Origin: a virus
Taxonomy: Duplodnaviria; Heunggongvirae; Uroviricota; Caudoviricetes
Strand: one strand, 5' to 3'
IMG/VR virus record: IMGVR_UViG_3300008262_000022
Length of the DNA: 44,008 nucleotides
Part shown: positions 1 to 44,008 of the stretch, piece by piece
How positions within the stretch are numbered: position 1 is the stretch's first letter
Layout of the letters: every line of letters begins with the position of its first letter
Program-made: the position numbers and the translations under genes
The notes under the pieces: generated by a model
Told to the model about the DNA's origin: nothing
The model's input: only the letters and a program-made list of their open reading frames with translations
Database searches by the model: none

Positions 1-282
1 TTAAAATCAAATGATATATATTTAGGAAATAATGGAAATAATCTACCTGATGAACCTGTTTTATTAGGTTTTAAAGTAATAGATTTATTATCAGAGTTAA
101 TAGAAGCTATACAAACATTTACTACTAATACTTCTCCATCAGTTGATAGTACGGGGGCTCCCATTGCTGCTTTAAAATTAGCAGCTGATCGTCTTAATAC
201 TGATTTGGATAAAGTAAAAGATATGCTTAAATCTGAAAATACTGATAAATATATAGCTTCTAATCAAGTATTTGTATCATAA
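1..282 (+). CDS. 5'-truncated CDS, probable C-terminus of a baseplate hub/spike (gp5-like) protein
   Basis: Frame 1 is open from base 1 (LKSNDIYLG...DEPVLLG...SNQVFVS) to TAA at 280-282, which overlaps the next ATG. Not in the ORF track. The call rests on position upstream of gp25/gp6-like genes. Confidence 0.45.
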   Translation, partial: LKSNDIYLGNNGNNLPDEPVLLGFKVIDLLSELIEAIQTFTTNTSPSVDSTGAPIAALKLAADRLNTDLDKVKDMLKSENTDKYIASNQVFVS

Positions 283-1487
283 TGAATGTATCATCTTTAA
301 TATCACCCGGAATAAATAAAACTTTATCTACTACAGGTTTACCTAATGCTTTTGGTGATCAAGTTAAAGAAGCAGCAAAGAAAAAAGTAATATCGGCTGC
401 TTTAGGGCAAACTCAAATACTTCAACAAAAATTAGAAGATACAATAAAGAAAAAATTAGAACTAGAAGTAACACATAAATCTAATCTAAATAAATTAGAA
501 AATCAATACCAACCTAAACCCCCAACTAAACCTACATTAACTGAAGAAGAATACAAAGAGGCAGTAGCAAATGAAAATGCTAGATACGCTATTGAAAAAG
601 AATCATTAAACAAACAACAACAGGATACTGAAAACCAAATTCAAAGTATTAATAAAGATCCTAAAAAGAATAAAAAAGATAAGCAGAAAAAACAAAAAAA
701 TAAACAACAAAGAAAAGATGCTAAAAATAAAGCTAATAAAACTAAAGCTATTTCATCTTTAATTAGTAGTACAAGTAAATCATTTGCTCCTCTTTTAATA
801 TTGAGTGGAACTATTCTTATTTCTAAATTAGCGGTACAAAATAGTAATCTTCGAACTTTAGTAGATGAAACTAATAATATAATAGATAATGCTCAAACAC
901 CCGAAGAATTAGATAATGCTAGAGTAAGTCGTAATTCTGCTTATAACGTGTTAGATAATAATGAAAGAACAGTTATTAATATTCAAGAAAGATTACAAAT
1001 TATCCAAATTATAATTACTGTAACACAAATATTAATTCCTTTATTGTTTTTAAACCCAGCACCTCCTTTACCTTTAATTGAAGAACTCCAGAAAAAATTA
1101 TCATTAGCTCAAATTGTATTAGCTTTATTAACTTCTCTTTTAATTCCTGTAATTAATGAATTGAATGAATTGAAATCTCAATTAAAAGAAATAGATAATA
1201 AATTAGATTTAGAAACAATAAATTCGAATTCTTTAGATAGTCTTAATTCTTTACTGAATAGTATTAAACAACCAAAAGATGAAATTTACAAAGGATTTAG
1301 GTTAAGAATTAAAGAAGACCAAGATCCTCGCACATTTGTAAAAGATAGTATTAAACGTCATTATGCTGTGGCTTTAGATAAAGATAATGTAGAAGTAATT
1401 AAAAGTGATTATTCATACACATTAGAACCACAAATATTAATAGATCAATTAAAAATAATTATAGATCAACGAAATTTACAAGCTTAA
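282..1487 (+). CDS. Virion structural protein of the baseplate region (coiled-coil, Lys-rich segment, hydrophobic helices)
   Basis: 401-aa ORF, TAATG-coupled to the upstream gene, within the baseplate cluster; function not recognised. Confidence 0.5.
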   Translation: MNVSSLISPGINKTLSTTGLPNAFGDQVKEAAKKKVISAALGQTQILQQKLEDTIKKKLELEVTHKSNLNKLENQYQPKPPTKPTLTEEEYKEAVANENARYAIEKESLNKQQQDTENQIQSINKDPKKNKKDKQKKQKNKQQRKDAKNKANKTKAISSLISSTSKSFAPLLILSGTILISKLAVQNSNLRTLVDETNNIIDNAQTPEELDNARVSRNSAYNVLDNNERTVINIQERLQIIQIIITVTQILIPLLFLNPAPPLPLIEELQKKLSLAQIVLALLTSLLIPVINELNELKSQLKEIDNKLDLETINSNSLDSLNSLLNSIKQPKDEIYKGFRLRIKEDQDPRTFVKDSIKRHYAVALDKDNVEVIKSDYSYTLEPQILIDQLKIIIDQRNLQA

Positions 1488-1500
1488 AATATTTATACGT

Positions 1501-1842
1501 ATGAATGTAAAAACATTTAAAAAATTAATAAAAGAGGCAGTAGCTGAAGCAGTTCGTGAAGAATTACATGCTATCTTAAATGAAAATAATCCAACAAATC
1601 CATTACAAGAAAGTAAAACATTCAATTTTACTAGTAATGATGTCCCAACAGTTGGTGATGTAAGATCCCAATTAAGAAATAAAATGGGAAGTATGTTTGG
1701 TTTTGAACAACCAGTAGTATCTAATAATGGAGTACCACTAGTAGTTGATTCAACTAATGAAAATCCATTTGCTAATTTTATAATGGATGCAGCATTGAGT
1801 ATGACTGCTCAAGATAAAGCTGGTTTAAGTAATTTAGGATAA
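1501..1842 (+). CDS. Small virion protein with 'KKLIKEAV...ILNE' leader
   Basis: 113-aa ORF preceded by TATTTATA (1490-1497); leader shared with many proteins in this window. Confidence 0.6.
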   Translation: MNVKTFKKLIKEAVAEAVREELHAILNENNPTNPLQESKTFNFTSNDVPTVGDVRSQLRNKMGSMFGFEQPVVSNNGVPLVVDSTNENPFANFIMDAALSMTAQDKAGLSNLG

Positions 1843-1843
1843 T

Positions 1844-2254
1844 ATGCCAATACCTCAGATAACACGTGTAGACCCCTTAGATTTGCAAAAAAACATTGCT
1901 ATTGGGGTATCTTTACCATTTAATGGACCTGGGGTATTTAATAGAACATACAGCACTAAAGATCAAATAAAGTCCAATGTTATTAATCTTTTACTTACTA
2001 ATAGAGGTGAAAGAATAATGAATCCTAATTTTGGAGCAGATATAAAAGATTTATTGTTTGAGGGAATGACAGATAGTCTTAAAACAACAATTACTGATAG
2101 AGTAGCTACTTCGTTTTCAACTTATATTCCGCAAGCAACACTGGACAATGTTGATGTTATTTTTAGTGAAGATACAAACACAATAAATGTAACAGTTAAC
2201 TATACCCTAAATACATCAGGAACTTCAGATCAAGTTATTATAGAATTTCAATAA
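1844..2254 (+). CDS. gp25: Baseplate wedge subunit, gp25/GPW-like
   Basis: Motifs 'IKSNVINLLLTNRGERIMNPNFG' and 'ITDRVATSFSTYIPQA' typical of GPW_gp25; directly before a gp6-like gene. Confidence 0.85.
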   Translation: MPIPQITRVDPLDLQKNIAIGVSLPFNGPGVFNRTYSTKDQIKSNVINLLLTNRGERIMNPNFGADIKDLLFEGMTDSLKTTITDRVATSFSTYIPQATLDNVDVIFSEDTNTINVTVNYTLNTSGTSDQVIIEFQ

Positions 2255-2256
2255 AA

Positions 2257-4080
2257 ATGGCAAATAATATATCATATATAAATAAAAGTTTTAGTGATTT
2301 TAAATCTAATTTAATAAATTACGCTAAAACATATTTTCCTAACACATATAACGATTTCTCAGATGCTTCGCCTGGAAATATGTTTATTGAATTAGCATCT
2401 TATGTAGGTGATGTAATGTCATTTTATTTAGATACCCAAATTCAAGAAAATTTTTTATTATACGCTAAAGAAAAAGAAAATTTATATGCTATGTCTTATG
2501 TCATGGGATATAGACCAAAAGCATCATATGCTTCTTCTGTTGATGTAGATGTATATCAAATAATGCCTTCTACTATAAATGTAGTAACAGGTGAAACAAT
2601 CCCTAACAACAATGTATATGGGTTAATTATACCTGCTAATACTAATATTAGATCAGCCTCTACTGGATTAAATTTTATAACAACCGAAATAGTAGATTTT
2701 ACTGATTTATCAAATGCTGAAATAAGTTTTATAGACAGTAATTTCTTTTTAATTAAAAAAACAACAAAAGCTATATCAGCCGAAATAAAAACATCTACTT
2801 TTACTTTTACTACTCCTCAAAAATTTCAAACTATTACATTAAGTGATACTAATATATTACAAATATTAGATGTAACAGGGAGTGATAGTAATCAATGGTA
2901 CGAAGTACCTTATTTAGCCCAAGGAACAATATACCAAAAAATAGCAAATACCGGTTCTGATGCTTCTCAAGTACCTTATTTATTGCAATTACAAAGAACT
3001 CCAAGACGATTTGTATCTAGATTACTATCAGACAACACATTACAATTAGAATTTGGAGCAGGAATATCTAATAGCTCAGATGAAACTATACTTCCTACAC
3101 CTGATAATATTCAGTTAGGATTAGTTCCTGGAATATCAGATTTATCTAATAACTATAACAAAGCCTCTATATTTTTTACTAGAGAATATGGCTTAGCACC
3201 ATCTAATGGGACTTTACAAGTCAGATATTTAGTAGGAGGTGGAATATTATCTAACGTACCATCAAATGATTTAACACGTATAGACACAGCTGGGGTTTAT
3301 TTTAAAAACGGTACACCACCTGGTATAGGTTTGCCTACTCAGGTATTACAAAGTGTAGTTAGTAATAACCCTAATCCAGCTACTGGTGGTAAAGATGGAG
3401 ATCAAGTTGAAGAAATCAGAAATAATGCATTATATGCATATTCATCTCAATTAAGAGCAGTAACTAAAACAGATTATATAGTTCGTGCATTATCTTTACC
3501 ATCCGAATACGGAAGTATAGCTAAAGTATATGCCACACAACCATTATCATCTGATAATAGTAGTGGTATATCTAATCCATTAGCATTAGATATGTATATC
3601 TTAGCATACAATTCTGATAAACAATTAATTAACGCTACAAATAATCTTAAAAATAATTTATCTTCTTACATCAACGAATATAGAATGGTAACAGATGCTG
3701 TTAATATTAAGGATGCTTTTTATATTAATATAGGTGTTAATTTTGATATAACAACTGTAGCCGGTTCTAATAATAATGAAGTAATTAATAATTGTATATT
3801 AGCTTTACAAGACCACTTTAATATAGATAAATGGCAGATAAATCAACCTATTATATTATCAGATATTACATCTAAATTATTAAGAGTAAGAGGTGTACAA
3901 TCTGTGGTTAAAGTTGAAATAATAAATAAACAAGATAGTACAGGAACTAATTATTCTATTTATGGATATGATATTCCTGGGGCTACAAGTAACGGAGTTA
4001 TTTATCCTTCATTAGATCCATCTATTTTTGAAGTTAGATATCCTAATACAGACATACAAGGAAGAGTAGTAATACTTTAA
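2257..4080 (+). CDS. gp6: Baseplate wedge protein, T4 gp6 / baseplate J-like
   Basis: 'KSFSDFKSNLINYAK..F', 'FIELASYVGDVMSFYLD', 'G.DG.D.VEEIR.NA', 'RAVT..DY' motifs; 607 aa. Confidence 0.85.
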   Translation: MANNISYINKSFSDFKSNLINYAKTYFPNTYNDFSDASPGNMFIELASYVGDVMSFYLDTQIQENFLLYAKEKENLYAMSYVMGYRPKASYASSVDVDVYQIMPSTINVVTGETIPNNNVYGLIIPANTNIRSASTGLNFITTEIVDFTDLSNAEISFIDSNFFLIKKTTKAISAEIKTSTFTFTTPQKFQTITLSDTNILQILDVTGSDSNQWYEVPYLAQGTIYQKIANTGSDASQVPYLLQLQRTPRRFVSRLLSDNTLQLEFGAGISNSSDETILPTPDNIQLGLVPGISDLSNNYNKASIFFTREYGLAPSNGTLQVRYLVGGGILSNVPSNDLTRIDTAGVYFKNGTPPGIGLPTQVLQSVVSNNPNPATGGKDGDQVEEIRNNALYAYSSQLRAVTKTDYIVRALSLPSEYGSIAKVYATQPLSSDNSSGISNPLALDMYILAYNSDKQLINATNNLKNNLSSYINEYRMVTDAVNIKDAFYINIGVNFDITTVAGSNNNEVINNCILALQDHFNIDKWQINQPIILSDITSKLLRVRGVQSVVKVEIINKQDSTGTNYSIYGYDIPGATSNGVIYPSLDPSIFEVRYPNTDIQGRVVIL

Positions 4081-4086
4081 AAATAC

Positions 4087-4111
4087 GAAGAGGGCAAAAC
4101 CCTCTTCTTTA
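4087..4111 (+). terminator. Rho-independent terminator after the gp6-like gene
   Basis: GAAGAGGG-caaaa-CCCTCTTC followed by TTT. Confidence 0.7.
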
Positions 4112-4133
4112 CGTTTATAAAAATAAAAAGGTT

Positions 4134-4781
4134 ATGAAAAAAATTATTTTGTTTGCTTTATTAAGCATTAGTTTGTTTTCTTGTACTAAACAAGAAGAAG
4201 AAGGAACTTACCCCTGTTTAAATGGAAATTGTGAAGGATATTTTTATATCTCCGGTCCAGGACAAGACTCTATAGATAATAATGGTTATCATCATGTAAA
4301 ATATATTGGACTTAACTATTTTACAATTAGAGGAGAATTATCAGAATTATCACCAGAATATATCATAAATGGAGTTCCTTTAATAGAAGTAGGATTTGAT
4401 TCCGATTATTTTGTATTATTTGATACTGTTAGATATAGATATCCAGTATATTCCTTTTTAGGATTATATACAGACAAACGTTTTAGAGACCCTATTCCTA
4501 TAGGAACACGTATATATACTATGGTTAGTCTATCTGATTTTATGTCTCCTACTAATATTGTTGGTTATCAAATACCTAAAAAATTTACAGGATGGGAAAA
4601 ACCATATGCCCGTACTATGTTAGCAGTATACAGTAAATATACATACCAGCCAGGCGTTAATATATTTTTAGATGATGAAATGATTGGAGATACTGCTACT
4701 ATTTTTATGAGAGTAGTTTTTAATAGTGATTTTGGTCGTCAAGAAATTAAGAATTACGAGATGAAAGTAATTTTTGAATAA
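4134..4781 (+). CDS. Lipoprotein (signal peptidase II substrate), function unknown
   Basis: MKK + hydrophobic core + 'LFSC' lipobox, followed by TKQEEE. Confidence 0.7.
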   Translation: MKKIILFALLSISLFSCTKQEEEGTYPCLNGNCEGYFYISGPGQDSIDNNGYHHVKYIGLNYFTIRGELSELSPEYIINGVPLIEVGFDSDYFVLFDTVRYRYPVYSFLGLYTDKRFRDPIPIGTRIYTMVSLSDFMSPTNIVGYQIPKKFTGWEKPYARTMLAVYSKYTYQPGVNIFLDDEMIGDTATIFMRVVFNSDFGRQEIKNYEMKVIFE

Positions 4782-4823
4782 AACATGTATATACCATATT
4801 TATAGGAAATAAATCTTATAATT

Positions 4824-5414
4824 ATGGCATACACAAAAGAACAAATTGAAGCCGCTGTAAAAGCAAAAGGTTATGTATGGTTTGAAGGAGCAAAAGACTA
4901 TGACTTAAATATAGTTGGAGTTAGAAATTCAGCAACTGGTAACAAGGTTACTAATGTGTTTGATGACGTAATGACTGTATCCTATAAAGTAGGTGGTAAT
5001 TGGGTGATCAAACAATGGGCTTGTACAACTGATCCTGGTACTAAAGGCGTAAAACAATTTGGTAATGTGAATGGTGTTGCTCGTTTAGTTGAAGGACAAT
5101 ATCGTGGTTCACATACACTTGGTTTACATCAAGGTAAATATGAAGCATTAAGACAAGCAAAACCAGTTAAAGTATATCGTGATGCTAATAAAGATATGAC
5201 TTATGATGAAACTAAAATTCAAGAGGGTATCTTTGGTATCAACATTCACAAAGCTGGTGTTGATTCAACCTTTGTTGAAAACTGGTCAGAAGGTTGCCAA
5301 GTATTTAAAAGAGCAGCTGATTTTGAAGCATTCATGGTAATTGCTCGTGAAGCAGCAAAGATTCATGGTCCCTCATTTACTTATACTTTAATTGAAAGTT
5401 CAGATATAAAATAA
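4824..5414 (+). CDS. Putative endolysin with an L,D-transpeptidase (YkuD)-like catalytic motif
   Basis: 'GINIHKAG...NWSEGCQVF' matches the H-x(n)-S-x-G-C signature; preceded by TATTTATA at 4797-4804. Confidence 0.6.
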   Translation: MAYTKEQIEAAVKAKGYVWFEGAKDYDLNIVGVRNSATGNKVTNVFDDVMTVSYKVGGNWVIKQWACTTDPGTKGVKQFGNVNGVARLVEGQYRGSHTLGLHQGKYEALRQAKPVKVYRDANKDMTYDETKIQEGIFGINIHKAGVDSTFVENWSEGCQVFKRAADFEAFMVIAREAAKIHGPSFTYTLIESSDIK

Positions 5415-5458
5415 TGGAAGAAGATTATCCTGATTTTATAGATAATTTCGATATGTAA
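5414..5458 (+). CDS. Possible 14-aa acidic micro-ORF (MEEDYPDFIDNFDM)
   Basis: ATG overlaps the upstream TAA (TAATG); ends with TAA at 5456-5458. Not in the ORF track. Confidence 0.25.
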   Translation: MEEDYPDFIDNFDM

Positions 5459-5503
5459 ATAAAAATTTATAACTGCCATATTTATACGTATAAAATTATA
5501 TTT

Positions 5504-6595
5504 ATGGCAGTTTATAAAATATTTCCTGAAAAGAGTGCTACTATATATTCTTACTATCCTAATCTTAATTCAGGATTAGATGAAATATTAGAATTAAGTA
5601 CATTCTATACTGTAACCGGTACTAATGAAGTATCACGTATACTAATAAAATTTCCACAAAATGAGCTTACAGATGTAATAAATAATAAAATTTCAGGAAG
5701 TACATATGATGCTTACTTAAAGTTAAGTTTAGCATATGCCAATGAAATTCCATTAGATTATACAATATATAGTTATCCTATATCGGGAAGCTGGAATATA
5801 GGAACAGGTAAACTTGCTGATTCTCCTATAACTACTGATGGAGTTAGTTGGAAATATAAAAATGAAATAAGTGGAAGTACATGGTTTGGTGTAAATTTCC
5901 CTGCAGAAACAACAGGCTCATATAATGGATCTAACTTAGGTGGTGGTTTGTGGTTTACTGGTTCATATGAATCAAGTCAATCCTTTAATCATAATACTTC
6001 TAAAGATATAGAATTAAAAGTAACAAATACGATAGCAGGATGGATAAGCTCATCAATTCCTAATGAAGGATTTATAATTAAACACTCAAATTTAATAGAA
6101 TTTACCACAGCATCTAAATTTGAAACTAAATACTTTTCAGCAGAAACTCATACTATATATCCACCTTGTTTAGAAATAAGATGGAATGATACTATATATA
6201 CTAGTTCTTTATCTCAGGTAACATCTGATTTAATAGTAGCTACAATAGCTAATAACCAAAGCGAATATCAACAAGACTCAATACAACGTTTTAGAGTAAA
6301 CGTAAGAGATAAATTTCCTGCTAGGACTTTTCAAACAGCTTCCGTATATTTAAATAATAAAATATTACCTACTTCTTCATATTGGGCTATAAAAGATCTA
6401 GATACTGAAGAAATAATTATTGATTTTGATACAACTTATACAAAAATAAGTGCTGATAATCAGGGTAATTATTTTGATGTTTATATGAATGGTTTACAAC
6501 CAGAACGTTATTACCAATTACTGATAAAAACAGTACTAGCTAATAAAGAAGTTTTAGTTTTAAACCAAGATTATTATTTTAAAGTTATACGATAA
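5504..6595 (+). CDS. Virion structural protein (baseplate/tail associated)
   Basis: 363 aa, Ser/Thr/Gly-rich and beta-type; TATTTATA at 5479-5486; first gene of a TAATG-coupled structural run. Confidence 0.55.
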   Translation: MAVYKIFPEKSATIYSYYPNLNSGLDEILELSTFYTVTGTNEVSRILIKFPQNELTDVINNKISGSTYDAYLKLSLAYANEIPLDYTIYSYPISGSWNIGTGKLADSPITTDGVSWKYKNEISGSTWFGVNFPAETTGSYNGSNLGGGLWFTGSYESSQSFNHNTSKDIELKVTNTIAGWISSSIPNEGFIIKHSNLIEFTTASKFETKYFSAETHTIYPPCLEIRWNDTIYTSSLSQVTSDLIVATIANNQSEYQQDSIQRFRVNVRDKFPARTFQTASVYLNNKILPTSSYWAIKDLDTEEIIIDFDTTYTKISADNQGNYFDVYMNGLQPERYYQLLIKTVLANKEVLVLNQDYYFKVIR

Positions 6596-6939
6596 TGTCA
6601 AAAATTTCTATACAAAAACAGGTATTTAATAAAAATAATTTTCCTAAAGTAGTAGATACTCAATTTAGCCAATTAATTAATACTAATCAGGCAGATGATA
6701 CTCCTACTTTCACATTGGAAGATTTTTTTACATTATATGAACAATTATTTTTCCAAATACCTAAAGAAGGTGATTCTGATTCTCACCAATATATTTTAGA
6801 AAGAGAAGCAGAATATTTAGGAATTAATTTAAACACAGAAGACGTTCAAGCTTTATTAGCTGAAATAACATCTTTAAGACAGGAAATATTAACAGCTCAA
6901 CAAACAATACAAACATTAACAACAGGTTCAAATGGCTAA
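6595..6939 (+). CDS. Small structural protein with C-terminal coiled coil
   Basis: 114-aa ORF overlapping both neighbours in the baseplate cluster. Confidence 0.5.
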   Translation: MSKISIQKQVFNKNNFPKVVDTQFSQLINTNQADDTPTFTLEDFFTLYEQLFFQIPKEGDSDSHQYILEREAEYLGINLNTEDVQALLAEITSLRQEILTAQQTIQTLTTGSNG

Positions 6940-9900
6940 TAATATTCAAATTATAGGAAATATTACGGATATAGATATTATTGATAGATACCAATCAGAT
7001 GATATTAGACTAATAGGAGTAGGAGAAATTCAAAATTATTTTGATCCTAACGTTGATTATGTAGAATATTTCATATATGATATTAGTGGTACCTCTTTAC
7101 TAGATGTAAATTATTCTTACACTAAGTACAAACTCCCAACAGATTCAGGATTAACACCATCTGTTGTTCCTGCTCCCAATACTGAAAATCAAATAACTGA
7201 TAGTAATATAGGAGTATTAAATTCTAACACTCCTAATACTGGGTCTTCATTTACCTCTATTGAAATCGATCCTGTAAAAGATTTACAAGAAGCAGGATAC
7301 AAATCGGGTGAGTTTAAAACACAATATAATTTCTTTAAAAATAAAGTAGGTTCACCAAATGATACGTTTTTCTTAAAAAGAATATCAGCTGATAGAACCG
7401 AAATTAGTATATCTTCTACTTCTAAATCTAATGATGAAATAGAAACTATTGCTAACGATTTAATAAATGAAATAAATTCCTCTCCTTATTTTGTTAATTA
7501 TCTTATTAATTTTGGTTTAAATACTCAAGTAATAACAGTAAATATAGCTTTAGATAAAATAGAAGAAGGGTACGAAATTTTATTTAAATTATATGACCCT
7601 TTACCAGATAATATAAATGAAAAAGCAAATTTATGGGTAGTTGAGGAAAAAGTAAACCCATATATTTTTAATATTAATTTAGATACATTAATTTCTCCTC
7701 CAACACCATTAATGTTAAGAGGGGCTAATTTTAATATCCCTATTTCTAAAGATATAAATACCATATCTACACAATACTCAGGATATAATAACTTATTCAC
7801 ATCATTACAAGCTACTCAGTCTAATACTTATAATAAACTATTAAATTCTTTAACATCAAATAGTATTGATATAAATGTTGACTATACTGATTATAATAAT
7901 TTTAGTTTTTTTGGTTCAGTAGAACAACGTTTAGTAGGATTTTACAATAAAGTAAAAGAAATAGAAGACTATAGTAATATAATATTAAATTATTCATCTA
8001 GTGCTTCATTTAATCCTTATCTTCAATTAGAGATTAATAGATATTCTTCAAGTATTAGTAATATTATTTCTAATTTTGATGGGTACGAAACTTATCTTTA
8101 TTTTGAATCTACATCATATGCGTGGCCTAAATCAACATCTACACTTCCTTATGTGTTGTTTTCAACCAGTTCAATATCAGCATCTATATGGTATAATAGT
8201 GCTATAGAATCGGCTTCTTTATATGATGAACTAAATTCAAACAACTTAATTAATGGGATACCAACATATTTAAGAGATAATCCAGATAATAACCAATATT
8301 TAATTTTTTTAAATATGATAGGTCATTATTTTGATAATATTTGGATTTTATTAAAATCAATAACAGACATCAATTTAGCTAATAATAATCCAAATAGAGG
8401 TATATCTAACGATTTAGTTTATTATGTTTTAAAATCTCTAGGAATAGACTTATTTAATAGCGCAGAAGGAGATAGTTTAGAACAATACATAGTAGGTAAT
8501 AACACTGGTAGCTTTATGTACAGTGGGTCACTAACAGATTTTTCAGCTACAAGTAGTTATTTAAATAATATTCCTAGAAAAGACTTAACATATGAATTAT
8601 ATAAACGAATATATCATAATTTACCTTTACTAGTTAAAACTAAAGGTACAACTGCTGGTTTACAAAATATTGTAACTACATTTGGTATTACTAGTAGCAT
8701 ATTAAACGTTAAAGAATATGGTGGTGAGTTAAAGTCTGAATATTTAAAAGGATATAGCAAAAATAAAATTAGGGTAAGTGATGTTATTTCTACAGGTAGT
8801 GTGTTATCTCCTTTAACTACTATTCAACAAATTCCTACATCTTCAAACGAATATTTAGATAATGATTTACAATTTGTAGATATATCATTTTCACCTCAAA
8901 CACAAATAGATTTATATGTTTCTCAATCTATATCTTCTAATAACCCATCATGGGATATGGATGAATATATAGGGGATCCTAGACAACAATATTACAATAC
9001 TTATCCCGATTTAGATAATCAACGTAAAATATATTTTGAACAAGGAACAGGCTCATACGCTGGGTTTACTTCATCATATTTAGATTATAATGGTTTTATT
9101 CGTTTAATTCAGTTTTTTGATAATTCATTATTTAAAATACTAGAAAGTTTTACACCCGCTCGAACTAGTTTATCTACAGGTATAACAATAAATTCACCTG
9201 TATTAGAACGTAATAAATTTGCTTACGCTAATCCTACTAATAGTACAACTGAAAGTATATATGAAGCTGAAATTACTAGTGGAAGTATAGGAACAGAGTA
9301 TGGATTTTTATATGATAATTTATCAGGTGATAAATCGGCATACTATAGTGGAGAATTAAGTGGTAGTGGAATTAATTTATATGATACTTATTTTATACCT
9401 AGTAATGAAAATCCATATTTGGTGGGTATAGATATTTGGAATTCACAACATAATATTACTGAAAGTATAAGTCTTGAAAAATTTGCTTTATCTGATTATA
9501 ATGTATTATTTAATAATGTATCTAGTAGCGTAACTTCAAGTACCAGAAAAATAATAGAAAACCCAGGACTTCCAGATGCTATTTTAGAACAAAAAACAAG
9601 TTCTATTTCATCGTCAGCTGAATTACAAGATTCTTATTTATCATTAACATCATATAAAAATTCTAGATATGATGGTTCAAAAATAATATCATCAAGATAT
9701 AATGAATATACTAATGGTGACTCAGGTTCTTATGGTAAAACATCAGCTATTGATAAATACTATACATACTTCTTAACATTTAAAGAAATTAGAAACGCTT
9801 ATCCTGAGTTAGTAGGTAAATCTACATTATGGCTTAATAGTTTAGTTGACAAAGATGGAAACCAATTAGCAGTTAATTCTGATACTAGTTCAAACTATTA

Positions 9901-10699
9901 TTATAATTTGATATATAACTTTGGTAAAGACAGTGTTGTAAATTTACAAATAACAACATTACCCTCAGGTTCATCTCAAAACGATTTAGACCAAACAACC
10001 ACAGTGTACAGACCAGCTTTATTATGGCCTAAAGTTATACTAACTAATGAAGCTAATAGTACTTTATTTCCTAATGGAAGTACAACTTTTACTGTAGCTT
10101 CTATGTCATTTGTAGATAAAGTTTCTAATAAACTTAGAATGTCTCCTCAAGCATGGTATATATCTAGTAGTAATGATAGAAATGTAATATTAGGCTCAGT
10201 AGAACTGATAAATATATATCTAACTTCAAGTTTTGCTAGACAATTCCAAGTTCCTGGAGGATTAAATCAATTTCCATATTATCAGTTTAGTCAAGATGTT
10301 ACATCTGCTAGTTTTGGTGGTTACAGTGTTAATAATCAATATGATACTCCTATACCTTTAGAATTTAGAGTAGGTCAAGAAATAAGATTTAATCAAGATG
10401 AATCACAGGTATACACTGTAATCGGTGTGGAAGTTCCACAAGCTCCATTTTCTGTATCTACCAGTGGTTCAATAAAATTAACTTTAGATAAAGATATTGA
10501 TTCTTCAATAACAAGTTCATTTCAAAATAGAGGATTTTTATTAAGAGAAAACCAAATAGATCCATCTAAATTAGTGATAAACGCTCCTAAATTAGTTGGA
10601 GGAGCACCAGGATATTTGACCCCACAATATATAACACCAGAATTAGCTACTAATTTAAACGGTGTTGTTGAAACTTTAAAAGAAAACGGAATACTATAA
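6932..10699 (+). CDS. Large baseplate wedge/tail structural protein
   Basis: 1255 aa, Ser/Asn-rich; central segment 'YLIFLNMIGHYFDNIW...LVKTKGT...NVKEYGG' resembles wedge proteins; baseplate context. Confidence 0.55.
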   Translation: MANNIQIIGNITDIDIIDRYQSDDIRLIGVGEIQNYFDPNVDYVEYFIYDISGTSLLDVNYSYTKYKLPTDSGLTPSVVPAPNTENQITDSNIGVLNSNTPNTGSSFTSIEIDPVKDLQEAGYKSGEFKTQYNFFKNKVGSPNDTFFLKRISADRTEISISSTSKSNDEIETIANDLINEINSSPYFVNYLINFGLNTQVITVNIALDKIEEGYEILFKLYDPLPDNINEKANLWVVEEKVNPYIFNINLDTLISPPTPLMLRGANFNIPISKDINTISTQYSGYNNLFTSLQATQSNTYNKLLNSLTSNSIDINVDYTDYNNFSFFGSVEQRLVGFYNKVKEIEDYSNIILNYSSSASFNPYLQLEINRYSSSISNIISNFDGYETYLYFESTSYAWPKSTSTLPYVLFSTSSISASIWYNSAIESASLYDELNSNNLINGIPTYLRDNPDNNQYLIFLNMIGHYFDNIWILLKSITDINLANNNPNRGISNDLVYYVLKSLGIDLFNSAEGDSLEQYIVGNNTGSFMYSGSLTDFSATSSYLNNIPRKDLTYELYKRIYHNLPLLVKTKGTTAGLQNIVTTFGITSSILNVKEYGGELKSEYLKGYSKNKIRVSDVISTGSVLSPLTTIQQIPTSSNEYLDNDLQFVDISFSPQTQIDLYVSQSISSNNPSWDMDEYIGDPRQQYYNTYPDLDNQRKIYFEQGTGSYAGFTSSYLDYNGFIRLIQFFDNSLFKILESFTPARTSLSTGITINSPVLERNKFAYANPTNSTTESIYEAEITSGSIGTEYGFLYDNLSGDKSAYYSGELSGSGINLYDTYFIPSNENPYLVGIDIWNSQHNITESISLEKFALSDYNVLFNNVSSSVTSSTRKIIENPGLPDAILEQKTSSISSSAELQDSYLSLTSYKNSRYDGSKIISSRYNEYTNGDSGSYGKTSAIDKYYTYFLTFKEIRNAYPELVGKSTLWLNSLVDKDGNQLAVNSDTSSNYYYNLIYNFGKDSVVNLQITTLPSGSSQNDLDQTTTVYRPALLWPKVILTNEANSTLFPNGSTTFTVASMSFVDKVSNKLRMSPQAWYISSSNDRNVILGSVELINIYLTSSFARQFQVPGGLNQFPYYQFSQDVTSASFGGYSVNNQYDTPIPLEFRVGQEIRFNQDESQVYTVIGVEVPQAPFSVSTSGSIKLTLDKDIDSSITSSFQNRGFLLRENQIDPSKLVINAPKLVGGAPGYLTPQYITPELATNLNGVVETLKENGIL

Positions 10700-10727
10700 T
10701 ATTTATAATAAGTAAAATATATACAAA

Positions 10728-11384
10728 ATGGCTATATTAAATCCTACAACAATAACAGTAGACGCAATTTTAACAACAAAAGGACGCCAATTATTGGCTC
10801 GCAATGATGGATCATTTCAAATCACCCAATTTGCATTAGCAGATGATGAAATTGATTATACATTGTATAACCCTGATCACCCATCGGGATCATCATATTA
10901 TGGTCAGGCTATTGAAGCTACCCCTGTATTAGAAGCTATACCTAATGATACTCAAATGATGCGATATAAGTTAGTAACACTTCCACGTGGAACTGCTAAA
11001 CTACCTGTTATCAATATTGGTTATAATAGTATTGTTATTAAGCAAGGAGCTTCATTAACAATTACTCCTCAAACTTTAAATTATTTAGGAGCAACAAGTA
11101 CATTTGAAAGTAGTGGATATACAGTTACAGTAGCTGATGGTAGATTATTATCATCTTTCCAAGGTACAGGTATAACTACAACTACTCCGGGTACTAATAA
11201 TTTGAATACAACTACGGGTGCTACTTTATCTGTAACCCAAGTAGGAACTTCATTTACTATTACCGGTACAACAATTAATACGTTATATGGTACAACATTA
11301 ACATCATTGACTACAACAATTACAGTAATAGGTAGAGATAGTGGAGCTAGAATTACTATTCCTTTGGTTGTAAATAAAATCTAA
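10728..11384 (+). CDS. Tail/baseplate protein with tail-collar-like N-terminus
   Basis: 'ILTTKGRQLLAR...FQITQFALADDE' resembles the N-terminal half of phage tail-collar fibre domains; TATTTATA at 10700-10707. Confidence 0.5.
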   Translation: MAILNPTTITVDAILTTKGRQLLARNDGSFQITQFALADDEIDYTLYNPDHPSGSSYYGQAIEATPVLEAIPNDTQMMRYKLVTLPRGTAKLPVINIGYNSIVIKQGASLTITPQTLNYLGATSTFESSGYTVTVADGRLLSSFQGTGITTTTPGTNNLNTTTGATLSVTQVGTSFTITGTTINTLYGTTLTSLTTTITVIGRDSGARITIPLVVNKI

Positions 11385-11396
11385 AAATAATTAAAT

Positions 11397-12386
11397 ATGT
11401 CATTTATAAGATACGCACAAGACGATTCAGTAGTAAGTTCAGAAACCGTAGTAAGAGGTTTATTTAGTGGTGATGCTAATACATTATCTACATTTTTCAC
11501 AGCAAGTAGTGGAAATACAGAATATTATTTAAATGTATATGATTTAGCTACTACTAATCCGTCATCTTCTATTCAATTTACAATACAATACGGTAATTTA
11601 TACGGATCTGGTTCTGCTTTAATTAATTCATCAGTGACAGGTTCATCTCCTAGTCGCATTGTTTATGGACAATATAGAAATTTAGTTTACGGTACTGAGA
11701 CTGTAAATTTTAGTTTTGATGGAACTACTACAGCAGAAGATATATATGTAATTAATTACTCGAGAGCTAGATATAAAGAATCTTTACTTCCTGGGGCCTT
11801 AAATATAAGATTAAGATCAGGTAGTGCACAAATGTTTTTAACAGATGATAGCAATGAATCTAGTACTGCTAATTTTATTGGGGAAAATAGATATTACAAC
11901 ATAATTAGTGGTAGCAATGGATCAGCTCATACTCCAAGTGCTGCTTCAACCTACTATGGATTTATGTTTCCTGATTTAAATATTGTAGTTTTAAAAGCAA
12001 GTGGTTCAAATTCTGTAGATTCTTTTGTAGCCCCACTTGTAAAATCATTAGCTAATAATAATAATCAAGGTAAATTATATTCTTCTATATCAGCATCCGG
12101 AGCAGCAGGAAATGCAATGACTGCTAAATCAGCAGAAACTGTATCATCTCGTTATTTCTTTACTCGTGTAAAAAATAGTGAATTTAATTATACTACTAAT
12201 CCATCTATTATAGATTCAAATGGTAATTTACTTTATACTAGTTTGGTTAATAATCCACAAACATACATCACAACTGTAGGATTATACAACGATAATAATG
12301 AATTATTAGCAGTAGCTAAATTATCAAGACCATTGGTAAAAGATTTTACTAAAGAAGCTTTAATTCGTGTTAAATTAGATTACTAA
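11397..12386 (+). CDS. Tail/baseplate protein with tail-collar-like C-terminus
   Basis: C-terminal 'YITTVGLYNDNNELLAVAKLSRPL'. Confidence 0.5.
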   Translation: MSFIRYAQDDSVVSSETVVRGLFSGDANTLSTFFTASSGNTEYYLNVYDLATTNPSSSIQFTIQYGNLYGSGSALINSSVTGSSPSRIVYGQYRNLVYGTETVNFSFDGTTTAEDIYVINYSRARYKESLLPGALNIRLRSGSAQMFLTDDSNESSTANFIGENRYYNIISGSNGSAHTPSAASTYYGFMFPDLNIVVLKASGSNSVDSFVAPLVKSLANNNNQGKLYSSISASGAAGNAMTAKSAETVSSRYFFTRVKNSEFNYTTNPSIIDSNGNLLYTSLVNNPQTYITTVGLYNDNNELLAVAKLSRPLVKDFTKEALIRVKLDY

Positions 12387-12394
12387 TAAAATGC

Positions 12395-13414
12395 ATGAGT
12401 GCTTTCAAACAGCTTTACAAATCAGATATAACAGTAACTCCTTACACAGCTAATAAGTTATGGTCGTTTTCTTATACTAGTATCCCTAACGATGGTTATA
12501 TAACATATTACATAGGTACTAATACTCCTTTTTCAATTAGTGGTTCAACCACAACTAATGGAGAATACCAATCTTCTATATATGCTGTAGCTAACCAACT
12601 TTATTATCAATCATATACCAGTTCATTAAATACCCAATCGTTAGCAGTTTCTATATATTATGAATCAGCATCATCCCAAAGACCTACTTCATCTTATTAC
12701 AAATACCAAGAAGGTAATACCATCAAAAATTTTCCTTCAGGTGCAGGAGATAGGATAGGTTTATTAGGTGTAAGTAGTGATTTATACGGTAACAATATTT
12801 TACCTTATAGTATTAAAATATCATCTTCTTTAGTAACAATAATTGATGATGGAAATGGTAACTTATACGATGTAACCTATCTCCCTACATTATACGTAGA
12901 TAGTCTATATGTAAATCCATATTATGCTATATCTACAGGATATATATCATCTAGTTATCTTACATCATCATATTTAACTGAGAACGGAAGTGATTTTACT
13001 CCAATTCATATAGGTAATATATTTTATGGACAGGGAATGTTTGTCATAACTAATAATGATTACATTAACTTTTTAAGTTCTCCTATAACTTTAACTAAAG
13101 TTGAATTTCAAAATAACTACAATATTTATGAAACTGAAGTAAGATGTATAGTTAAAGAAAGTGAATTTAATGCTAGTTATAATCCATCTATACAGGAGGG
13201 AGTAATAACAAGCGCAAGTATATCTGGTTCTGTATTTTATTTTAATGATGGAACTTTAAAAGATTTTGCAACAGGCTCAGACTTTTCACCTTATGTTACT
13301 TCTATTGGTTTATATAATGATGAGGATGATTTGTTAGCTGTAGCTAAATTTGCTAAACCTTTACTTATATCTCCAAATACAGATATGACTTTTATAGTTA
13401 AATATGATATTTAA
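12395..13414 (+). CDS. Paralogue of the preceding tail/baseplate protein
   Basis: Shares 'GDDGNGNL'-like (DDGNGNLYD) and C-terminal 'YVTSIGLYNDEDDLLAVAKFAKPL' segments with 11397..12386 ('EFNY/A.YNPS'). Confidence 0.5.
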   Translation: MSAFKQLYKSDITVTPYTANKLWSFSYTSIPNDGYITYYIGTNTPFSISGSTTTNGEYQSSIYAVANQLYYQSYTSSLNTQSLAVSIYYESASSQRPTSSYYKYQEGNTIKNFPSGAGDRIGLLGVSSDLYGNNILPYSIKISSSLVTIIDDGNGNLYDVTYLPTLYVDSLYVNPYYAISTGYISSSYLTSSYLTENGSDFTPIHIGNIFYGQGMFVITNNDYINFLSSPITLTKVEFQNNYNIYETEVRCIVKESEFNASYNPSIQEGVITSASISGSVFYFNDGTLKDFATGSDFSPYVTSIGLYNDEDDLLAVAKFAKPLLISPNTDMTFIVKYDI

Positions 13415-13943
13415 AGAATTAAATATAAAACAAAAAACAAGAATAGGATCAGGTACATACAAGGATGTATATGATCTAGAAACATACCCTGGTTTTGTTG
13501 CTAAAATATTTAGTCCATTAGAAAATGAAGTAGTATACGACGTACAAGAAGAAGAAGAAAAAAGTAAAAAATATCCTGAATTGTTTACCCAAATTAAAAA
13601 AGTAGACTATAAAAAAGGATATATGGTTCAAGAAAAAGTTAATGTTGATTCTTTTAGAAATGATGTTGATAAACTTAAAGAAGAAATAATGTTTGAAGCT
13701 CCTAGTTTTAAACCAATAGATATTGTTTTTTATTTGTTTCGTCACTTAAGAGATAATAATAAAGAAGCTATAAAAGTTATTAAAGATATTTTAAAAGATA
13801 ACAATAATAAAAAATTTTACAATAAATTAATTACATATTTATCTAAGTTATCTAAAGTTAAAAGAGAGATGTATGGAGTAGATGTACATAGAGAAAATTT
13901 TGGATATGATAAACAAGGTAATATAAAAATGTTTGATATATAA
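13404..13943 (+). CDS. Minimal protein-kinase-fold enzyme
   Basis: Gly-loop 'IGSGTYKDVY', 'VAK' lysine, catalytic-loop-like 'DVHRENFG', terminal 'MFD'. Confidence 0.6.
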   Translation: MIFKELNIKQKTRIGSGTYKDVYDLETYPGFVAKIFSPLENEVVYDVQEEEEKSKKYPELFTQIKKVDYKKGYMVQEKVNVDSFRNDVDKLKEEIMFEAPSFKPIDIVFYLFRHLRDNNKEAIKVIKDILKDNNNKKFYNKLITYLSKLSKVKREMYGVDVHRENFGYDKQGNIKMFDI

Positions 13944-14404
13944 TGAACATAACAGAACCAGTTTTGACCGTTGAGGATTTAATCAACGATGAAAGTTTCG
14001 ATCCAACCCAATATGAAGGGTATATTTACATGACTACTAATTTGGAAACAAATCGTAGTTACATTGGTAAGAAAAATTTCTTCCATAAGAATAATGTTAA
14101 GTTAGGTAAAAAAGAATTAGCAGCTTTACCTGTAACACGTGGTAGAACTAAACAAACTAAATTAGTAGTTAAACCAAGTGATTGGAAAACATACTACGGC
14201 TCAGCTAATGAAATAAAAGAAGATCTTAAAAAATATCCTAAAGATAAATTCGTTCGAGTAATATTGAAACTTTGTAAATCAAAGAAAGAACTAACATATT
14301 TTGAATGTAAATACCTATTCCAATATGGTGTGTTAGAAGATTCATCACGATGGATTAACGATAATATTCAAGGACGTTTTTTTACTAAAGATTTGGTAGG
14401 CTAA
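13943..14404 (+). CDS. GIY-YIG family endonuclease
   Basis: 'GYIYMTTNLETNRSYIGKK', 'WKTYYGS', 'ELTYFE', 'WINDNI'. Confidence 0.7.
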   Translation: MNITEPVLTVEDLINDESFDPTQYEGYIYMTTNLETNRSYIGKKNFFHKNNVKLGKKELAALPVTRGRTKQTKLVVKPSDWKTYYGSANEIKEDLKKYPKDKFVRVILKLCKSKKELTYFECKYLFQYGVLEDSSRWINDNIQGRFFTKDLVG

Positions 14405-14422
14405 GTAAAGTTTGTATCTTCC
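14392..14422 (+). promoter_or_regulatory. Bacteroidota sigma70-type promoter upstream of primase
   Basis: TTTG (14392-14395), 19-nt spacer, TATCTTCC (14415-14422); partial match to -33 TTTG / -7 TAnnTTTG. Confidence 0.55.
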
Positions 14423-14428
14423 AACAAA

Positions 14429-15382
14429 ATGGAAAATCAAGCTTTATTAATATTACTAGAATCAGTACTAGGTAAAGGACATCCTACTAGTAAGGGCAAT
14501 GTAGCATTTCATTGTCCTTTTTGTCATCACCATAAACGCAAATTAGAGGTTCAACTAGATACTAATGATAAAAATGAAAATCCATGGCACTGCTGGACAT
14601 GTCCTCCTACTAATAATTCAAAAGGTAAAACTATAAAATCATTATTAAAGAAATTAGATGCGCCTGATGATAAAGTAAAAGAATTAAACCTAATAATCAA
14701 ACCAGGTAAAGTAAAACAAATAGTTGAACAAACAATAAAATTACCTGATGAATTTATCCCTCTTTATAATGTTAATACATCAGATAAATCCATAAGATTA
14801 GCCGCAAGACATGCGATTAAATACATTAAAAGTAGAGGATTGACGGAGGTTGATATTTTAAAATATAACATTGGATTTTGCGCAGAAGGCAAGTACCACG
14901 ACCGAGTAATAATACCTTCATATAATGAATCAGGCCAATTAAATTATTTTATAGCACGTGACTACTCAGATACTTTAGGAAGAAAATATGATAATCCATC
15001 AATACCTGTTAAAGATATAATTGGTATGGAGTTATATGTTAATTGGAGTGCTCCTATTGTTTTAGTTGAGGGTATGTTTGATTTTCTAACAATTAAACGT
15101 AATTGTATCCCATTATTTGGAAAGGTGATACATGAAATATTAATGAAAAAATTAGTATCATCTGATGTACAAAAAATATATATAGCTCTAGATAAAGATG
15201 CTATTAAGGACGCTTTAAAACATTGTGAAACATTAATGTCTTACGGTAAAGAAGTATACCTAGTTGAATTAGATGGTAAAGATGCTAATACAATTGGTTT
15301 TGAGAATTTTCTCAATATTATAGAAAATACATTACCTCTTACATTTCAAAGCTTATTAGAGAAAAAATTAAATAATATATGA
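14429..15382 (+). CDS. DNA primase (zinc finger + TOPRIM)
   Basis: CPFC...HCWTC zinc finger, 'RVIIP', 'LVEGMFD', 'IALDKDA'. Confidence 0.9.
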   Translation: MENQALLILLESVLGKGHPTSKGNVAFHCPFCHHHKRKLEVQLDTNDKNENPWHCWTCPPTNNSKGKTIKSLLKKLDAPDDKVKELNLIIKPGKVKQIVEQTIKLPDEFIPLYNVNTSDKSIRLAARHAIKYIKSRGLTEVDILKYNIGFCAEGKYHDRVIIPSYNESGQLNYFIARDYSDTLGRKYDNPSIPVKDIIGMELYVNWSAPIVLVEGMFDFLTIKRNCIPLFGKVIHEILMKKLVSSDVQKIYIALDKDAIKDALKHCETLMSYGKEVYLVELDGKDANTIGFENFLNIIENTLPLTFQSLLEKKLNNI

Positions 15383-16167
15383 TAGATAAAAATCTAAATG
15401 TGATCAAGGATCCAAAAATTAAACGTATTGTACAGTACAGTGAAGACAACAAACAGATTAATATATTAGATCAACGTTTCTATAAACGTAACGACAAGTA
15501 TTACCCTTCAGTATCAACTATTTTAAATTATTTCCCTAAAAATCAATTTTTCCACAATTGGTTAAAAGATGTAGGACATAATAGTGATATCATTGCTTCT
15601 AAAGCAGCAGCTGAAGGTACACAAGTACACAACGCTATTGAAAAATTTATTAACGGTGAGGAAATAGTATGGATTGAGGAAAATGGTTTTGTAAATTATA
15701 ATTTAGATGTTTGGAAAATGATTTTACGTTTTACTGAATTTTGGAACCGTGAAAAACCAGAATTAGTAGCAGCTGAATACCACTTATTCTCAGACCAACA
15801 TCAATATGCTGGTACAGCCGATTTAATAGTAAGATTACGTGATAAACTATGGTTACTTGATATTAAAACATCTAATTCATTACATACTAGCTATGATTTA
15901 CAGTTAGCTGCTTACACTAAAGCATGGAATGAGACCCATGATGAGCAGGTAACAAATACTGGTATAATATGGTTAAAAGCAGCTACTCGTGGTGAGGATA
16001 AAAAAGGTGAAAAAATACAAGGTGCTGGGTGGCAGTTAAAGGTAATAGGTGATATCGATAAAAACTTTGAAATGTTTACCAAAGTATACGATATATACAA
16101 GTTAGAAAATCCTGATGATGCTCCATACAGTCAATCGTTACCTACATCGGTTAAATTAGTAGAGTAG
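15379..16167 (+). CDS. PD-(D/E)xK exonuclease (Cas4/RecB-like)
   Basis: 'YPSVSTIL', 'GTQVHNAIE', 'YAGTADLI', 'LLDIKTS', 'LQLAAY'. Confidence 0.8.
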   Translation: MIDKNLNVIKDPKIKRIVQYSEDNKQINILDQRFYKRNDKYYPSVSTILNYFPKNQFFHNWLKDVGHNSDIIASKAAAEGTQVHNAIEKFINGEEIVWIEENGFVNYNLDVWKMILRFTEFWNREKPELVAAEYHLFSDQHQYAGTADLIVRLRDKLWLLDIKTSNSLHTSYDLQLAAYTKAWNETHDEQVTNTGIIWLKAATRGEDKKGEKIQGAGWQLKVIGDIDKNFEMFTKVYDIYKLENPDDAPYSQSLPTSVKLVE

Positions 16168-16180
16168 TATATTTATATAC

Positions 16181-17890
16181 ATGAAAGTAAATGAAATAGA
16201 TGTATTTAGTAAAAAATGGTGGGAGGAGAAATTACAATTAAATGAATCTCCTCCCAATAATTTTGAAAATGACAATAATCACCAATATGTTGAGGATAAT
16301 TTAAGTGCCTTAAACAAAACGGCTTTAATATTTAATTTCCCAGTAGAGGATCTACAGTTAGCTTTTAACGGTGCTTCTGATTTAGTACTAACAGATGATG
16401 TTTGGTCTAAATTAGAAAATAGTAATTCATATAATATTCAAAGTTTAGGACAAGCTTTGTTATACGCTAAAGAAAATAAAATAGATACTGTTCCATATTT
16501 AAAAGCTATTAAAAATTTAGAACCACTACCTAAAGCATTAATATTAAATTATGATAGTGATAAATACTATTTAGTAAATGGTGAATTTGTATTGTCTTTG
16601 CACAAAGCATTAAACCTAACACCAGATACGTTAATGGCTAGAATAAATCCTAAAATAAATGAGGATGGTGAATCTGAAGAGGAAATTAATTTAGTTAATG
16701 AATTTATCAACTATGTTAAAGATAAATTAGGATTAGTACAAATTCCTAAAATAGACTTCTCTGACGATATAGATCACGTTAAAGAACAACGCTCATTTGG
16801 TTATTTCTCACCCGATAGAAACATTATATGGGTATATGCTGGAGATAGAAATACAGCAGATATATTTAGAACACTAGCACATGAATTAATCCATCGTAAA
16901 CAAGAAGAAGACGGTAAGATAAATTACGAAAGTGGTGAAACAGGTAGTGATATTGAAAATGAAGCTAATGCTAAAGCCGGTGTGTTTTTAAGAGACTTTG
17001 GAAAAAAGTATGATGGTATATATGATACTCCTATAAAGAAATTTATTAAAGGTAACATAAATGAAGTAAAAATTCAACCAGCTGGTATTAATTTTACTTT
17101 CCCATTTTGGATTACTAAACAAAATAAATCACAAGCTCCTTTTATAGCGGATCAACTTAATAAACAAGGATATACGTTGAAAGGTGATAAATTCACAGAA
17201 GAAGATATTACATTTAATATTCCTACAATATTAGATTACGACAGCAATTATAGAGACCAACCAGAAAGAAAAATATTAAATACATACTCTCCATCAAGTG
17301 AAGTTAAAATTCAACCGCCACTTACTTATAAAAAAGCATATGGTGAAGTTCATTCATACAATGAAATGAAAAAATGGCAAGAACAAAATGGCGAATTACC
17401 TAGCCACTTTTTAGTAGATCGTACTAATAACACAGTATTAGCTGGTTTTCAAGCTATGAATATTCCTAAATGGGCATGGGATTTACAAAATGATAATAAT
17501 ATGTTTGCTTTAGCATCTAAATCATCTATAACAAATCCACCACCTTATTTAAATAATCCTAATATAGATGTAACTAACCCGGCTTCATGGGGTGATATAA
17601 ATAAAGTTAAAAAATACATAAAAAATAATGTAAATGAAGTAAAAATTAAAAATCCTGTTGTTGATTTAGACCAAAAAATAAAAGATATAGCTGATAATAT
17701 TATTGATTATATAGAATTTTTATATGATAGGGGTGATAAAATTGAGTCTAACAAATTAAGTGAAACCATGGATAATATTGAAAGAGCGTATAAATTCGAT
17801 TATTCTGATTTATCCTTAAAAAACATGAACTTTAAAAAGAAAATAGAACTTTATAAAGAACTTAAAGATATACAAGAAGAATTAAAATAA
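16181..17890 (+). CDS. Multi-module putative internal virion protein containing an HExxH metallopeptidase-like domain
   Basis: 'FRTLAHELIHRKQ...ENEANAKAG'; three (N/S)EVKI(Q/K) linkers; TATTTATA at 16170-16177. Confidence 0.6.
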   Translation: MKVNEIDVFSKKWWEEKLQLNESPPNNFENDNNHQYVEDNLSALNKTALIFNFPVEDLQLAFNGASDLVLTDDVWSKLENSNSYNIQSLGQALLYAKENKIDTVPYLKAIKNLEPLPKALILNYDSDKYYLVNGEFVLSLHKALNLTPDTLMARINPKINEDGESEEEINLVNEFINYVKDKLGLVQIPKIDFSDDIDHVKEQRSFGYFSPDRNIIWVYAGDRNTADIFRTLAHELIHRKQEEDGKINYESGETGSDIENEANAKAGVFLRDFGKKYDGIYDTPIKKFIKGNINEVKIQPAGINFTFPFWITKQNKSQAPFIADQLNKQGYTLKGDKFTEEDITFNIPTILDYDSNYRDQPERKILNTYSPSSEVKIQPPLTYKKAYGEVHSYNEMKKWQEQNGELPSHFLVDRTNNTVLAGFQAMNIPKWAWDLQNDNNMFALASKSSITNPPPYLNNPNIDVTNPASWGDINKVKKYIKNNVNEVKIKNPVVDLDQKIKDIADNIIDYIEFLYDRGDKIESNKLSETMDNIERAYKFDYSDLSLKNMNFKKKIELYKELKDIQEELK

Positions 17891-17896
17891 ATAGTT

Positions 17897-18484
17897 ATGA
17901 ATAATGAATCGTTATTAAAAAAAGAATTTAAAGGTAAAGATGTACAGCGAATGCGTAACATCATTACCAAGAACTATACAGATAAAACAACAACACAAAT
18001 AGGTTATACTAAAGAACAAGTAGATCATAAAGAAGGTGATGTATGGGAAGAAAATGGTAAAACATGGACTATCAAAAATGGTATAAAAATGACCATAACT
18101 AAACTAGATTTAGTTAAAAGTACACTACAAATGCCACTGACTTGCCCAGAATGTAAACGAGCAATGAATAAAGGCCGTTTAGATAAGCATATGTATGGTA
18201 TCCATAAAAAGTGTTCTGATTGCGTTATATCGCATGAAACCGAGCTAAAACGCACAGGTAAATTTGAGGAATACCAAAAGTCTATACTATCTCGAGGTGT
18301 TGAATACCATATCAAGGAAATGGAAGATATTCTATTGGAATTATCATTAGGAATAAACGAAGGATCGTTCGTAACTGAAAACGGTGATATCGAGGAATGG
18401 AAAGGTAAAGGTATAGATGAGCAAGAAATAATCAAAGATATACAGGAATATATACAAAAATTGAAAGATAGTATGGTTTCTTAA
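17897..18484 (+). CDS. Hypothetical protein with a C4 zinc-binding motif
   Basis: 'CPEC...HKKCSDC'. Confidence 0.55.
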   Translation: MNNESLLKKEFKGKDVQRMRNIITKNYTDKTTTQIGYTKEQVDHKEGDVWEENGKTWTIKNGIKMTITKLDLVKSTLQMPLTCPECKRAMNKGRLDKHMYGIHKKCSDCVISHETELKRTGKFEEYQKSILSRGVEYHIKEMEDILLELSLGINEGSFVTENGDIEEWKGKGIDEQEIIKDIQEYIQKLKDSMVS

Positions 18485-18495
18485 TATTTATTACT

Positions 18496-18738
18496 ATGAT
18501 TAAATTAGCTAACATATTAAGCGAAGACTACGGTGGTAAAGGTGAAATGGTTTTACCTCCAAACCATAAAGCCGGTTTAAAAGTACCTAAAGGCGGTTCA
18601 TGTTGTGCTAATTGCAAGTGGTGGAACCCAGAACAACAAATATGTAATAGTAAATATTATCAAGAATGGGCCGGTACTAACACTATTCCATACGCTGCTG
18701 ATGAATATTGTACTAATTGGTGGGAACCTATAAAATAA
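18496..18738 (+). CDS. Small Cys-rich protein with a HiPIP-like Cys pattern and cargo-type leader
   Basis: 'MIKLANILSE' leader, then 'CCANCKWW...C...YCTNWW'; TATTTATT at 18485-18492. Confidence 0.5.
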   Translation: MIKLANILSEDYGGKGEMVLPPNHKAGLKVPKGGSCCANCKWWNPEQQICNSKYYQEWAGTNTIPYAADEYCTNWWEPIK

Positions 18739-18753
18739 CCAATATTTATAAGC

Positions 18754-19167
18754 ATGATTAAATTATTAGACATATTAAACGAAATGCTAACTGAAAAGAA
18801 GCTATGCCCTAAAGGTAAAGCTTACTATAATCGTCGTATAGCTGCTGGTGAAAAACCATCAGCCTATTTATCAGGACGAGCAGTTAAAGTATGTAAAGGT
18901 TTAATGGAAGAAGATGACTTAGATCTACATGAATCATTACGCGATTGGTTTGAAAAAGAAGATTGGGTGCGCATTGACACAGCAGGTAATATTACAGGTC
19001 CTTGCGGTACAATGAAAAAAGGTAATAAAACAACACGTTGTTTACCTCGTGCTAAGGCAAATAGCTTAACTAAAGCAGAACGCGCTGCTACTTCACGAAA
19101 GAAAGCAGCATCAAATAAACAATTTGTTCCTAACACTAAAAAAGCTAAAGTAAGGCTGAACAAATAA
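18754..19167 (+). CDS. Basic two-module putative internal protein
   Basis: 'MIKLLDILNE' leader; module 1 'LCPKGK...PSAYLSGRAVKVCKG'; 'LHE' linker; module 2 'SLRDWFEKEDWV...CG...CLP'; TATTTATA at 18743-18750. Confidence 0.6.
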   Translation: MIKLLDILNEMLTEKKLCPKGKAYYNRRIAAGEKPSAYLSGRAVKVCKGLMEEDDLDLHESLRDWFEKEDWVRIDTAGNITGPCGTMKKGNKTTRCLPRAKANSLTKAERAATSRKKAASNKQFVPNTKKAKVRLNK

Positions 19168-19170
19168 AAT

Positions 19171-19590
19171 ATGAAAACAATAAAATTAAAACAACTTATC
19201 CGTAATGTAATTAACGAAGCTTTCTTTATAGGCGAAGACGATATAGATGAATACGATGTTGAAAATGAACAAGATATAAAAGAATTTGTTCAATTCATGC
19301 GTGAATATCAACAAGAACTAAACGAAGCAGATTGTGATTGCATGTTGGAAGCTAAATACCAAGGTCGCACAGTACCTTTAGGTAAACCAATGCGTGGTGA
19401 TAGTAAGAAGTTTAAAGTATATGTTAAAAATCCTAAAACGGGCAAAGTAGTTAAGGTTAACTTTGGCGCCAAAGGAATGAATATAAAAAAGAACAACCCA
19501 GTTAGACGTAAAGCATTTAGAGCTAGACATAACTGTGACAACCCAGGACCACGTACTAAAGCTAGATACTGGAGTTGTCGCAAATGGTAA
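19171..19590 (+). CDS. Basic putative DNA-binding internal protein
   Basis: 'LKQLIRNVINE' leader, acidic spacer, then 'VNFG...RRKAFRARHNC...KARYWSC..W'. Confidence 0.6.
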   Translation: MKTIKLKQLIRNVINEAFFIGEDDIDEYDVENEQDIKEFVQFMREYQQELNEADCDCMLEAKYQGRTVPLGKPMRGDSKKFKVYVKNPKTGKVVKVNFGAKGMNIKKNNPVRRKAFRARHNCDNPGPRTKARYWSCRKW

Positions 19591-19629
19591 TGTATTAATA
19601 TATGGACCCTGACAGTAAAAATAAAATTA

Positions 19630-19842
19630 ATGACCTGGAGAAAAAAGTTTTTAAGCAACCTAGCAACATTCTGCCTAATGGCGGCGATGTTTTTCAATCC
19701 TCTTGGATTCGACATATTATTCAAACTAGTAATGACGTTGACAGGTTCCTATTGGATTACGGATTTGCTTTTTTACCTAGCTGCGGGGTTATTTCTTGGA
19801 TTATATTTCTTATTGCGTTATAAAATTAATAAAACTAAATGA
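19630..19842 (+). CDS. Small membrane protein (holin candidate)
   Basis: 70 aa, two to three hydrophobic helices with basic N- and C-termini. Confidence 0.45.
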   Translation: MTWRKKFLSNLATFCLMAAMFFNPLGFDILFKLVMTLTGSYWITDLLFYLAAGLFLGLYFLLRYKINKTK

Positions 19843-22451
19843 ATAATATACACATTTTAATAGAATATATAGTAAGTAATTGGCCTTTCTTAAATGAAGC
19901 TATGAATTCTAAAGAGGTACAATTCCTCACTCAGAAATTTAAGGACGAAGCTGAAGATTTTAACATTACAATATCAGATGAAGATATAAAAAAAGCTATT
20001 GAAACTTTTGATACCAAATTTAAACAGGATCCTAATGTAACTGAAAAAGATTTAAGAAAATACTCTTTAACCCAACTATTAAAATTAATTTCAGCTAAAC
20101 CTGGTTTTGAAAAAGGAACAGCAGAAAAAAAGATTGAAACTACTCCTGATATGGTTTATAATGAGGATGGTATAATCATATACAGTGGTGATGTTGAAGA
20201 TAAATGTATAAAATATGGGGCTGGGGAAAGATGGTGTATTACTAAAGGATCCTATGGTAATTATAGATTTGATCCTAGACGAGGTTATCCTATATTCTAT
20301 TTAGTAAGAAACACTAACCTACCCAATAGTGATCCTCTTAGTTTTGTTGCTATTCAGGTTAGAAATGATGGACAGTATGTTTACACTAATCGTTTAAATA
20401 ACCCACATGAATCCGAGGAAATGTCATTTGATGAGTTAGAAAATGAGATTCCTTATTTAAGCTCAATAGAAAATTTAAAAGGTATTCTTAAATATATCCC
20501 ACCTAACATAAAGGAAAAAAATAAAGAACAAAAATTTAAGAATGGTATACCATTCAATGAATGGTCTAATGATTTAGATTTTAATGATAAAAAACTTTAT
20601 TTATCTATAAGAGGTCCTATAGTAACAAAGGAAGGTGAATATTATAACAGAGGTCAACTATTTAGTAATTTATCTACTGAAGCTTTTGTAACTAAAGTTC
20701 TTCCTAAATATGATAAGTTAACTGAATGGTTATTTCAAAACCCATGGATATTTCGTTTTAATATTCTATTAAATAATATAGAATTATTTAAACCACCATA
20801 CCAAAAATCATTATTAGCTAAAGTAAATAGTCCTGGTCATCCTATAAACGTTACTGGTGAAGATATATTAGGTAGAAAATTTGATTTTAATATTAGTAAA
20901 ATATTAGTTAATACTAATAAAATACCTAATAGCAAAGAATATAATTTTTATGTAACTGAAAACGGAAATGCTATAGTAAATATAGGATATGATAGAACTG
21001 GAGTGGAGGTAGATGTCATTACTGAAGATGAAACATATAAAGATATTAAATTATCAAAAAGAACCCAAAAATATTTATTTGATTTTCCCGGAATAGTTAA
21101 TATACCGTTAGATTCATTAGCTCGTGCTATACAAGTTAATGATTTAGATAGTGATAAGATTACAGATGTAATAGATGCTGCTAGAAAATCTAATGATACT
21201 TCAAAGAAAATTATAAAAGTAGGTAATACCGAGGTACTTTTTGATACATCAGGTAACCTATTAAAAACATATCAAATTGAAAATAATAGTATTAAACCCG
21301 TTGATAAAGATAATGAAGATGTAATTAAAGCTACAAATCAATTTATTGAAGATGCTAGTTCAAATGAAGAAATACAAGATAATTTAGTATCCTCTATTTT
21401 AAGTAGAAGACCAATGTTTAATAACGAAATTTCATCAAAGATATTAGCAAATACCCCTAAAGATAAATTAACTAGAGGTTTAGAAGGTGTAGTTTCTTAC
21501 AATAATAATTTATATTCTTTTGTTCTTCCTGAAAGTTTTGAATTTAAAGGATATAAAGCAATAAATGGAAGAATGACAGACACATCGCTAGGCAATAACC
21601 CAGAAATGGGAGTCGCTTATAGAGAATTCTTAAAAAACAATAACGTAGAATTAACTAACAATATGATTACTAACTTGTTTGAAAGAAATAGATGGAGAAC
21701 ACCTTATTCTTCTAAATTAACATTTGCTAGTACTCCTGATTTACCATACGCTGAAGGTTCTACATATAGATTAGTAGTTAATGATGGTAAAATATACATT
21801 GTAAATACAGCAAACCCAGCTGAAAGCTTTAGAATTTCAGAAAAAACAGGAAGAATATTGTCAGCTAGACCTCCTAGATCAACAACACCTCGCCCAACAC
21901 CAGCTCAATTAGGAGCAGGTGAACGAGTACCTATAGCTGGAGCTGGAAGAAGAGGAAGACCAGTTGGAGGAACTAATAGACCTATTGAAGGTAACATAAG
22001 TGATGATTTAACTACTACTTTAACAAATAGTAATTTATTAGATTCATTTAACCAATTACCTATCAATATTCGCTCTAGATTCTTTGGTGATTCAACTAGA
22101 GGAAATTTACGTAATGATAGAGGAGTATCACGCCGCGATAACCTATTAGGTAATTTAGGTCACGTTGATTATGTAAGAATAGTAGGTCCAAGCGCTATAT
22201 ATGGTATCCAATTAGAATCAGGAAACGTAGTAGCTTCATTAGTAGCTCAACCAGGTAATAGCCACTGGTTATTAACTCAAAACGGAGCATTCCAATTAGA
22301 TAGTCCAGCTAACTTGGTAGACGCATTAAGACAACGTAACTTAACGGAAATGCGCGATTATATAGTTAATGAATATATAGAGCGTAGTCCTGAAAATATT
22401 GATGAATTAAAGGACACCATTAGAAAACATATTGAGGAAACAAAAAATTAA
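19839..22451 (+). CDS. Large putative internal virion protein
   Basis: 870 aa; 'FLNE' near the N-terminus, 'KCIKYG...WCIT' domain, Arg/Pro/Gly linker with 'GRRGRP'. Confidence 0.55.
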   Translation: MNNIHILIEYIVSNWPFLNEAMNSKEVQFLTQKFKDEAEDFNITISDEDIKKAIETFDTKFKQDPNVTEKDLRKYSLTQLLKLISAKPGFEKGTAEKKIETTPDMVYNEDGIIIYSGDVEDKCIKYGAGERWCITKGSYGNYRFDPRRGYPIFYLVRNTNLPNSDPLSFVAIQVRNDGQYVYTNRLNNPHESEEMSFDELENEIPYLSSIENLKGILKYIPPNIKEKNKEQKFKNGIPFNEWSNDLDFNDKKLYLSIRGPIVTKEGEYYNRGQLFSNLSTEAFVTKVLPKYDKLTEWLFQNPWIFRFNILLNNIELFKPPYQKSLLAKVNSPGHPINVTGEDILGRKFDFNISKILVNTNKIPNSKEYNFYVTENGNAIVNIGYDRTGVEVDVITEDETYKDIKLSKRTQKYLFDFPGIVNIPLDSLARAIQVNDLDSDKITDVIDAARKSNDTSKKIIKVGNTEVLFDTSGNLLKTYQIENNSIKPVDKDNEDVIKATNQFIEDASSNEEIQDNLVSSILSRRPMFNNEISSKILANTPKDKLTRGLEGVVSYNNNLYSFVLPESFEFKGYKAINGRMTDTSLGNNPEMGVAYREFLKNNNVELTNNMITNLFERNRWRTPYSSKLTFASTPDLPYAEGSTYRLVVNDGKIYIVNTANPAESFRISEKTGRILSARPPRSTTPRPTPAQLGAGERVPIAGAGRRGRPVGGTNRPIEGNISDDLTTTLTNSNLLDSFNQLPINIRSRFFGDSTRGNLRNDRGVSRRDNLLGNLGHVDYVRIVGPSAIYGIQLESGNVVASLVAQPGNSHWLLTQNGAFQLDSPANLVDALRQRNLTEMRDYIVNEYIERSPENIDELKDTIRKHIEETKN

Positions 22452-22475
22452 TAATATTTATATAAAAATAATACC

Positions 22476-22952
22476 ATGAAATTAAATAGTAGTTTAGTAA
22501 AACAATTAATTAAAGAAGCCATTGCTGATCGTATCAAAATGATAGATGAAGCTGGTGATATTGCTGCTTTAGAAGCAAAAATCAGAAAAGTAGAAGAAGA
22601 TATCAAAGATGCTATGGCGGTTAAAGCGTCATTAACCTCTATGGAAGGTCTAAAATACTATGTTAACCCAGAAATCATCAGTGATATGATGGATGATATG
22701 GAAGCTAGTATTAAAGAATTACAAACCAAGAAAAAAGATCTAGAAGACCAGAAAAAAGCAATGGATAAAAATTCTAAAGGTCCTAAAAAGTCTGAAAAAA
22801 AAGAAGATAAAAAAGAAGTAAATGAGCGTAAATTAACTACTAAAGAAAAAAACAAAAAAGAAAAAGTAGTTAAATCGATGAAAAAAGATTTTGGAGGATC
22901 TAAGTCTGATATGTACGCTATAGCTACTAGCGTTGCTAAAAAATCAAAATAA
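22476..22952 (+). CDS. Coiled-coil, Lys/Glu-rich putative internal/core protein
   Basis: 'LVKQLIKEAI' leader, internal 'IDE' and 'VNE'; TATTTATA at 22455-22462. Confidence 0.55.
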   Translation: MKLNSSLVKQLIKEAIADRIKMIDEAGDIAALEAKIRKVEEDIKDAMAVKASLTSMEGLKYYVNPEIISDMMDDMEASIKELQTKKKDLEDQKKAMDKNSKGPKKSEKKEDKKEVNERKLTTKEKNKKEKVVKSMKKDFGGSKSDMYAIATSVAKKSK

Positions 22953-22953
22953 T

Positions 22954-23304
22954 ATGGACTCTATAAAAAGAATGCAGCGATTAGCTGGTTTACTAACAGA
23001 ATCATTAGATCCTGTAGGTAAAGAAGATGCGGATATAGATAATGACGGTGATACAGATAAAACAGATAAGTATTTACTTAAACGCCGTAAAGCAATATCT
23101 AAAAACCTTAAAGAAGGCGACCATGAAGTATCTATGGCTCAGAATAGCTTAGAGGCAATAGCTAAAGCAGCAATGGAATTATCTCAAAAGATAGGAAATG
23201 TAGAGCGCAATATACCAGGTTGGATTCAAGACCATATAACAAATGCTGAAAATTACATTGAGCAAGCCGCTCAAGGTTTTCATGAACTAAAAGATGATGA
23301 ATAA
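22954..23304 (+). CDS. Putative core protein with RMQRLAG leader and EF-hand-like loop
   Basis: Start moved to ATG 22954, just after the upstream TAA; 'MDSIKRMQRLAGLLTE', 'DADIDNDGDTD'. Confidence 0.55.
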   Translation: MDSIKRMQRLAGLLTESLDPVGKEDADIDNDGDTDKTDKYLLKRRKAISKNLKEGDHEVSMAQNSLEAIAKAAMELSQKIGNVERNIPGWIQDHITNAENYIEQAAQGFHELKDDE

Positions 23305-23848
23305 AACATTATTATTAGAAAAATATATTAAGAAAGCTGTTCGTATGGCCTTAAAGGAAGAAGAACAGCAACAAAAACGAGCTGAGAAAGCGATGTACTT
23401 TATACATCGTTTTCCTGGTTTGAAAAAAACACTAGAAGAACTAATGTCTCCTGCTTTTGGAAGGTATATATCTGATGTCTCTTTAATAGCACCTAAACCT
23501 ACTACATTTGGTATAGGACTAATTAATGGACAAGATTTTACAGTAACATATTTAGGAAAAAATAATTTTTCTGTAAAAGTATCAGGTAAAAAATATAATC
23601 CTATTAATATAGGAGAATCTGAAAGAGCATCACAAGCAATAGCTGATTTACTTGAATTAAATTATGCTCCTAAAGAGTCTACAGAAGAATTAGCATCTCA
23701 ACGTGATGCCGATATTAAAGCCGATCTAGAAGGAGGAAGTACACCTCCATCTATTCCTACACCACCTTCTCCTGGAGAAACACCAACCCCTGAAGAAGAA
23801 CCTACCCCAGAAGAAACACCAACTCCTGAAGAAGAACCTGCTGCTTAA
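23294..23848 (+). CDS. Putative internal protein with C-terminal Pro/Glu/Thr repeats
   Basis: 'LLEKYIKKAVRMALKEE' leader; tail 'TPTPEEEPTPEETPTPEEEPAA'. Confidence 0.55.
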   Translation: MMNKTLLLEKYIKKAVRMALKEEEQQQKRAEKAMYFIHRFPGLKKTLEELMSPAFGRYISDVSLIAPKPTTFGIGLINGQDFTVTYLGKNNFSVKVSGKKYNPINIGESERASQAIADLLELNYAPKESTEELASQRDADIKADLEGGSTPPSIPTPPSPGETPTPEEEPTPEETPTPEEEPAA

Positions 23849-23850
23849 AA

Positions 23851-23882
23851 TTTGGGTAGGTAAAAAATAAGTTATATATTTA
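23851..23882 (+). promoter_or_regulatory. Bacteroidota sigma70-type promoter
   Basis: TTTG (23851-23854), 20-nt spacer, TATATTTA (23875-23882). Confidence 0.55.
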
Positions 23883-23895
23883 AAAAAAAACACTT

Positions 23896-24633
23896 ATGAG
23901 TAAGATCAAAAGACTCTTTTTTGATATTGAAACTAGTCCTAATATTGGATTATTTTGGACAGCTGGTTATAAACTAAGTATAGGTCACGACAATATTATA
24001 AAAGAACGAGCAATCATATGCATTTGTTATAAATGGGCAGATGAAAAAGAAGTTCATTCATTGACATGGGACGCTAAACAAAATGACAAAAATTTATTAG
24101 AAAAATTCATTAAAATAGCTAATGAAGCTGATGAATTAGTAGGACATAATGGAGACAAATATGACTTACCTTGGGTTAGAACTAGATGTTTATATCACGG
24201 TATTGATTTATTTCCTACTTATACCACTATAGATACTTTAAAGTATGCGCGTTCTAAATTCAAATTTAATAGCAATAAACTCGATTATATCGCGCAATTT
24301 TTAGGCTTAGGAGCCAAAATCAGCACAGGGTTTAACTTATGGAAAGACATTGTTTTAAACAAAGATAAAAAAGCAATGGATCAAATGGTTGAATATTGTA
24401 AAGGTGATGTAATTTTATTAGAAAAAGTATATAATAAACTAGCACCCCATTTTCCTGAAAAAACACACGTTAGTGAAGATAAAACAGATTGCCCTACATG
24501 CGGCTCAAGCAAATGGTCATTCTCTAAACGCAGAATGTCAGCATTAGGAACAGTTCGTGTACAAATGCAGTGTAAAAAATGTGGCCGTTATCATACAGTG
24601 TCTGAAAAAATATATGAATCTGTAACAGCATAA
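23896..24633 (+). CDS. RNase H-like (DEDD) 3'-5' exonuclease with C-terminal zinc ribbon
   Basis: 'FFDIETS', 'VGHNGDKYD', 'NKLDYIA.FLG', 'YCKGDV', 'CPTCG...CKKC'. Confidence 0.8.
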   Translation: MSKIKRLFFDIETSPNIGLFWTAGYKLSIGHDNIIKERAIICICYKWADEKEVHSLTWDAKQNDKNLLEKFIKIANEADELVGHNGDKYDLPWVRTRCLYHGIDLFPTYTTIDTLKYARSKFKFNSNKLDYIAQFLGLGAKISTGFNLWKDIVLNKDKKAMDQMVEYCKGDVILLEKVYNKLAPHFPEKTHVSEDKTDCPTCGSSKWSFSKRRMSALGTVRVQMQCKKCGRYHTVSEKIYESVTA

Positions 24634-24677
24634 TATTTATTGGCAAAGTAATTTTATTACCTTTATAAAAAAGTAAA

Positions 24678-25115
24678 ATGAACCGCACAACACTACGCAC
24701 ACTAATAAAAGAGGCTATTCGTAAAACTCTTAAAGAACAAGAAGATTTAACCCCTATAGACCCAGGACCTGGACAAGAGCCAGCAAATGTTCCTACTTCA
24801 GATGAAGCACCATCTGAAGCTGAAACTCCTGAAGCACCATCAGGAAATATCAGCAAAGAAGAAGCTAAACAGTTGGTTAAAGGTACTAAAGGTAAATTTT
24901 TTACTGTTACATTTATTAAAAAAGATGGAACAGAACGAGTAATGAATGCTCGTTTAGGTGTTAAAGCTTATCTTAAAGGCGGTGATTTACCATATAACCC
25001 AGATGAAAAAGGATTAATTCCTGTATATGATATGAAAAATGGTGGTTATAGAATGGTAAACGTTAATACCATTAAAAAATTAAAAATAGGTAATAACGAA
25101 TATAACGTACAATAA
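24678..25115 (+). CDS. Cargo-leader protein with a C-terminal SH3/WYL-like beta domain
   Basis: 'LRTLIKEAIRKTLKE' leader, Pro-rich linker, 'FFTVTFIKKDGTERVM...VYDM...YRMVN'; TATTTATT at 24634-24641. Confidence 0.55.
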   Translation: MNRTTLRTLIKEAIRKTLKEQEDLTPIDPGPGQEPANVPTSDEAPSEAETPEAPSGNISKEEAKQLVKGTKGKFFTVTFIKKDGTERVMNARLGVKAYLKGGDLPYNPDEKGLIPVYDMKNGGYRMVNVNTIKKLKIGNNEYNVQ

Positions 25116-25471
25116 TGGAGTTAGTAGGTATTTTAAAAGAAAATAAACAAATTTATTATTTAGAATTAATTCCTCTAGATAATAAAACTAAAGTTAAGGA
25201 AATAGAAAAACAAATATCTAAATTACAGGCTTTAGGAGCTAATATGAGTGCAATCGATATGAAAACTTTATATAAAAATATAAAGCGATTTTTTGTTGGG
25301 AAATATAAAGATGGTAGTGATATTCCTACACCATATACTGATAAAAGTGAATTATTTAACAACCAATATGATACTAAAGCTACAATATTTACTAAAGAAG
25401 AAGCAGAAAAACGCAAAGCCTTTATAGATAAGTATGTAAAAGATTGGATTGTAAATATAAAAACAGTATAA
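25115..25471 (+). CDS. Hypothetical protein with 'GILKE' leader
   Basis: 118-aa ORF, TAATG-coupled. Confidence 0.5.
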   Translation: MELVGILKENKQIYYLELIPLDNKTKVKEIEKQISKLQALGANMSAIDMKTLYKNIKRFFVGKYKDGSDIPTPYTDKSELFNNQYDTKATIFTKEEAEKRKAFIDKYVKDWIVNIKTV

Positions 25472-25477
25472 CATTTA

Positions 25478-25530
25478 GACAGATTCATAGCCTGTCGCTC
25501 GTAAGAGATAAAATAATATGGAAGCTGTGG
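25478..25530 (+). ncRNA. Candidate structured RNA (H-type pseudoknot with GNRA hairpin) overlapping a terminator
   Basis: P1 GACAG(25478-82)/CTGTC(25492-96); CTC-GTAA-GAG hairpin; the P1 loop can pair with TATGGA (25517-22) or GCTGTGG (25524-30). Confidence 0.5.
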
Positions 25531-25564
25531 CTCCGATCAAAAGATTGGGGCCACTCTTGTTTTG
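25527..25564 (+). terminator. Rho-independent terminator
   Basis: GTGGCTCCGATC-aaaa-GATTGGGGCCAC, a 12-bp stem with two G-U pairs, followed by TCTTGTTTTG. Confidence 0.7.
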
Positions 25565-25591
25565 AAAGTCAAAATAAAGATATTAAATTTA
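25561..25591 (+). promoter_or_regulatory. Bacteroidota sigma70-type promoter for the oxidoreductase N-half
   Basis: TTTG (25561-25564), 19-nt spacer, TAAATTTA (25584-25591). Confidence 0.55.
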
Positions 25592-25598
25592 TAAAATT

Positions 25599-26117
25599 AT
25601 GGATAAAAAAATAGTAATAGTAGGTAGTGGAGTAGCAGGTATTAGTGCTGCATTAAAATTAATAGATAATAACTACCCAGGAGAATTAATTACCATTATA
25701 GATAAAGGTAATGATCCTTATGTTCGTAAACCAGAAGAAGTAATGACAGGATTTGCAGGAGCTGGAGGATTCTCAGATGGTAAACTTACTTATCATACAT
25801 CAATTGGTGGTCAATTAAGTAAATATTGTGGTGAAGAAAAAGCTTATGATTTAATGGATCAATCTATTGAAATGTGGAAACGCTTCCATCCAGATCCATC
25901 TAAAATAATGTACTCAAATCCACAATCTGAACCGGATTTTATTAAACCTTATTTTGGTCTTCGTTTATTTCCTGTTTACCATATTGGTACAGATTATTTA
26001 CACGAAATAGGAAAACGTTGGTATGATTATTTAGTTGATAAAGGTGTTAAATTTGTGTGGGAGACTGAGGTAGAGGATATTGACTTTGAAACTGGGGAAA
26101 TAATATTAAAAGATTAA
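25599..26117 (+). CDS. FAD-dependent oxidoreductase (COG2509-like), N-terminal half of a split gene
   Basis: Rossmann 'IVIVGSGVAG', 'GFAGAGGFSDGKL', 'HIGTD'; ends after 'GVKFVWETEVEDID'. Confidence 0.8.
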   Translation: MDKKIVIVGSGVAGISAALKLIDNNYPGELITIIDKGNDPYVRKPEEVMTGFAGAGGFSDGKLTYHTSIGGQLSKYCGEEKAYDLMDQSIEMWKRFHPDPSKIMYSNPQSEPDFIKPYFGLRLFPVYHIGTDYLHEIGKRWYDYLVDKGVKFVWETEVEDIDFETGEIILKD

Positions 26118-26138
26118 TATTTATATTAAAACATAATT

Positions 26139-26369
26139 ATGAAAAAATCTGAATTACAACAAATCATTAAAGAAGAAATACAAAAATCCCCTCAATATGT
26201 AGCCGACAAACTGTGGGATAAATTTAATGGAAATTTTGAAAAAATAGATAGATATATTGACGGTAAATTGTTAAAAAATATAAATAGATCTAAAATTTCT
26301 GTTGATAAAGTTGATAACATGGATAAATTTTGGAAAGAAGTATATAGATTAATATCTAATAAACTTTAA
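26139..26369 (+). CDS. Small cargo-leader protein inserted in the oxidoreductase
   Basis: 'MKKSELQQIIKEEI' leader; TATTTATA at 26118-26125. Confidence 0.6.
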   Translation: MKKSELQQIIKEEIQKSPQYVADKLWDKFNGNFEKIDRYIDGKLLKNINRSKISVDKVDNMDKFWKEVYRLISNKL

Positions 26370-26393
26370 TTTTCTTAGATTTTTTCTTAGATT
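26370..26393 (+). repeat. Tandem 12-bp direct repeat TTTTCTTAGATT x2
   Basis: Exact copies at 26370-26381 and 26382-26393, just upstream of TATTTATA (26399-26406). Confidence 0.8.
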
Positions 26394-26410
26394 TGTAATA
26401 TTTATAATCG

Positions 26411-26554
26411 ATGGGACGTATCAAAAAATATCAAACAGAAGATGAACGTATTCTCAAACAACGAGAATATAGTAAGAAATATTACTGGTCTAATAAAGAA
26501 AAAATCGATGAAAAACTTAAACAAAAATACCACGAAAAGAAAACAAAACAATAA
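26411..26554 (+). CDS. Unannotated 47-aa basic helical ORF (MGRIKKYQTEDERILKQREYSKKYYWSNKEKIDEKLKQKYHEKKTKQ)
   Basis: First ATG after the late-type motif; open to TAA at 26552-26554; overlaps the endonuclease 5' end in another frame. Confidence 0.6.
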   Translation: MGRIKKYQTEDERILKQREYSKKYYWSNKEKIDEKLKQKYHEKKTKQ

Positions 26555-27245
26555 TTTTATAGTTTATATTCATATACGACCTGATATAAATGAACCATTT
26601 TATGTTGGAAAAGGAGTACCTGGAAGAGAAATTAGAACATGTGGTAGAAATCAATACTGGCATAACATTATAAATAAAAATAATGGTGTGTTTGAACCTA
26701 AAATACTATTTGAAGGATTAACTGAAGAGGAAGCATTGTTAAAAGAAAGAGAAATAGAATTGGATTTAAAAAATAAAGGTTATATATTAGCTAATATAGC
26801 TGAATGTGGTGTCAAAGCTGGTACTACTGGAATGAAGCATTCTAAAGAATCTAAACATAAAATGAGTGAATATTGGAAACAATATTACAATGAAAATCCT
26901 AGCCCTAAAAAAGGTATTAAGATGAGTAAGGAAAGTAGTGAGAAGAAAAGTAAGTCTATGATGGGTAAAAAAGTTAAATTAGGTGTAAAAGAATCTGATG
27001 AAACTAGAAAAAAGAAAAGTATTGGAATAAAAAACAGAGATCCTAAATGGATAGAAAAAAGAAATAAATCTATGGGTGATAAACTTAAAGATTTAAACAT
27101 TTATACTTTTCAACATTTAGAAACTAAAGAAATTTTTAAAGGTACTAGAAAAGAATTTGAAAATAAATTTAATTTAAATGGTGGAAGACTTAGTCAATTA
27201 ATTAATAATAAAGTTTTAAAATATAAAAATTGGATAAAAATATGA
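26508..27245 (+). mobile_element. GIY-YIG homing endonuclease with NUMOD3-like repeats
   Basis: 'VYIHIRP...FYVGKG', 'LTEEEALLKEREI', repeats 'GMKHSKESKHKMS', 'GIKMSKESSEKKS', 'GVKESDETRKKKS'. Start uncertain (26442 or 26508). Confidence 0.8.
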
Positions 27246-28039
27246 GAAAAATAAAATTTGACACTTGTATAGTAGGTACAGGTAAAGCTGGAATAGACTT
27301 TTCAGCTAAGCTAGCTCAGAAATATAATTTACCTACTGAGCAAAAGTCGGTCCAAATAGGCTGTAGGTTCGAGGCACCACAAAAATACTTCCAGAAATTA
27401 ATTGATGTAAGTTACGATTTTAAACTATATCAAAAGTTTGACAATGTGTCGTTACGTTCATTCTGTACTAACAATAACGCGGCTTATGTAGCAGTAGAAG
27501 AAACGTATGGTGATATAACATATAATGGCCATGCTAAAAAAGGTGAAGAATTTCGCAATGACATGACTAACTTTGGCATCTTAATGGAAATTAAAGGTAT
27601 TGAAAATCCATTTGAATGGTCACGAGATGTTGTTAAAAAATGTAATATAGTAGATGGTCAAACAAAGGAAAAAATAGGAGGAATATATTATTCACCAAAT
27701 CAAACAAGACAACCATCTAATACCTCTGAGGGTGAAAGAGTTAAATCTCATCAAGCTCATGAACATGTATTACCTATAATAAGAGAAGCATTCGGTGGGT
27801 ATTTTGAATACATTGAAAACTTCATTGACCAAATGAATAAAGTATTCGAATTTGGTGATGATTGGGGTATGTATATTCCTGAAGTAAAATATCTATCTCC
27901 TGAACCATTAGTAAATTATAAAAACTTAGCATTAGTTGATTATCCTAACGTACACTTCGTAGGTGATGCTTTAAGTGCTCGTGGAATTACAGTATCAGGA
28001 GCGCATGGGATATATGTTGCTGAATATTTATTAGCATGA
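27242..28039 (+). CDS. FAD-dependent oxidoreductase (COG2509-like), C-terminal half of a split gene
   Basis: Begins 'MRKIKFDTCIVGTGKAG' with ATGA overlap on the endonuclease stop; 'QIGCRFE', 'RSFCTN', 'HFVGDALSARGI..SGAHG'. Confidence 0.8.
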   Translation: MRKIKFDTCIVGTGKAGIDFSAKLAQKYNLPTEQKSVQIGCRFEAPQKYFQKLIDVSYDFKLYQKFDNVSLRSFCTNNNAAYVAVEETYGDITYNGHAKKGEEFRNDMTNFGILMEIKGIENPFEWSRDVVKKCNIVDGQTKEKIGGIYYSPNQTRQPSNTSEGERVKSHQAHEHVLPIIREAFGGYFEYIENFIDQMNKVFEFGDDWGMYIPEVKYLSPEPLVNYKNLALVDYPNVHFVGDALSARGITVSGAHGIYVAEYLLA

Positions 28040-28698
28040 AACCTGTTGCTTTAACGCTATCATCTAGGATACCATTCGGTAAATATGAAAACCGATTGGT
28101 ATCCGATATATTAATATCTGACCCAAGATATCTAAAGTGGTTGTGGGTTGAGAAAAAAGCGATTGCTCCTGATACAGCATTGGAACAACGACTAAGATTA
28201 ACCCCGTCAGATTTTGCGGTAGCAGGAATGAAATTACCTAAAGCTAACTTAAAAGAAAATATGAAAGTAAAACAATTACGCGAAGCTATTCGCCAAATTA
28301 TTCGTAAAGAATTAAACGAAAACCAGCCAGCTAAATCACCAACACCTTCTCGCCCAGAACCAACTACTCTTCCTAAACCAGGAGTAGATAAACCTGATGA
28401 AAAACGCAGAAGAATAGGAAATCCAGATGTAAAACCTGCTCCTAAAAATTTAAAGGAAGAGGAAATGATAGATAAAATTACAGCTCGTTTTATGAAGGCT
28501 AAACAAATAAACGAATTGCTTACTTTAGACGATTTAGAAAAATTATCTCCGAAAAATAAGCCCGCATATACTGATGAACAAATTAGTAAGATGACATTAA
28601 AACAAGCTGAATTAGCTTTAAAAAAAGGAATATGGGATGTACCTCAAAATAAAAAAATTAGGGCTAAATTGCTATCTAGAATTAAATCACTAAAATAA
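28036..28698 (+). CDS. Modular protein: 'IPFGKY...DPRYLKWL' domain fused to a cargo-type Pro-rich module
   Basis: N-terminal 'PFGKY' nucleic-acid-binding-like domain; internal 'LKE-NMKVKQLREAIRQIIRKELNE'. Confidence 0.55.
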   Translation: MKPVALTLSSRIPFGKYENRLVSDILISDPRYLKWLWVEKKAIAPDTALEQRLRLTPSDFAVAGMKLPKANLKENMKVKQLREAIRQIIRKELNENQPAKSPTPSRPEPTTLPKPGVDKPDEKRRRIGNPDVKPAPKNLKEEEMIDKITARFMKAKQINELLTLDDLEKLSPKNKPAYTDEQISKMTLKQAELALKKGIWDVPQNKKIRAKLLSRIKSLK

Positions 28699-29732
28699 TG
28701 AAAAAAAGTTTACTAGAAGTAGAATACGAAGATATATTTAAACCTGAAACGATGGCCGCCTTAAAAGGTAAATCAGGTGAGTCATTGCGCGCTATGTTAG
28801 GTAATAAAAATCTAATGCAAACAATGATGCGTTCTCAGGAACTATTAAATCAAATTATAGCAGCTGAGTCTGATTATCGTATTGAATTACCTATGATTGC
28901 TGAAATTATGGCTAGAGAAGCATATCCTATTTTAGATTATGCTAATATAAAAATAGATGCCAAGATAGTAGGTATGGGTGAAGTAGAACAAAACGATGAT
29001 GGTCCCGATGAAGATGAAGACGAAACTCCTGTAGATGAAATACCATCAACTGATACTAAAGCTATGGAGAAAAAACGCCGTATAATCAACGGTATCACCC
29101 AAGGTGCTTCAGTACGTGGAACATTCGGATTTTTATTATTTAGAGAACATTTAGATGATTTAAACCCAGAATTAGTCGAAAAATATAACGAGATTATGAA
29201 ATTAGTCTTCGGTATATATGATGACGAAAATGCAATTGCTATGTTATTAGCGGCTGTTGGTCAAAAACAAAACATATCAGGTGGTTCATCAGAAATGGTA
29301 TATAACGAAGAAGATGATCAATTCATTATTAAAGCTAGAGCTATATGTTTCCCTATGTTATTCCATGAAATCGTAAAAGGATTATATGAAATCGTAGGAA
29401 CAGAAGGATTTGGTTCAGATAAAGAAGCAAACAAAGCTGTAGTTAATGCTGTAGATAGAGTATCAAATGAACCTCGTGATTTTCAATATGGTAAATTTAT
29501 ATATGATGCTTTATCGAATCTATATAACCAAAGCAATATAGACGATGCTAGAGTTAGAGAATTATTCTTTACAGAAGTATACAGATTAGATGATAGAGAA
29601 TTTATTATGTTCATTGAAAACTTATTAAACAATAAATTAAGTCCTACCCAAAAGAAATGGGCATCTGATACAATGAGAGAAATTGAATCTGACCTAAAGA
29701 AAGATGATACTGGACTTTCTGGCTTGGATTAG
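28698..29732 (+). CDS. Hypothetical acidic protein with 'SLLE' leader
   Basis: 344-aa ORF, TAATG-coupled; 'FPMLFHEIVKG'. Confidence 0.55.
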   Translation: MKKSLLEVEYEDIFKPETMAALKGKSGESLRAMLGNKNLMQTMMRSQELLNQIIAAESDYRIELPMIAEIMAREAYPILDYANIKIDAKIVGMGEVEQNDDGPDEDEDETPVDEIPSTDTKAMEKKRRIINGITQGASVRGTFGFLLFREHLDDLNPELVEKYNEIMKLVFGIYDDENAIAMLLAAVGQKQNISGGSSEMVYNEEDDQFIIKARAICFPMLFHEIVKGLYEIVGTEGFGSDKEANKAVVNAVDRVSNEPRDFQYGKFIYDALSNLYNQSNIDDARVRELFFTEVYRLDDREFIMFIENLLNNKLSPTQKKWASDTMREIESDLKKDDTGLSGLD

Positions 29733-29754
29733 TGAAAAAAGTATATTAACTTTC
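29723..29754 (+). promoter_or_regulatory. Bacteroidota sigma70-type promoter
   Basis: CTTG (29723-29726), 20-nt spacer, TAACTTTC (29747-29754). Confidence 0.45.
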
Positions 29755-29769
29755 GAAAAAAAGTAAGAT

Positions 29770-30012
29770 ATGACAAAAACACTAAGAACAGGAGACGGAA
29801 CTATACTTTATTATAGTAACACAGATGGAGTAAATAAACTTCACAATTGGGATGGACCAGCATTTATACCTCAAGGTAACATGAAATTAGCAGAATACTA
29901 TATCTACGGTATTCAATACACTAAAGAAGATTGGATAGATCGTAAACGAGATACTAATGGTTTACCATGGTTTAAAACAGCTATTGGTAAAACAGTAGGT
30001 GCAAGAGTTTAA
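29770..30012 (+). CDS. Small protein with an 'LH..DGPA' repeat-like motif
   Basis: 'KLHNWDGPAFIP...EYYIYG'. Confidence 0.55.
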   Translation: MTKTLRTGDGTILYYSNTDGVNKLHNWDGPAFIPQGNMKLAEYYIYGIQYTKEDWIDRKRDTNGLPWFKTAIGKTVGARV

Positions 30013-30018
30013 AAGATT

Positions 30019-30041
30019 AGGGTCGTCAAGACCCTTTTTTT
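30019..30041 (+). terminator. Rho-independent terminator, overlapping a -7-like element TATCTTTA (30041-30048)
   Basis: AGGGTC-gtcaa-GACCCT followed by a T-run. Confidence 0.65.
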
Positions 30042-30052
30042 ATCTTTATAAC

Positions 30053-30283
30053 ATGAAACAATTCACACGAACATATACAGATGATGATGGTACTACTTAT
30101 ATTTGGAAATATGATCTAGACAAATTTAGTAGAGGACCAATAGAAACTACAGTCAATTATTCTAAAGAATCATTATCTGAAGGAGGAAAAACAAAAAACA
30201 ATAAAATAGATCAAAAATACCTTAACCCAGCAAACGGAAAGTACGTTGGGTATGGCAGAGCAAAATCATTAGGTTTAATATAA
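30053..30283 (+). CDS. Hypothetical protein
   Basis: Start moved to ATG 30053, because the annotated 29999 start runs through a terminator. Confidence 0.5.
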   Translation: MKQFTRTYTDDDGTTYIWKYDLDKFSRGPIETTVNYSKESLSEGGKTKNNKIDQKYLNPANGKYVGYGRAKSLGLI

Positions 30284-30286
30284 AAT

Positions 30287-30813
30287 ATGAAAATAGGATT
30301 AGCAGGAACAGTTAGTGTTGGTAAATCAACACTTGTAAAAGCTCTAGCAGAATTAGAGCAGTTTAAAGATTATCATGTAGCTACAGAACGTAGTAAATAT
30401 TTGCGTGATCAAGGAATAGCATTAAATGATGATTCAACAACTCAACTAAAGGTCAATTTGTATTTGCAGCTGAACGTAGTTTAGAATTAATGCATGAAAA
30501 TTTATTAACTGACAGAACAATATATGATGTGTGTGCATTTACATTAAGTGCTAAATCAATTGGTTATAATGATAAGATTAAATTAATCGAATCATTTGTT
30601 ACTATAAGAAATGACTATGATTTAATAGTGTATGTATCACCTGAGGGTGTTGATATTGAAGATAACGGTGTTAGGACAACAGACGCTGAATATCGTATAA
30701 AAATAGATTTTGCTATTCGCGGATTATTAAAAGAATACCCACCAGTAAAATTAATAGAAGTTAAGGGTTCAACAGAAGAACGCATCAATTTAATACTTTC
30801 CCAAATAAACTAA
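30287..30813 (+). pseudogene. P-loop ATPase/kinase (NadR/AAA_28-like) frameshifted by a 5-bp duplication
   Basis: 'GTVSVGKST' in 30287..30484 and 'TDRT..DV.AF' in 30490..30813. Removing one CAACT of the tandem at 30438-30447 gives a continuous '...DDSTTKGQFVFAAERSLELMHE...'. Confidence 0.7.
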
Positions 30814-30845
30814 TATTTATGTATACAGAAATAAACGCAAATATA

Positions 30846-31778
30846 ATGACCCCTAAACAAATCCGTGCTTTAGTTAAAGAAGTAATATTAGAAACAACTA
30901 ATGCTATTATATCTACCAAAACAGGTACTAAAACAATCCCATATAAAAATGCTAGCGAGTTAAATACTTTAAAAAACGATCCTAACATTAGTAGTATTGA
31001 AACTACAGGTGGTCAAAAAATTAAAGAAATGGCTCGTAAAGCTAAAGGATATCAAATTGTAGATCCTGAGTTTAACACCACCCCATATGCTAACAAAATA
31101 GTAAGTGGTGTTTCTATGGCTACCATCATTGATTATATTAAAGAAAATCCGGGTGTAGAGAAAAAAGATATACAAACACAATTTAACTTCGTACGTCCTC
31201 AAATAGCTAATGCATTGATGAATGGTCTAAAAGATGCTGGAATTATTGCTAAAATGGGTGAAATAGCAGTGGACGATGAAACTGGAGAAGTAACAGTAAC
31301 TGACGAGCCTGAAACTCCAACATCACGAGCAGGTGCTGAAGATTTCTTTGTTGGTAATAGAACAGGTAATTTCTTTTCATCTGGTGAGCCTAGCTTAACG
31401 GATGATGAAGATGAAATGGGCATGCCTGAAGAACCAGAAATACCTGAACTACCAGCTGAGATTCCTCAATCAATAGGAGGTATGGCCGATGAAGATTATA
31501 ACGCTTGGATGGAATATTCTAAATTTAAAGAACGTTTAGCTAGAACTAAAAGTGCTTTAATGCAAGCTAAGAAAATGGGTAGAAGCAGAGATGATTTATC
31601 ATCTGGGTCAGATGAAATAGAACGTTTAGCTAAATTAAAAGCATCATTAGAACAACGTATGCAAAATGTTATTGATTCTAGCGAATATGTTAAAAATAAG
31701 ATAGAACAAGAAAAAAATGCTCCATCTGAAGATGAAATAATGGAGCGCTTTCAGAAATTAGCGAATATTATAAAATGA
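30846..31778 (+). CDS. Acidic putative core protein with N-terminal leader and scaffold-like C-terminus
   Basis: 'MTPKQIRALVKEVILE' (ATG 30846; 30819 is an alternative start); ends 'MERFQKLANIIK'; TATTTATG at 30814-30821. Confidence 0.6.
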   Translation: MTPKQIRALVKEVILETTNAIISTKTGTKTIPYKNASELNTLKNDPNISSIETTGGQKIKEMARKAKGYQIVDPEFNTTPYANKIVSGVSMATIIDYIKENPGVEKKDIQTQFNFVRPQIANALMNGLKDAGIIAKMGEIAVDDETGEVTVTDEPETPTSRAGAEDFFVGNRTGNFFSSGEPSLTDDEDEMGMPEEPEIPELPAEIPQSIGGMADEDYNAWMEYSKFKERLARTKSALMQAKKMGRSRDDLSSGSDEIERLAKLKASLEQRMQNVIDSSEYVKNKIEQEKNAPSEDEIMERFQKLANIIK

Positions 31779-32437
31779 CAAACAAATTAATTTGGTTATT
31801 AATAGGAATAGTAGTAGGTATTTTACTTACTACTTATTCTATTTATGTAGGACCATCAAGTAATAATTTTAAACAAACTATAGATAGTTTAAATCATGTT
31901 ATTGATTCTAACAAAGCTATAACTAATGCTCAAAGTATTAAAATAGCAGAATTTACTAAACAAGATTCAATATTGTCTAAGCAAGTAATAACATTAACTA
32001 AAGAACGTAATGTTGCTCGAGCAGAAGCAAATAAAAAAGCCAATAACCCTAATCTATCTAATTCAGATACATTACGTAAATTCTTTGTAGAGAGATACCC
32101 AACTGAAGATAAAACAACATTATCTTTACCTAAAGAATCTATGATAAGTGCTGCTCGTGATTTAATTTATTGTGATGGAGATAGAAAAGATTTGTTATAT
32201 GCTGATAGTACTAATGGTATACTAAATAAAAGAATAGCTACTAAAGATAGTATCATATACGCGTATCAAGTAAAAGACACGGCTCAGCAAACAACTATAT
32301 CATCACAGGATGTTAAATACAATACTTTAGAAAAAGAATACATTAAAGTAAATAAGCAAAATAAAGCTTTAACAATTCTAGCTAAAACTACATCGGTTAT
32401 AGCAACTATAGCACTAACACTATTTATTATAAAATAA
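31775..32437 (+). CDS. Membrane-anchored coiled-coil protein (spanin-like candidate)
   Basis: N-terminal TM helix, long coiled coil, C-terminal hydrophobic helix. Confidence 0.4.
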   Translation: MTNKLIWLLIGIVVGILLTTYSIYVGPSSNNFKQTIDSLNHVIDSNKAITNAQSIKIAEFTKQDSILSKQVITLTKERNVARAEANKKANNPNLSNSDTLRKFFVERYPTEDKTTLSLPKESMISAARDLIYCDGDRKDLLYADSTNGILNKRIATKDSIIYAYQVKDTAQQTTISSQDVKYNTLEKEYIKVNKQNKALTILAKTTSVIATIALTLFIIK

Positions 32438-32443
32438 TATTTA

Positions 32444-32470
32444 AAAGCCGGTCAACACCGGCTTTATTTA
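32444..32470 (+). terminator. Rho-independent terminator upstream of terminase
   Basis: AAAGCCGGT-caac-ACCGGCTTT followed by ATTTATT. Confidence 0.7.
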
Positions 32471-32498
32471 TTCTTATATATTTATATACAAATAGTAT

Positions 32499-34097
32499 AT
32501 GAGTAATCAAGAACAAATTAGAGAAATCATAAAACAGGAATATATTAAGTGCGCCACAGACCCTGTTCATTTTTTTAGAAAATATTGTTACATAACACAT
32601 CCTGTAAAGGGTAGGGTATTATTCCACTTATACCCTTTTCAGGCTGATACCTTACAGGATATTAGAGACAACCGTTTTACAATTATCAATAAATCACGCC
32701 AGTTAGGTATATCAACTCTAGTAGCAGGATATTCTTTATGGACTATGTTATTCCATAAAGATAAAACAGTGTTATGTATAGCAACTAAACAAGAAACAGC
32801 TAAGGGTATGGTTGAAAAAGTACAGTTTATGTACAATAACCTACCTAGTTGGTTAAAAGGTAATCAAAAACCTATATCAGATAATAAACTATCATTAAAA
32901 TTAGCCAATAACTCCCAAATTGTAGCAACATCAGCAGCATCAGATGCTGGTAGATCTTATGCAGTATCTTTATTAATAGTGGATGAGGCTGCATTTATCG
33001 AGGGTATTGATAAAATATACACGAGTATTAAACCTACCATTGCTACTGGTGGTGGTATTATTGCTTTATCTTCACCAAATGGTGTAGGTAACTGGTTTCA
33101 TAAAATGTATACTGAAGCCGAAATTGGTAAAAATGATTTTAAAGCAATTAAATTACCTTGGAATTTACACCCCGATCGTGTAGCACCTATAGATGAAGGA
33201 TGGGAACAACGAGAACGAGCTAATATGTCACCTCGTGAATTTGCTCAGGAATATGATTGCGACTTTTTAGGATCAGGTAACACAGTAGTTGATTCTGATA
33301 TATTAGGATTTTATGAACAAACCTATATACAAGATCCTATAGAACGAAGATTAATGGGTGGTGATTTATGGATATGGCAATACCCAGATTACTCTAGAAG
33401 CTATCTAGTATCAGCGGACGTAGCTAGAGGGGATGGAACGGATTATTCTACATTCCATGTTATTGATTTAGAAAATTGTGAACAAGTAGCTGAGTATAAA
33501 TCACAAGTTAGTACTCGTGAATTTGGACATGTATTAGTATCTATAGCTAGTGAATATAATAATGCGTTGCTAGTAGTAGAAAATGCTAATATTGGTTGGG
33601 ATGTTGTAAATACCATTATAGAAAGAGGATACCCTAATTTATATTATTCACCTAGATCGTATGGTGAAATGAATGTAGATAAATGGATGGCAAAAATGGA
33701 AAGTGATAATACAGTTCCTGGTTTTACTAACTCTACTCGTACAAGACCACTTGTCATCTCAAAGACAGAGACGTATATTAGAGAAAGAACGTTTACCTTT
33801 CATTCAAAACGATTACTAGAAGAACTACGTGTATTTATTTGGCAAAATGGTAAAGCACAAGCACAAAATGGGTATAATGATGACTTAGTAATGGCTTTAG
33901 GAATTGGTTTATTTGTTCGAGATACTGGGTTAAAATTTAGTACACAAGGATTAGATTTAACCCGAGCAGCAGTAATGAATATTAGTAATACTAAAACATC
34001 AATAAGTTATGGGACTATAAATCCCAATTTTCAAAACCCATACCAGATGAATGATGGTATGGGAGGAATAGAAGATATTAGATGGTTAATAGACTAA
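32499..34097 (+). CDS. terL: Terminase large subunit
   Basis: Walker A 'KSRQLGIST', Walker B 'LIVDEAAF', 'SSPNG', nuclease 'SADVARG' and 'DDLVMAL'; TATTTATA at 32479-32486. Confidence 0.95.
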   Translation: MSNQEQIREIIKQEYIKCATDPVHFFRKYCYITHPVKGRVLFHLYPFQADTLQDIRDNRFTIINKSRQLGISTLVAGYSLWTMLFHKDKTVLCIATKQETAKGMVEKVQFMYNNLPSWLKGNQKPISDNKLSLKLANNSQIVATSAASDAGRSYAVSLLIVDEAAFIEGIDKIYTSIKPTIATGGGIIALSSPNGVGNWFHKMYTEAEIGKNDFKAIKLPWNLHPDRVAPIDEGWEQRERANMSPREFAQEYDCDFLGSGNTVVDSDILGFYEQTYIQDPIERRLMGGDLWIWQYPDYSRSYLVSADVARGDGTDYSTFHVIDLENCEQVAEYKSQVSTREFGHVLVSIASEYNNALLVVENANIGWDVVNTIIERGYPNLYYSPRSYGEMNVDKWMAKMESDNTVPGFTNSTRTRPLVISKTETYIRERTFTFHSKRLLEELRVFIWQNGKAQAQNGYNDDLVMALGIGLFVRDTGLKFSTQGLDLTRAAVMNISNTKTSISYGTINPNFQNPYQMNDGMGGIEDIRWLID

Positions 34098-34126
34098 TAT
34101 ATTTATTAATATATTTATAATATAAA

Positions 34127-36019
34127 ATGGCAGAAAATAATGTAAACAACACAGGATTATTTGGACAACTAAGACGTTTATTTAGTTCTGATGTTATTAT
34201 TAGAAATGTAGGGGGTAAACAATTAAAGACTATTGATGTCGATAATATTCAAGCATATGGTAATATAAAAACTAATGCTTTAATAGATAGGTTTACAAAA
34301 CTTCATAGATATGGGGCTAATATGCCTTATAATCCTACAATGAATTACCAAACACTTCGTATTCAATTATATACTGATTATGAAGCTATGGATACTGAAT
34401 CTATTATAGCTTCTGCTCTTGATATAGTAGCAGATGAATCTACTCTTAAAAACGAAACAGGAGAAGTTTTACAAATAAGAAGTTCAGATGAAAATATTCA
34501 ACGTATATTATATAATTTATTTTATGATATTTTAAATATCGAATTTAATTTATGGGTATGGGTTCGCAATATGTGTAAATATGGTGACTTTTATTTACAT
34601 TTAGAAATAGCAGAAAAATTTGGAGTATATAATGTAAGTCCATTATCTGTTTATGATATGGTGCGTGAAGAAGGTACTGATCCTGAAAATCCTAATTATG
34701 TTTGTTTTCGAATAGATCCAATGGTTATTGCTGCTGGTGGTATTAACAGTCGTGTTAGAGATAGAGATGGTAAAATTAAATTTGAAAATTATGAAATAGC
34801 ACATTTTAGATTATTAACAGATGCTAATTATTTACCTTATGGTAGATCTTATATAGAACCAGCTCGCAAAACATATAAACAGTATATTTTAATGAAGGAT
34901 GCGATGTTATTACATCGTATTACCCGTGCCCCAGAAAAACGTGTATTCTATATTGATATTGGAAATATGCCTCCTAATGAGGTTGATGGATACATGGAGC
35001 GTTTAAAACAAAAAATGAAAAAAACTCCTTATATTGATCAACAAACAGGTGAATATAATTTAAAATATAACATGATGAATGTTATGGAGGATTTCTACAT
35101 ACCTCAACGTGGTGCTAACTCAAATACTAAAATTGATACAATTAAAGGTTTAGAATATAATGCTATTGATGATGTAAATTTCCTTCGTGATGAAATGTTA
35201 GCTGCTCTTAAAGTACCTAAAGCATTTTTCGGATTTGAAAAAGATTTAACTGGTAAAGCAACATTAGCTGCTGAAGATATTCGTTTTGCTCGCACAGTAG
35301 AACGTATCCAACGTATTGTTTTATCAGAATTATATAAGATAGCGCTCGTACATTTATATGTTCAAGGATATGATGGTGAATCATTAGGTAATTTTGAATT
35401 ATCTTTAACCACACCATCTATTATATATGATCAAGAAAAAATAGCTATATGGAAAGAAAAAGTTACTTTAGCTAAAGATTTATTAGACACTAATTTAGTC
35501 CCTTCAGATTGGATATATGATTACGTATTTAAATTCTCAGAAGATCAATATGATGAATTACGTGATTTAGTGATGGAAGACAAAAAACGCTTATTCCGTT
35601 TAGGCCAAATTGAAAATGAGGGTAATGACCCAGCTAAATCAGGTAAATCATACGGAACACCTCATGATTTAGCAGCATTATATGGTCGTGGTAGAACAGG
35701 TATGGAAGCACAACAAACCGTACCTGGAGGATATAATGAAAAAGCACCAATAGGTCGTCCAAAAGAAAAAACATCTATAATAAACACACAAAAAGATCCA
35801 TTAGGTAAAGATAGATTAGGTAAAAAAGGTATGAATACTCTTTATACCGCTAATAAACATAGTAATGATATGGTAGATGGTACACCTAAAGGAGGATCAC
35901 CTTTAGCTTTAACAGAGTTACACAAAAATAAACCTTTGTTAGAGTCATTAAGAAAAAATATAATATTTAAATCGGATGAACCTGATTTATTATCTGAAGA
36001 AAATATTAAGAACATATAA
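34127..36019 (+). CDS. gp20: Portal protein, T4 gp20-like
   Basis: 'DAMLLHRITRAPEKRVFYIDIGNMP', 'EDFYIPQRG', 'ALKVPKAF'; follows terL. Confidence 0.93.
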   Translation: MAENNVNNTGLFGQLRRLFSSDVIIRNVGGKQLKTIDVDNIQAYGNIKTNALIDRFTKLHRYGANMPYNPTMNYQTLRIQLYTDYEAMDTESIIASALDIVADESTLKNETGEVLQIRSSDENIQRILYNLFYDILNIEFNLWVWVRNMCKYGDFYLHLEIAEKFGVYNVSPLSVYDMVREEGTDPENPNYVCFRIDPMVIAAGGINSRVRDRDGKIKFENYEIAHFRLLTDANYLPYGRSYIEPARKTYKQYILMKDAMLLHRITRAPEKRVFYIDIGNMPPNEVDGYMERLKQKMKKTPYIDQQTGEYNLKYNMMNVMEDFYIPQRGANSNTKIDTIKGLEYNAIDDVNFLRDEMLAALKVPKAFFGFEKDLTGKATLAAEDIRFARTVERIQRIVLSELYKIALVHLYVQGYDGESLGNFELSLTTPSIIYDQEKIAIWKEKVTLAKDLLDTNLVPSDWIYDYVFKFSEDQYDELRDLVMEDKKRLFRLGQIENEGNDPAKSGKSYGTPHDLAALYGRGRTGMEAQQTVPGGYNEKAPIGRPKEKTSIINTQKDPLGKDRLGKKGMNTLYTANKHSNDMVDGTPKGGSPLALTELHKNKPLLESLRKNIIFKSDEPDLLSEENIKNI

Positions 36020-36052
36020 TTATTATATATTTATAGATAGTGCATACTTTTT

Positions 36053-36907
36053 ATGAGAATCAAACATTCAAAATACAAAAATACAGGTATATTGTTTGAA
36101 TTATTAGTTAGACAAATAGCATCAGACACTATATCTAACAAAGATTCAGCTGCTATTGACTTAGTTAAAAGATATTTTAACAAAACTGAATTAGCTAAAG
36201 AATATAAAATATATCAAATCTTAACTAATTCTAATACTCTTAGTGAGGCTAAAGCAGAAACTTTTATTAATACTACTATTAATATATCCTCACGTTTAAA
36301 CAAATCTGTTTTACGTAAAGAAAAATATAATTTAATTAAAGAAATTCGTGAAAATTACAATATTGATGAGTTTTTTAAAGCCAAAATAAATAACTATTCT
36401 CAATATGCCGCTATCTATAATTTAATAGAGGCTAATAATTCATCAGAATTTATTGAACCCAATCAAATTATAGATAATAAAGTAACCTTACTTGAGCATA
36501 TTACTCGTAAAGAAATAAATAAAGATGGTGTTAAAGATCGTATTCTTGAAGAATATGCTAAAATGGATAAAGGTACTCGCTTATTAGCGTATCGAGTATT
36601 ACTAGAAAAATTCAATAAGAAATACTCTACATTAGACAATAGACAAAAAAATGTATTAAAAGAATACATTAATAATATATCTAACACTACTGGGTTAAAA
36701 GAGTTTGTTAATAGTCAATATACAGCCTTACGTAACGAATTAAATGAATTATCAAACAACGTTACTGATAAAACAATCAAGATTAAATTAACTGAGGTAA
36801 TTACTTTATTACAGCCATTAGGGAAAACCCAAAACGTAAAAGATGAAAATTTAATTTCATTATTACAGTATTATCAATTAACAAACGAATTAAAATCAGT
36901 TAAATAA
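36053..36907 (+). CDS. Head-assembly-region helical protein
   Basis: 284 aa directly after portal; TATTTATA at 36028-36035. Confidence 0.55.
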   Translation: MRIKHSKYKNTGILFELLVRQIASDTISNKDSAAIDLVKRYFNKTELAKEYKIYQILTNSNTLSEAKAETFINTTINISSRLNKSVLRKEKYNLIKEIRENYNIDEFFKAKINNYSQYAAIYNLIEANNSSEFIEPNQIIDNKVTLLEHITRKEINKDGVKDRILEEYAKMDKGTRLLAYRVLLEKFNKKYSTLDNRQKNVLKEYINNISNTTGLKEFVNSQYTALRNELNELSNNVTDKTIKIKLTEVITLLQPLGKTQNVKDENLISLLQYYQLTNELKSVK

Positions 36908-37914
36908 TGAAGGAGTATATTAAAAAACTTATACAAGAAGAATTAGCAAATAAGTTAAAGGAAACTACACATCCTTGGTATACATCTCTTAACGGGTATT
37001 ATAAAGGTGACACAAAAGCTGGATCAGGCCCAAGACATACTGGTAATGTAATTGATTATCTAAAACCAGGTACTTTAGTATATAATGCTAAGGGTGAGTC
37101 TAAAAGAATTAAAGATACAACTAGTGATCATATTATGTTTACTGATGGTACTAAAGATTACTTCATGAACTGGTTTCCTGAGAAACCTGATTTATATGAA
37201 GAATCAGCAACGGGCGCTATAGGCGTTGGAGCTGGTCCTATCATGACTCCTAAAGCTTTTGCTCCTAAAGGACAAAAAACAAATAAAGCAACTAAAACAG
37301 CAATGAAACAAGGATTTAAAAAAACATCAGGTATGCCTAAAAACTCTAAAATGTTAGATTATAAAGAACTTTGGAAAGGTAAAAAATCAGCTATGAATGA
37401 AATGGAAAACACATCTGAATCTATAAAAGTTGGTGATAAACTTAAACATAAATTAACTGGTGCTGAAATGGTTGTAACTAAAGTAAATGGAAATAATCTT
37501 ACTACTAAAATTACTTTAGTTGGTAATTTAAAAACAGGTAAAGTTGGAGATATTAATAAAACTAATGCTTTACTAGTAGGTAAAACATATGATTTAATTA
37601 AAGAAAATAAATCTTTAGAAGAAACAATAAATAATATAGTTAAAGAAGAATTACTTAACGAAGTATCATATAATAAATTTAAAAACGAAGTAAAATATCG
37701 TACTAAAGCAGAAATGCTTCATAAAAGTATTCGTGAAGTAAAACGTAAATTAGCTGAAGTAGACCAATTAATTGAATATACTACTCGTATAAAACAAGAA
37801 TTAAGCGAAAATGAGGATGGAAGTAATTATTGGAAACGCAGCTTAAAAGCTATAAACGAAATAAGCGAAATATCAAATAAAATTAGTAACAAAATTAAAT
37901 CAATCTATCAGTAA
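36907..37914 (+). CDS. Multi-module putative prohead core/internal protein
   Basis: 'MKEYIKKLIQEEL..LKE' leader; internal 'LYEE', 'MNE', 'LIKE' and a second leader 'INNIVKEELLNE'. Confidence 0.55.
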   Translation: MKEYIKKLIQEELANKLKETTHPWYTSLNGYYKGDTKAGSGPRHTGNVIDYLKPGTLVYNAKGESKRIKDTTSDHIMFTDGTKDYFMNWFPEKPDLYEESATGAIGVGAGPIMTPKAFAPKGQKTNKATKTAMKQGFKKTSGMPKNSKMLDYKELWKGKKSAMNEMENTSESIKVGDKLKHKLTGAEMVVTKVNGNNLTTKITLVGNLKTGKVGDINKTNALLVGKTYDLIKENKSLEETINNIVKEELLNEVSYNKFKNEVKYRTKAEMLHKSIREVKRKLAEVDQLIEYTTRIKQELSENEDGSNYWKRSLKAINEISEISNKISNKIKSIYQ

Positions 37915-38045
37915 TGGCTAAGGCAAAAGCATCACTTAAAGAATCACATAAAATTACTTTTGGTACTCGTAAAAAAGGTAAAGCAGCCAAAAGACGTAAT
38001 AAACACGATCACTCAGAAACTAACTACAGAGGGCAAGGACGATAA
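37914..38045 (+). CDS. Unannotated 43-aa basic peptide ending YRGQGR
   Basis: MAKAKASLKESHKITFGTRKKGKAAKRRNKHDHSETNYRGQGR; TAATG-coupled at both ends and fills the gap exactly. Confidence 0.75.
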   Translation: MAKAKASLKESHKITFGTRKKGKAAKRRNKHDHSETNYRGQGR

Positions 38046-38431
38046 TGAATATATCATACACTCCTGAAAAAATAGATGAATTTGTAACATTTGCTGAAAA
38101 AGAAAAATCATCCGCTATAAATGTATTTAAAGCAATACGTTCTAAAATACATGACATTAGTATACAGAATGCTATTGAATCTCCGGATGAATTAAATTCT
38201 TTATTAGATAAAATAAAACAAACTCGATCATTTCTTGATACTAAAGCTCAAAAGTATTATAATGTAGTAAAAATGTATGATATAACTGATTACCCGGATA
38301 ACGTAAGTAAATTAGATAACCTAACTACTGATTTAGATAACATAAATGATGATCTATATTTATTAGAAGATACTTTAGACAACATTGTAGAAGCAGTAAA
38401 AAAGTTAAAAGGCCAGTATTTTACTAAATAA
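38045..38431 (+). CDS. Hypothetical helical protein
   Basis: 128-aa ORF, TAATG-coupled. Confidence 0.5.
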   Translation: MNISYTPEKIDEFVTFAEKEKSSAINVFKAIRSKIHDISIQNAIESPDELNSLLDKIKQTRSFLDTKAQKYYNVVKMYDITDYPDNVSKLDNLTTDLDNINDDLYLLEDTLDNIVEAVKKLKGQYFTK

Positions 38432-38449
38432 AACATAATATTTATACAC

Positions 38450-39751
38450 ATGAAAAGTATAAAACAACAATACATAGATTTAAAAGAAGGTAGAATGAAC
38501 CAAGCGCAATTTATGCGTAATGTTCGTATGTCTTTACCTCAATATGTTACTAATGTAACGTCATTTAATGATACTATTAAAATATTAAAAAATAAAGCTA
38601 TCTTAACTGAAGCCGATATCTACGGTATTGCTGGTGATCCTGAAGCAGAAGCAGAAAGAAAAGCAGCAGGTATGGGTATCAAACCAGAACAAACACCTGA
38701 AGAAAAATATGGTGTTAATCAAAAGATAGACCAATCAGAACTTAATTTCTTAAAGAAAATATACGCTAAAAATCCAACTGATAAAATCAAACAAATGATT
38801 GATGATTTGGAGAATAGAATGAGATTAAATGAAGCCTATACTACTAACACTAGCGGTAAAGAATTATATTCGAAATTCGCAGAAATAGACAATTTAAACG
38901 GTCAAGAAGTATTAATCGGTATAGATTATGAAATCGAAAAAAATAGCGATTTAACCAAAAAAGAAGCCGCAAAAATTGTAGTTAAAAACCTAAAGAAAAA
39001 CCCTTTTTATTATACTGACTCATTACTTGCTGGTGTAGAAGGAGCTAAAGCCGAATACATGAATAAGTTTAAACCTGGATCAGATCAAATGAAAGATGTT
39101 AAAGGTGGTGATTTAGTAGATAAAGCTAATGCGATGATTTCACCTAAAAATATTGAAAAAGCTAAAGCATCTGCTAATAAAGCTAATAAAGAAACCAATA
39201 AACCAGAAGCAGGCATTAAAATGATGTCATTAGTAGCTAAAACTGTTCGTGGTGTTAAAAAAATGGATCCTACTGGTGAAAAAATGAAAAAACTAAATTT
39301 AAAAGAGTCACCAGAAGATAAAATAGGTAAAATAGTAGACCAAATTTACTCAGAATTACAATCTATGGGAACTTACGATTCAAATGATAAAGCTAATTTA
39401 ATAAATAAATATAATTTATCTAATGATGAAAAAGAAGAAATAGAATTTCGTTTATTTGATATGGATGCTGATGAAAGATACATGGATGATACCGAAGATA
39501 TAGATGAAGGATCTACACTACCTGGTGGTGATAATATGACTGACGTAGCAGGTCATCAAATGGATGAAGCTAAAGCAAGCTCATTATCAGTAGGTGATAA
39601 ATTTAAAATATCAGCTAATTTAGGTAAATTTGTAAAAGACGAAGAAGTAGAAGTAATTTCTTTGGAGCCGTTCGGAAATGATATTAAATTAGTATTATCA
39701 AATGGTAAAGATGAAGATGATTTTTACTTAGACAGAAATGACGAAATATAA
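38450..39751 (+). CDS. Multi-module putative prohead core/internal protein
   Basis: Modules separated by 'ILTE', 'RLNE', 'NLKE', 'IDE', 'MDE'; includes 'IGIDYEIEK...KNPFYYT'; TATTTATA at 38439-38446. Confidence 0.55.
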   Translation: MKSIKQQYIDLKEGRMNQAQFMRNVRMSLPQYVTNVTSFNDTIKILKNKAILTEADIYGIAGDPEAEAERKAAGMGIKPEQTPEEKYGVNQKIDQSELNFLKKIYAKNPTDKIKQMIDDLENRMRLNEAYTTNTSGKELYSKFAEIDNLNGQEVLIGIDYEIEKNSDLTKKEAAKIVVKNLKKNPFYYTDSLLAGVEGAKAEYMNKFKPGSDQMKDVKGGDLVDKANAMISPKNIEKAKASANKANKETNKPEAGIKMMSLVAKTVRGVKKMDPTGEKMKKLNLKESPEDKIGKIVDQIYSELQSMGTYDSNDKANLINKYNLSNDEKEEIEFRLFDMDADERYMDDTEDIDEGSTLPGGDNMTDVAGHQMDEAKASSLSVGDKFKISANLGKFVKDEEVEVISLEPFGNDIKLVLSNGKDEDDFYLDRNDEI

Positions 39752-39753
39752 TT

Positions 39754-40374
39754 ATGAGTAAGCAATTATTAGTAGATCATATTCCCTTTCATATAGCTAA
39801 GCTACAGCCTATTACTGAAGGAAAAGACAGTAAATTGGGTGATGGGTTGATGCGTGTTAAAGGTAAATTACAGGAAGCTGGTGTTAAAAATGGCAACGGT
39901 CGTGTGTATCCTATAAATGTATTAAAAGAGCAAATAGATAAATACATAGAAGGACCGTTAAAAACTAGAACATCAACCGGTGAGTTAGATCACCCTGAAT
40001 CATCTATTATTAACTTAAGTAACGTATCACATCTCATTACTAAGATCTGGTGGGAAGGTAATAATGTAATGGGTGAATTAACATTACTTAATACTCCATC
40101 TGGTAAAATTGCTCAAGAAATTATTAAAGCTAATATTCCTTTAGGTATATCATCTAGAGGTATGGGTAGTGTAAAACAGATAGGTGAAACAGTGGAAGTA
40201 CAAGACGACTTTGAATTACTTTGCTGGGACTTAGTTTCAGTACCGTCAACACCCAATGCTTATATGACATTGTCAGAAGGAAAACAATATAAATCAAGTA
40301 AAGATTATAGTAAAGTAAACGAATTAATAACAGAGATTATATGTACTCAAACCGGAGTATGTGCTCTATGTTAA
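39754..40374 (+). CDS. gp21: Prohead core protease, T4 gp21-like
   Basis: 'NGNGRVYP', 'GELDHP', 'GISSRGMGS', 'WDLVSVPS'. Confidence 0.92.
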   Translation: MSKQLLVDHIPFHIAKLQPITEGKDSKLGDGLMRVKGKLQEAGVKNGNGRVYPINVLKEQIDKYIEGPLKTRTSTGELDHPESSIINLSNVSHLITKIWWEGNNVMGELTLLNTPSGKIAQEIIKANIPLGISSRGMGSVKQIGETVEVQDDFELLCWDLVSVPSTPNAYMTLSEGKQYKSSKDYSKVNELITEIICTQTGVCALC

Positions 40375-40410
40375 AATATTAACCCCTCTATCAATAGTAT
40401 TGTTAGACCG

Positions 40411-40443
40411 ATGCCTCCCCTAAAAAAGGAGGCATTTATTTTT
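40411..40443 (+). terminator. Rho-independent terminator after the protease gene
   Basis: ATGCCTCC-(9 nt)-GGAGGCAT followed by TTATTTTT. Confidence 0.7.
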
Positions 40444-40484
40444 GCGTTTTTGGCTATTTACATATATGTATATCTGACCATAAT

Positions 40485-40584
40485 GAGCTACCACATATTC
40501 TACATTGTAGCTCGGTATTTTAAACAAAATTCTATTAAGATTCCTAATAATCTTATTTCCAAAAACAAATTTAAGGAGAAAAAA
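40485..40584 (+). promoter_or_regulatory. Structured 5' leader with AAGGAG Shine-Dalgarno for the scaffold-MCP operon
   Basis: Hairpins GAGCTAC/GTAGCTC (40485-40513) and TAAGATT/AATCTTA (40536-40555); AAGGAG at 40573-40578, 6 nt before the ATG. Confidence 0.5.
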
Positions 40585-41622
40585 ATGTCAAACAAAAAAT
40601 TATTCCAAGAGGCTATCGTTGATGCTAAAGCTATCCGCGAAGCAGCGTTGTTAAACGCAAAAGAAGCCTTAGAAGAAGCCTTAACTCCAAGTATCCAAAA
40701 CATGTTAGTTGCAAAATTAAATGAAATGGATATGGATGATGAAAAGGTAGAAGAAGGTATGTATCCAGAAGATACAACAGATGAAATTCAAGATCGTTAC
40801 AGAGAAACAGGTGCTGCTCTTGAAGAAGAAGAATTCGATTTATCTGCTATTTTAGCTGAACTAGAAGCCGAAGAAATGGAAGAAGGTTTAAACGAAGCTA
40901 AAAAAGAAGAAAAAGAGGAAGAAGAAGGCGAAGAAGAAACTGAAGAAGAAGAAACTGAAGAAGAAGAAACTGAAGAAGAAGAAGTAGACGTTAAAGATAT
41001 GTCTATTGAAGATCTTAAAGACTTAATCAAAGACATCGTTAGCCAAGAATTAGAAGCCGAAGAAATGGAAACACCTGCTGATGAAGAAGCTGAAATGGAC
41101 ATGGATATGGACATGGGTACTGAAATGGGCGGTGAAGAAATGGAAATGGCTGATGATGAAGAAATCGATCTTGAAGAACTTTTAGCTGAATTAGATTCAA
41201 TGGATAAAACTGATGAATTAGAAGAAGCTAAGAAAAAAGTTATGAAAAAAGAGAAAGAAGAAGAGAAAAAAGAAATGAAAGAAGCTATTAATGTAATTAA
41301 TACACTTCGCAAAGAGTTAAATGAAGTTAATTTATTAAATGCTAAGTTACTTTATGTTAACAAAATTTTCAAATCTAAAAACTTATCTGAATCTCAAAAA
41401 TTAAACGTGATTGCTTCATTCGATAAAGCAACTACACCTAAAGAAGCTAAGATGGTTTACGAATCATTAGAAGCTACTTTAAATACGGTTAAAAAGAAAT
41501 CACCTATTAAAGAATCTTTAGGATTTGCTTCAAAAGCAGCAGGAATTGCTCCTAAGAAACAAATTGTAGAATCAAATGATGTTATTTCACGTATGCAAAA
41601 ATTAGCAAACATTATTAAGTAA
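40585..41622 (+). CDS. Prohead scaffolding protein (gp22-like)
   Basis: Highly acidic coiled coil between protease and MCP; start moved to ATG 40585 (MSNKKLFQE); ends 'RMQKLANIIK'. Confidence 0.85.
   Translation: MSNKKLFQEAIVDAKAIREAALLNAKEALEEALTPSIQNMLVAKLNEMDMDDEKVEEGMYPEDTTDEIQDRYRETGAALEEEEFDLSAILAELEAEEMEEGLNEAKKEEKEEEEGEEETEEEETEEEETEEEEVDVKDMSIEDLKDLIKDIVSQELEAEEMETPADEEAEMDMDMDMGTEMGGEEMEMADDEEIDLEELLAELDSMDKTDELEEAKKKVMKKEKEEEKKEMKEAINVINTLRKELNEVNLLNAKLLYVNKIFKSKNLSESQKLNVIASFDKATTPKEAKMVYESLEATLNTVKKKSPIKESLGFASKAAGIAPKKQIVESNDVISRMQKLANIIK
40930..40983 (+). repeat. In-frame 15-bp tandem repeat GAAGAAGAAACTGAA x3.6 (EEETE)
   Basis: Exact units at 40930, 40945 and 40960, plus a partial unit. 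Confidence 0.85.
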
Positions 41623-41647
41623 TTAACAAATTAATTTTAAACAAAAA

Positions 41648-43252
41648 ATGAACATTCAACAATTATTAGAATCATCAAACCAATTTAAATCGGTTCAAGA
41701 TGACGCAAAACGCCTTCAGAGTAAATGGGTAAAATCAGGCCTATTAGAAGGTTTAAAAGATGATAACAGCCGTAACACAATGGCTATGTTATTAGAAAAT
41801 CAAGCTAAGCAATTAGTAGTAGAAGCTTCTTCTACAGGTACTCAAGCAGCTGGTGCTGGTGCATACAATGGTGAGAGCTGGAATGGTGTAGCCCTTCCAT
41901 TAGTTCGCCGTGTATTCGGTGAGATTGCTGCAAAAGAATTCGTTAGTGTACAACCAATGAACTTACCTTCAGGTCTAGTATTCTATCTTGATTTCAAATA
42001 TGGTACTGGTGTAAGACCATTTACTAACGGTGGATCTTTATATGGTGCTAACGCAACTACAAACGTAACTGACATTGCTTCAGCTTCATTATATGGTGCT
42101 GGTAAATTCGGTTATTCAATCAACCAATTCTCAGCTTCTATCGCTGCTACAACTAGTTCAACTAGCTGGGCTACATTTAACTTAGATGCTGATTACTCAT
42201 CATCATTCCCTACTTACAAAGTAATTAACGTTCCTCTACCTACTGCTGCTGACCAAAATGGTGTACGTGCGTTTGTATTCACTTCAGGTTCAATTACCGC
42301 TGCTGATATTTTACAAACATATACTACTGTAGCTAACAACACAGCTTCATTCGTAGTAACTGGTTCATTAGTAACTAACGTAACTGGTGCTAGCGCTGGT
42401 ACTGTAACATTATTCTATAATGTACAACCTACAGCTACTTCACGTGGTGATTTCGAAGATGCTAGTGGTGCTGGTTACCCTAACGCTCAAAGTGCAACAT
42501 CAATCGCTATTCCAGAAATTAACGTTCAGTTAAAATCTGAAGCAATCGTTGCTAAAACACGTAAATTAAAAGCACAATGGACACCTGAATTCGCTCAAGA
42601 CTTAAACGCTTACCACTCAGTAGACGCTGAAGCTGAATTAACTGGTATCTTATCACAATACATTTCAATGGAAATTGATCTTGAATTGTTAGATATGTTA
42701 ATCGAGAATGCTTTCACAACTGAATACTGGTCAGCAGTTAATAACCAAGCAGTAGGTGCTTCAGGCGTAACTAACAACGCTTTAGGTTACTACAACACTC
42801 AAGGTGGTTGGTTCCAAACTTTAGGTACAAAATTACAAAAAGTATCTAACAAAATTCACCAATTAACATTACGTGGTGGCGCTAACTTCTTAGTTACTTC
42901 ACCTACAGTAGCAACTATCCTTGAATCAATCCCTGGATTTGCTTCAGATGGCGATGGCGAGAAAATGGAATACAACTTCGGTATCCAAAAGATCGGTAGC
43001 TTAAACAGCCGTTACAAAGTATACAAAAACCCATACATGACTGAAAACGTAATCTTAATGGGTTACAAAGGTGCTCAGTTCTTAGAGTGTGGTGCTGTAT
43101 TCGCTCCATATGTTCCTCTAATCATGACTCCATTATTGTACGATCCAAATACCTTCACTCCACGTAAAGGTTTAATGACTCGTTACGCTAAGAAAATGAT
43201 TCGTCCCGACTACTACGGAAAAGTATACGTAGCTGGTTTGAACACTATCTAA
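41648..43252 (+). CDS. gp23: Major capsid protein, T4 gp23-like
   Basis: 'LPLVRR', 'VSVQPMNLPSGLVFYLDFKY', 'AKTRKLKAQWTPEFAQDLNAYHSVDAEAELT', 'PYVPL', 'GLMTRY'. Confidence 0.96.
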   Translation: MNIQQLLESSNQFKSVQDDAKRLQSKWVKSGLLEGLKDDNSRNTMAMLLENQAKQLVVEASSTGTQAAGAGAYNGESWNGVALPLVRRVFGEIAAKEFVSVQPMNLPSGLVFYLDFKYGTGVRPFTNGGSLYGANATTNVTDIASASLYGAGKFGYSINQFSASIAATTSSTSWATFNLDADYSSSFPTYKVINVPLPTAADQNGVRAFVFTSGSITAADILQTYTTVANNTASFVVTGSLVTNVTGASAGTVTLFYNVQPTATSRGDFEDASGAGYPNAQSATSIAIPEINVQLKSEAIVAKTRKLKAQWTPEFAQDLNAYHSVDAEAELTGILSQYISMEIDLELLDMLIENAFTTEYWSAVNNQAVGASGVTNNALGYYNTQGGWFQTLGTKLQKVSNKIHQLTLRGGANFLVTSPTVATILESIPGFASDGDGEKMEYNFGIQKIGSLNSRYKVYKNPYMTENVILMGYKGAQFLECGAVFAPYVPLIMTPLLYDPNTFTPRKGLMTRYAKKMIRPDYYGKVYVAGLNTI

Positions 43253-43274
43253 TCTACTAACCTAGAAATATAAG

Positions 43275-43301
43275 AAAGCCGAGCAATGCTCGGCTTTTTT
43301 T
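43275..43301 (+). terminator. Rho-independent terminator after MCP
   Basis: AAAGCCGAGC-aat-GCTCGGCTTT followed by a T-run. Confidence 0.85.
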
Positions 43302-43329
43302 GTTATATTTATTAGTAAACATAGTTATT

Positions 43330-43998
43330 ATGAAAGAACCAAACCGCGAAAGAAAGAGCGACATTAAAGCTATTAATGCCGTTCAATTAAATGAAGAACA
43401 AAAAGAAGCTAAACGTTTAATTATTGAAAATCAAATTGTAATAGTAACAGGTAGAGCAGGTTCAGGTAAGAGTTTGGTGTGTGCTAATGCAGCGTTAGAT
43501 TTTTTAAAGAAAAAACAAATCAATTGTATTTACAACACTAGAGCCGCAATTGAAGTAGGTAAATCATTAGGTTATTTACCAGGTGAATTAAACCAAAAAT
43601 TCGATCCTTATATGGAAGCGTTAGTTGAAAACTTAAATAAATGCTGTACTGACAAAACAGAAATCCCTAAATTAATTGAATTAGGAAAAGTAAAAGCAAT
43701 GCCCGTCCAGTTCATTCGTGGTAAAACAGTAGATGACATTTTGATTGTAGAGGAGGCTCAAAATCTAACTAAAGGTGAAATGTTAGCTATATTAACGCGT
43801 TTAGGTAAAACAGGTAAAATTGTCATTAATGGTGATAATGAACAAACTGATATCAAAACACCAGATGGTCAGATGAACGGTTTAACGTATGTTATTGAGC
43901 TATCTAAAAAAATAGAGGAAATTAAATGGATTAAGTTAAAAGAGAACCACCGTTCTGATTTAGTTGGTAAGATATTAGAATATGAATACGGAAAATAA
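43330..43998 (+). CDS. phoH: PhoH family P-loop ATPase
   Basis: 'GRAGSGKS', 'LGYLPG', 'FIRG', 'VEEAQN', 'GDNEQTD', 'HRS'; start moved to ATG 43330. Confidence 0.92.
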   Translation: MKEPNRERKSDIKAINAVQLNEEQKEAKRLIIENQIVIVTGRAGSGKSLVCANAALDFLKKKQINCIYNTRAAIEVGKSLGYLPGELNQKFDPYMEALVENLNKCCTDKTEIPKLIELGKVKAMPVQFIRGKTVDDILIVEEAQNLTKGEMLAILTRLGKTGKIVINGDNEQTDIKTPDGQMNGLTYVIELSKKIEEIKWIKLKENHRSDLVGKILEYEYGK

Positions 43999-44008
43999 TA
44001 TTACTTAA

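Follow-up and report, generated by a model that had tools for sequence, protein, structure and literature searches.

The window (the whole stretch of DNA that was analysed, 44,008 nucleotides with 52 ORFs) belongs to a T4-related phage of a Bacteroidota lineage. Its T4-type head gene set is composed of a gp23-like major capsid protein (MCP), a gp20-like portal, a gp22-like scaffold and a prohead protease of the S77 (gp21) family, whose catalytic His and Ser motifs align with those of T4 gp21. The capsid protein is gp23-related and 61% identical to the MCP of Flavobacterium phage immuto. In the lists below a slash marks the end of a leader or propeptide.

39754..40374, + strand: prohead protease, S77 / T4 gp21 family (PF03420, E = 2.3e-31)
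40585..41622, + strand: scaffold protein, gp22 analogue, with a conserved N-terminal helix (KKLFQEAIVDAKAIRE) and the C-terminal peptide SRMQKLANIIK
41648..41824, + strand: predicted MCP propeptide (gene 41648-43252), 59 aa, ending QLVVE/A, from an alignment with T4 gp23 and 17 relatives

The predicted MCP maturation site aligns with the FLTE/A site of T4 gp23, and [LV]-x-E is kept there in the 17 relatives; additional LLE sites are present in the propeptide at residues 8, 34 and 50.

A preliminary description of this DNA had listed about twenty otherwise unrelated proteins sharing one cleavable leader. Leaders are indeed present, at the coordinates given there, and concentrated at N-termini, as confirmed by regex, HMM and shuffles, but the solid cases amount to about 12-13 of the 52 ORFs and fall into three classes, a long helix, a short leader and a copy of the scaffold tail.

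1501..1584, + strand: long leader of ORF 1501-1842, 28 aa, three tandem units, ending ILNE/N
18496..18525, + strand: short T4-like leader MIKLANILSE/ of ORF 18496-18738; payload Cys-rich, 70 aa
18754..18783, + strand: short leader MIKLLDILNE/ of ORF 18754-19167; payload basic, weakly DUF5872-like
19171..19218, + strand: leader MKTIKLKQLIRNVINE/ of ORF 19171-19590; payload an acidic linker, then the phrog_7595 ('HVA1') basic domain
22476..22550, + strand: long leader of ORF 22476-22952, 25 aa; payload a basic coiled coil
22954..23001, + strand: N-terminal leader MDSIKRMQRLAGLLTE/ of ORF 22954-23304, copy of the scaffold C-terminal peptide, then a cleavage-type Glu
23294..23359, + strand: long leader of ORF 23294-23848, ending ALKE/E
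24678..24737, + strand: canonical long leader MNRTTLRTLIKEAIRKTLKE/ of ORF 24678-25115, 20 aa, then a Pro/Thr/Glu-rich linker and a WYL_2 SH3-like barrel
25115..25141, + strand: short leader MELVGILKE/ of ORF 25115-25471, 9 aa, of moderate confidence
26139..26186, + strand: long-class leader MKKSELQQIIKEEIQK of ORF 26139-26369, fitting the metagenomic consensus, without a second hydrophobic-x-Glu
28261..28320, + strand: internal leader MKVKQLREAIRQIIRKELNE/ inside ORF 28036-28698, 20 aa, after a 75-aa ExoX-like_C domain and before a Pro-rich linker
30846..30893, + strand: leader MTPKQIRALVKEVILE/ of ORF 30819/30846-31778; the immuto homologue begins here
31746..31775, + strand: C-terminal tail RFQKLANIIK of ORF 30819/30846-31778, copy of the scaffold C-terminal peptide
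36907..36963, + strand: leader MKEYIKKLIQEELANKLKE/ of ORF 36907-37914, a core-type protein encoded between portal and protease, in synteny with T4 gp67/gp68
28698..28718, + strand: weak candidate MKKSLLE/ of ORF 28698-29732, no model matches
38450..38488, + strand: weak candidate MKSIKQQYIDLKE/ of ORF 38450-39751, a conserved head-module protein

The building unit in every class is hydrophobic-x-x-hydrophobic-hydrophobic-x-Glu. The long-helix class (9 ORFs, 16-28 aa) has a core resembling L-I-K-E-A-I and consists of two such units with a period of 8, or three in ORF 1501; counted from the Met, the core is at residue 9-11 in every case. The short class (3 ORFs) is a T4-like 9-10-mer of the type MIKLxxILxE, the 10-mer occupying residues 1-10, and the scaffold-tail class (2 ORFs) carries the scaffold C-terminal peptide once N-terminally and once C-terminally. 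Three starts, MKKSLLE (28698), MKSIKQQYIDLKE (38450) and the MCP start MNIQQLLE, proved weak or ambiguous; the N-terminus of 38450 is kept in relatives and is outside all leader classes, and the main MCP site is predicted at Glu59, not Glu8. The proposed [LIV]-x-E end of the leaders holds in that conservation stops at the Glu, while 26139 has no terminal hydrophobic-x-Glu; this absence counts against reading its leader as a capsid propeptide. The true start of the ORF annotated at 22933 is probably 22954, and that of ORF 30819 probably 30846, the ATG upstream of 30846 being overlapped by a ATATTTAT motif.

Between ORF 1501 and its syntenic immuto gene conservation is confined to the leader, orthologues of 18754 carry the same short class, and the class of 22954 is also present in relatives. 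The helix of the 23294 leader has a homologue which is internal in an 841-aa immuto protein. Homologues of 36907 have, in all relatives, a Glu-ending leader ahead of a conserved (M/A)S(T/A)TG motif. In the AlphaFold2 model of 24678 (helix 3-23, low-confidence linker 24-54, barrel 55-145) the predicted architecture is a helix, a disordered linker and a folded domain.

Across the 52 ORFs the core regex had seven matches in the N-terminal 30 residues and two at the 12,666 interior positions, one of these following the internal Met at 28261. An HMM trained on five immuto leaders only and run against the six-frame translation of the window gave 26139 (19.3 bits), 1501, 28261, 36907, 19171 and 24678 as its top six matches, and no match on the minus strand or in the off-frames; scores of at least 7.5 bits occurred 0.01 times per shuffled proteome. 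The seven-residue unit as defined from T4 propeptides, independently of the window sequences, was enriched 8-fold at the N-termini of window ORFs (Fisher p = 1.5e-9). The leader was expected to stand out from shuffled controls, and its scores were rarely or never reached by them. It was also expected to mark late rather than early genes; in immuto the enrichment in the head and late region was only 3-fold, with some leader-like N-termini among early-region genes. The tags are real, N-terminal, modular, selected at the protein level and end at Glu.

The bearers of the leaders are, as had been stated, otherwise unrelated, and no similarity was found when payload was compared with payload. Payloads 18754, 19171, 22476, 25115, 26139 and 28036 are basic with a pI of 9.4-10, as are T4 internal proteins, and others are acidic. 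Annotation with Pfam, PHROGs and NCBIfam gave WYL_2 (24678), a weak DUF5872 (18754), ExoX-like_C (N-terminal domain of 28036) and families of unknown function. A peptidase-like payload, mentioned earlier, was not among these, and the suggested kinase, ORF 13404, carries no leader and is outside the set. In the same three databases no payload matched IPI, IPII, IPIII or Alt, and membership of the T4 type is therefore claimed for the tag and not for the payloads. Most payloads being without known function, they bear no independent mark as virion proteins; the ATATTTATA motif is common to leader genes and to terminase, portal and tail genes.

Payload 19171 illustrates the exchange of leaders. An 89% identical protein has MIKLIDILNE instead, with the junction exactly at E/AFFIGEDD, and in a fusion protein on another contig the same payload stands behind an 18754 homologue with a leader-like sequence as internal linker. 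Its domain begins at the fold itself, leaderless, in a podovirus, a siphovirus and a roseophage, none of them T4 phages, and follows the leader MKKFKQYIDE in a Kyanoviridae myovirus. The coverage of PHROG profiles is restricted to payloads, with the leaders outside. Judged from these natural variants, the tag is portable, i.e. apparently exchangeable or removable with the payload unchanged.

Taken together, the two main leaders stand in front of more than 220 distinct payloads on contigs of uncultured phages. MKKS[EQ]LxxIIKEE was found before 115 distinct payloads of viral contigs; residues 14-20, left free in the search, are conserved as I-x-K-V-L-N-E, information content is at background level from residue 21, and the hydrophobic-x-Glu end is exactly at residue 20 in 64 of the 115. 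MIKLx[DN]ILxE, the class of 18496, precedes 111 distinct payloads, with conservation lost past Glu10. Among the 20 longest metagenomic payloads two matched zeta-toxin/AAA_33-like kinases, one of them together with NT5C, and the other 18 had no annotation match. All eight leader-bearing records which are at least 90% complete encode S77, as do 29 of 52 overall, the remainder being fragments, and complete genomes carry 6-12 long leaders each, all on the strand of the protease. The association with S77 may be partly phylogenetic, since leader-bearing contigs belong to a few related clades. Among cultured phages the long-leader profile had four matches in Flavobacterium phage immuto and a marginal one in HTVC008M (E 0.07). 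T4 and two Kyanoviridae genomes had none, which makes the sequence specific to the lineage and leaves only the pattern in common. A tblastn search of cultured phage genomes with a 21-aa leader gave no match, probably because of the short, filtered query, and a literature search on the leader strings returned nothing relevant.

The phage's own scaffold appears to provide the templates of the tags, in its N-terminal helix and its C-terminal peptide. With HMMs built solely from the scaffold N- and C-termini of relatives, the matches besides the scaffold were limited to 22476 and 1501 (in their leaders), 30819 (in its tail) and 22954 (in its head), at scores which shuffled proteomes reached rarely or never. 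The leader of 22476, whose LIKEAIAD stretch is close to the scaffold N-terminus, was the best non-self match of the N-terminal HMM (8.0 bits) and that of 1501 the second best. With the C-terminal HMM the tail of 30819 scored 12.5 bits and the leader of 22954 8.1 bits, each unequalled in 200 shuffled proteomes. When a complex of the scaffold (19-row alignment) and the first 60 residues of ORF 24678 was predicted, both chains were folded with low confidence.

We consider it likely that the leaders are T4-type capsid-targeting propeptides which mimic the scaffold termini; packaging, cleavage and ejection are here proposed by analogy with T4. The leaders would correspond, in this lineage, to the capsid-targeting sequence (CTS) of T4, each an amphipathic peptide of one, two or three units, the long class imitating the conserved N-terminal helix of the scaffold and the third class its C-terminal peptide. 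Given this imitation, a tagged protein would co-assemble with the scaffold core within the growing prohead. The S77 protease, predicted also to trim the capsid protein at V-V-E/A, would then cut past the terminal Glu and release the payload. Payloads with few sites (18496, 24678, 25115, 26139) would stay in the head and could exit with the DNA, and those rich in sites (36907, 19171) would probably be core or scaffold components and be degraded. Core binding, cleavage, retention and ejection are all modelled on T4. The earlier proposal of a portable, CTS-like head tag thus retains the S77 protease, the stop at Glu, the leader swaps, the leaderless payload in non-T4 phages and the likeness to the scaffold; it fits less well for 36907, 30819 and 22476, which lie in or beside the head module and resemble prohead-core or scaffold-like parts more than injected cargo.

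A more far-reaching version, which we offer tentatively and to which we give somewhat less than even weight, is that the tags form an address code readable in sequence and copied from both assembly ends of the scaffold, the N-terminal helix once to three times and the C-terminal peptide at either end of the cargo. Any protein, or a string of proteins joined by internal tags, might then enter a T4-type head posing as scaffold, and the complete set of proteins which hundreds of uncultured phages package and inject, spanning over 200 unknown families and also zeta-toxin-like kinases, might be read from genome sequence by itself.

The tagged proteins could mainly be prohead-core or scaffold-like assembly parts, which enter via the same helix, are chopped by the protease and are expelled, with no arsenal of cargo delivered to the host. 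Such a role would suit 36907, 38450 and 30819, located in or near the head module, as well as the synteny of 36907 with gp67/gp68 and its 15 hydrophobic-x-Glu sites, the scaffold C-terminal tail on 30819 and the scaffold-like coiled coil of 22476; it overlaps with the targeting interpretation and probably applies to some of the proteins. As an account of the whole set it is unlikely, since small folded domains with an internal site or two are frequent among the payloads (24678, SH3-like; 18496, Cys-rich; 25115; 26139) and since a structural role is hard to square with more than 220 payload families including P-loop kinases. We hold it improbable that the leader is a general amphipathic N-terminal helix with a non-capsid role (oligomerisation, docking to host or phage hubs, membrane association) which spread in the clade by module shuffling. 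Amphipathic helices are versatile, leader genes are present in the immuto early region, and ORF 1501 sits in the baseplate operon, which also counts against reading it as head cargo; we know of no gp21 processing of T4 tail proteins. Left unexplained by such a helix are the stop of conservation exactly at the Glu of a protease motif, the copying of both scaffold termini, the identity of the short form with the experimentally mapped T4 CTS pattern and the leaderless state of the 19171 domain outside T4-type phages.

Two explanations dispense with a function of the peptide. In one, what is conserved at the gene starts is the nucleic acid, serving either as a linker for recombination when cassettes are exchanged or as an A/T-rich, unstructured start for mRNAs without Shine-Dalgarno, and the peptide is incidental. 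The leader genes are AT-rich and often begin only 3 nt past the promoter-like motif, and the modules are clearly shuffled; but the leaders of the window differ in codons and residues, the helix is conserved as an internal linker inside ORFs too, the amino-acid pattern is amphipathic and periodic, and synonymous codon identity across 115 metagenomic leaders was 0.64 versus 0.58 predicted from payload codon usage. On this codon evidence a DNA-level repeat or recombination linker was rejected, and we regard a nucleic-acid origin as very improbable. Chance matching in a K/E/I/L-rich proteome encoded by 30% G+C DNA deserves practically no weight. The terminase start MSNQEQIREIIKQEY fits the loose regex, and enzymes such as 30287 fit the seven-residue unit by chance, but at the observed scores there is hardly a match in the interior, the off-frames, the minus strand or 200 shuffled proteomes. 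A chance origin is excluded by the cross-trained HMMs together with the shuffles and off-frame controls, and a composition artefact is refuted for the 12-13 solid cases by the interior, off-frame and shuffle controls.

If the tags act as in T4, they provide a simple rule to list the capsid-carried proteins of a large group of uncultured marine and freshwater T4-type phages, and the listed proteins would probably be injected ahead of gene expression. Such proteins, nearly all without a known function, are the likeliest first-strike factors of anti-defence and takeover. The likeness of tag and scaffold offers a concrete, testable hypothesis for CTS recognition, of which, to our knowledge, structural understanding is absent in T4 thirty years after the discovery of the signal. 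The tags could also carry T4-style tools for protein packaging to other hosts, and as the cultured relative immuto bears the same leaders the idea is directly testable.

The closest known system is the T4 CTS with the gp21-removed propeptides of IPI, IPII, IPIII, Alt and gp24 (Mullaney & Black 1996; reviewed in PMC9026906, PMC5694885, PMC3012670). The propeptides in the T4 record (MKTYQEFIAE in IPII/III, MAKINELLRE in gp24, MELITELFDE in Alt) contain the same hydrophobic-x-x-hydrophobic-hydrophobic-x-Glu unit, and, like MIKLANILSE and MIKLLDILNE, they are hydrophobic at positions 4, 7 and 8 with Glu as residue 10. By mutagenesis of IPIII, targeting was traced to positions 4 and 7 and processing to 8 and 10 (PMC9026906). 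MELVGILKE of 25115 falls in the length class of the T4 gp22 and gp21 N-termini. As in T4, a portable N-terminal tag of 10-20 residues with an (L/I/V)-x-E end is carried by unrelated proteins, in a phage whose protease is of the gp21/S77 family, whose scaffold is of gp22 type and whose capsid protein is of gp23 type. Unlike in T4, the sequences are different, a tandem double unit of 20 aa is the form met most often (maximum 28 aa), at least 12 tagged genes are present in 44 kb, uncultured relatives have over 100 payload families behind each leader class, tags can be internal linkers as well, and an extra class copies the scaffold C-terminus.

The system had been put forward as a candidate for an undescribed one, but its principle is known from the diverse internal proteins of T-even phages, which have the CTS alone in common and whose loci have been suggested to encode anti-defence proteins delivered with the DNA (PMC3012670, PMC9026906). 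Those polymorphic loci show the same fast gene turnover with only the leader kept. Close T4 relatives infecting enterobacteria encode in them a few small basic proteins, whereas the set described here is larger, scattered over the genome of a distant Bacteroidota lineage and includes acidic, Cys-rich and enzyme-like payloads. In the phiKZ-like giants (201phi2-1, phiKZ, SPN3US) a protease related to gp21 cuts propeptides behind the Glu of S/A-x-E (PMC5694885, PMC10052503). Many of their head proteins likewise have N-terminal propeptides, cleaved after Glu by a gp21 homologue and supposed to target the prohead; these differ in being mostly at least 100 residues long with no single common short leader, in having a small residue at P3, and in that no gp22-type scaffold has been identified, unlike in the window phage.

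The drawing of a foreign protein into an HK97-fold shell by a short copy or competitor of a shell- or scaffold-binding element is also seen with CpmB and with the cargo-loading peptides of encapsulins. CpmB of SaPI1 mimics the scaffold C-terminus in capsids of staphylococcal phage 80alpha, where it redirects capsid size and loads no cargo. Neither CpmB nor the encapsulin peptides are known to be removed by a protease, and encapsulins are not viruses. New in the window phage are the scale, the long and tandem forms of the tag and its connection with the scaffold.

Every real gene of the window lies on the plus strand, and the G+C content is 28-33%. By gene order and BLAST against the cultured relative, Flavobacterium phage vB_FspM_immuto (immuto), the window carries baseplate genes, a primase, an exonuclease, the terminase (32499), the portal (34127), four or five genes of the head module, and also protease, scaffold and capsid protein. 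The last of these, the major capsid protein (41648-43252), shares 61% identity with its immuto homologue; T4 gp23 is a more distant relative. The protease is of the S77 family:

39754-40374, plus strand, Peptidase_S77 prohead protease (T4 gp21 family), E = 2.3e-31

The motifs of its catalytic His and Ser can be aligned with those of gp21. In the alignment of capsid proteins the T4 gp23 maturation site FLTE/A (the slash marks the boundary after Glu) falls over QLVVE/A, after residue 59 of the window protein, and 17 relatives have [LV]-x-E here without exception, with variable sequence rich in Gly and Thr behind it. Judged from the capsid-protein kinship, the S77 match and the aligned maturation site, the phage is a distant T4-type myovirus of Bacteroidota, and its protease very probably cuts after hydrophobic-x-Glu. 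The protease itself ends in NELITE/IICTQTGVCALC (40300-40374), and ITEILC..G.CPI(I/F) after hydrophobic-x-Glu is kept in about 11 of 20 relatives' proteases; this end, with its Cys pair, could be a C-terminal propeptide and recalls the C-terminal autoprocessing of T4 gp21. The head module also holds a very basic 43-aa ORF (37914-38045) ending in YRGQGR. Immuto and several relatives keep this ORF together with its C-terminal Y-[RV]-G-Q-G-[RK], and it may encode a small DNA-binding head protein.

The preliminary description had proposed that about 20 unrelated proteins carry a cleavable leader ending in L-x-E which addresses them to the capsid. A core regular expression for this leader matched 7 times in the first 30 residues of the 52 ORFs versus 2 times at 12,666 interior positions; of these 2 matches, one directly follows an internal Met. 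The leader core starts at residue 9-11 in every case. As the expression was composed after inspection of the data, three independent tests were run. An HMM built from five immuto leaders only, run on the six-frame window, gave 26139, 1501, 28261, 36907, 19171 and 24678 (ORFs named by start) as its top six, with no matches on the minus strand or in off-frames; a shuffled proteome reaches scores of this size 0.01 times on average. A 7-residue unit derived from the propeptides of T4 was enriched 8-fold at N-termini (p = 1.5e-9), and 12 of the 14 ORFs it flagged were among those named in the preliminary description. Payloads, i.e. the remainders of the proteins, showed no pairwise similarity when compared with one another. 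The common leader on unrelated ORFs is real, and its N-terminal signal stands against shuffled controls. The solid members are listed below, with three weak or ambiguous ones.

Solid, long class (16-28-aa helix): 1501, 19171, 22476, 23294, 24678, 26139, 28261 (internal), 30846, 36907
Solid, short class (MIKLxxILxE-like 9-10-mer): 18496, 18754, 25115
Also solid: 22954
Weak or ambiguous: 28698 (MKKSLLE), 38450 (MKSIKQQYIDLKE), capsid protein (MNIQQLLE)

A further N-terminal leader class of immuto, MENFDLKKFLVENKLT...LLKE, found on five genes (1803, 103806, 117631, 118632, 125241), is absent from the window.

The T4 record gives the propeptides MKTYQEFIAE (IPII, IPIII), MAKINELLRE (gp24) and MELITELFDE (Alt), in all of which positions 4, 7 and 8 are hydrophobic and position 10 is Glu; MIKLANILSE and MIKLLDILNE of the window match them in length and residue pattern. 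In the capsid targeting sequence (CTS) of T4 IPIII, targeting is governed by positions 4 and 7 and processing by 8 and 10 (review of Mullaney and Black's work, PMC9026906). In the long leader a unit of this type stands twice, with period 8 (L6..I9-I10.E12 and I14..V17-L18.E20), and the 28-aa leader of 1501 has three units. In the AlphaFold2 model of 24678 a helix (3-23) is followed by a low-confidence linker (24-54) and an SH3-like barrel (55-145). The leaders of the window differ from one another in their codons, and among 115 metagenomic leaders (matches listed) synonymous codon identity is 0.64 versus 0.58 predicted from payload codon usage, which argues that selection acts on the peptide.

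Leader and payload behave as modules. The payload of 19171 has 89% identity to a protein of another contig led by MIKLIDILNE in place of MKTIKLKQLIRNVINE, with the junction exactly at E/AFFIGEDD, and about ten more orthologues carry the short-class leader. On another viral contig (L224:3275) the homologues of the neighbours 18754 and 19171 form a single ORF, a 271-aa fusion, in which the 19171 leader is kept as the internal linker KVKLKELRQIIKNIINE/LL. The basic 80-aa C-terminal domain of 19171 (19350-19590; phrog_7595, 'HVA1 family') is shared by podoviruses and siphoviruses among the pelagiphages, by roseophages and T4-like pelagimyophages, and by spindle-shaped archaeal viruses of Nitrosopumilaceae; so broad a spread over hosts and viruses is unusual for a domain of this size. 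In the 3 records examined (a podovirus, a siphovirus and a roseophage) the protein starts straight at the domain (MAKYQGRTV...), and in a Kyanoviridae myovirus the domain is preceded by the T4-like decamer MKKFKQYIDE. Of 18754, 19171 and 24678, PHROG profiles match the payload parts only, and in the syntenic pair 1501/immuto_157 the leader alone is recognisably conserved. In immuto, a single 841-aa protein (114006-116531) unites the counterparts of the 30819 N-domain, 22954 and 23294, and the 23294 leader is internal there; the window genes (22954-23848 and 30846-31000) are separate. Both fusions have leader-like helices at their joints, a polyprotein-like, module-shuffling architecture, and the repeated (N/S)EVKI(Q/K)xP joints of a 569-aa ORF (16181-17890), noticed separately in the preliminary description, fit this theme of modules linked through Glu-containing linkers. 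ORF 22954 has a calcium-loop-like (dockerin/EF-hand-like) motif, LDPVGKEDADIDNDGDTDKTDKYL (23002-23080), found also in the 841-aa protein and matching several PHROGs without assigned function.

In uncultured viruses of IMG/VR, a DNA pattern for MKKS[EQ]LxxIIKEE was found in at least 117 stretches and at least 151 ORFs, with at least 115 distinct payloads. Among the matches listed, positions 14-20, which lie outside the pattern, are still conserved as I-x-K-V-L-N-E, a hydrophobic-x-Glu ends exactly at residue 20 in 64 of 115, and information content is at background from residue 21. The window leaders 24678 and 28261 align without gaps to the metagenomic 20-mer. For MIKLx[DN]ILxE there are at least 111 distinct payloads, and conservation collapses after Glu10. 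Among the matches listed, 8 leader-bearing records (148-369 kb) have a completeness of 90% or more, and all 8 encode an S77 protease; of the 52 records overall 29 do, and the others are fragments. Five near-complete genomes have 6-12 long leaders apiece, all on the protease strand. In two leader-bearing contigs, G016 (60,877 bp) and G017 (49,906 bp), the S77 frames hold 3 and 2 in-frame TGA codons, a hint that part of the clade recodes TGA. Two proteins with a MIKL..IL.E leader (L126:8531-9763 and L146:1846-3063) contain P-loop kinase domains resembling zeta-toxin/AAA_33, in one case together with an NT5C nucleotidase domain, and are candidates for packaged enzymes.

The region from protease to capsid protein was compared in 20 relatives. 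The most conserved parts of the scaffold are its N-terminus (LLKEAIADAKAV[KR]E) and its C-terminus ([AN]R[MFW]xxLAGI..), and HMMs made solely from these termini in the relatives were searched against the six-frame window. Besides the window's own scaffold, the N-terminal HMM found only the leaders of 22476 (8.0 bits; 0.005 such scores per shuffled proteome) and 1501 (5.4 bits; 0.02), and the C-terminal HMM only the C-terminal tail of 30819 (12.5 bits; 0) and the N-terminus of 22954 (8.1 bits; 0). Small genes between protease and scaffold in the relatives begin ...RMQ.LAGIITE/. The core gene 36907, syntenic with T4 gp67/gp68, has a Glu-ending leader in every relative, and its homologue in one of them has the exact MKKSELKQIIKEEL leader. 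From these HMM matches and the leader on 36907, the tags look copied from the assembly ends of the scaffold itself, a likeness that links them with head assembly without recourse to the T4 analogy.

The motif TATTTATA (usually ATATTTATA), which on the coding strand is the reverse complement of TATAAATA, the late promoter of T4, has 13 copies in the window, all of them intergenic and 3-35 nt upstream of a start codon:

Copies of TATTTATA: 1490, 4797, 5479, 10700, 16170, 18743, 22455, 26118, 26399, 32479, 34112, 36028, 38439

It precedes terminase, portal and structural genes as well as the leader genes 1501, 18754, 22476 and 26139, and a variant, ATATTTATT, lies upstream of 18496, 24678 and 28036. 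In immuto the motif stands upstream of terminase, portal, sheath, tube, tape measure and fibre genes. Late co-expression of leader genes with head and tail genes would fit this arrangement. In four cases (1501, 16181, 18754, 38450) exactly 3 nt separate the end of the motif from the ATG, a spacing that points to late transcripts with no leader or almost none. In immuto, N-terminal unit matches were found in 16/53 genes of the 78-131 kb head/late region versus 21/179, a 3-fold enrichment (p = 0.002) which is not exclusive, since matches also occur outside the region.

We consider it likely, from sequence and by analogy with T4, that the leaders are T4-type capsid-targeting propeptides, which would be recognised during head assembly by mimicry of a scaffold terminus and removed by the S77 protease. 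The association of leaders with S77 may be partly phylogenetic, which, together with the position of 1501 in the baseplate operon, counts among the main uncertainties. On the reading as targeting propeptides, 36907, 30819 and 22476 are probably core components that get degraded, and 18496, 24678, 25115 and 26139, with few internal sites, are probably retained cargo; as with Alt and the internal proteins of T4, payloads might plausibly be ejected into the host.

A literature search found no mention of these leader sequences. The principle, put forward in the preliminary description as a candidate for an undescribed system, is already on record: the CTS of T4 has been known since 1996, the T-even internal proteins are a diverse set with the CTS as sole common part, and the CTS may be a general protein-loading route of T4-like phages (PMC3012670, PMC9026906, PMC5694885). 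What is new here in comparison is the lineage, the tandem 20-28-aa form, the use as internal linker, the scaffold-terminus mimicry and the scale.

What the first reader, a model, noticed from the sequence alone, without database searches (positions are those of the whole stretch)
25474..25564. Candidate riboswitch-like RNA: pseudoknot that competes with a terminator upstream of the FAD oxidoreductase
Seen: P1 GACAG/CTGTC with loop ATTCATAGC, a GTAA (GNRA) hairpin and an A-rich linker. The loop has two alternative partners: TTCATA with TATGGA (6 bp), or TCATAGC with GCTGTGG (7 bp, two G-U). The second uses GTGG (25527-25530), the base of the 12-bp terminator stem. The block is GC-rich in an AT-rich genome. 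Known: mutually exclusive pseudoknot/terminator pairing is how several riboswitch expression platforms work. I do not recognise it as a known family. Inference: it controls late read-through into the oxidoreductase N-half, or is a stand-alone small RNA.
Basis: partly seen in the sequence, partly recalled or inferred. Interest (0 to 1): 0.75.

Follow-up and report, generated by a model that had tools for sequence, protein, structure and literature searches.

The report
Phage kissing-loop transcription switch RNA
Hundreds of related aquatic phages carry a small folded RNA, absent from the Rfam catalogue, whose two hairpin loops pair with each other in a way that blocks a transcription stop signal, so it probably acts as a signal-controlled on-switch (riboswitch) for a flavin enzyme gene; the signal is unknown.

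Summary
358 distinct copies were found in about 170-kb T4-like phages related to Flavobacterium phages. P1, the loop pairing to 25525-25530 and the terminator are confirmed by compensatory changes, including searches blind to the partner strand. The 'alternative partner' TATGGA is not a partner: it is the 5' strand of a short hairpin P3, so the pseudoknot is a kiss between two 9-nt A...C loops. The terminator's 5' arm includes P3's 3' strand and part of its loop; it displaces at least 2 kissing pairs in 334/335 copies and outweighs the kiss energetically. This is the architecture of ZTP, guanidine-IV and fluoride ON-riboswitches, but no Rfam family matches. All 148 copies with enough flank lie upstream of the COG2509-like flavoprotein. 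That gene has its own early promoter after the terminator (162/198; 3.4 expected), so the switch would gate read-through from upstream, mostly late, promoters. Best reading: a new, apparently phage-restricted riboswitch candidate with unknown ligand (0.5); rivals are protein stabilisation, a ligand-free dimmer or a small RNA. Binding and switching are untested. The scan noted this RNA once before in another genome (e1-5418896).

The parts
23851..23880 (+). Early (Bacteroidota-type) promoter before the exonuclease gene; a possible upstream source of transcripts reaching the RNA
   Evidence: TTTG-N20-TAnnTT match; no terminator-like site found between it and 25527 on the + strand. Inference.
24634..24641 (+). 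Late-promoter motif before ORFs 24678-25115 (WYL_2) and 25115-25471; likely main source of the transcript that contains the RNA
   Evidence: Same motif precedes many structural genes in the window; in 21/358 relatives it lies within 40 nt of the RNA. Promoter function inferred.
25469..25477 (+). Upstream stop codon (25469-25471) and conserved single-stranded 5' tail; A at -1 is 100% and U at -4 is 95% conserved
   Evidence: stop-to-P1 distance has mode 6 nt (54/149)
25478..25496 (+). Hairpin P1 (5 bp, 25478-82/25492-96) with 9-nt loop L1 (25483-25491; A-U-six kissing nt-C); G25497 is 98% conserved
   Evidence: All four tested P1 pairs have two-sided changes; 38 P1 sequence types; loop-only search gave P1 of at least 5 bp in 79/83
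25498..25507 (+). Optional hairpin P2 (3 bp, GTAA loop) at the start of the linker
   Evidence: MFE fold; stable in only 47/292 relatives
25508..25518 (+). A-rich linker (P1-to-P3 distance 15-28 nt in the family)
25519..25535 (+). Hairpin P3 (25519-22/25532-35; 2-4 bp in the family) with 9-nt loop L3 (25523-25531; A-G/U-six kissing nt-C). L1 25485-25490 kisses L3 25525-25530
   Evidence: Top covariation signals; innermost P3 pair GC:51 CG:21 AU:11 UA:4; at least 3 bp in 82% versus 18% after shuffling; kissing helix 99.8% paired with 3 pairs changed on both sides
25527..25563 (+). Intrinsic terminator: 12-bp stem 25527-25554 and U-rich tail 25555-25563; its 5' arm includes P3's 3' strand and four kissing nucleotides
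   Evidence: displaces 2-6 kissing pairs in 334/335 relatives, mean -18.5 kcal/mol
25561..25591 (+). Early promoter of the oxidoreductase (TTTG 25561-64, 19-nt spacer, -7-like element 25584-91), firing downstream of the terminator
   Evidence: 162/198 relatives, spacer 19-21 nt only, 3.4 expected from shuffles; coordinates. Function inferred from the Bacteroidota -33/-7 consensus (own knowledge).
25599..26117 (+). N-half of the COG2509-like FAD oxidoreductase, the gene under control (C-half 27230-28039, separated by an inserted ORF and a homing endonuclease)
   Evidence: Pfam Pyr_redox_2, PHROG dehydrogenase and homing endonuclease; intact 432-aa relative folds like Vibrio VP0956, PDB 3NLC, function unknown

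Best explanation
A kinetically controlled, ligand-gated transcription attenuator (ON riboswitch candidate). SHOWN by sequence comparison: P1 and a marginal 2-4-bp P3 each carry a 9-nt A...C loop; the loops pair through 6 bp; the terminator's 5' arm includes P3's 3' strand and part of its loop, so the two folds exclude each other; the element always precedes the flavoprotein gene, which also has its own early promoter. INFERRED: host RNA polymerase arriving from upstream, chiefly late, promoters makes P1, then P3, and the loops kiss before the terminator's 3' arm exists. The terminator then nucleates 1-5 bp above P3 and invades P3 and the kiss by strand displacement, ending transcription by default. 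A small molecule or ion bound at the invariant nucleotides (loop A, U and C, central A-U and U-G kissing pairs, the A and G flanking P1) holds the kiss long enough for read-through, adding late, signal-dependent expression of the flavoprotein and of genes inserted before it (often pyrimidine-dimer glycosylases). GUESS: the ligand is a nucleotide-, flavin- or redox-related metabolite; nothing here identifies it.
For: Covariation on three helices, 0/500 shuffles for paired cells and score, and slid controls collapse. Partner-blind searches: loop A7U carried the matching partner change in 24/24 distinct family hits, loop C4U in 21/21 plus 4/4 with a further U3C change, versus 100/101 standard; 8/8 independent pairs agree on the protein tree, p = 0.008. 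Three-way change L1/L3/terminator arm: C-G-C 273, C-G-U 41, U-A-U 20, one exception. P3 about +0.4 and kiss about -3.5 versus terminator about -20 kcal/mol, so the conserved kiss cannot persist at equilibrium unaided. Invariant unpaired nucleotides. Upstream genes fall into 60 clusters while the downstream gene is fixed; the RNA stays in place before a 40%-identical oxidoreductase. The same architecture is the proven mechanism of ZTP (bioRxiv 10.1101/521930), fluoride (PMC11077080) and guanidine-IV (PMC11611296) riboswitches.
Against: No binding or termination data. The downstream gene already has a promoter, so the switch is not its sole control. Two complete genomes carry the enzyme without the RNA, and some loci keep only terminator plus promoter. 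The family is confined to one phage group and was not found in 300 sampled genomes of the family and phylum of a Maribacter bin, so invariance may partly reflect limited divergence, and recombination may inflate the count of independent changes (RNA variants scatter on the protein tree). Nearest-neighbour energies ignore tertiary stabilisation of kissing loops by Mg2+.
Confidence: 0.5

Rival explanations
1. Protein-gated attenuator: same two folds, but a phage or host RNA-binding protein stabilises the kiss (as Rop does for kissing hairpins, or as ANTAR dimers bind two hairpins overlapping a terminator; own knowledge), switching on read-through at a set stage of infection.
For: All structural evidence above fits equally. 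The two loops are pseudo-symmetric, as a dimer site might be. The RNA is phage-restricted.
Against: No candidate protein gene is linked: upstream genes form 60 clusters, the largest 20/173. ANTAR hairpins are not known to pair with each other, whereas these loops do.
Confidence: 0.2
2. Ligand-free kinetic dimmer: the kiss slows terminator folding by a fixed amount (or according to temperature, Mg2+, pH or polymerase speed), letting a set fraction of late transcripts through.
For: Overlap varies from 2 to 6 pairs and the toehold from 0 to 5 bp, as for a tuned leak. Invariant loop A and C could form pH-sensitive A-C pairs (inference).
Against: A leak needs only a weaker terminator, which aptamer-less loci have; it would not need about ten invariant nucleotides, several outside Watson-Crick helices.
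Confidence: 0.12
3. A small RNA or mRNA 3'-end element: an about 85-nt late RNA (late promoter to terminator, or cut from the upstream message) that acts in trans, e.g. as a decoy, or that protects the upstream mRNA.
For: 21/358 copies have a late-promoter motif within 40 nt, most of those inspected with no gene between; the downstream gene has its own promoter; conserved 5' tail.
Against: In a terminated RNA the -18 to -20 kcal/mol hairpin sequesters P3 and L3, so the conserved kiss could form only after trimming or remodelling. A trans-acting RNA need not stay upstream of one gene in 148/148 cases, nor stay when that gene is replaced.
Confidence: 0.13
4. A self-cleaving ribozyme that clips the upstream message from its terminator.
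For: Compact tertiary fold with invariant nucleotides and a conserved single-stranded 5' tail.
Against: No Rfam ribozyme match; topology matches none of HDV, pistol, twister, hatchet or hammerhead (own knowledge); does not explain the conserved overlap with the terminator or the link to the downstream gene.
Confidence: 0.05

Closest known systems
ZTP (pfl) riboswitch
   Same: Small, labile P3 joined by a variable linker, P3 loop in a pseudoknot, terminator whose 5' arm comprises P3 and which nucleates above P3 and displaces it and the pseudoknot (10.1101/521930); same geometry here.
   Different: ZTP pairs L3 with junction J1/2 of a P1-J1/2-P2 domain; here the partner is a simple 9-nt hairpin loop. 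No Rfam match; no folate or purine genes downstream.
Guanidine-IV riboswitch and the Gd4v variant
   Same: Two hairpins joined by a kissing loop or pseudoknot that competes with an intrinsic terminator; ON logic; narrow cotranscriptional window (PMC11611296, PMC9788692).
   Different: Different genes (sugE, MATE, GNAT, transaminase versus a COG2509-like flavoprotein) and habitat (gut bacteria versus aquatic phages); no Rfam match. Residue-level comparison to the consensus figure was not possible.
Fluoride (crcB) riboswitch, RF01734
   Same: Short P1, loop starting A-U, 6-bp pseudoknot whose 3' strand forms the terminator base, wobble pairs in the pseudoknot (PMC11077080).
   Different: Here the 3' strand sits in its own hairpin loop; the nucleotide after the pairing strand is C (97%), not the U of the A40-U48 linchpin; no crcB-type genes; no RF01734 hit.
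HIV-1 DIS-type kissing loop (structural analogy, own knowledge)
   Same: 9-nt loops in a 2 + 6 + 1 layout with six kissing pairs.
   Different: Intramolecular, non-palindromic, flanked by A-U/G ... C, and coupled to a terminator rather than to genome dimerisation.
Phage glutamine riboswitches (e.g. methylophage Melnitz, PMC9004378)
   Same: Riboswitch carried by a T4-like aquatic phage; the paper calls riboswitches rare in phages.
   Different: Those are members of a bacterial class; this RNA has no bacterial family found and is present in most phages of its group that carry the enzyme.

Membership tests
Any Rfam 15 family | Score at or above a family's gathering threshold | tested here: not met
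   No hit in the window; best E = 2.7, PyrG leader 20 bits versus 65, terminator only; five relatives also negative
ZTP riboswitch | Small P3 hairpin forming the terminator 5' arm, its loop in a pseudoknot | tested here: met
ZTP riboswitch | P1-J1/2-P2 helix-junction-helix as pseudoknot partner | tested here: not met
   Partner is a 9-nt terminal loop of a 5-6-bp hairpin
ZTP riboswitch | Folate or purine genes downstream | tested here: not met
   Downstream: flavoprotein 131, Pyr_excise-type 35, endonuclease-like 14 of 198
Guanidine-IV / Gd4v | Two hairpins joined by a kissing loop that competes with a terminator | tested here: met
Guanidine-IV / Gd4v | Family consensus nucleotides around the kissing loop | tested here: inconclusive
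   No Rfam match, but I did not confirm that Rfam holds this family and the consensus figure is not readable as text
Guanidine-IV / Gd4v | sugE, MATE, GNAT or transaminase genes downstream | tested here: not met
   versus PMC9788692
Fluoride riboswitch | Pseudoknot 3' strand is the base of the terminator | tested here: met
Fluoride riboswitch | A40-U48 linchpin and RF01734 consensus | tested here: not met
   Position after the pairing strand is C in 97%; no RF01734 hit
Transcriptional riboswitch (general kind) | Conserved structured domain mutually exclusive with a terminator, fixed upstream of one gene class | tested here: met
Transcriptional riboswitch (general kind) | Direct, specific, protein-free ligand binding | not testable with these tools
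   Needs in-line probing or SHAPE
Transcriptional riboswitch (general kind) | Ligand-dependent change in termination | not testable with these tools
   Needs single-round transcription assays
Stop-codon read-through or frameshift pseudoknot | Conserved reading frame continuing past the stop 6 nt upstream | tested here: not met
   In the window the frame stops again ten codons later, inside P2 (sequence); linker length varies 15-28 nt and the stop distance varies

The most novel reading that the evidence does not exclude
A new riboswitch class found only in phages: a pseudo-symmetric kissing-loop aptamer that senses a metabolite of the infected Bacteroidota cell for which no RNA sensor is known, and licenses late transcription of an uncharacterised COG2509-type flavoenzyme, so that its ligand would also reveal what that widespread enzyme family does.
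Probability: 0.35. Interest if true: 0.9.

Novelty: new variant of a known kind. Interest (0 to 1): 0.76.

Why it matters
Riboswitches are described as rare in phages, and the reported ones belong to bacterial classes (PMC9004378). A phage-specific class present in most members of an abundant aquatic phage group would show phages evolving their own RNA sensors and using them to override their early/late programme for one metabolic gene. The aptamer is about 65 nt, with hundreds of natural variants and natural aptamer-less alleles, so it is directly testable; finding its ligand would give a handle on the COG2509/VP0956 flavoproteins, whose substrate is unknown.

Tried and rejected
TATGGA as a second loop partner: rejected (31/358; it is P3's 5' strand). 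Seventh pair C25491-G25524: rejected (no compensation). A plain H-type pseudoknot, my own first reading: replaced by a kissing loop. Minus-strand structure: weaker fold (z -2.3) and the G-U pairs work only on the + strand. Recoding signal after the upstream stop: no conserved frame. The 5' tail as a promoter: it departs from the late motif at three positions and no -33 element is enriched upstream. Pairing of the 5' tail with the linker: no covariation signal. preQ1-I, SAM-II/V, NAD+-II, pistol, HDV and ToxI were considered from memory; none matched in Rfam, and topology or context differ. Bacterial homologues: one pattern scan of 185,579 genomes gave 14 hits, of which only three (bins L309, L310, L316, with phage-like flanks) fit the model; model searches of 300 genomes found none; this is 'not found', not 'absent', and divergent versions would be missed. 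Cultured relative Immutovirus lacks both the RNA and the enzyme. Literature searches by sequence and by keywords found no description; the supplements of Fremin et al. 2023 (8,495 IMG/VR candidates) and Weinberg et al. 2017 are not held, so an unnamed earlier listing cannot be excluded. The enzyme's structure did not reveal a substrate. One search selected on both strands and was not used as covariation evidence by itself. No whole genome is held for this window.

Full report
Setting. The window is AT-rich with nearly all genes on the + strand and encodes a terminase, portal and T4-like capsid protein; the capsid is 61% identical to that of Flavobacterium phage immuto_2-6A. Complete relatives are about 170 kb. 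The RNA lies between the stop codon at 25469-25471 and the N-half of an FAD oxidoreductase (25599-26117).

Observation. Rfam 15 has no match at gathering level, and only a terminator-driven PyrG hit at E 2.7.

A family. Loci fetched by the protein alone carry the RNA in 67 of 80; of the 13 without, six have under 500 nt of upstream DNA and one has a degenerate remnant. In all, 358 distinct copies were collected. In the genomes searched whole it is single-copy, though a few other loci carry local duplicates.

Structure. P1 covaries at all four pairs tested. To avoid circularity I retrieved loop variants without specifying the partner: loop A7U came with the matching U-to-A partner change in 24/24 family hits, loop C4U with G-to-A in 21/21, and a further U3C variant in 4/4, against 100/101 for the standard pair. 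Conversely, a search on the two loops alone returned 83 distinct hits, 79 with a P1 of at least 5 bp in many different sequences and 4 chance matches. On a tree of the enzyme, 8 of 8 supported independent pairs change together for each of two kissing pairs (p = 0.008); because RNA variants scatter on that tree, recombination may account for part of this.

Correction. This P3 is 2-4 bp in 355/358 copies, has GC, CG, AU and UA at its closing pair, and reaches 3 bp in 82% versus 18% after shuffling. TATGGA therefore supplies P3's 5' strand and is not a loop partner (31/358). The long-range pairing is a kiss between two 9-nt loops, each A, one base, six kissing bases, C. The supposed seventh pair fails (G is U in 19%, C fixed). 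Invariant or nearly so: A before and G after P1, A, U and C of L1, A and C of L3, and the central A-U and U-G kissing pairs.

Competition with the terminator. The terminator's 5' arm includes P3's 3' strand and part of L3. It takes the whole P3 3' strand in 275/335 copies and displaces 2-6 kissing pairs in 334/335; usually 1-4 bp can form above P3 first; when the kissing C-G becomes U-A the terminator arm is U in 20/20. P3 (about +0.4) and the kiss (about -3.5 kcal/mol) are weak against the terminator (about -20). A fold this conserved yet this outmatched most simply exists only during transcription or when something holds it. That is the demonstrated logic of ZTP (10.1101/521930), fluoride (PMC11077080) and guanidine-IV riboswitches (PMC11611296).

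What it controls. Upstream genes are variable (60 clusters among 173), downstream is not: all 148 RNA-retrieved copies with enough flank have the oxidoreductase within 4 kb, 84 adjacent; inserted genes are mostly pyrimidine-dimer glycosylases or endonuclease-like genes. In L394 a near-identical RNA precedes an enzyme only 40% identical. However, a TTTG-N19/20-TAnnTT promoter overlaps or follows the terminator in 162/198 copies (3.4 expected), so the enzyme is probably made early regardless, and the RNA gates what arrives from upstream. In 21/358 copies a late-promoter motif lies within 40 nt of the RNA; in the window the nearest is at 24634. Some loci keep only terminator and promoter, and two complete genomes lack the RNA, so it is an optional addition to a generic late/early border. 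The enzyme folds like Vibrio VP0956 (3NLC, TM 0.67), function unknown, which leaves the ligand open.

Comparison and novelty. It works like ZTP, guanidine-IV and fluoride riboswitches but fails membership in ZTP and fluoride on structure and genes, and in guanidine-IV on genes. It was not found in bacteria beyond three phage-like binned contigs, nor in papers; the 8,495 unnamed IMG/VR candidates of PMC10690425 could not be checked. The scan's own note e1-5418896 describes what appears to be the same RNA in another genome, unchecked and with a different pairing; it is not independent support.

Verdict. Structure and mutual exclusion: shown by comparison (about 0.95). Regulated or tuned attenuation: about 0.8. 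Small-molecule or ion riboswitch 0.5; protein-gated 0.2; small RNA or 3'-end element 0.13; ligand-free dimmer 0.12; ribozyme 0.05. Interest 0.76: a new, compact, abundant, testable phage RNA with riboswitch anatomy, still without any functional measurement.

Noticed in passing
window 25599-28039: The oxidoreductase is split by a 76-aa ORF with its own late-promoter motif (26139-26369) and a homing endonuclease (26442-27245) whose likely N-terminus (26411-26554) is in another frame; relatives such as L173 have an intact 432-aa gene.
   Followed up: partly
window 30287-30813: The AAA_28 kinase-like gene that usually follows the oxidoreductase is in two ORFs here (65 and 107 aa) but is one 176-aa ORF in L173; a frameshift or an assembly error.
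   Followed up: partly
L394:2826-3001: Late-promoter motif, a 7-codon ORF remnant, then an RNA and promoter nearly identical to the window's, in front of an oxidoreductase only 40% identical: apparent gene replacement behind a retained regulatory module.
   Followed up: partly
L393:699-7296: A 42%-identical homologue of the enzyme, without the RNA, sits among AdoMet decarboxylase, DUF5591 (faint), QueC, AAA_28 and DNA polymerase A genes, hinting at a role in nucleotide or DNA-base modification.
   Followed up: no
L211 (10177 and 11614), L070, L170, L171, L021, L359, L309: Whole or partial duplications of the RNA flank inserted gene cassettes; L211 has two different variants, one before a glycosylase-type gene and one before the oxidoreductase. 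The RNA border is an insertion hot spot.
   Followed up: partly
L130:2900-2995, L187:2900-2998, L137:1900-1960: Natural aptamer-less alleles: terminator plus early promoter only; useful negative controls.
   Followed up: partly
L309, L310, L316: Copies in bins labelled Microbacteriaceae, Gammaproteobacteria and Maribacter have phage-like flanks and are probably mis-binned phage contigs; not checked gene by gene.
   Followed up: partly
window, 24 sites on the + strand, e.g. 1490, 4797, 10700, 18485, 22455, 34112, 38439: The late-promoter motif often ends only 3-4 nt before an ATG, suggesting nearly leaderless late mRNAs.
   Followed up: no
window 19590-19839: A gap between listed ORFs appears to hold a short hydrophobic ORF below the 80-aa cut-off.
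   Followed up: no

Follow-up and report, generated by a model that had tools for sequence, protein, structure and literature searches.

A flavoenzyme gene of an uncultured T4-like phage, probably fractured by a free-standing GIY-YIG endonuclease cassette and common in metagenomes in its split form

In Aeromonas phage Aeh1 the gene nrdA is split by the free-standing mobE (Friedrich, 2007; Crona et al., 2011, PMC3045599). The T4 topoisomerase genes 39 and 60 have mobA between them, and genes 43A and 43B of Aeromonas phages 25 and 44RR are separated by a seg-like gene or by an untranslated spacer (PMC2988022). Environmental phage DNA, in turn, has been the main source of fractured genes with split inteins (Dassa et al., 2009, PMC2677866). 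Our study reports on a gene for an FAD-dependent dehydrogenase that lies in two parts on either side of a three-ORF insert, within a stretch of phage DNA of 44,008 nucleotides (IMG/VR record IMGVR_UViG_3300008262_000022; hereafter the window). To our knowledge, free-standing homing endonucleases have been found to fracture genes in only a few individual phages. On its sequence features the FAD gene belongs with the fractured genes of the Aeh1 nrdA/mobE type, a kind that is already known; what is new is that the split allele is common, that its cargo turns over, and that it comes with a split-specific block and with endonuclease footprints.

The analogy with Aeh1, which the original prediction had drawn, is apt (PMC3045599). 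In both cases an enzyme gene of a T4-type phage is fragmented by a free-standing homing endonuclease gene, the insertion supplies terminal residues at the break, and two separately translated polypeptides must reassemble without RNA or protein splicing, which for the FAD enzyme is a prediction. The Aeh1 mobE product, however, is an HNH endonuclease, unlike the GIY-YIG protein found here; the Aeh1 break falls in a functionally critical region, whereas ours falls in a hypervariable hairpin loop; and Aeh1 is a single phage with biochemical proof, whereas the present case consists of sequences only, taken from a large population of intact, split and decayed alleles. Genes 39/60 and 43A/43B resemble the FAD locus as T4-related split genes with an endonuclease gene or other sequence between their parts, and in all of them the causal role of the endonuclease in the split is uncertain, the gap being filled differently in related phages. 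Those genes encode replication enzymes for which two or three states are known, whereas at one site in the FAD gene there are three or more endonuclease lineages, along with truncated copies and ORFs of unrelated kinds. The loci of Dassa et al. share with ours the order of N-part, free-standing endonuclease gene and C-part, but intein halves are absent here, so that the two parts have no means of being ligated and have to function through non-covalent pairing.

The window comes from a far-T4-like myophage that among cultured phages is closest to those of Flavobacterium. None of its sequenced relatives is close; Flavobacterium phage immuto comes nearest, with 61% MCP identity, and megablast with 12 kb around the locus found no match among GenBank phages. 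The phages that carry a split FAD gene are uncultured.

The N-terminal half of the enzyme (N-half, 172 residues) is encoded on the + strand at 25599-26117, from an ATG at 25599 to a TAA at 26115-26117; its C-terminus reads ...EVEDIDFETGEIILKD, and TATTTATA comes directly after. The C-terminal half (C-half, 265 residues, with the N-terminus MRKIKFDTCIVGTGKAG) is encoded on the same strand at 27242-28039, and its ATG at 27242 overlaps the TGA of the endonuclease gene (27243-27245) as ATGA. The insert between them (26118-27241, 1124 nt) has 1062 nt (94.5%) within three ORFs, namely ORF76, ORF47 and the GIY-YIG endonuclease gene. The original description of an FAD gene split by an almost fully coding three-ORF insert, with overlapping stop and start codons at its downstream edge, is therefore borne out, and all of its features are in the sequence. 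A hairpin with a 12-bp stem and a following T-run (25527-25564, + strand), upstream of the N-half, is the sole terminator-like site on the + strand in 25300-28300 and marks the start of a new transcription unit. A sigma-70 promoter scan did no better than on shuffled sequences (17 sites against 18 expected), which makes it uninformative on promoter classes. The accompanying proposal that the C-half depends on the promoter of the invader is not supported: the scan of 25300-28300 found no terminator-like site inside the insert or between the halves, and read-through from upstream is equally possible. The different promoter classes proposed for the halves came from motif inspection only.

The two halves are collinear parts of a single enzyme, a COG2509-like FAD protein. 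Of 72 related IMG/VR loci (the related-locus set comprised 80 of 472 matches), 55 have the FAD gene as one uninterrupted ORF, in which a variable loop of 6-26 residues separates the two parts, and distant gut-phage records also have both parts in one frame. This confirms the predicted contiguity at the break, which is no chance resemblance. Alignment with intact homologues places the break in an unconserved, hypervariable beta-hairpin loop, between strands E169-174 and E181-184 in the AF2 model of the intact homologue P0002. The summed halves (172 + 265 = 437 residues) compare with 428-461 residues in intact proteins, so that nothing is missing or added at the break. The N-half matches Pfam Pyr_redox_2 (E 1.3e-7) and DAO, together with positions 2-158 of phrog_12409 ('dehydrogenase'); it is collinear with residues 1-~172 of intact homologues, carries the GxGxxG Rossmann beta-alpha-beta unit, keeps the invariant G9, G11, G14 and D35, and has the first strand of the split hairpin at its end. 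The C-half, which alone has no Pfam or NCBIfam match, likewise matches phrog_12409 and is 85% identical to residues ~180-447 of the intact proteins P0001-P0003. At its start lie the second hairpin strand and the Gly-rich CIVGTGKAG strand; it keeps the invariant G241 and D242, and its C-terminal part holds the GD motif together with the C-terminal FAD-domain helix. Its opening residues, M[RK]KIK[FY]D, are shared by 73 of 77 clusters of C-half-only proteins. The enzyme thus has the GxGxxG motif, the GD motif and the two-domain flavoprotein fold of a COG2509-like protein, and the P0002 model has 3NLC (VP0956) as its best match (E 1e-15, TMq 0.62). Its relatives are labelled 'uncharacterized FAD-dependent dehydrogenase' in their sources, and no relevant paper on COG2509 or FAD-dependent dehydrogenases in phages came up in a literature search. 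In a synteny comparison, related loci have different genes next to the FAD gene, which makes the context unusable as support for orthology.

Both halves are under purifying selection at a rate equal to that of intact alleles. The dN/dS between split alleles is 0.13 for the N-half and 0.19 for the C-half, against 0.17 and 0.17 for the corresponding parts of intact alleles, with dS about 1 (saturated) and with a divergence between split alleles that may partly predate the insert, so that the values are not a strict measure of post-split selection. Relaxed selection is seen in neither half. Purifying selection on both is consistent with assembly into an active enzyme, and association of the halves, as originally anticipated, is also predicted by modelling: the complex of N-half and C-half scored 0.87 against 0.00 for the best control, a mark that 58 of 80 solved complexes attained, as did 2 of 110 mismatched pairs, although this pass may reflect memory of solved single-chain flavoproteins with the same fold. 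Three runs share at least 95% of contacts with a partner pLDDT of at least 86, and in the model strand 3-9 and helix 13-21 of the N-half pack on residues 9-10 and 253-260 of the C-half. The halves are thus predicted to reassemble non-covalently.

The last ORF of the insert (26508-27245, + strand) is a free-standing gene for a GIY-YIG protein of 245 residues, a putatively active homing endonuclease for which a candidate target can be named from sequence. Its frame is open from 26442; the probable start, correcting this longer open frame, is the ATG at 26508 (MKNLNKNT...), since homologues begin just before the GIY motif and ORF47 is the only frame in which changes before 26508 are synonymous. 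The protein runs from a catalytic domain through NUMOD3-like repeats to a C-terminal DNA-binding domain and has Y20 (VYI), Y32-V-G34 (FYVGKG), R40, R47, E80 and N96; Y20, Y32, G34, R40, R47 and E80 are invariant in 31 homologues, and N96 is nearly so (90% or more). It matches phrog_314 ('homing endonuclease', E 6e-14), and a profile of its family matches the PDB GIY-YIG protein 9u75 (E 7e-4); phmmer against PDB sequences returned a chance match only, so that the family profile was needed. Pfam and NCBIfam gave no family for the window protein (Pfam at E<=0.01), the Pfam GIY-YIG models did not match it directly and NUMOD3 appeared only at E 0.19-3.8; among its homologues, NUMOD3 was matched by 21 of 31 and LEM-3 GIY-YIG by 3 of 31. 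With the AF2 model (pLDDT 84) as the Foldseek query, the top 16 PDB matches are all GIY-YIG domains, including PD-T4-3, the UvrC N-domain and I-TevI 1MK0/1LN0 (TMt 0.62-0.68), with E-values that are weak (0.014-0.75) because only about 90 of the 245 residues align. The gene is polymorphic in presence and absence among related loci, and it is under purifying selection, with a dN/dS of 0.2-0.5 against its counterparts in loci L021 and L027.

The insert begins in the promoter-like motif AATATTTAT (26116-26124, + strand), which overlaps the N-half stop codon and opens a cassette of ~62 nt made up of the motif, an ATG and a MKKSELQQIIKEE leader; blastn finds this cassette at other places in L016, L018, L043, L048, L057 and others. 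A second copy of the motif (26397-26405, + strand) stands before ORF47 and the endonuclease gene. There are 13 copies of the motif, all on the + strand, against 6.8 expected, and comparison with ORF coordinates puts 10 of them directly before gene starts. The small cargo ORF76 (26139-26369, + strand) has no homologues beyond its N-terminal leader by tblastn in 80 loci, and its position in other split alleles is taken by different ORFs with the same leader. The idea of a shared N-terminal leader comes from inspection only; a loose regular expression for it matched just 2 of 55 window ORFs. ORF47 (26411-26554, + strand) encodes a basic protein of 47 residues, matches phrog_17714 (E 1e-4) and overlaps the endonuclease start; its protein is 100% identical in L018, L020, L021 and L027. 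It is part of a ~160-nt 5' module (26373-26533) common to different GIY-YIG genes, which heads unrelated GIY-YIG bodies in L018 (before terL) and L026. Within the module (to about 26533), changes in the ORF47 frame are synonymous, with synonymous/non-synonymous counts of 2/0 in L021, 1/0 in L020 and 3/0 in L027; the non-synonymous changes counted in L026 (5/3) and L018 (5/10) sit at the diverging 3' end. The promoter-stem-loop cassettes (PeSLs) of the hyperplastic regions of T4-type phages (Arbiol et al., 2010, PMC2839356; Comeau et al., 2014, PMC4122927) are similarly short, conserved regulatory cassettes 5' of small variable ORFs, where they are recombination points for shuffling. PeSLs lie between genes in recognised hyperplastic regions, however, whereas the slot described here is inside a former single enzyme gene, and its cassette of AATATTTAT and a coding leader, unlike the PeSL promoter-stem-loop, is known as a sequence motif alone.

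A split gene of this kind might be a decaying pseudogene, open only because the insertion is recent and yielding no functional enzyme, and the lack of an FAD gene match in the immuto phages, the nearest cultured ones, suggests that the gene may be dispensable. We regard decay as improbable, given that both halves are open and full length in all 16 split alleles analysed (70-80% identity), that dN/dS in split alleles (0.13-0.19) is the same as in intact ones, that the FAD-motif residues are invariant, that alleles with a long-decayed endonuclease still retain both halves, and that the split form accounts for 77 of the 120 nearest clusters. Introns often encode the GIY-YIG endonucleases of phages, as in the case of I-TevI, and the region 26360-26520 folds unusually well (z = -4.0), as might be expected if the insert were a group I (or group II) intron with an endonuclease ORF, spliced to give the full-length enzyme. 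This is very improbable: a search of 25400-28200 with Rfam at E<=10 matched neither Intron_gpI nor a group II intron, nothing of either group reached the gathering score in 13 other split loci, the insert is ORF for 94.5% of its length, and the overlap of the endonuclease stop with the C-half ATG leaves no 3' ribozyme segment. Insert content, moreover, differs between split loci, with inserts of 369-1513 nt that hold unrelated ORFs and no common conserved non-coding core; the promoter/ATG cassette at the 5' edge is an ordinary one that other genes also have in front of them, and the conserved in-frame stop and ATG would be needless for an intron. The original verdict that the insert is not an intron therefore stands, with RNA splicing excluded by arguments from the DNA alone. 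Least credible of all, to the point of being negligible, is a split-intein 'fractured gene' whose halves are joined by protein trans-splicing. Its layout of N-part, free-standing endonuclease gene and C-part is that of the loci in PMC2677866, but the N-half end and the C-half start both lie inside the homologous loop, the halves together are as long as intact proteins and leave no room for parts of ~100 and ~35 residues, neither half matches Pfam intein/Hint, and the C-half starts with MRKIKFD, where an intein C-segment and then C/S/T would be expected.

Versions of the FAD gene that are intact, freshly invaded or decayed coexist in nature, and what had been taken for a singular new case is a split allele that is common in metagenomes, with C-half-only proteins making up 77 of the 120 nearest protein clusters. 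Three GIY-YIG lineages, plus truncated copies, occupy the gap, and unrelated small ORFs sit in it behind the repeated promoter-and-leader cassette. Among the group A alleles without an endonuclease ORF, L007, L008, L011, L016 and L017 have 30-45 nt of the endonuclease 3' end before the C-half ATG, and L006 and L010 have no remnant there; groups B and C have endonuclease remnants inside the insert. Split alleles that lack an endonuclease ORF still have an intact C-half, kept behind a 30-45-nt remnant, and coupling to endonuclease translation, on which the C-half had been thought to depend, is thus not obligatory. Over codons +16 to +45, split alleles have a nucleotide identity of 0.89/0.75 with each other and of 0.61/0.65 with intact alleles, which among themselves reach 0.81/0.86. 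Beyond this block, split alleles are as close to intact alleles as to each other, and the nearest relatives of the window are intact alleles. A split-specific block of ~45 codons accompanies the insert through alleles that are otherwise mosaic, although it could instead be old linkage, not active co-conversion. In it, C-I-[VI]-G-T-G-K-A-G is found in 65 of 77 C-half-only clusters and LIFAVGKSG in 41 of 42 intact ones. The mosaic structure, seen in a sliding-window comparison, means that a single gene tree would mislead.

From this analysis, we propose as the probable history that a GIY-YIG cassette fractured the FAD gene in its hairpin loop, that the halves reassemble and that the cassette spreads by gene conversion. 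A mobile cassette driven by the free-standing GIY-YIG gene would have broken the surface beta-hairpin loop, with the insert supplying the N-half stop codon, TAA, inside the promoter-like AATATTTAT motif, and the last endonuclease codons supplying the initiation region of the C-half through the ATGA overlap. The two polypeptides would be made separately, with no RNA or protein splicing and with a transcription and translation logic that we infer, and, in the model, would reassemble non-covalently into one flavoenzyme whose FAD site would need the N-half GxGxxG and the C-half GD motif and C-terminal helix. Spread between alleles would proceed by endonuclease-triggered gene conversion that co-carries about 45 codons of flank and so swaps the LIFAVGKSG-coding stretch of intact alleles for CIVGTGKAG; the former is probably the endonuclease target and the latter probably an immune variant. 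After the split, the gap would act as an ordinary hyperplastic intergenic slot, in which endonuclease genes could be exchanged, truncated or lost and which small ORFs and the promoter-and-leader cassette could enter.

A break in a variable loop, and not in a conserved motif, is atypical for homing sites, and it would sit well with a prior split by a promoter/ORF cassette or untranslated spacer, in which the GIY-YIG genes are later lodgers in the gap. Three GIY-YIG lineages indeed share this one gap with many cargos that lack an endonuclease, and the insert opens at its 5' edge with a generic promoter-and-leader cassette widespread in related genomes. In Aeromonas phages 25 and 44RR, gene 43 has raised the same ambiguity (PMC2988022). 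We nevertheless consider this order of events unlikely, as the C-half start codon is created by the end of the endonuclease gene and the split-specific flank replaces a conserved stretch, as target immunity predicts. In addition, L007, L008, L011, L016 and L017 (not L006 and L010) keep the 30-45-nt endonuclease 3' end, and these remnants trace most known split alleles, not all, to endonuclease-bearing ones.

Fracture by the GIY-YIG cassette may have had a further consequence, which we put forward tentatively and rather doubt: the interior of the enzyme gene could have become a stable hyperplastic cargo slot, with adaptive split ends and with selection keeping the split form frequent. Promoter-and-leader cassettes would then move small ORFs about in this slot, at least three GIY-YIG lineages would swap bodies via the shared 5' module (promoter motif, ORF47, start codon), and the ends …GEIILKD and MRKIKFD…CIVGTGKAG would serve as a two-strand zipper keeping the halves joined and as a cleavage-immune recoded target. 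The leaders of the small ORFs end in I/L-x-E, as T4 prohead-protease sites do, and their products may therefore be targeted to the head. If this is true, selection, beyond selfish drive, would maintain the high split frequency. The one site is a natural series that runs from dozens of intact alleles through apparently active and truncated or replaced endonucleases to a 30-45-nt footprint only, all stages of which conserve both enzyme halves. It lets one ask how a protein tolerates cutting (loop position, terminal strands), how far co-conversion reaches and what becomes of the gap after the invader decays.

The endonuclease itself resembles I-TevI and Seg of T4 in its combination of a GIY-YIG catalytic domain, NUMOD3-like linker repeats and a C-terminal DNA-binding domain. 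The window protein has no sequence-level match to I-TevI, the likeness being seen only via the family profile and the fold, and its gene is not in an intron. As in I-TevI and Seg, the start of the gene is overlapped by upstream sequence, and in a predicted RNA hairpin (arms 26378-26405 and 26479-26508) the region before the endonuclease ATG pairs with sequence upstream of the proximal promoter motif, which recalls the occlusion of the I-TevI start in early transcripts and may point to similar regulation.

Our analysis shows that a COG2509-like FAD-dependent dehydrogenase gene is divided between two ORFs, separated by a 1124-nt insert; the coordinates and sequence details of the original prediction proved correct when the window was re-read. 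The N-half (25599-26117, + strand, 172 aa) contains the GxGxxG Rossmann unit (Pfam Pyr_redox_2, 1.3e-7) and ends with …FETGEIILKD-TAA, followed by TATTTATA; the C-half (ATG 27242 to 28039, + strand, 265 aa) starts with MRKIKFDTCIVGTGKAG…. Both match a single PHROG 'dehydrogenase' family, each at a different end of it, and the nearest fold is PDB 3NLC (VP0956, a COG2509 'uncharacterized FAD-dependent dehydrogenase'). Close relatives are abundant (>7800 proteins found), and a search of the phage literature for this dehydrogenase gave nothing relevant. The proposed division of one enzyme gene is confirmed by its relatives, since the gene is a single uninterrupted ORF in 55 of the 72 IMG/VR loci holding both parts (split in 17), by the 172 + 265 residues, which add up to the length of the intact proteins (428-461 aa), and by the position of the break, which alignment with homologues places in a variable, unconserved loop of 6-26 residues. 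When an intact homologue is modeled with AF2, this loop joins the strands of a beta-hairpin, E169-174 and E181-184. In distant gut-phage records both parts lie in one frame, ~50 nt apart.

ORFs occupy 94.5% of the insert, namely the small ORF76 (26139-26369) and ORF47 (26411-26554) and a free-standing GIY-YIG endonuclease gene, all on the + strand; the TGA of the last (27243-27245) overlaps the C-half start as ATGA. The most likely endonuclease start is ATG 26508, because homologues start a few residues ahead of the GIY motif and because related copies differ 5' of this position by substitutions that are silent when read as ORF47 but not when read as endonuclease. The presence of an endonuclease between the halves is borne out by a match to phrog_314 'homing endonuclease' (6e-14), by its catalytic residues and by its modeled fold; no direct Pfam match was obtained for the window protein. 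An exhaustive search returned 5740 relatives, and a profile of 31 of these, 21 with NUMOD3, matches a solved GIY-YIG protein across the GIY…YIG…R segment. Of the catalytic residues, Tyr, Tyr, Gly, Arg and Glu do not vary in this alignment and Asn hardly varies; the window protein has all of them. The best 16 PDB matches of its AF2 model (pLDDT 84) are all GIY-YIG domains, I-TevI included. The full-length copies (window, L021 and L027) give dN/dS of 0.2-0.5 (0.16-0.31 for the catalytic domain), so the gene is probably active.

The split form is an established allele, as 77 of the 120 nearest protein clusters consist of the C-half only (42 are intact), and 73 of these 77 share the start M[RK]KIK[FY]D. 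Just 3' of the break split alleles read CIVGTGKAG, whereas LIFAVGKSG stands at this place in 41 of the 42 intact ones. Over codons +16 to +45 nucleotide identity is 0.89/0.75 between split alleles, 0.61/0.65 between split and intact alleles and 0.81/0.86 between intact alleles; past ~45 codons split alleles resemble one another no more than they resemble intact alleles, and the best matches of the window are intact alleles, such as L001 (89% and 85%) and L075 (90%, N-half). Such a pattern would be expected if the insert moved between alleles with short co-converted flanks, and the recoded stretch may represent the endonuclease target in an immune form.

Two further readings of the locus concern splicing. 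A group I/II intron is rejected on sequence grounds, in agreement with the original view that the insert is not an intron: Rfam intron models give no match in the window even at E<=10, nor, at gathering score, in 13 other split loci; the overlap of the endonuclease stop with the C-half start leaves no room for a 3' ribozyme segment; and the inserts of other loci, which range from 369 to 1513 nt, have no non-coding core in common across split loci. A split intein is likewise rejected, as there is no space for intein halves and the N- and C-halves have no Hint match.

The endonuclease might instead have moved into an already existing gap, in which case the fracture would be older; this is less favored, because endonuclease footprints at the site argue for the endonuclease as the probable cause of the split. 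The complete gene is found only in the window, L021 and L027, with a partial copy in L020; just the C-terminal 137 codons are left in L013 and L014 (97% identity), in L026 another GIY-YIG body occupies the site, and in groups B and C of the split alleles a third GIY-YIG gene (FIYYLEKDN…FYIGKT), which is decayed, overlaps a longer N-half tail. The remaining alleles have unrelated small ORFs in the gap. Endonuclease-free group A alleles such as L007, L008, L011, L016 and L017 retain the final 30-45 nt of an endonuclease gene directly 5' of the C-half ATG, which suggests that this remnant serves as the initiation region of the C-half; two others (L006 and L010) lack it. The proposed reliance of the C-half on translation of the invader is not supported, as the alleles with a remnant keep the C-half behind it and show that coupling to endonuclease translation is dispensable. 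The endonuclease of L020 (1-696) is of the window type (26508-27245) over residues 1-153 (84%) and its end (…GYKWKYKNN) resembles the L026 type (L026:173-838), suggesting that DNA-binding domains have been swapped between endonuclease lineages at this site.

Both ORFs are intact in all 16 split alleles analyzed, and the FAD-motif residues are invariant in both halves. The dN/dS ratios of split alleles (N-half 0.13, C-half 0.19) and intact alleles (0.17 and 0.17) are approximate, as dS is saturated (~1). Modeling of the complex supports binding of the N-half to the C-half, with a score of 0.87 (best control 0.00); of the 80 solved complexes 58 reached this mark, as did 2 of the 110 mismatched pairs. 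The score may echo the likeness to solved single-chain flavoproteins of the same fold rather than real binding. Three runs share at least 95% of contacts, with partner pLDDT of at least 86, and the modeled interface restores the FAD-binding domain and pairs the two hairpin strands.

The motif AATATTTAT, which includes the T4 late-promoter core in reverse complement, resembles a phage promoter. There are 13 copies of it in the window, all on the + strand (6.8 expected); compared with ORF coordinates, ten lie directly 5' of gene starts, in the short gap that separates a stop from the next start (1488, 10698, 18483, 18741, 22453, 24632, 26116, 26397, 30812 and 38437), and the others are at 13121, 21070 and 28023. 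No terminator-like site occurs from 25565 to 28039, so transcripts of the C-half could begin at the promoter 5' of the N-half or at either motif, 26116 or 26397; a sigma-70 promoter scan around the locus was uninformative (17 sites, with 18 expected from shuffled sequence). The different promoter classes of the halves and the dependence of the C-half on the invader's promoter, both proposed originally, are therefore conjectural. A ~160-nt module (window 26373-26533; L018:8588-8758; L026:94-295; L021:1597-1796), 91-98% identical and holding AATATTTAT, most of ORF47 and the first eight endonuclease codons, lies 5' of three different GIY-YIG gene bodies; changes within it are silent when read as ORF47, and the L018 copy precedes a terminase gene rather than lying within the FAD gene. 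This distribution suggests a common regulatory and recombination module of this endonuclease group. The RNA of 26360-26520 has an unusually stable predicted fold (-33.2 kcal/mol, z = -4.0), pairing an arm that spans the promoter-like motif (26378-26405) with 26479-26508, just 5' of the endonuclease ATG. Read-through transcripts would mask the endonuclease start and transcripts from the proximal motif would not, in agreement with what is known for I-TevI, although here this is a fold prediction from sequences too similar for covariation.

The core interpretation, a split gene with a free-standing endonuclease and no intron, is supported, and the locus adds one case to a kind of gene fracture already known. 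It probably works like nrdA/mobE of Aeh1, in which insertion-derived tails are essential for assembly (PMC3045599), and is similar to two other splits, that of gene 43 in Aeromonas phages and that of T4 39/60 with mobA (PMC2988022); genes fractured by split inteins (PMC2677866) are of another kind. It differs from the Aeh1, T4 39/60 and gene 43 cases in its target enzyme, its endonuclease family, the placing of the break in a loop and a record of invasion, exchange and decay on the scale of a population. At its 5' edge the insert consists of a ~62-nt cassette (AATATTTAT over the N-half stop, then ATG, then a MKKSELQQIIKEE-type leader) found again elsewhere in related genomes, a pattern resembling cassette-mediated shuffling in T4-type hyperplastic regions (PMC2839356, PMC4122927). 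Many small variable ORFs start with the leader MKKSELQQIIKEE… or MIKL(x)(N/D)(I/L)L(N/S)E…, grouped by inspection, since only two of the 55 window ORFs matched a simple regular expression; they include window ORFs starting at 26139, 18496, 18754, 22476 and 24678 and the mutually replacing cargo ORFs between the enzyme halves (L006, L007, L008, L016, L017 and L021). Both leader types terminate in I/L-x-E, an ending reminiscent of the prohead-protease sites of T4 and of capsid-targeting leaders.

The window has ~30% G+C, with every gene on the + strand and T4-type portal, terminase and Gp23 capsid genes; it has no close nucleotide relative among GenBank phages, and the closest capsid protein is that of Flavobacterium phage vB_FspM_immuto (61% identity). 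Shine-Dalgarno sequences are absent at its gene starts, which fits a Bacteroidota host. The neighbors of the FAD gene vary among the 80 related loci, the upstream ORF (25115-25471) having a match in none and the downstream ORF (28036-28698) in only eight, so the enzyme gene is a conserved anchor within a plastic region. At 23896-24633 the window encodes a stand-alone 245-aa 3'-5' exonuclease-like protein with a Cys-rich, zinc-ribbon-like C-terminal tail (PHROG 'DNA polymerase exonuclease subunit', 8e-61), so this phage may likewise have a polymerase composed of separate subunits.
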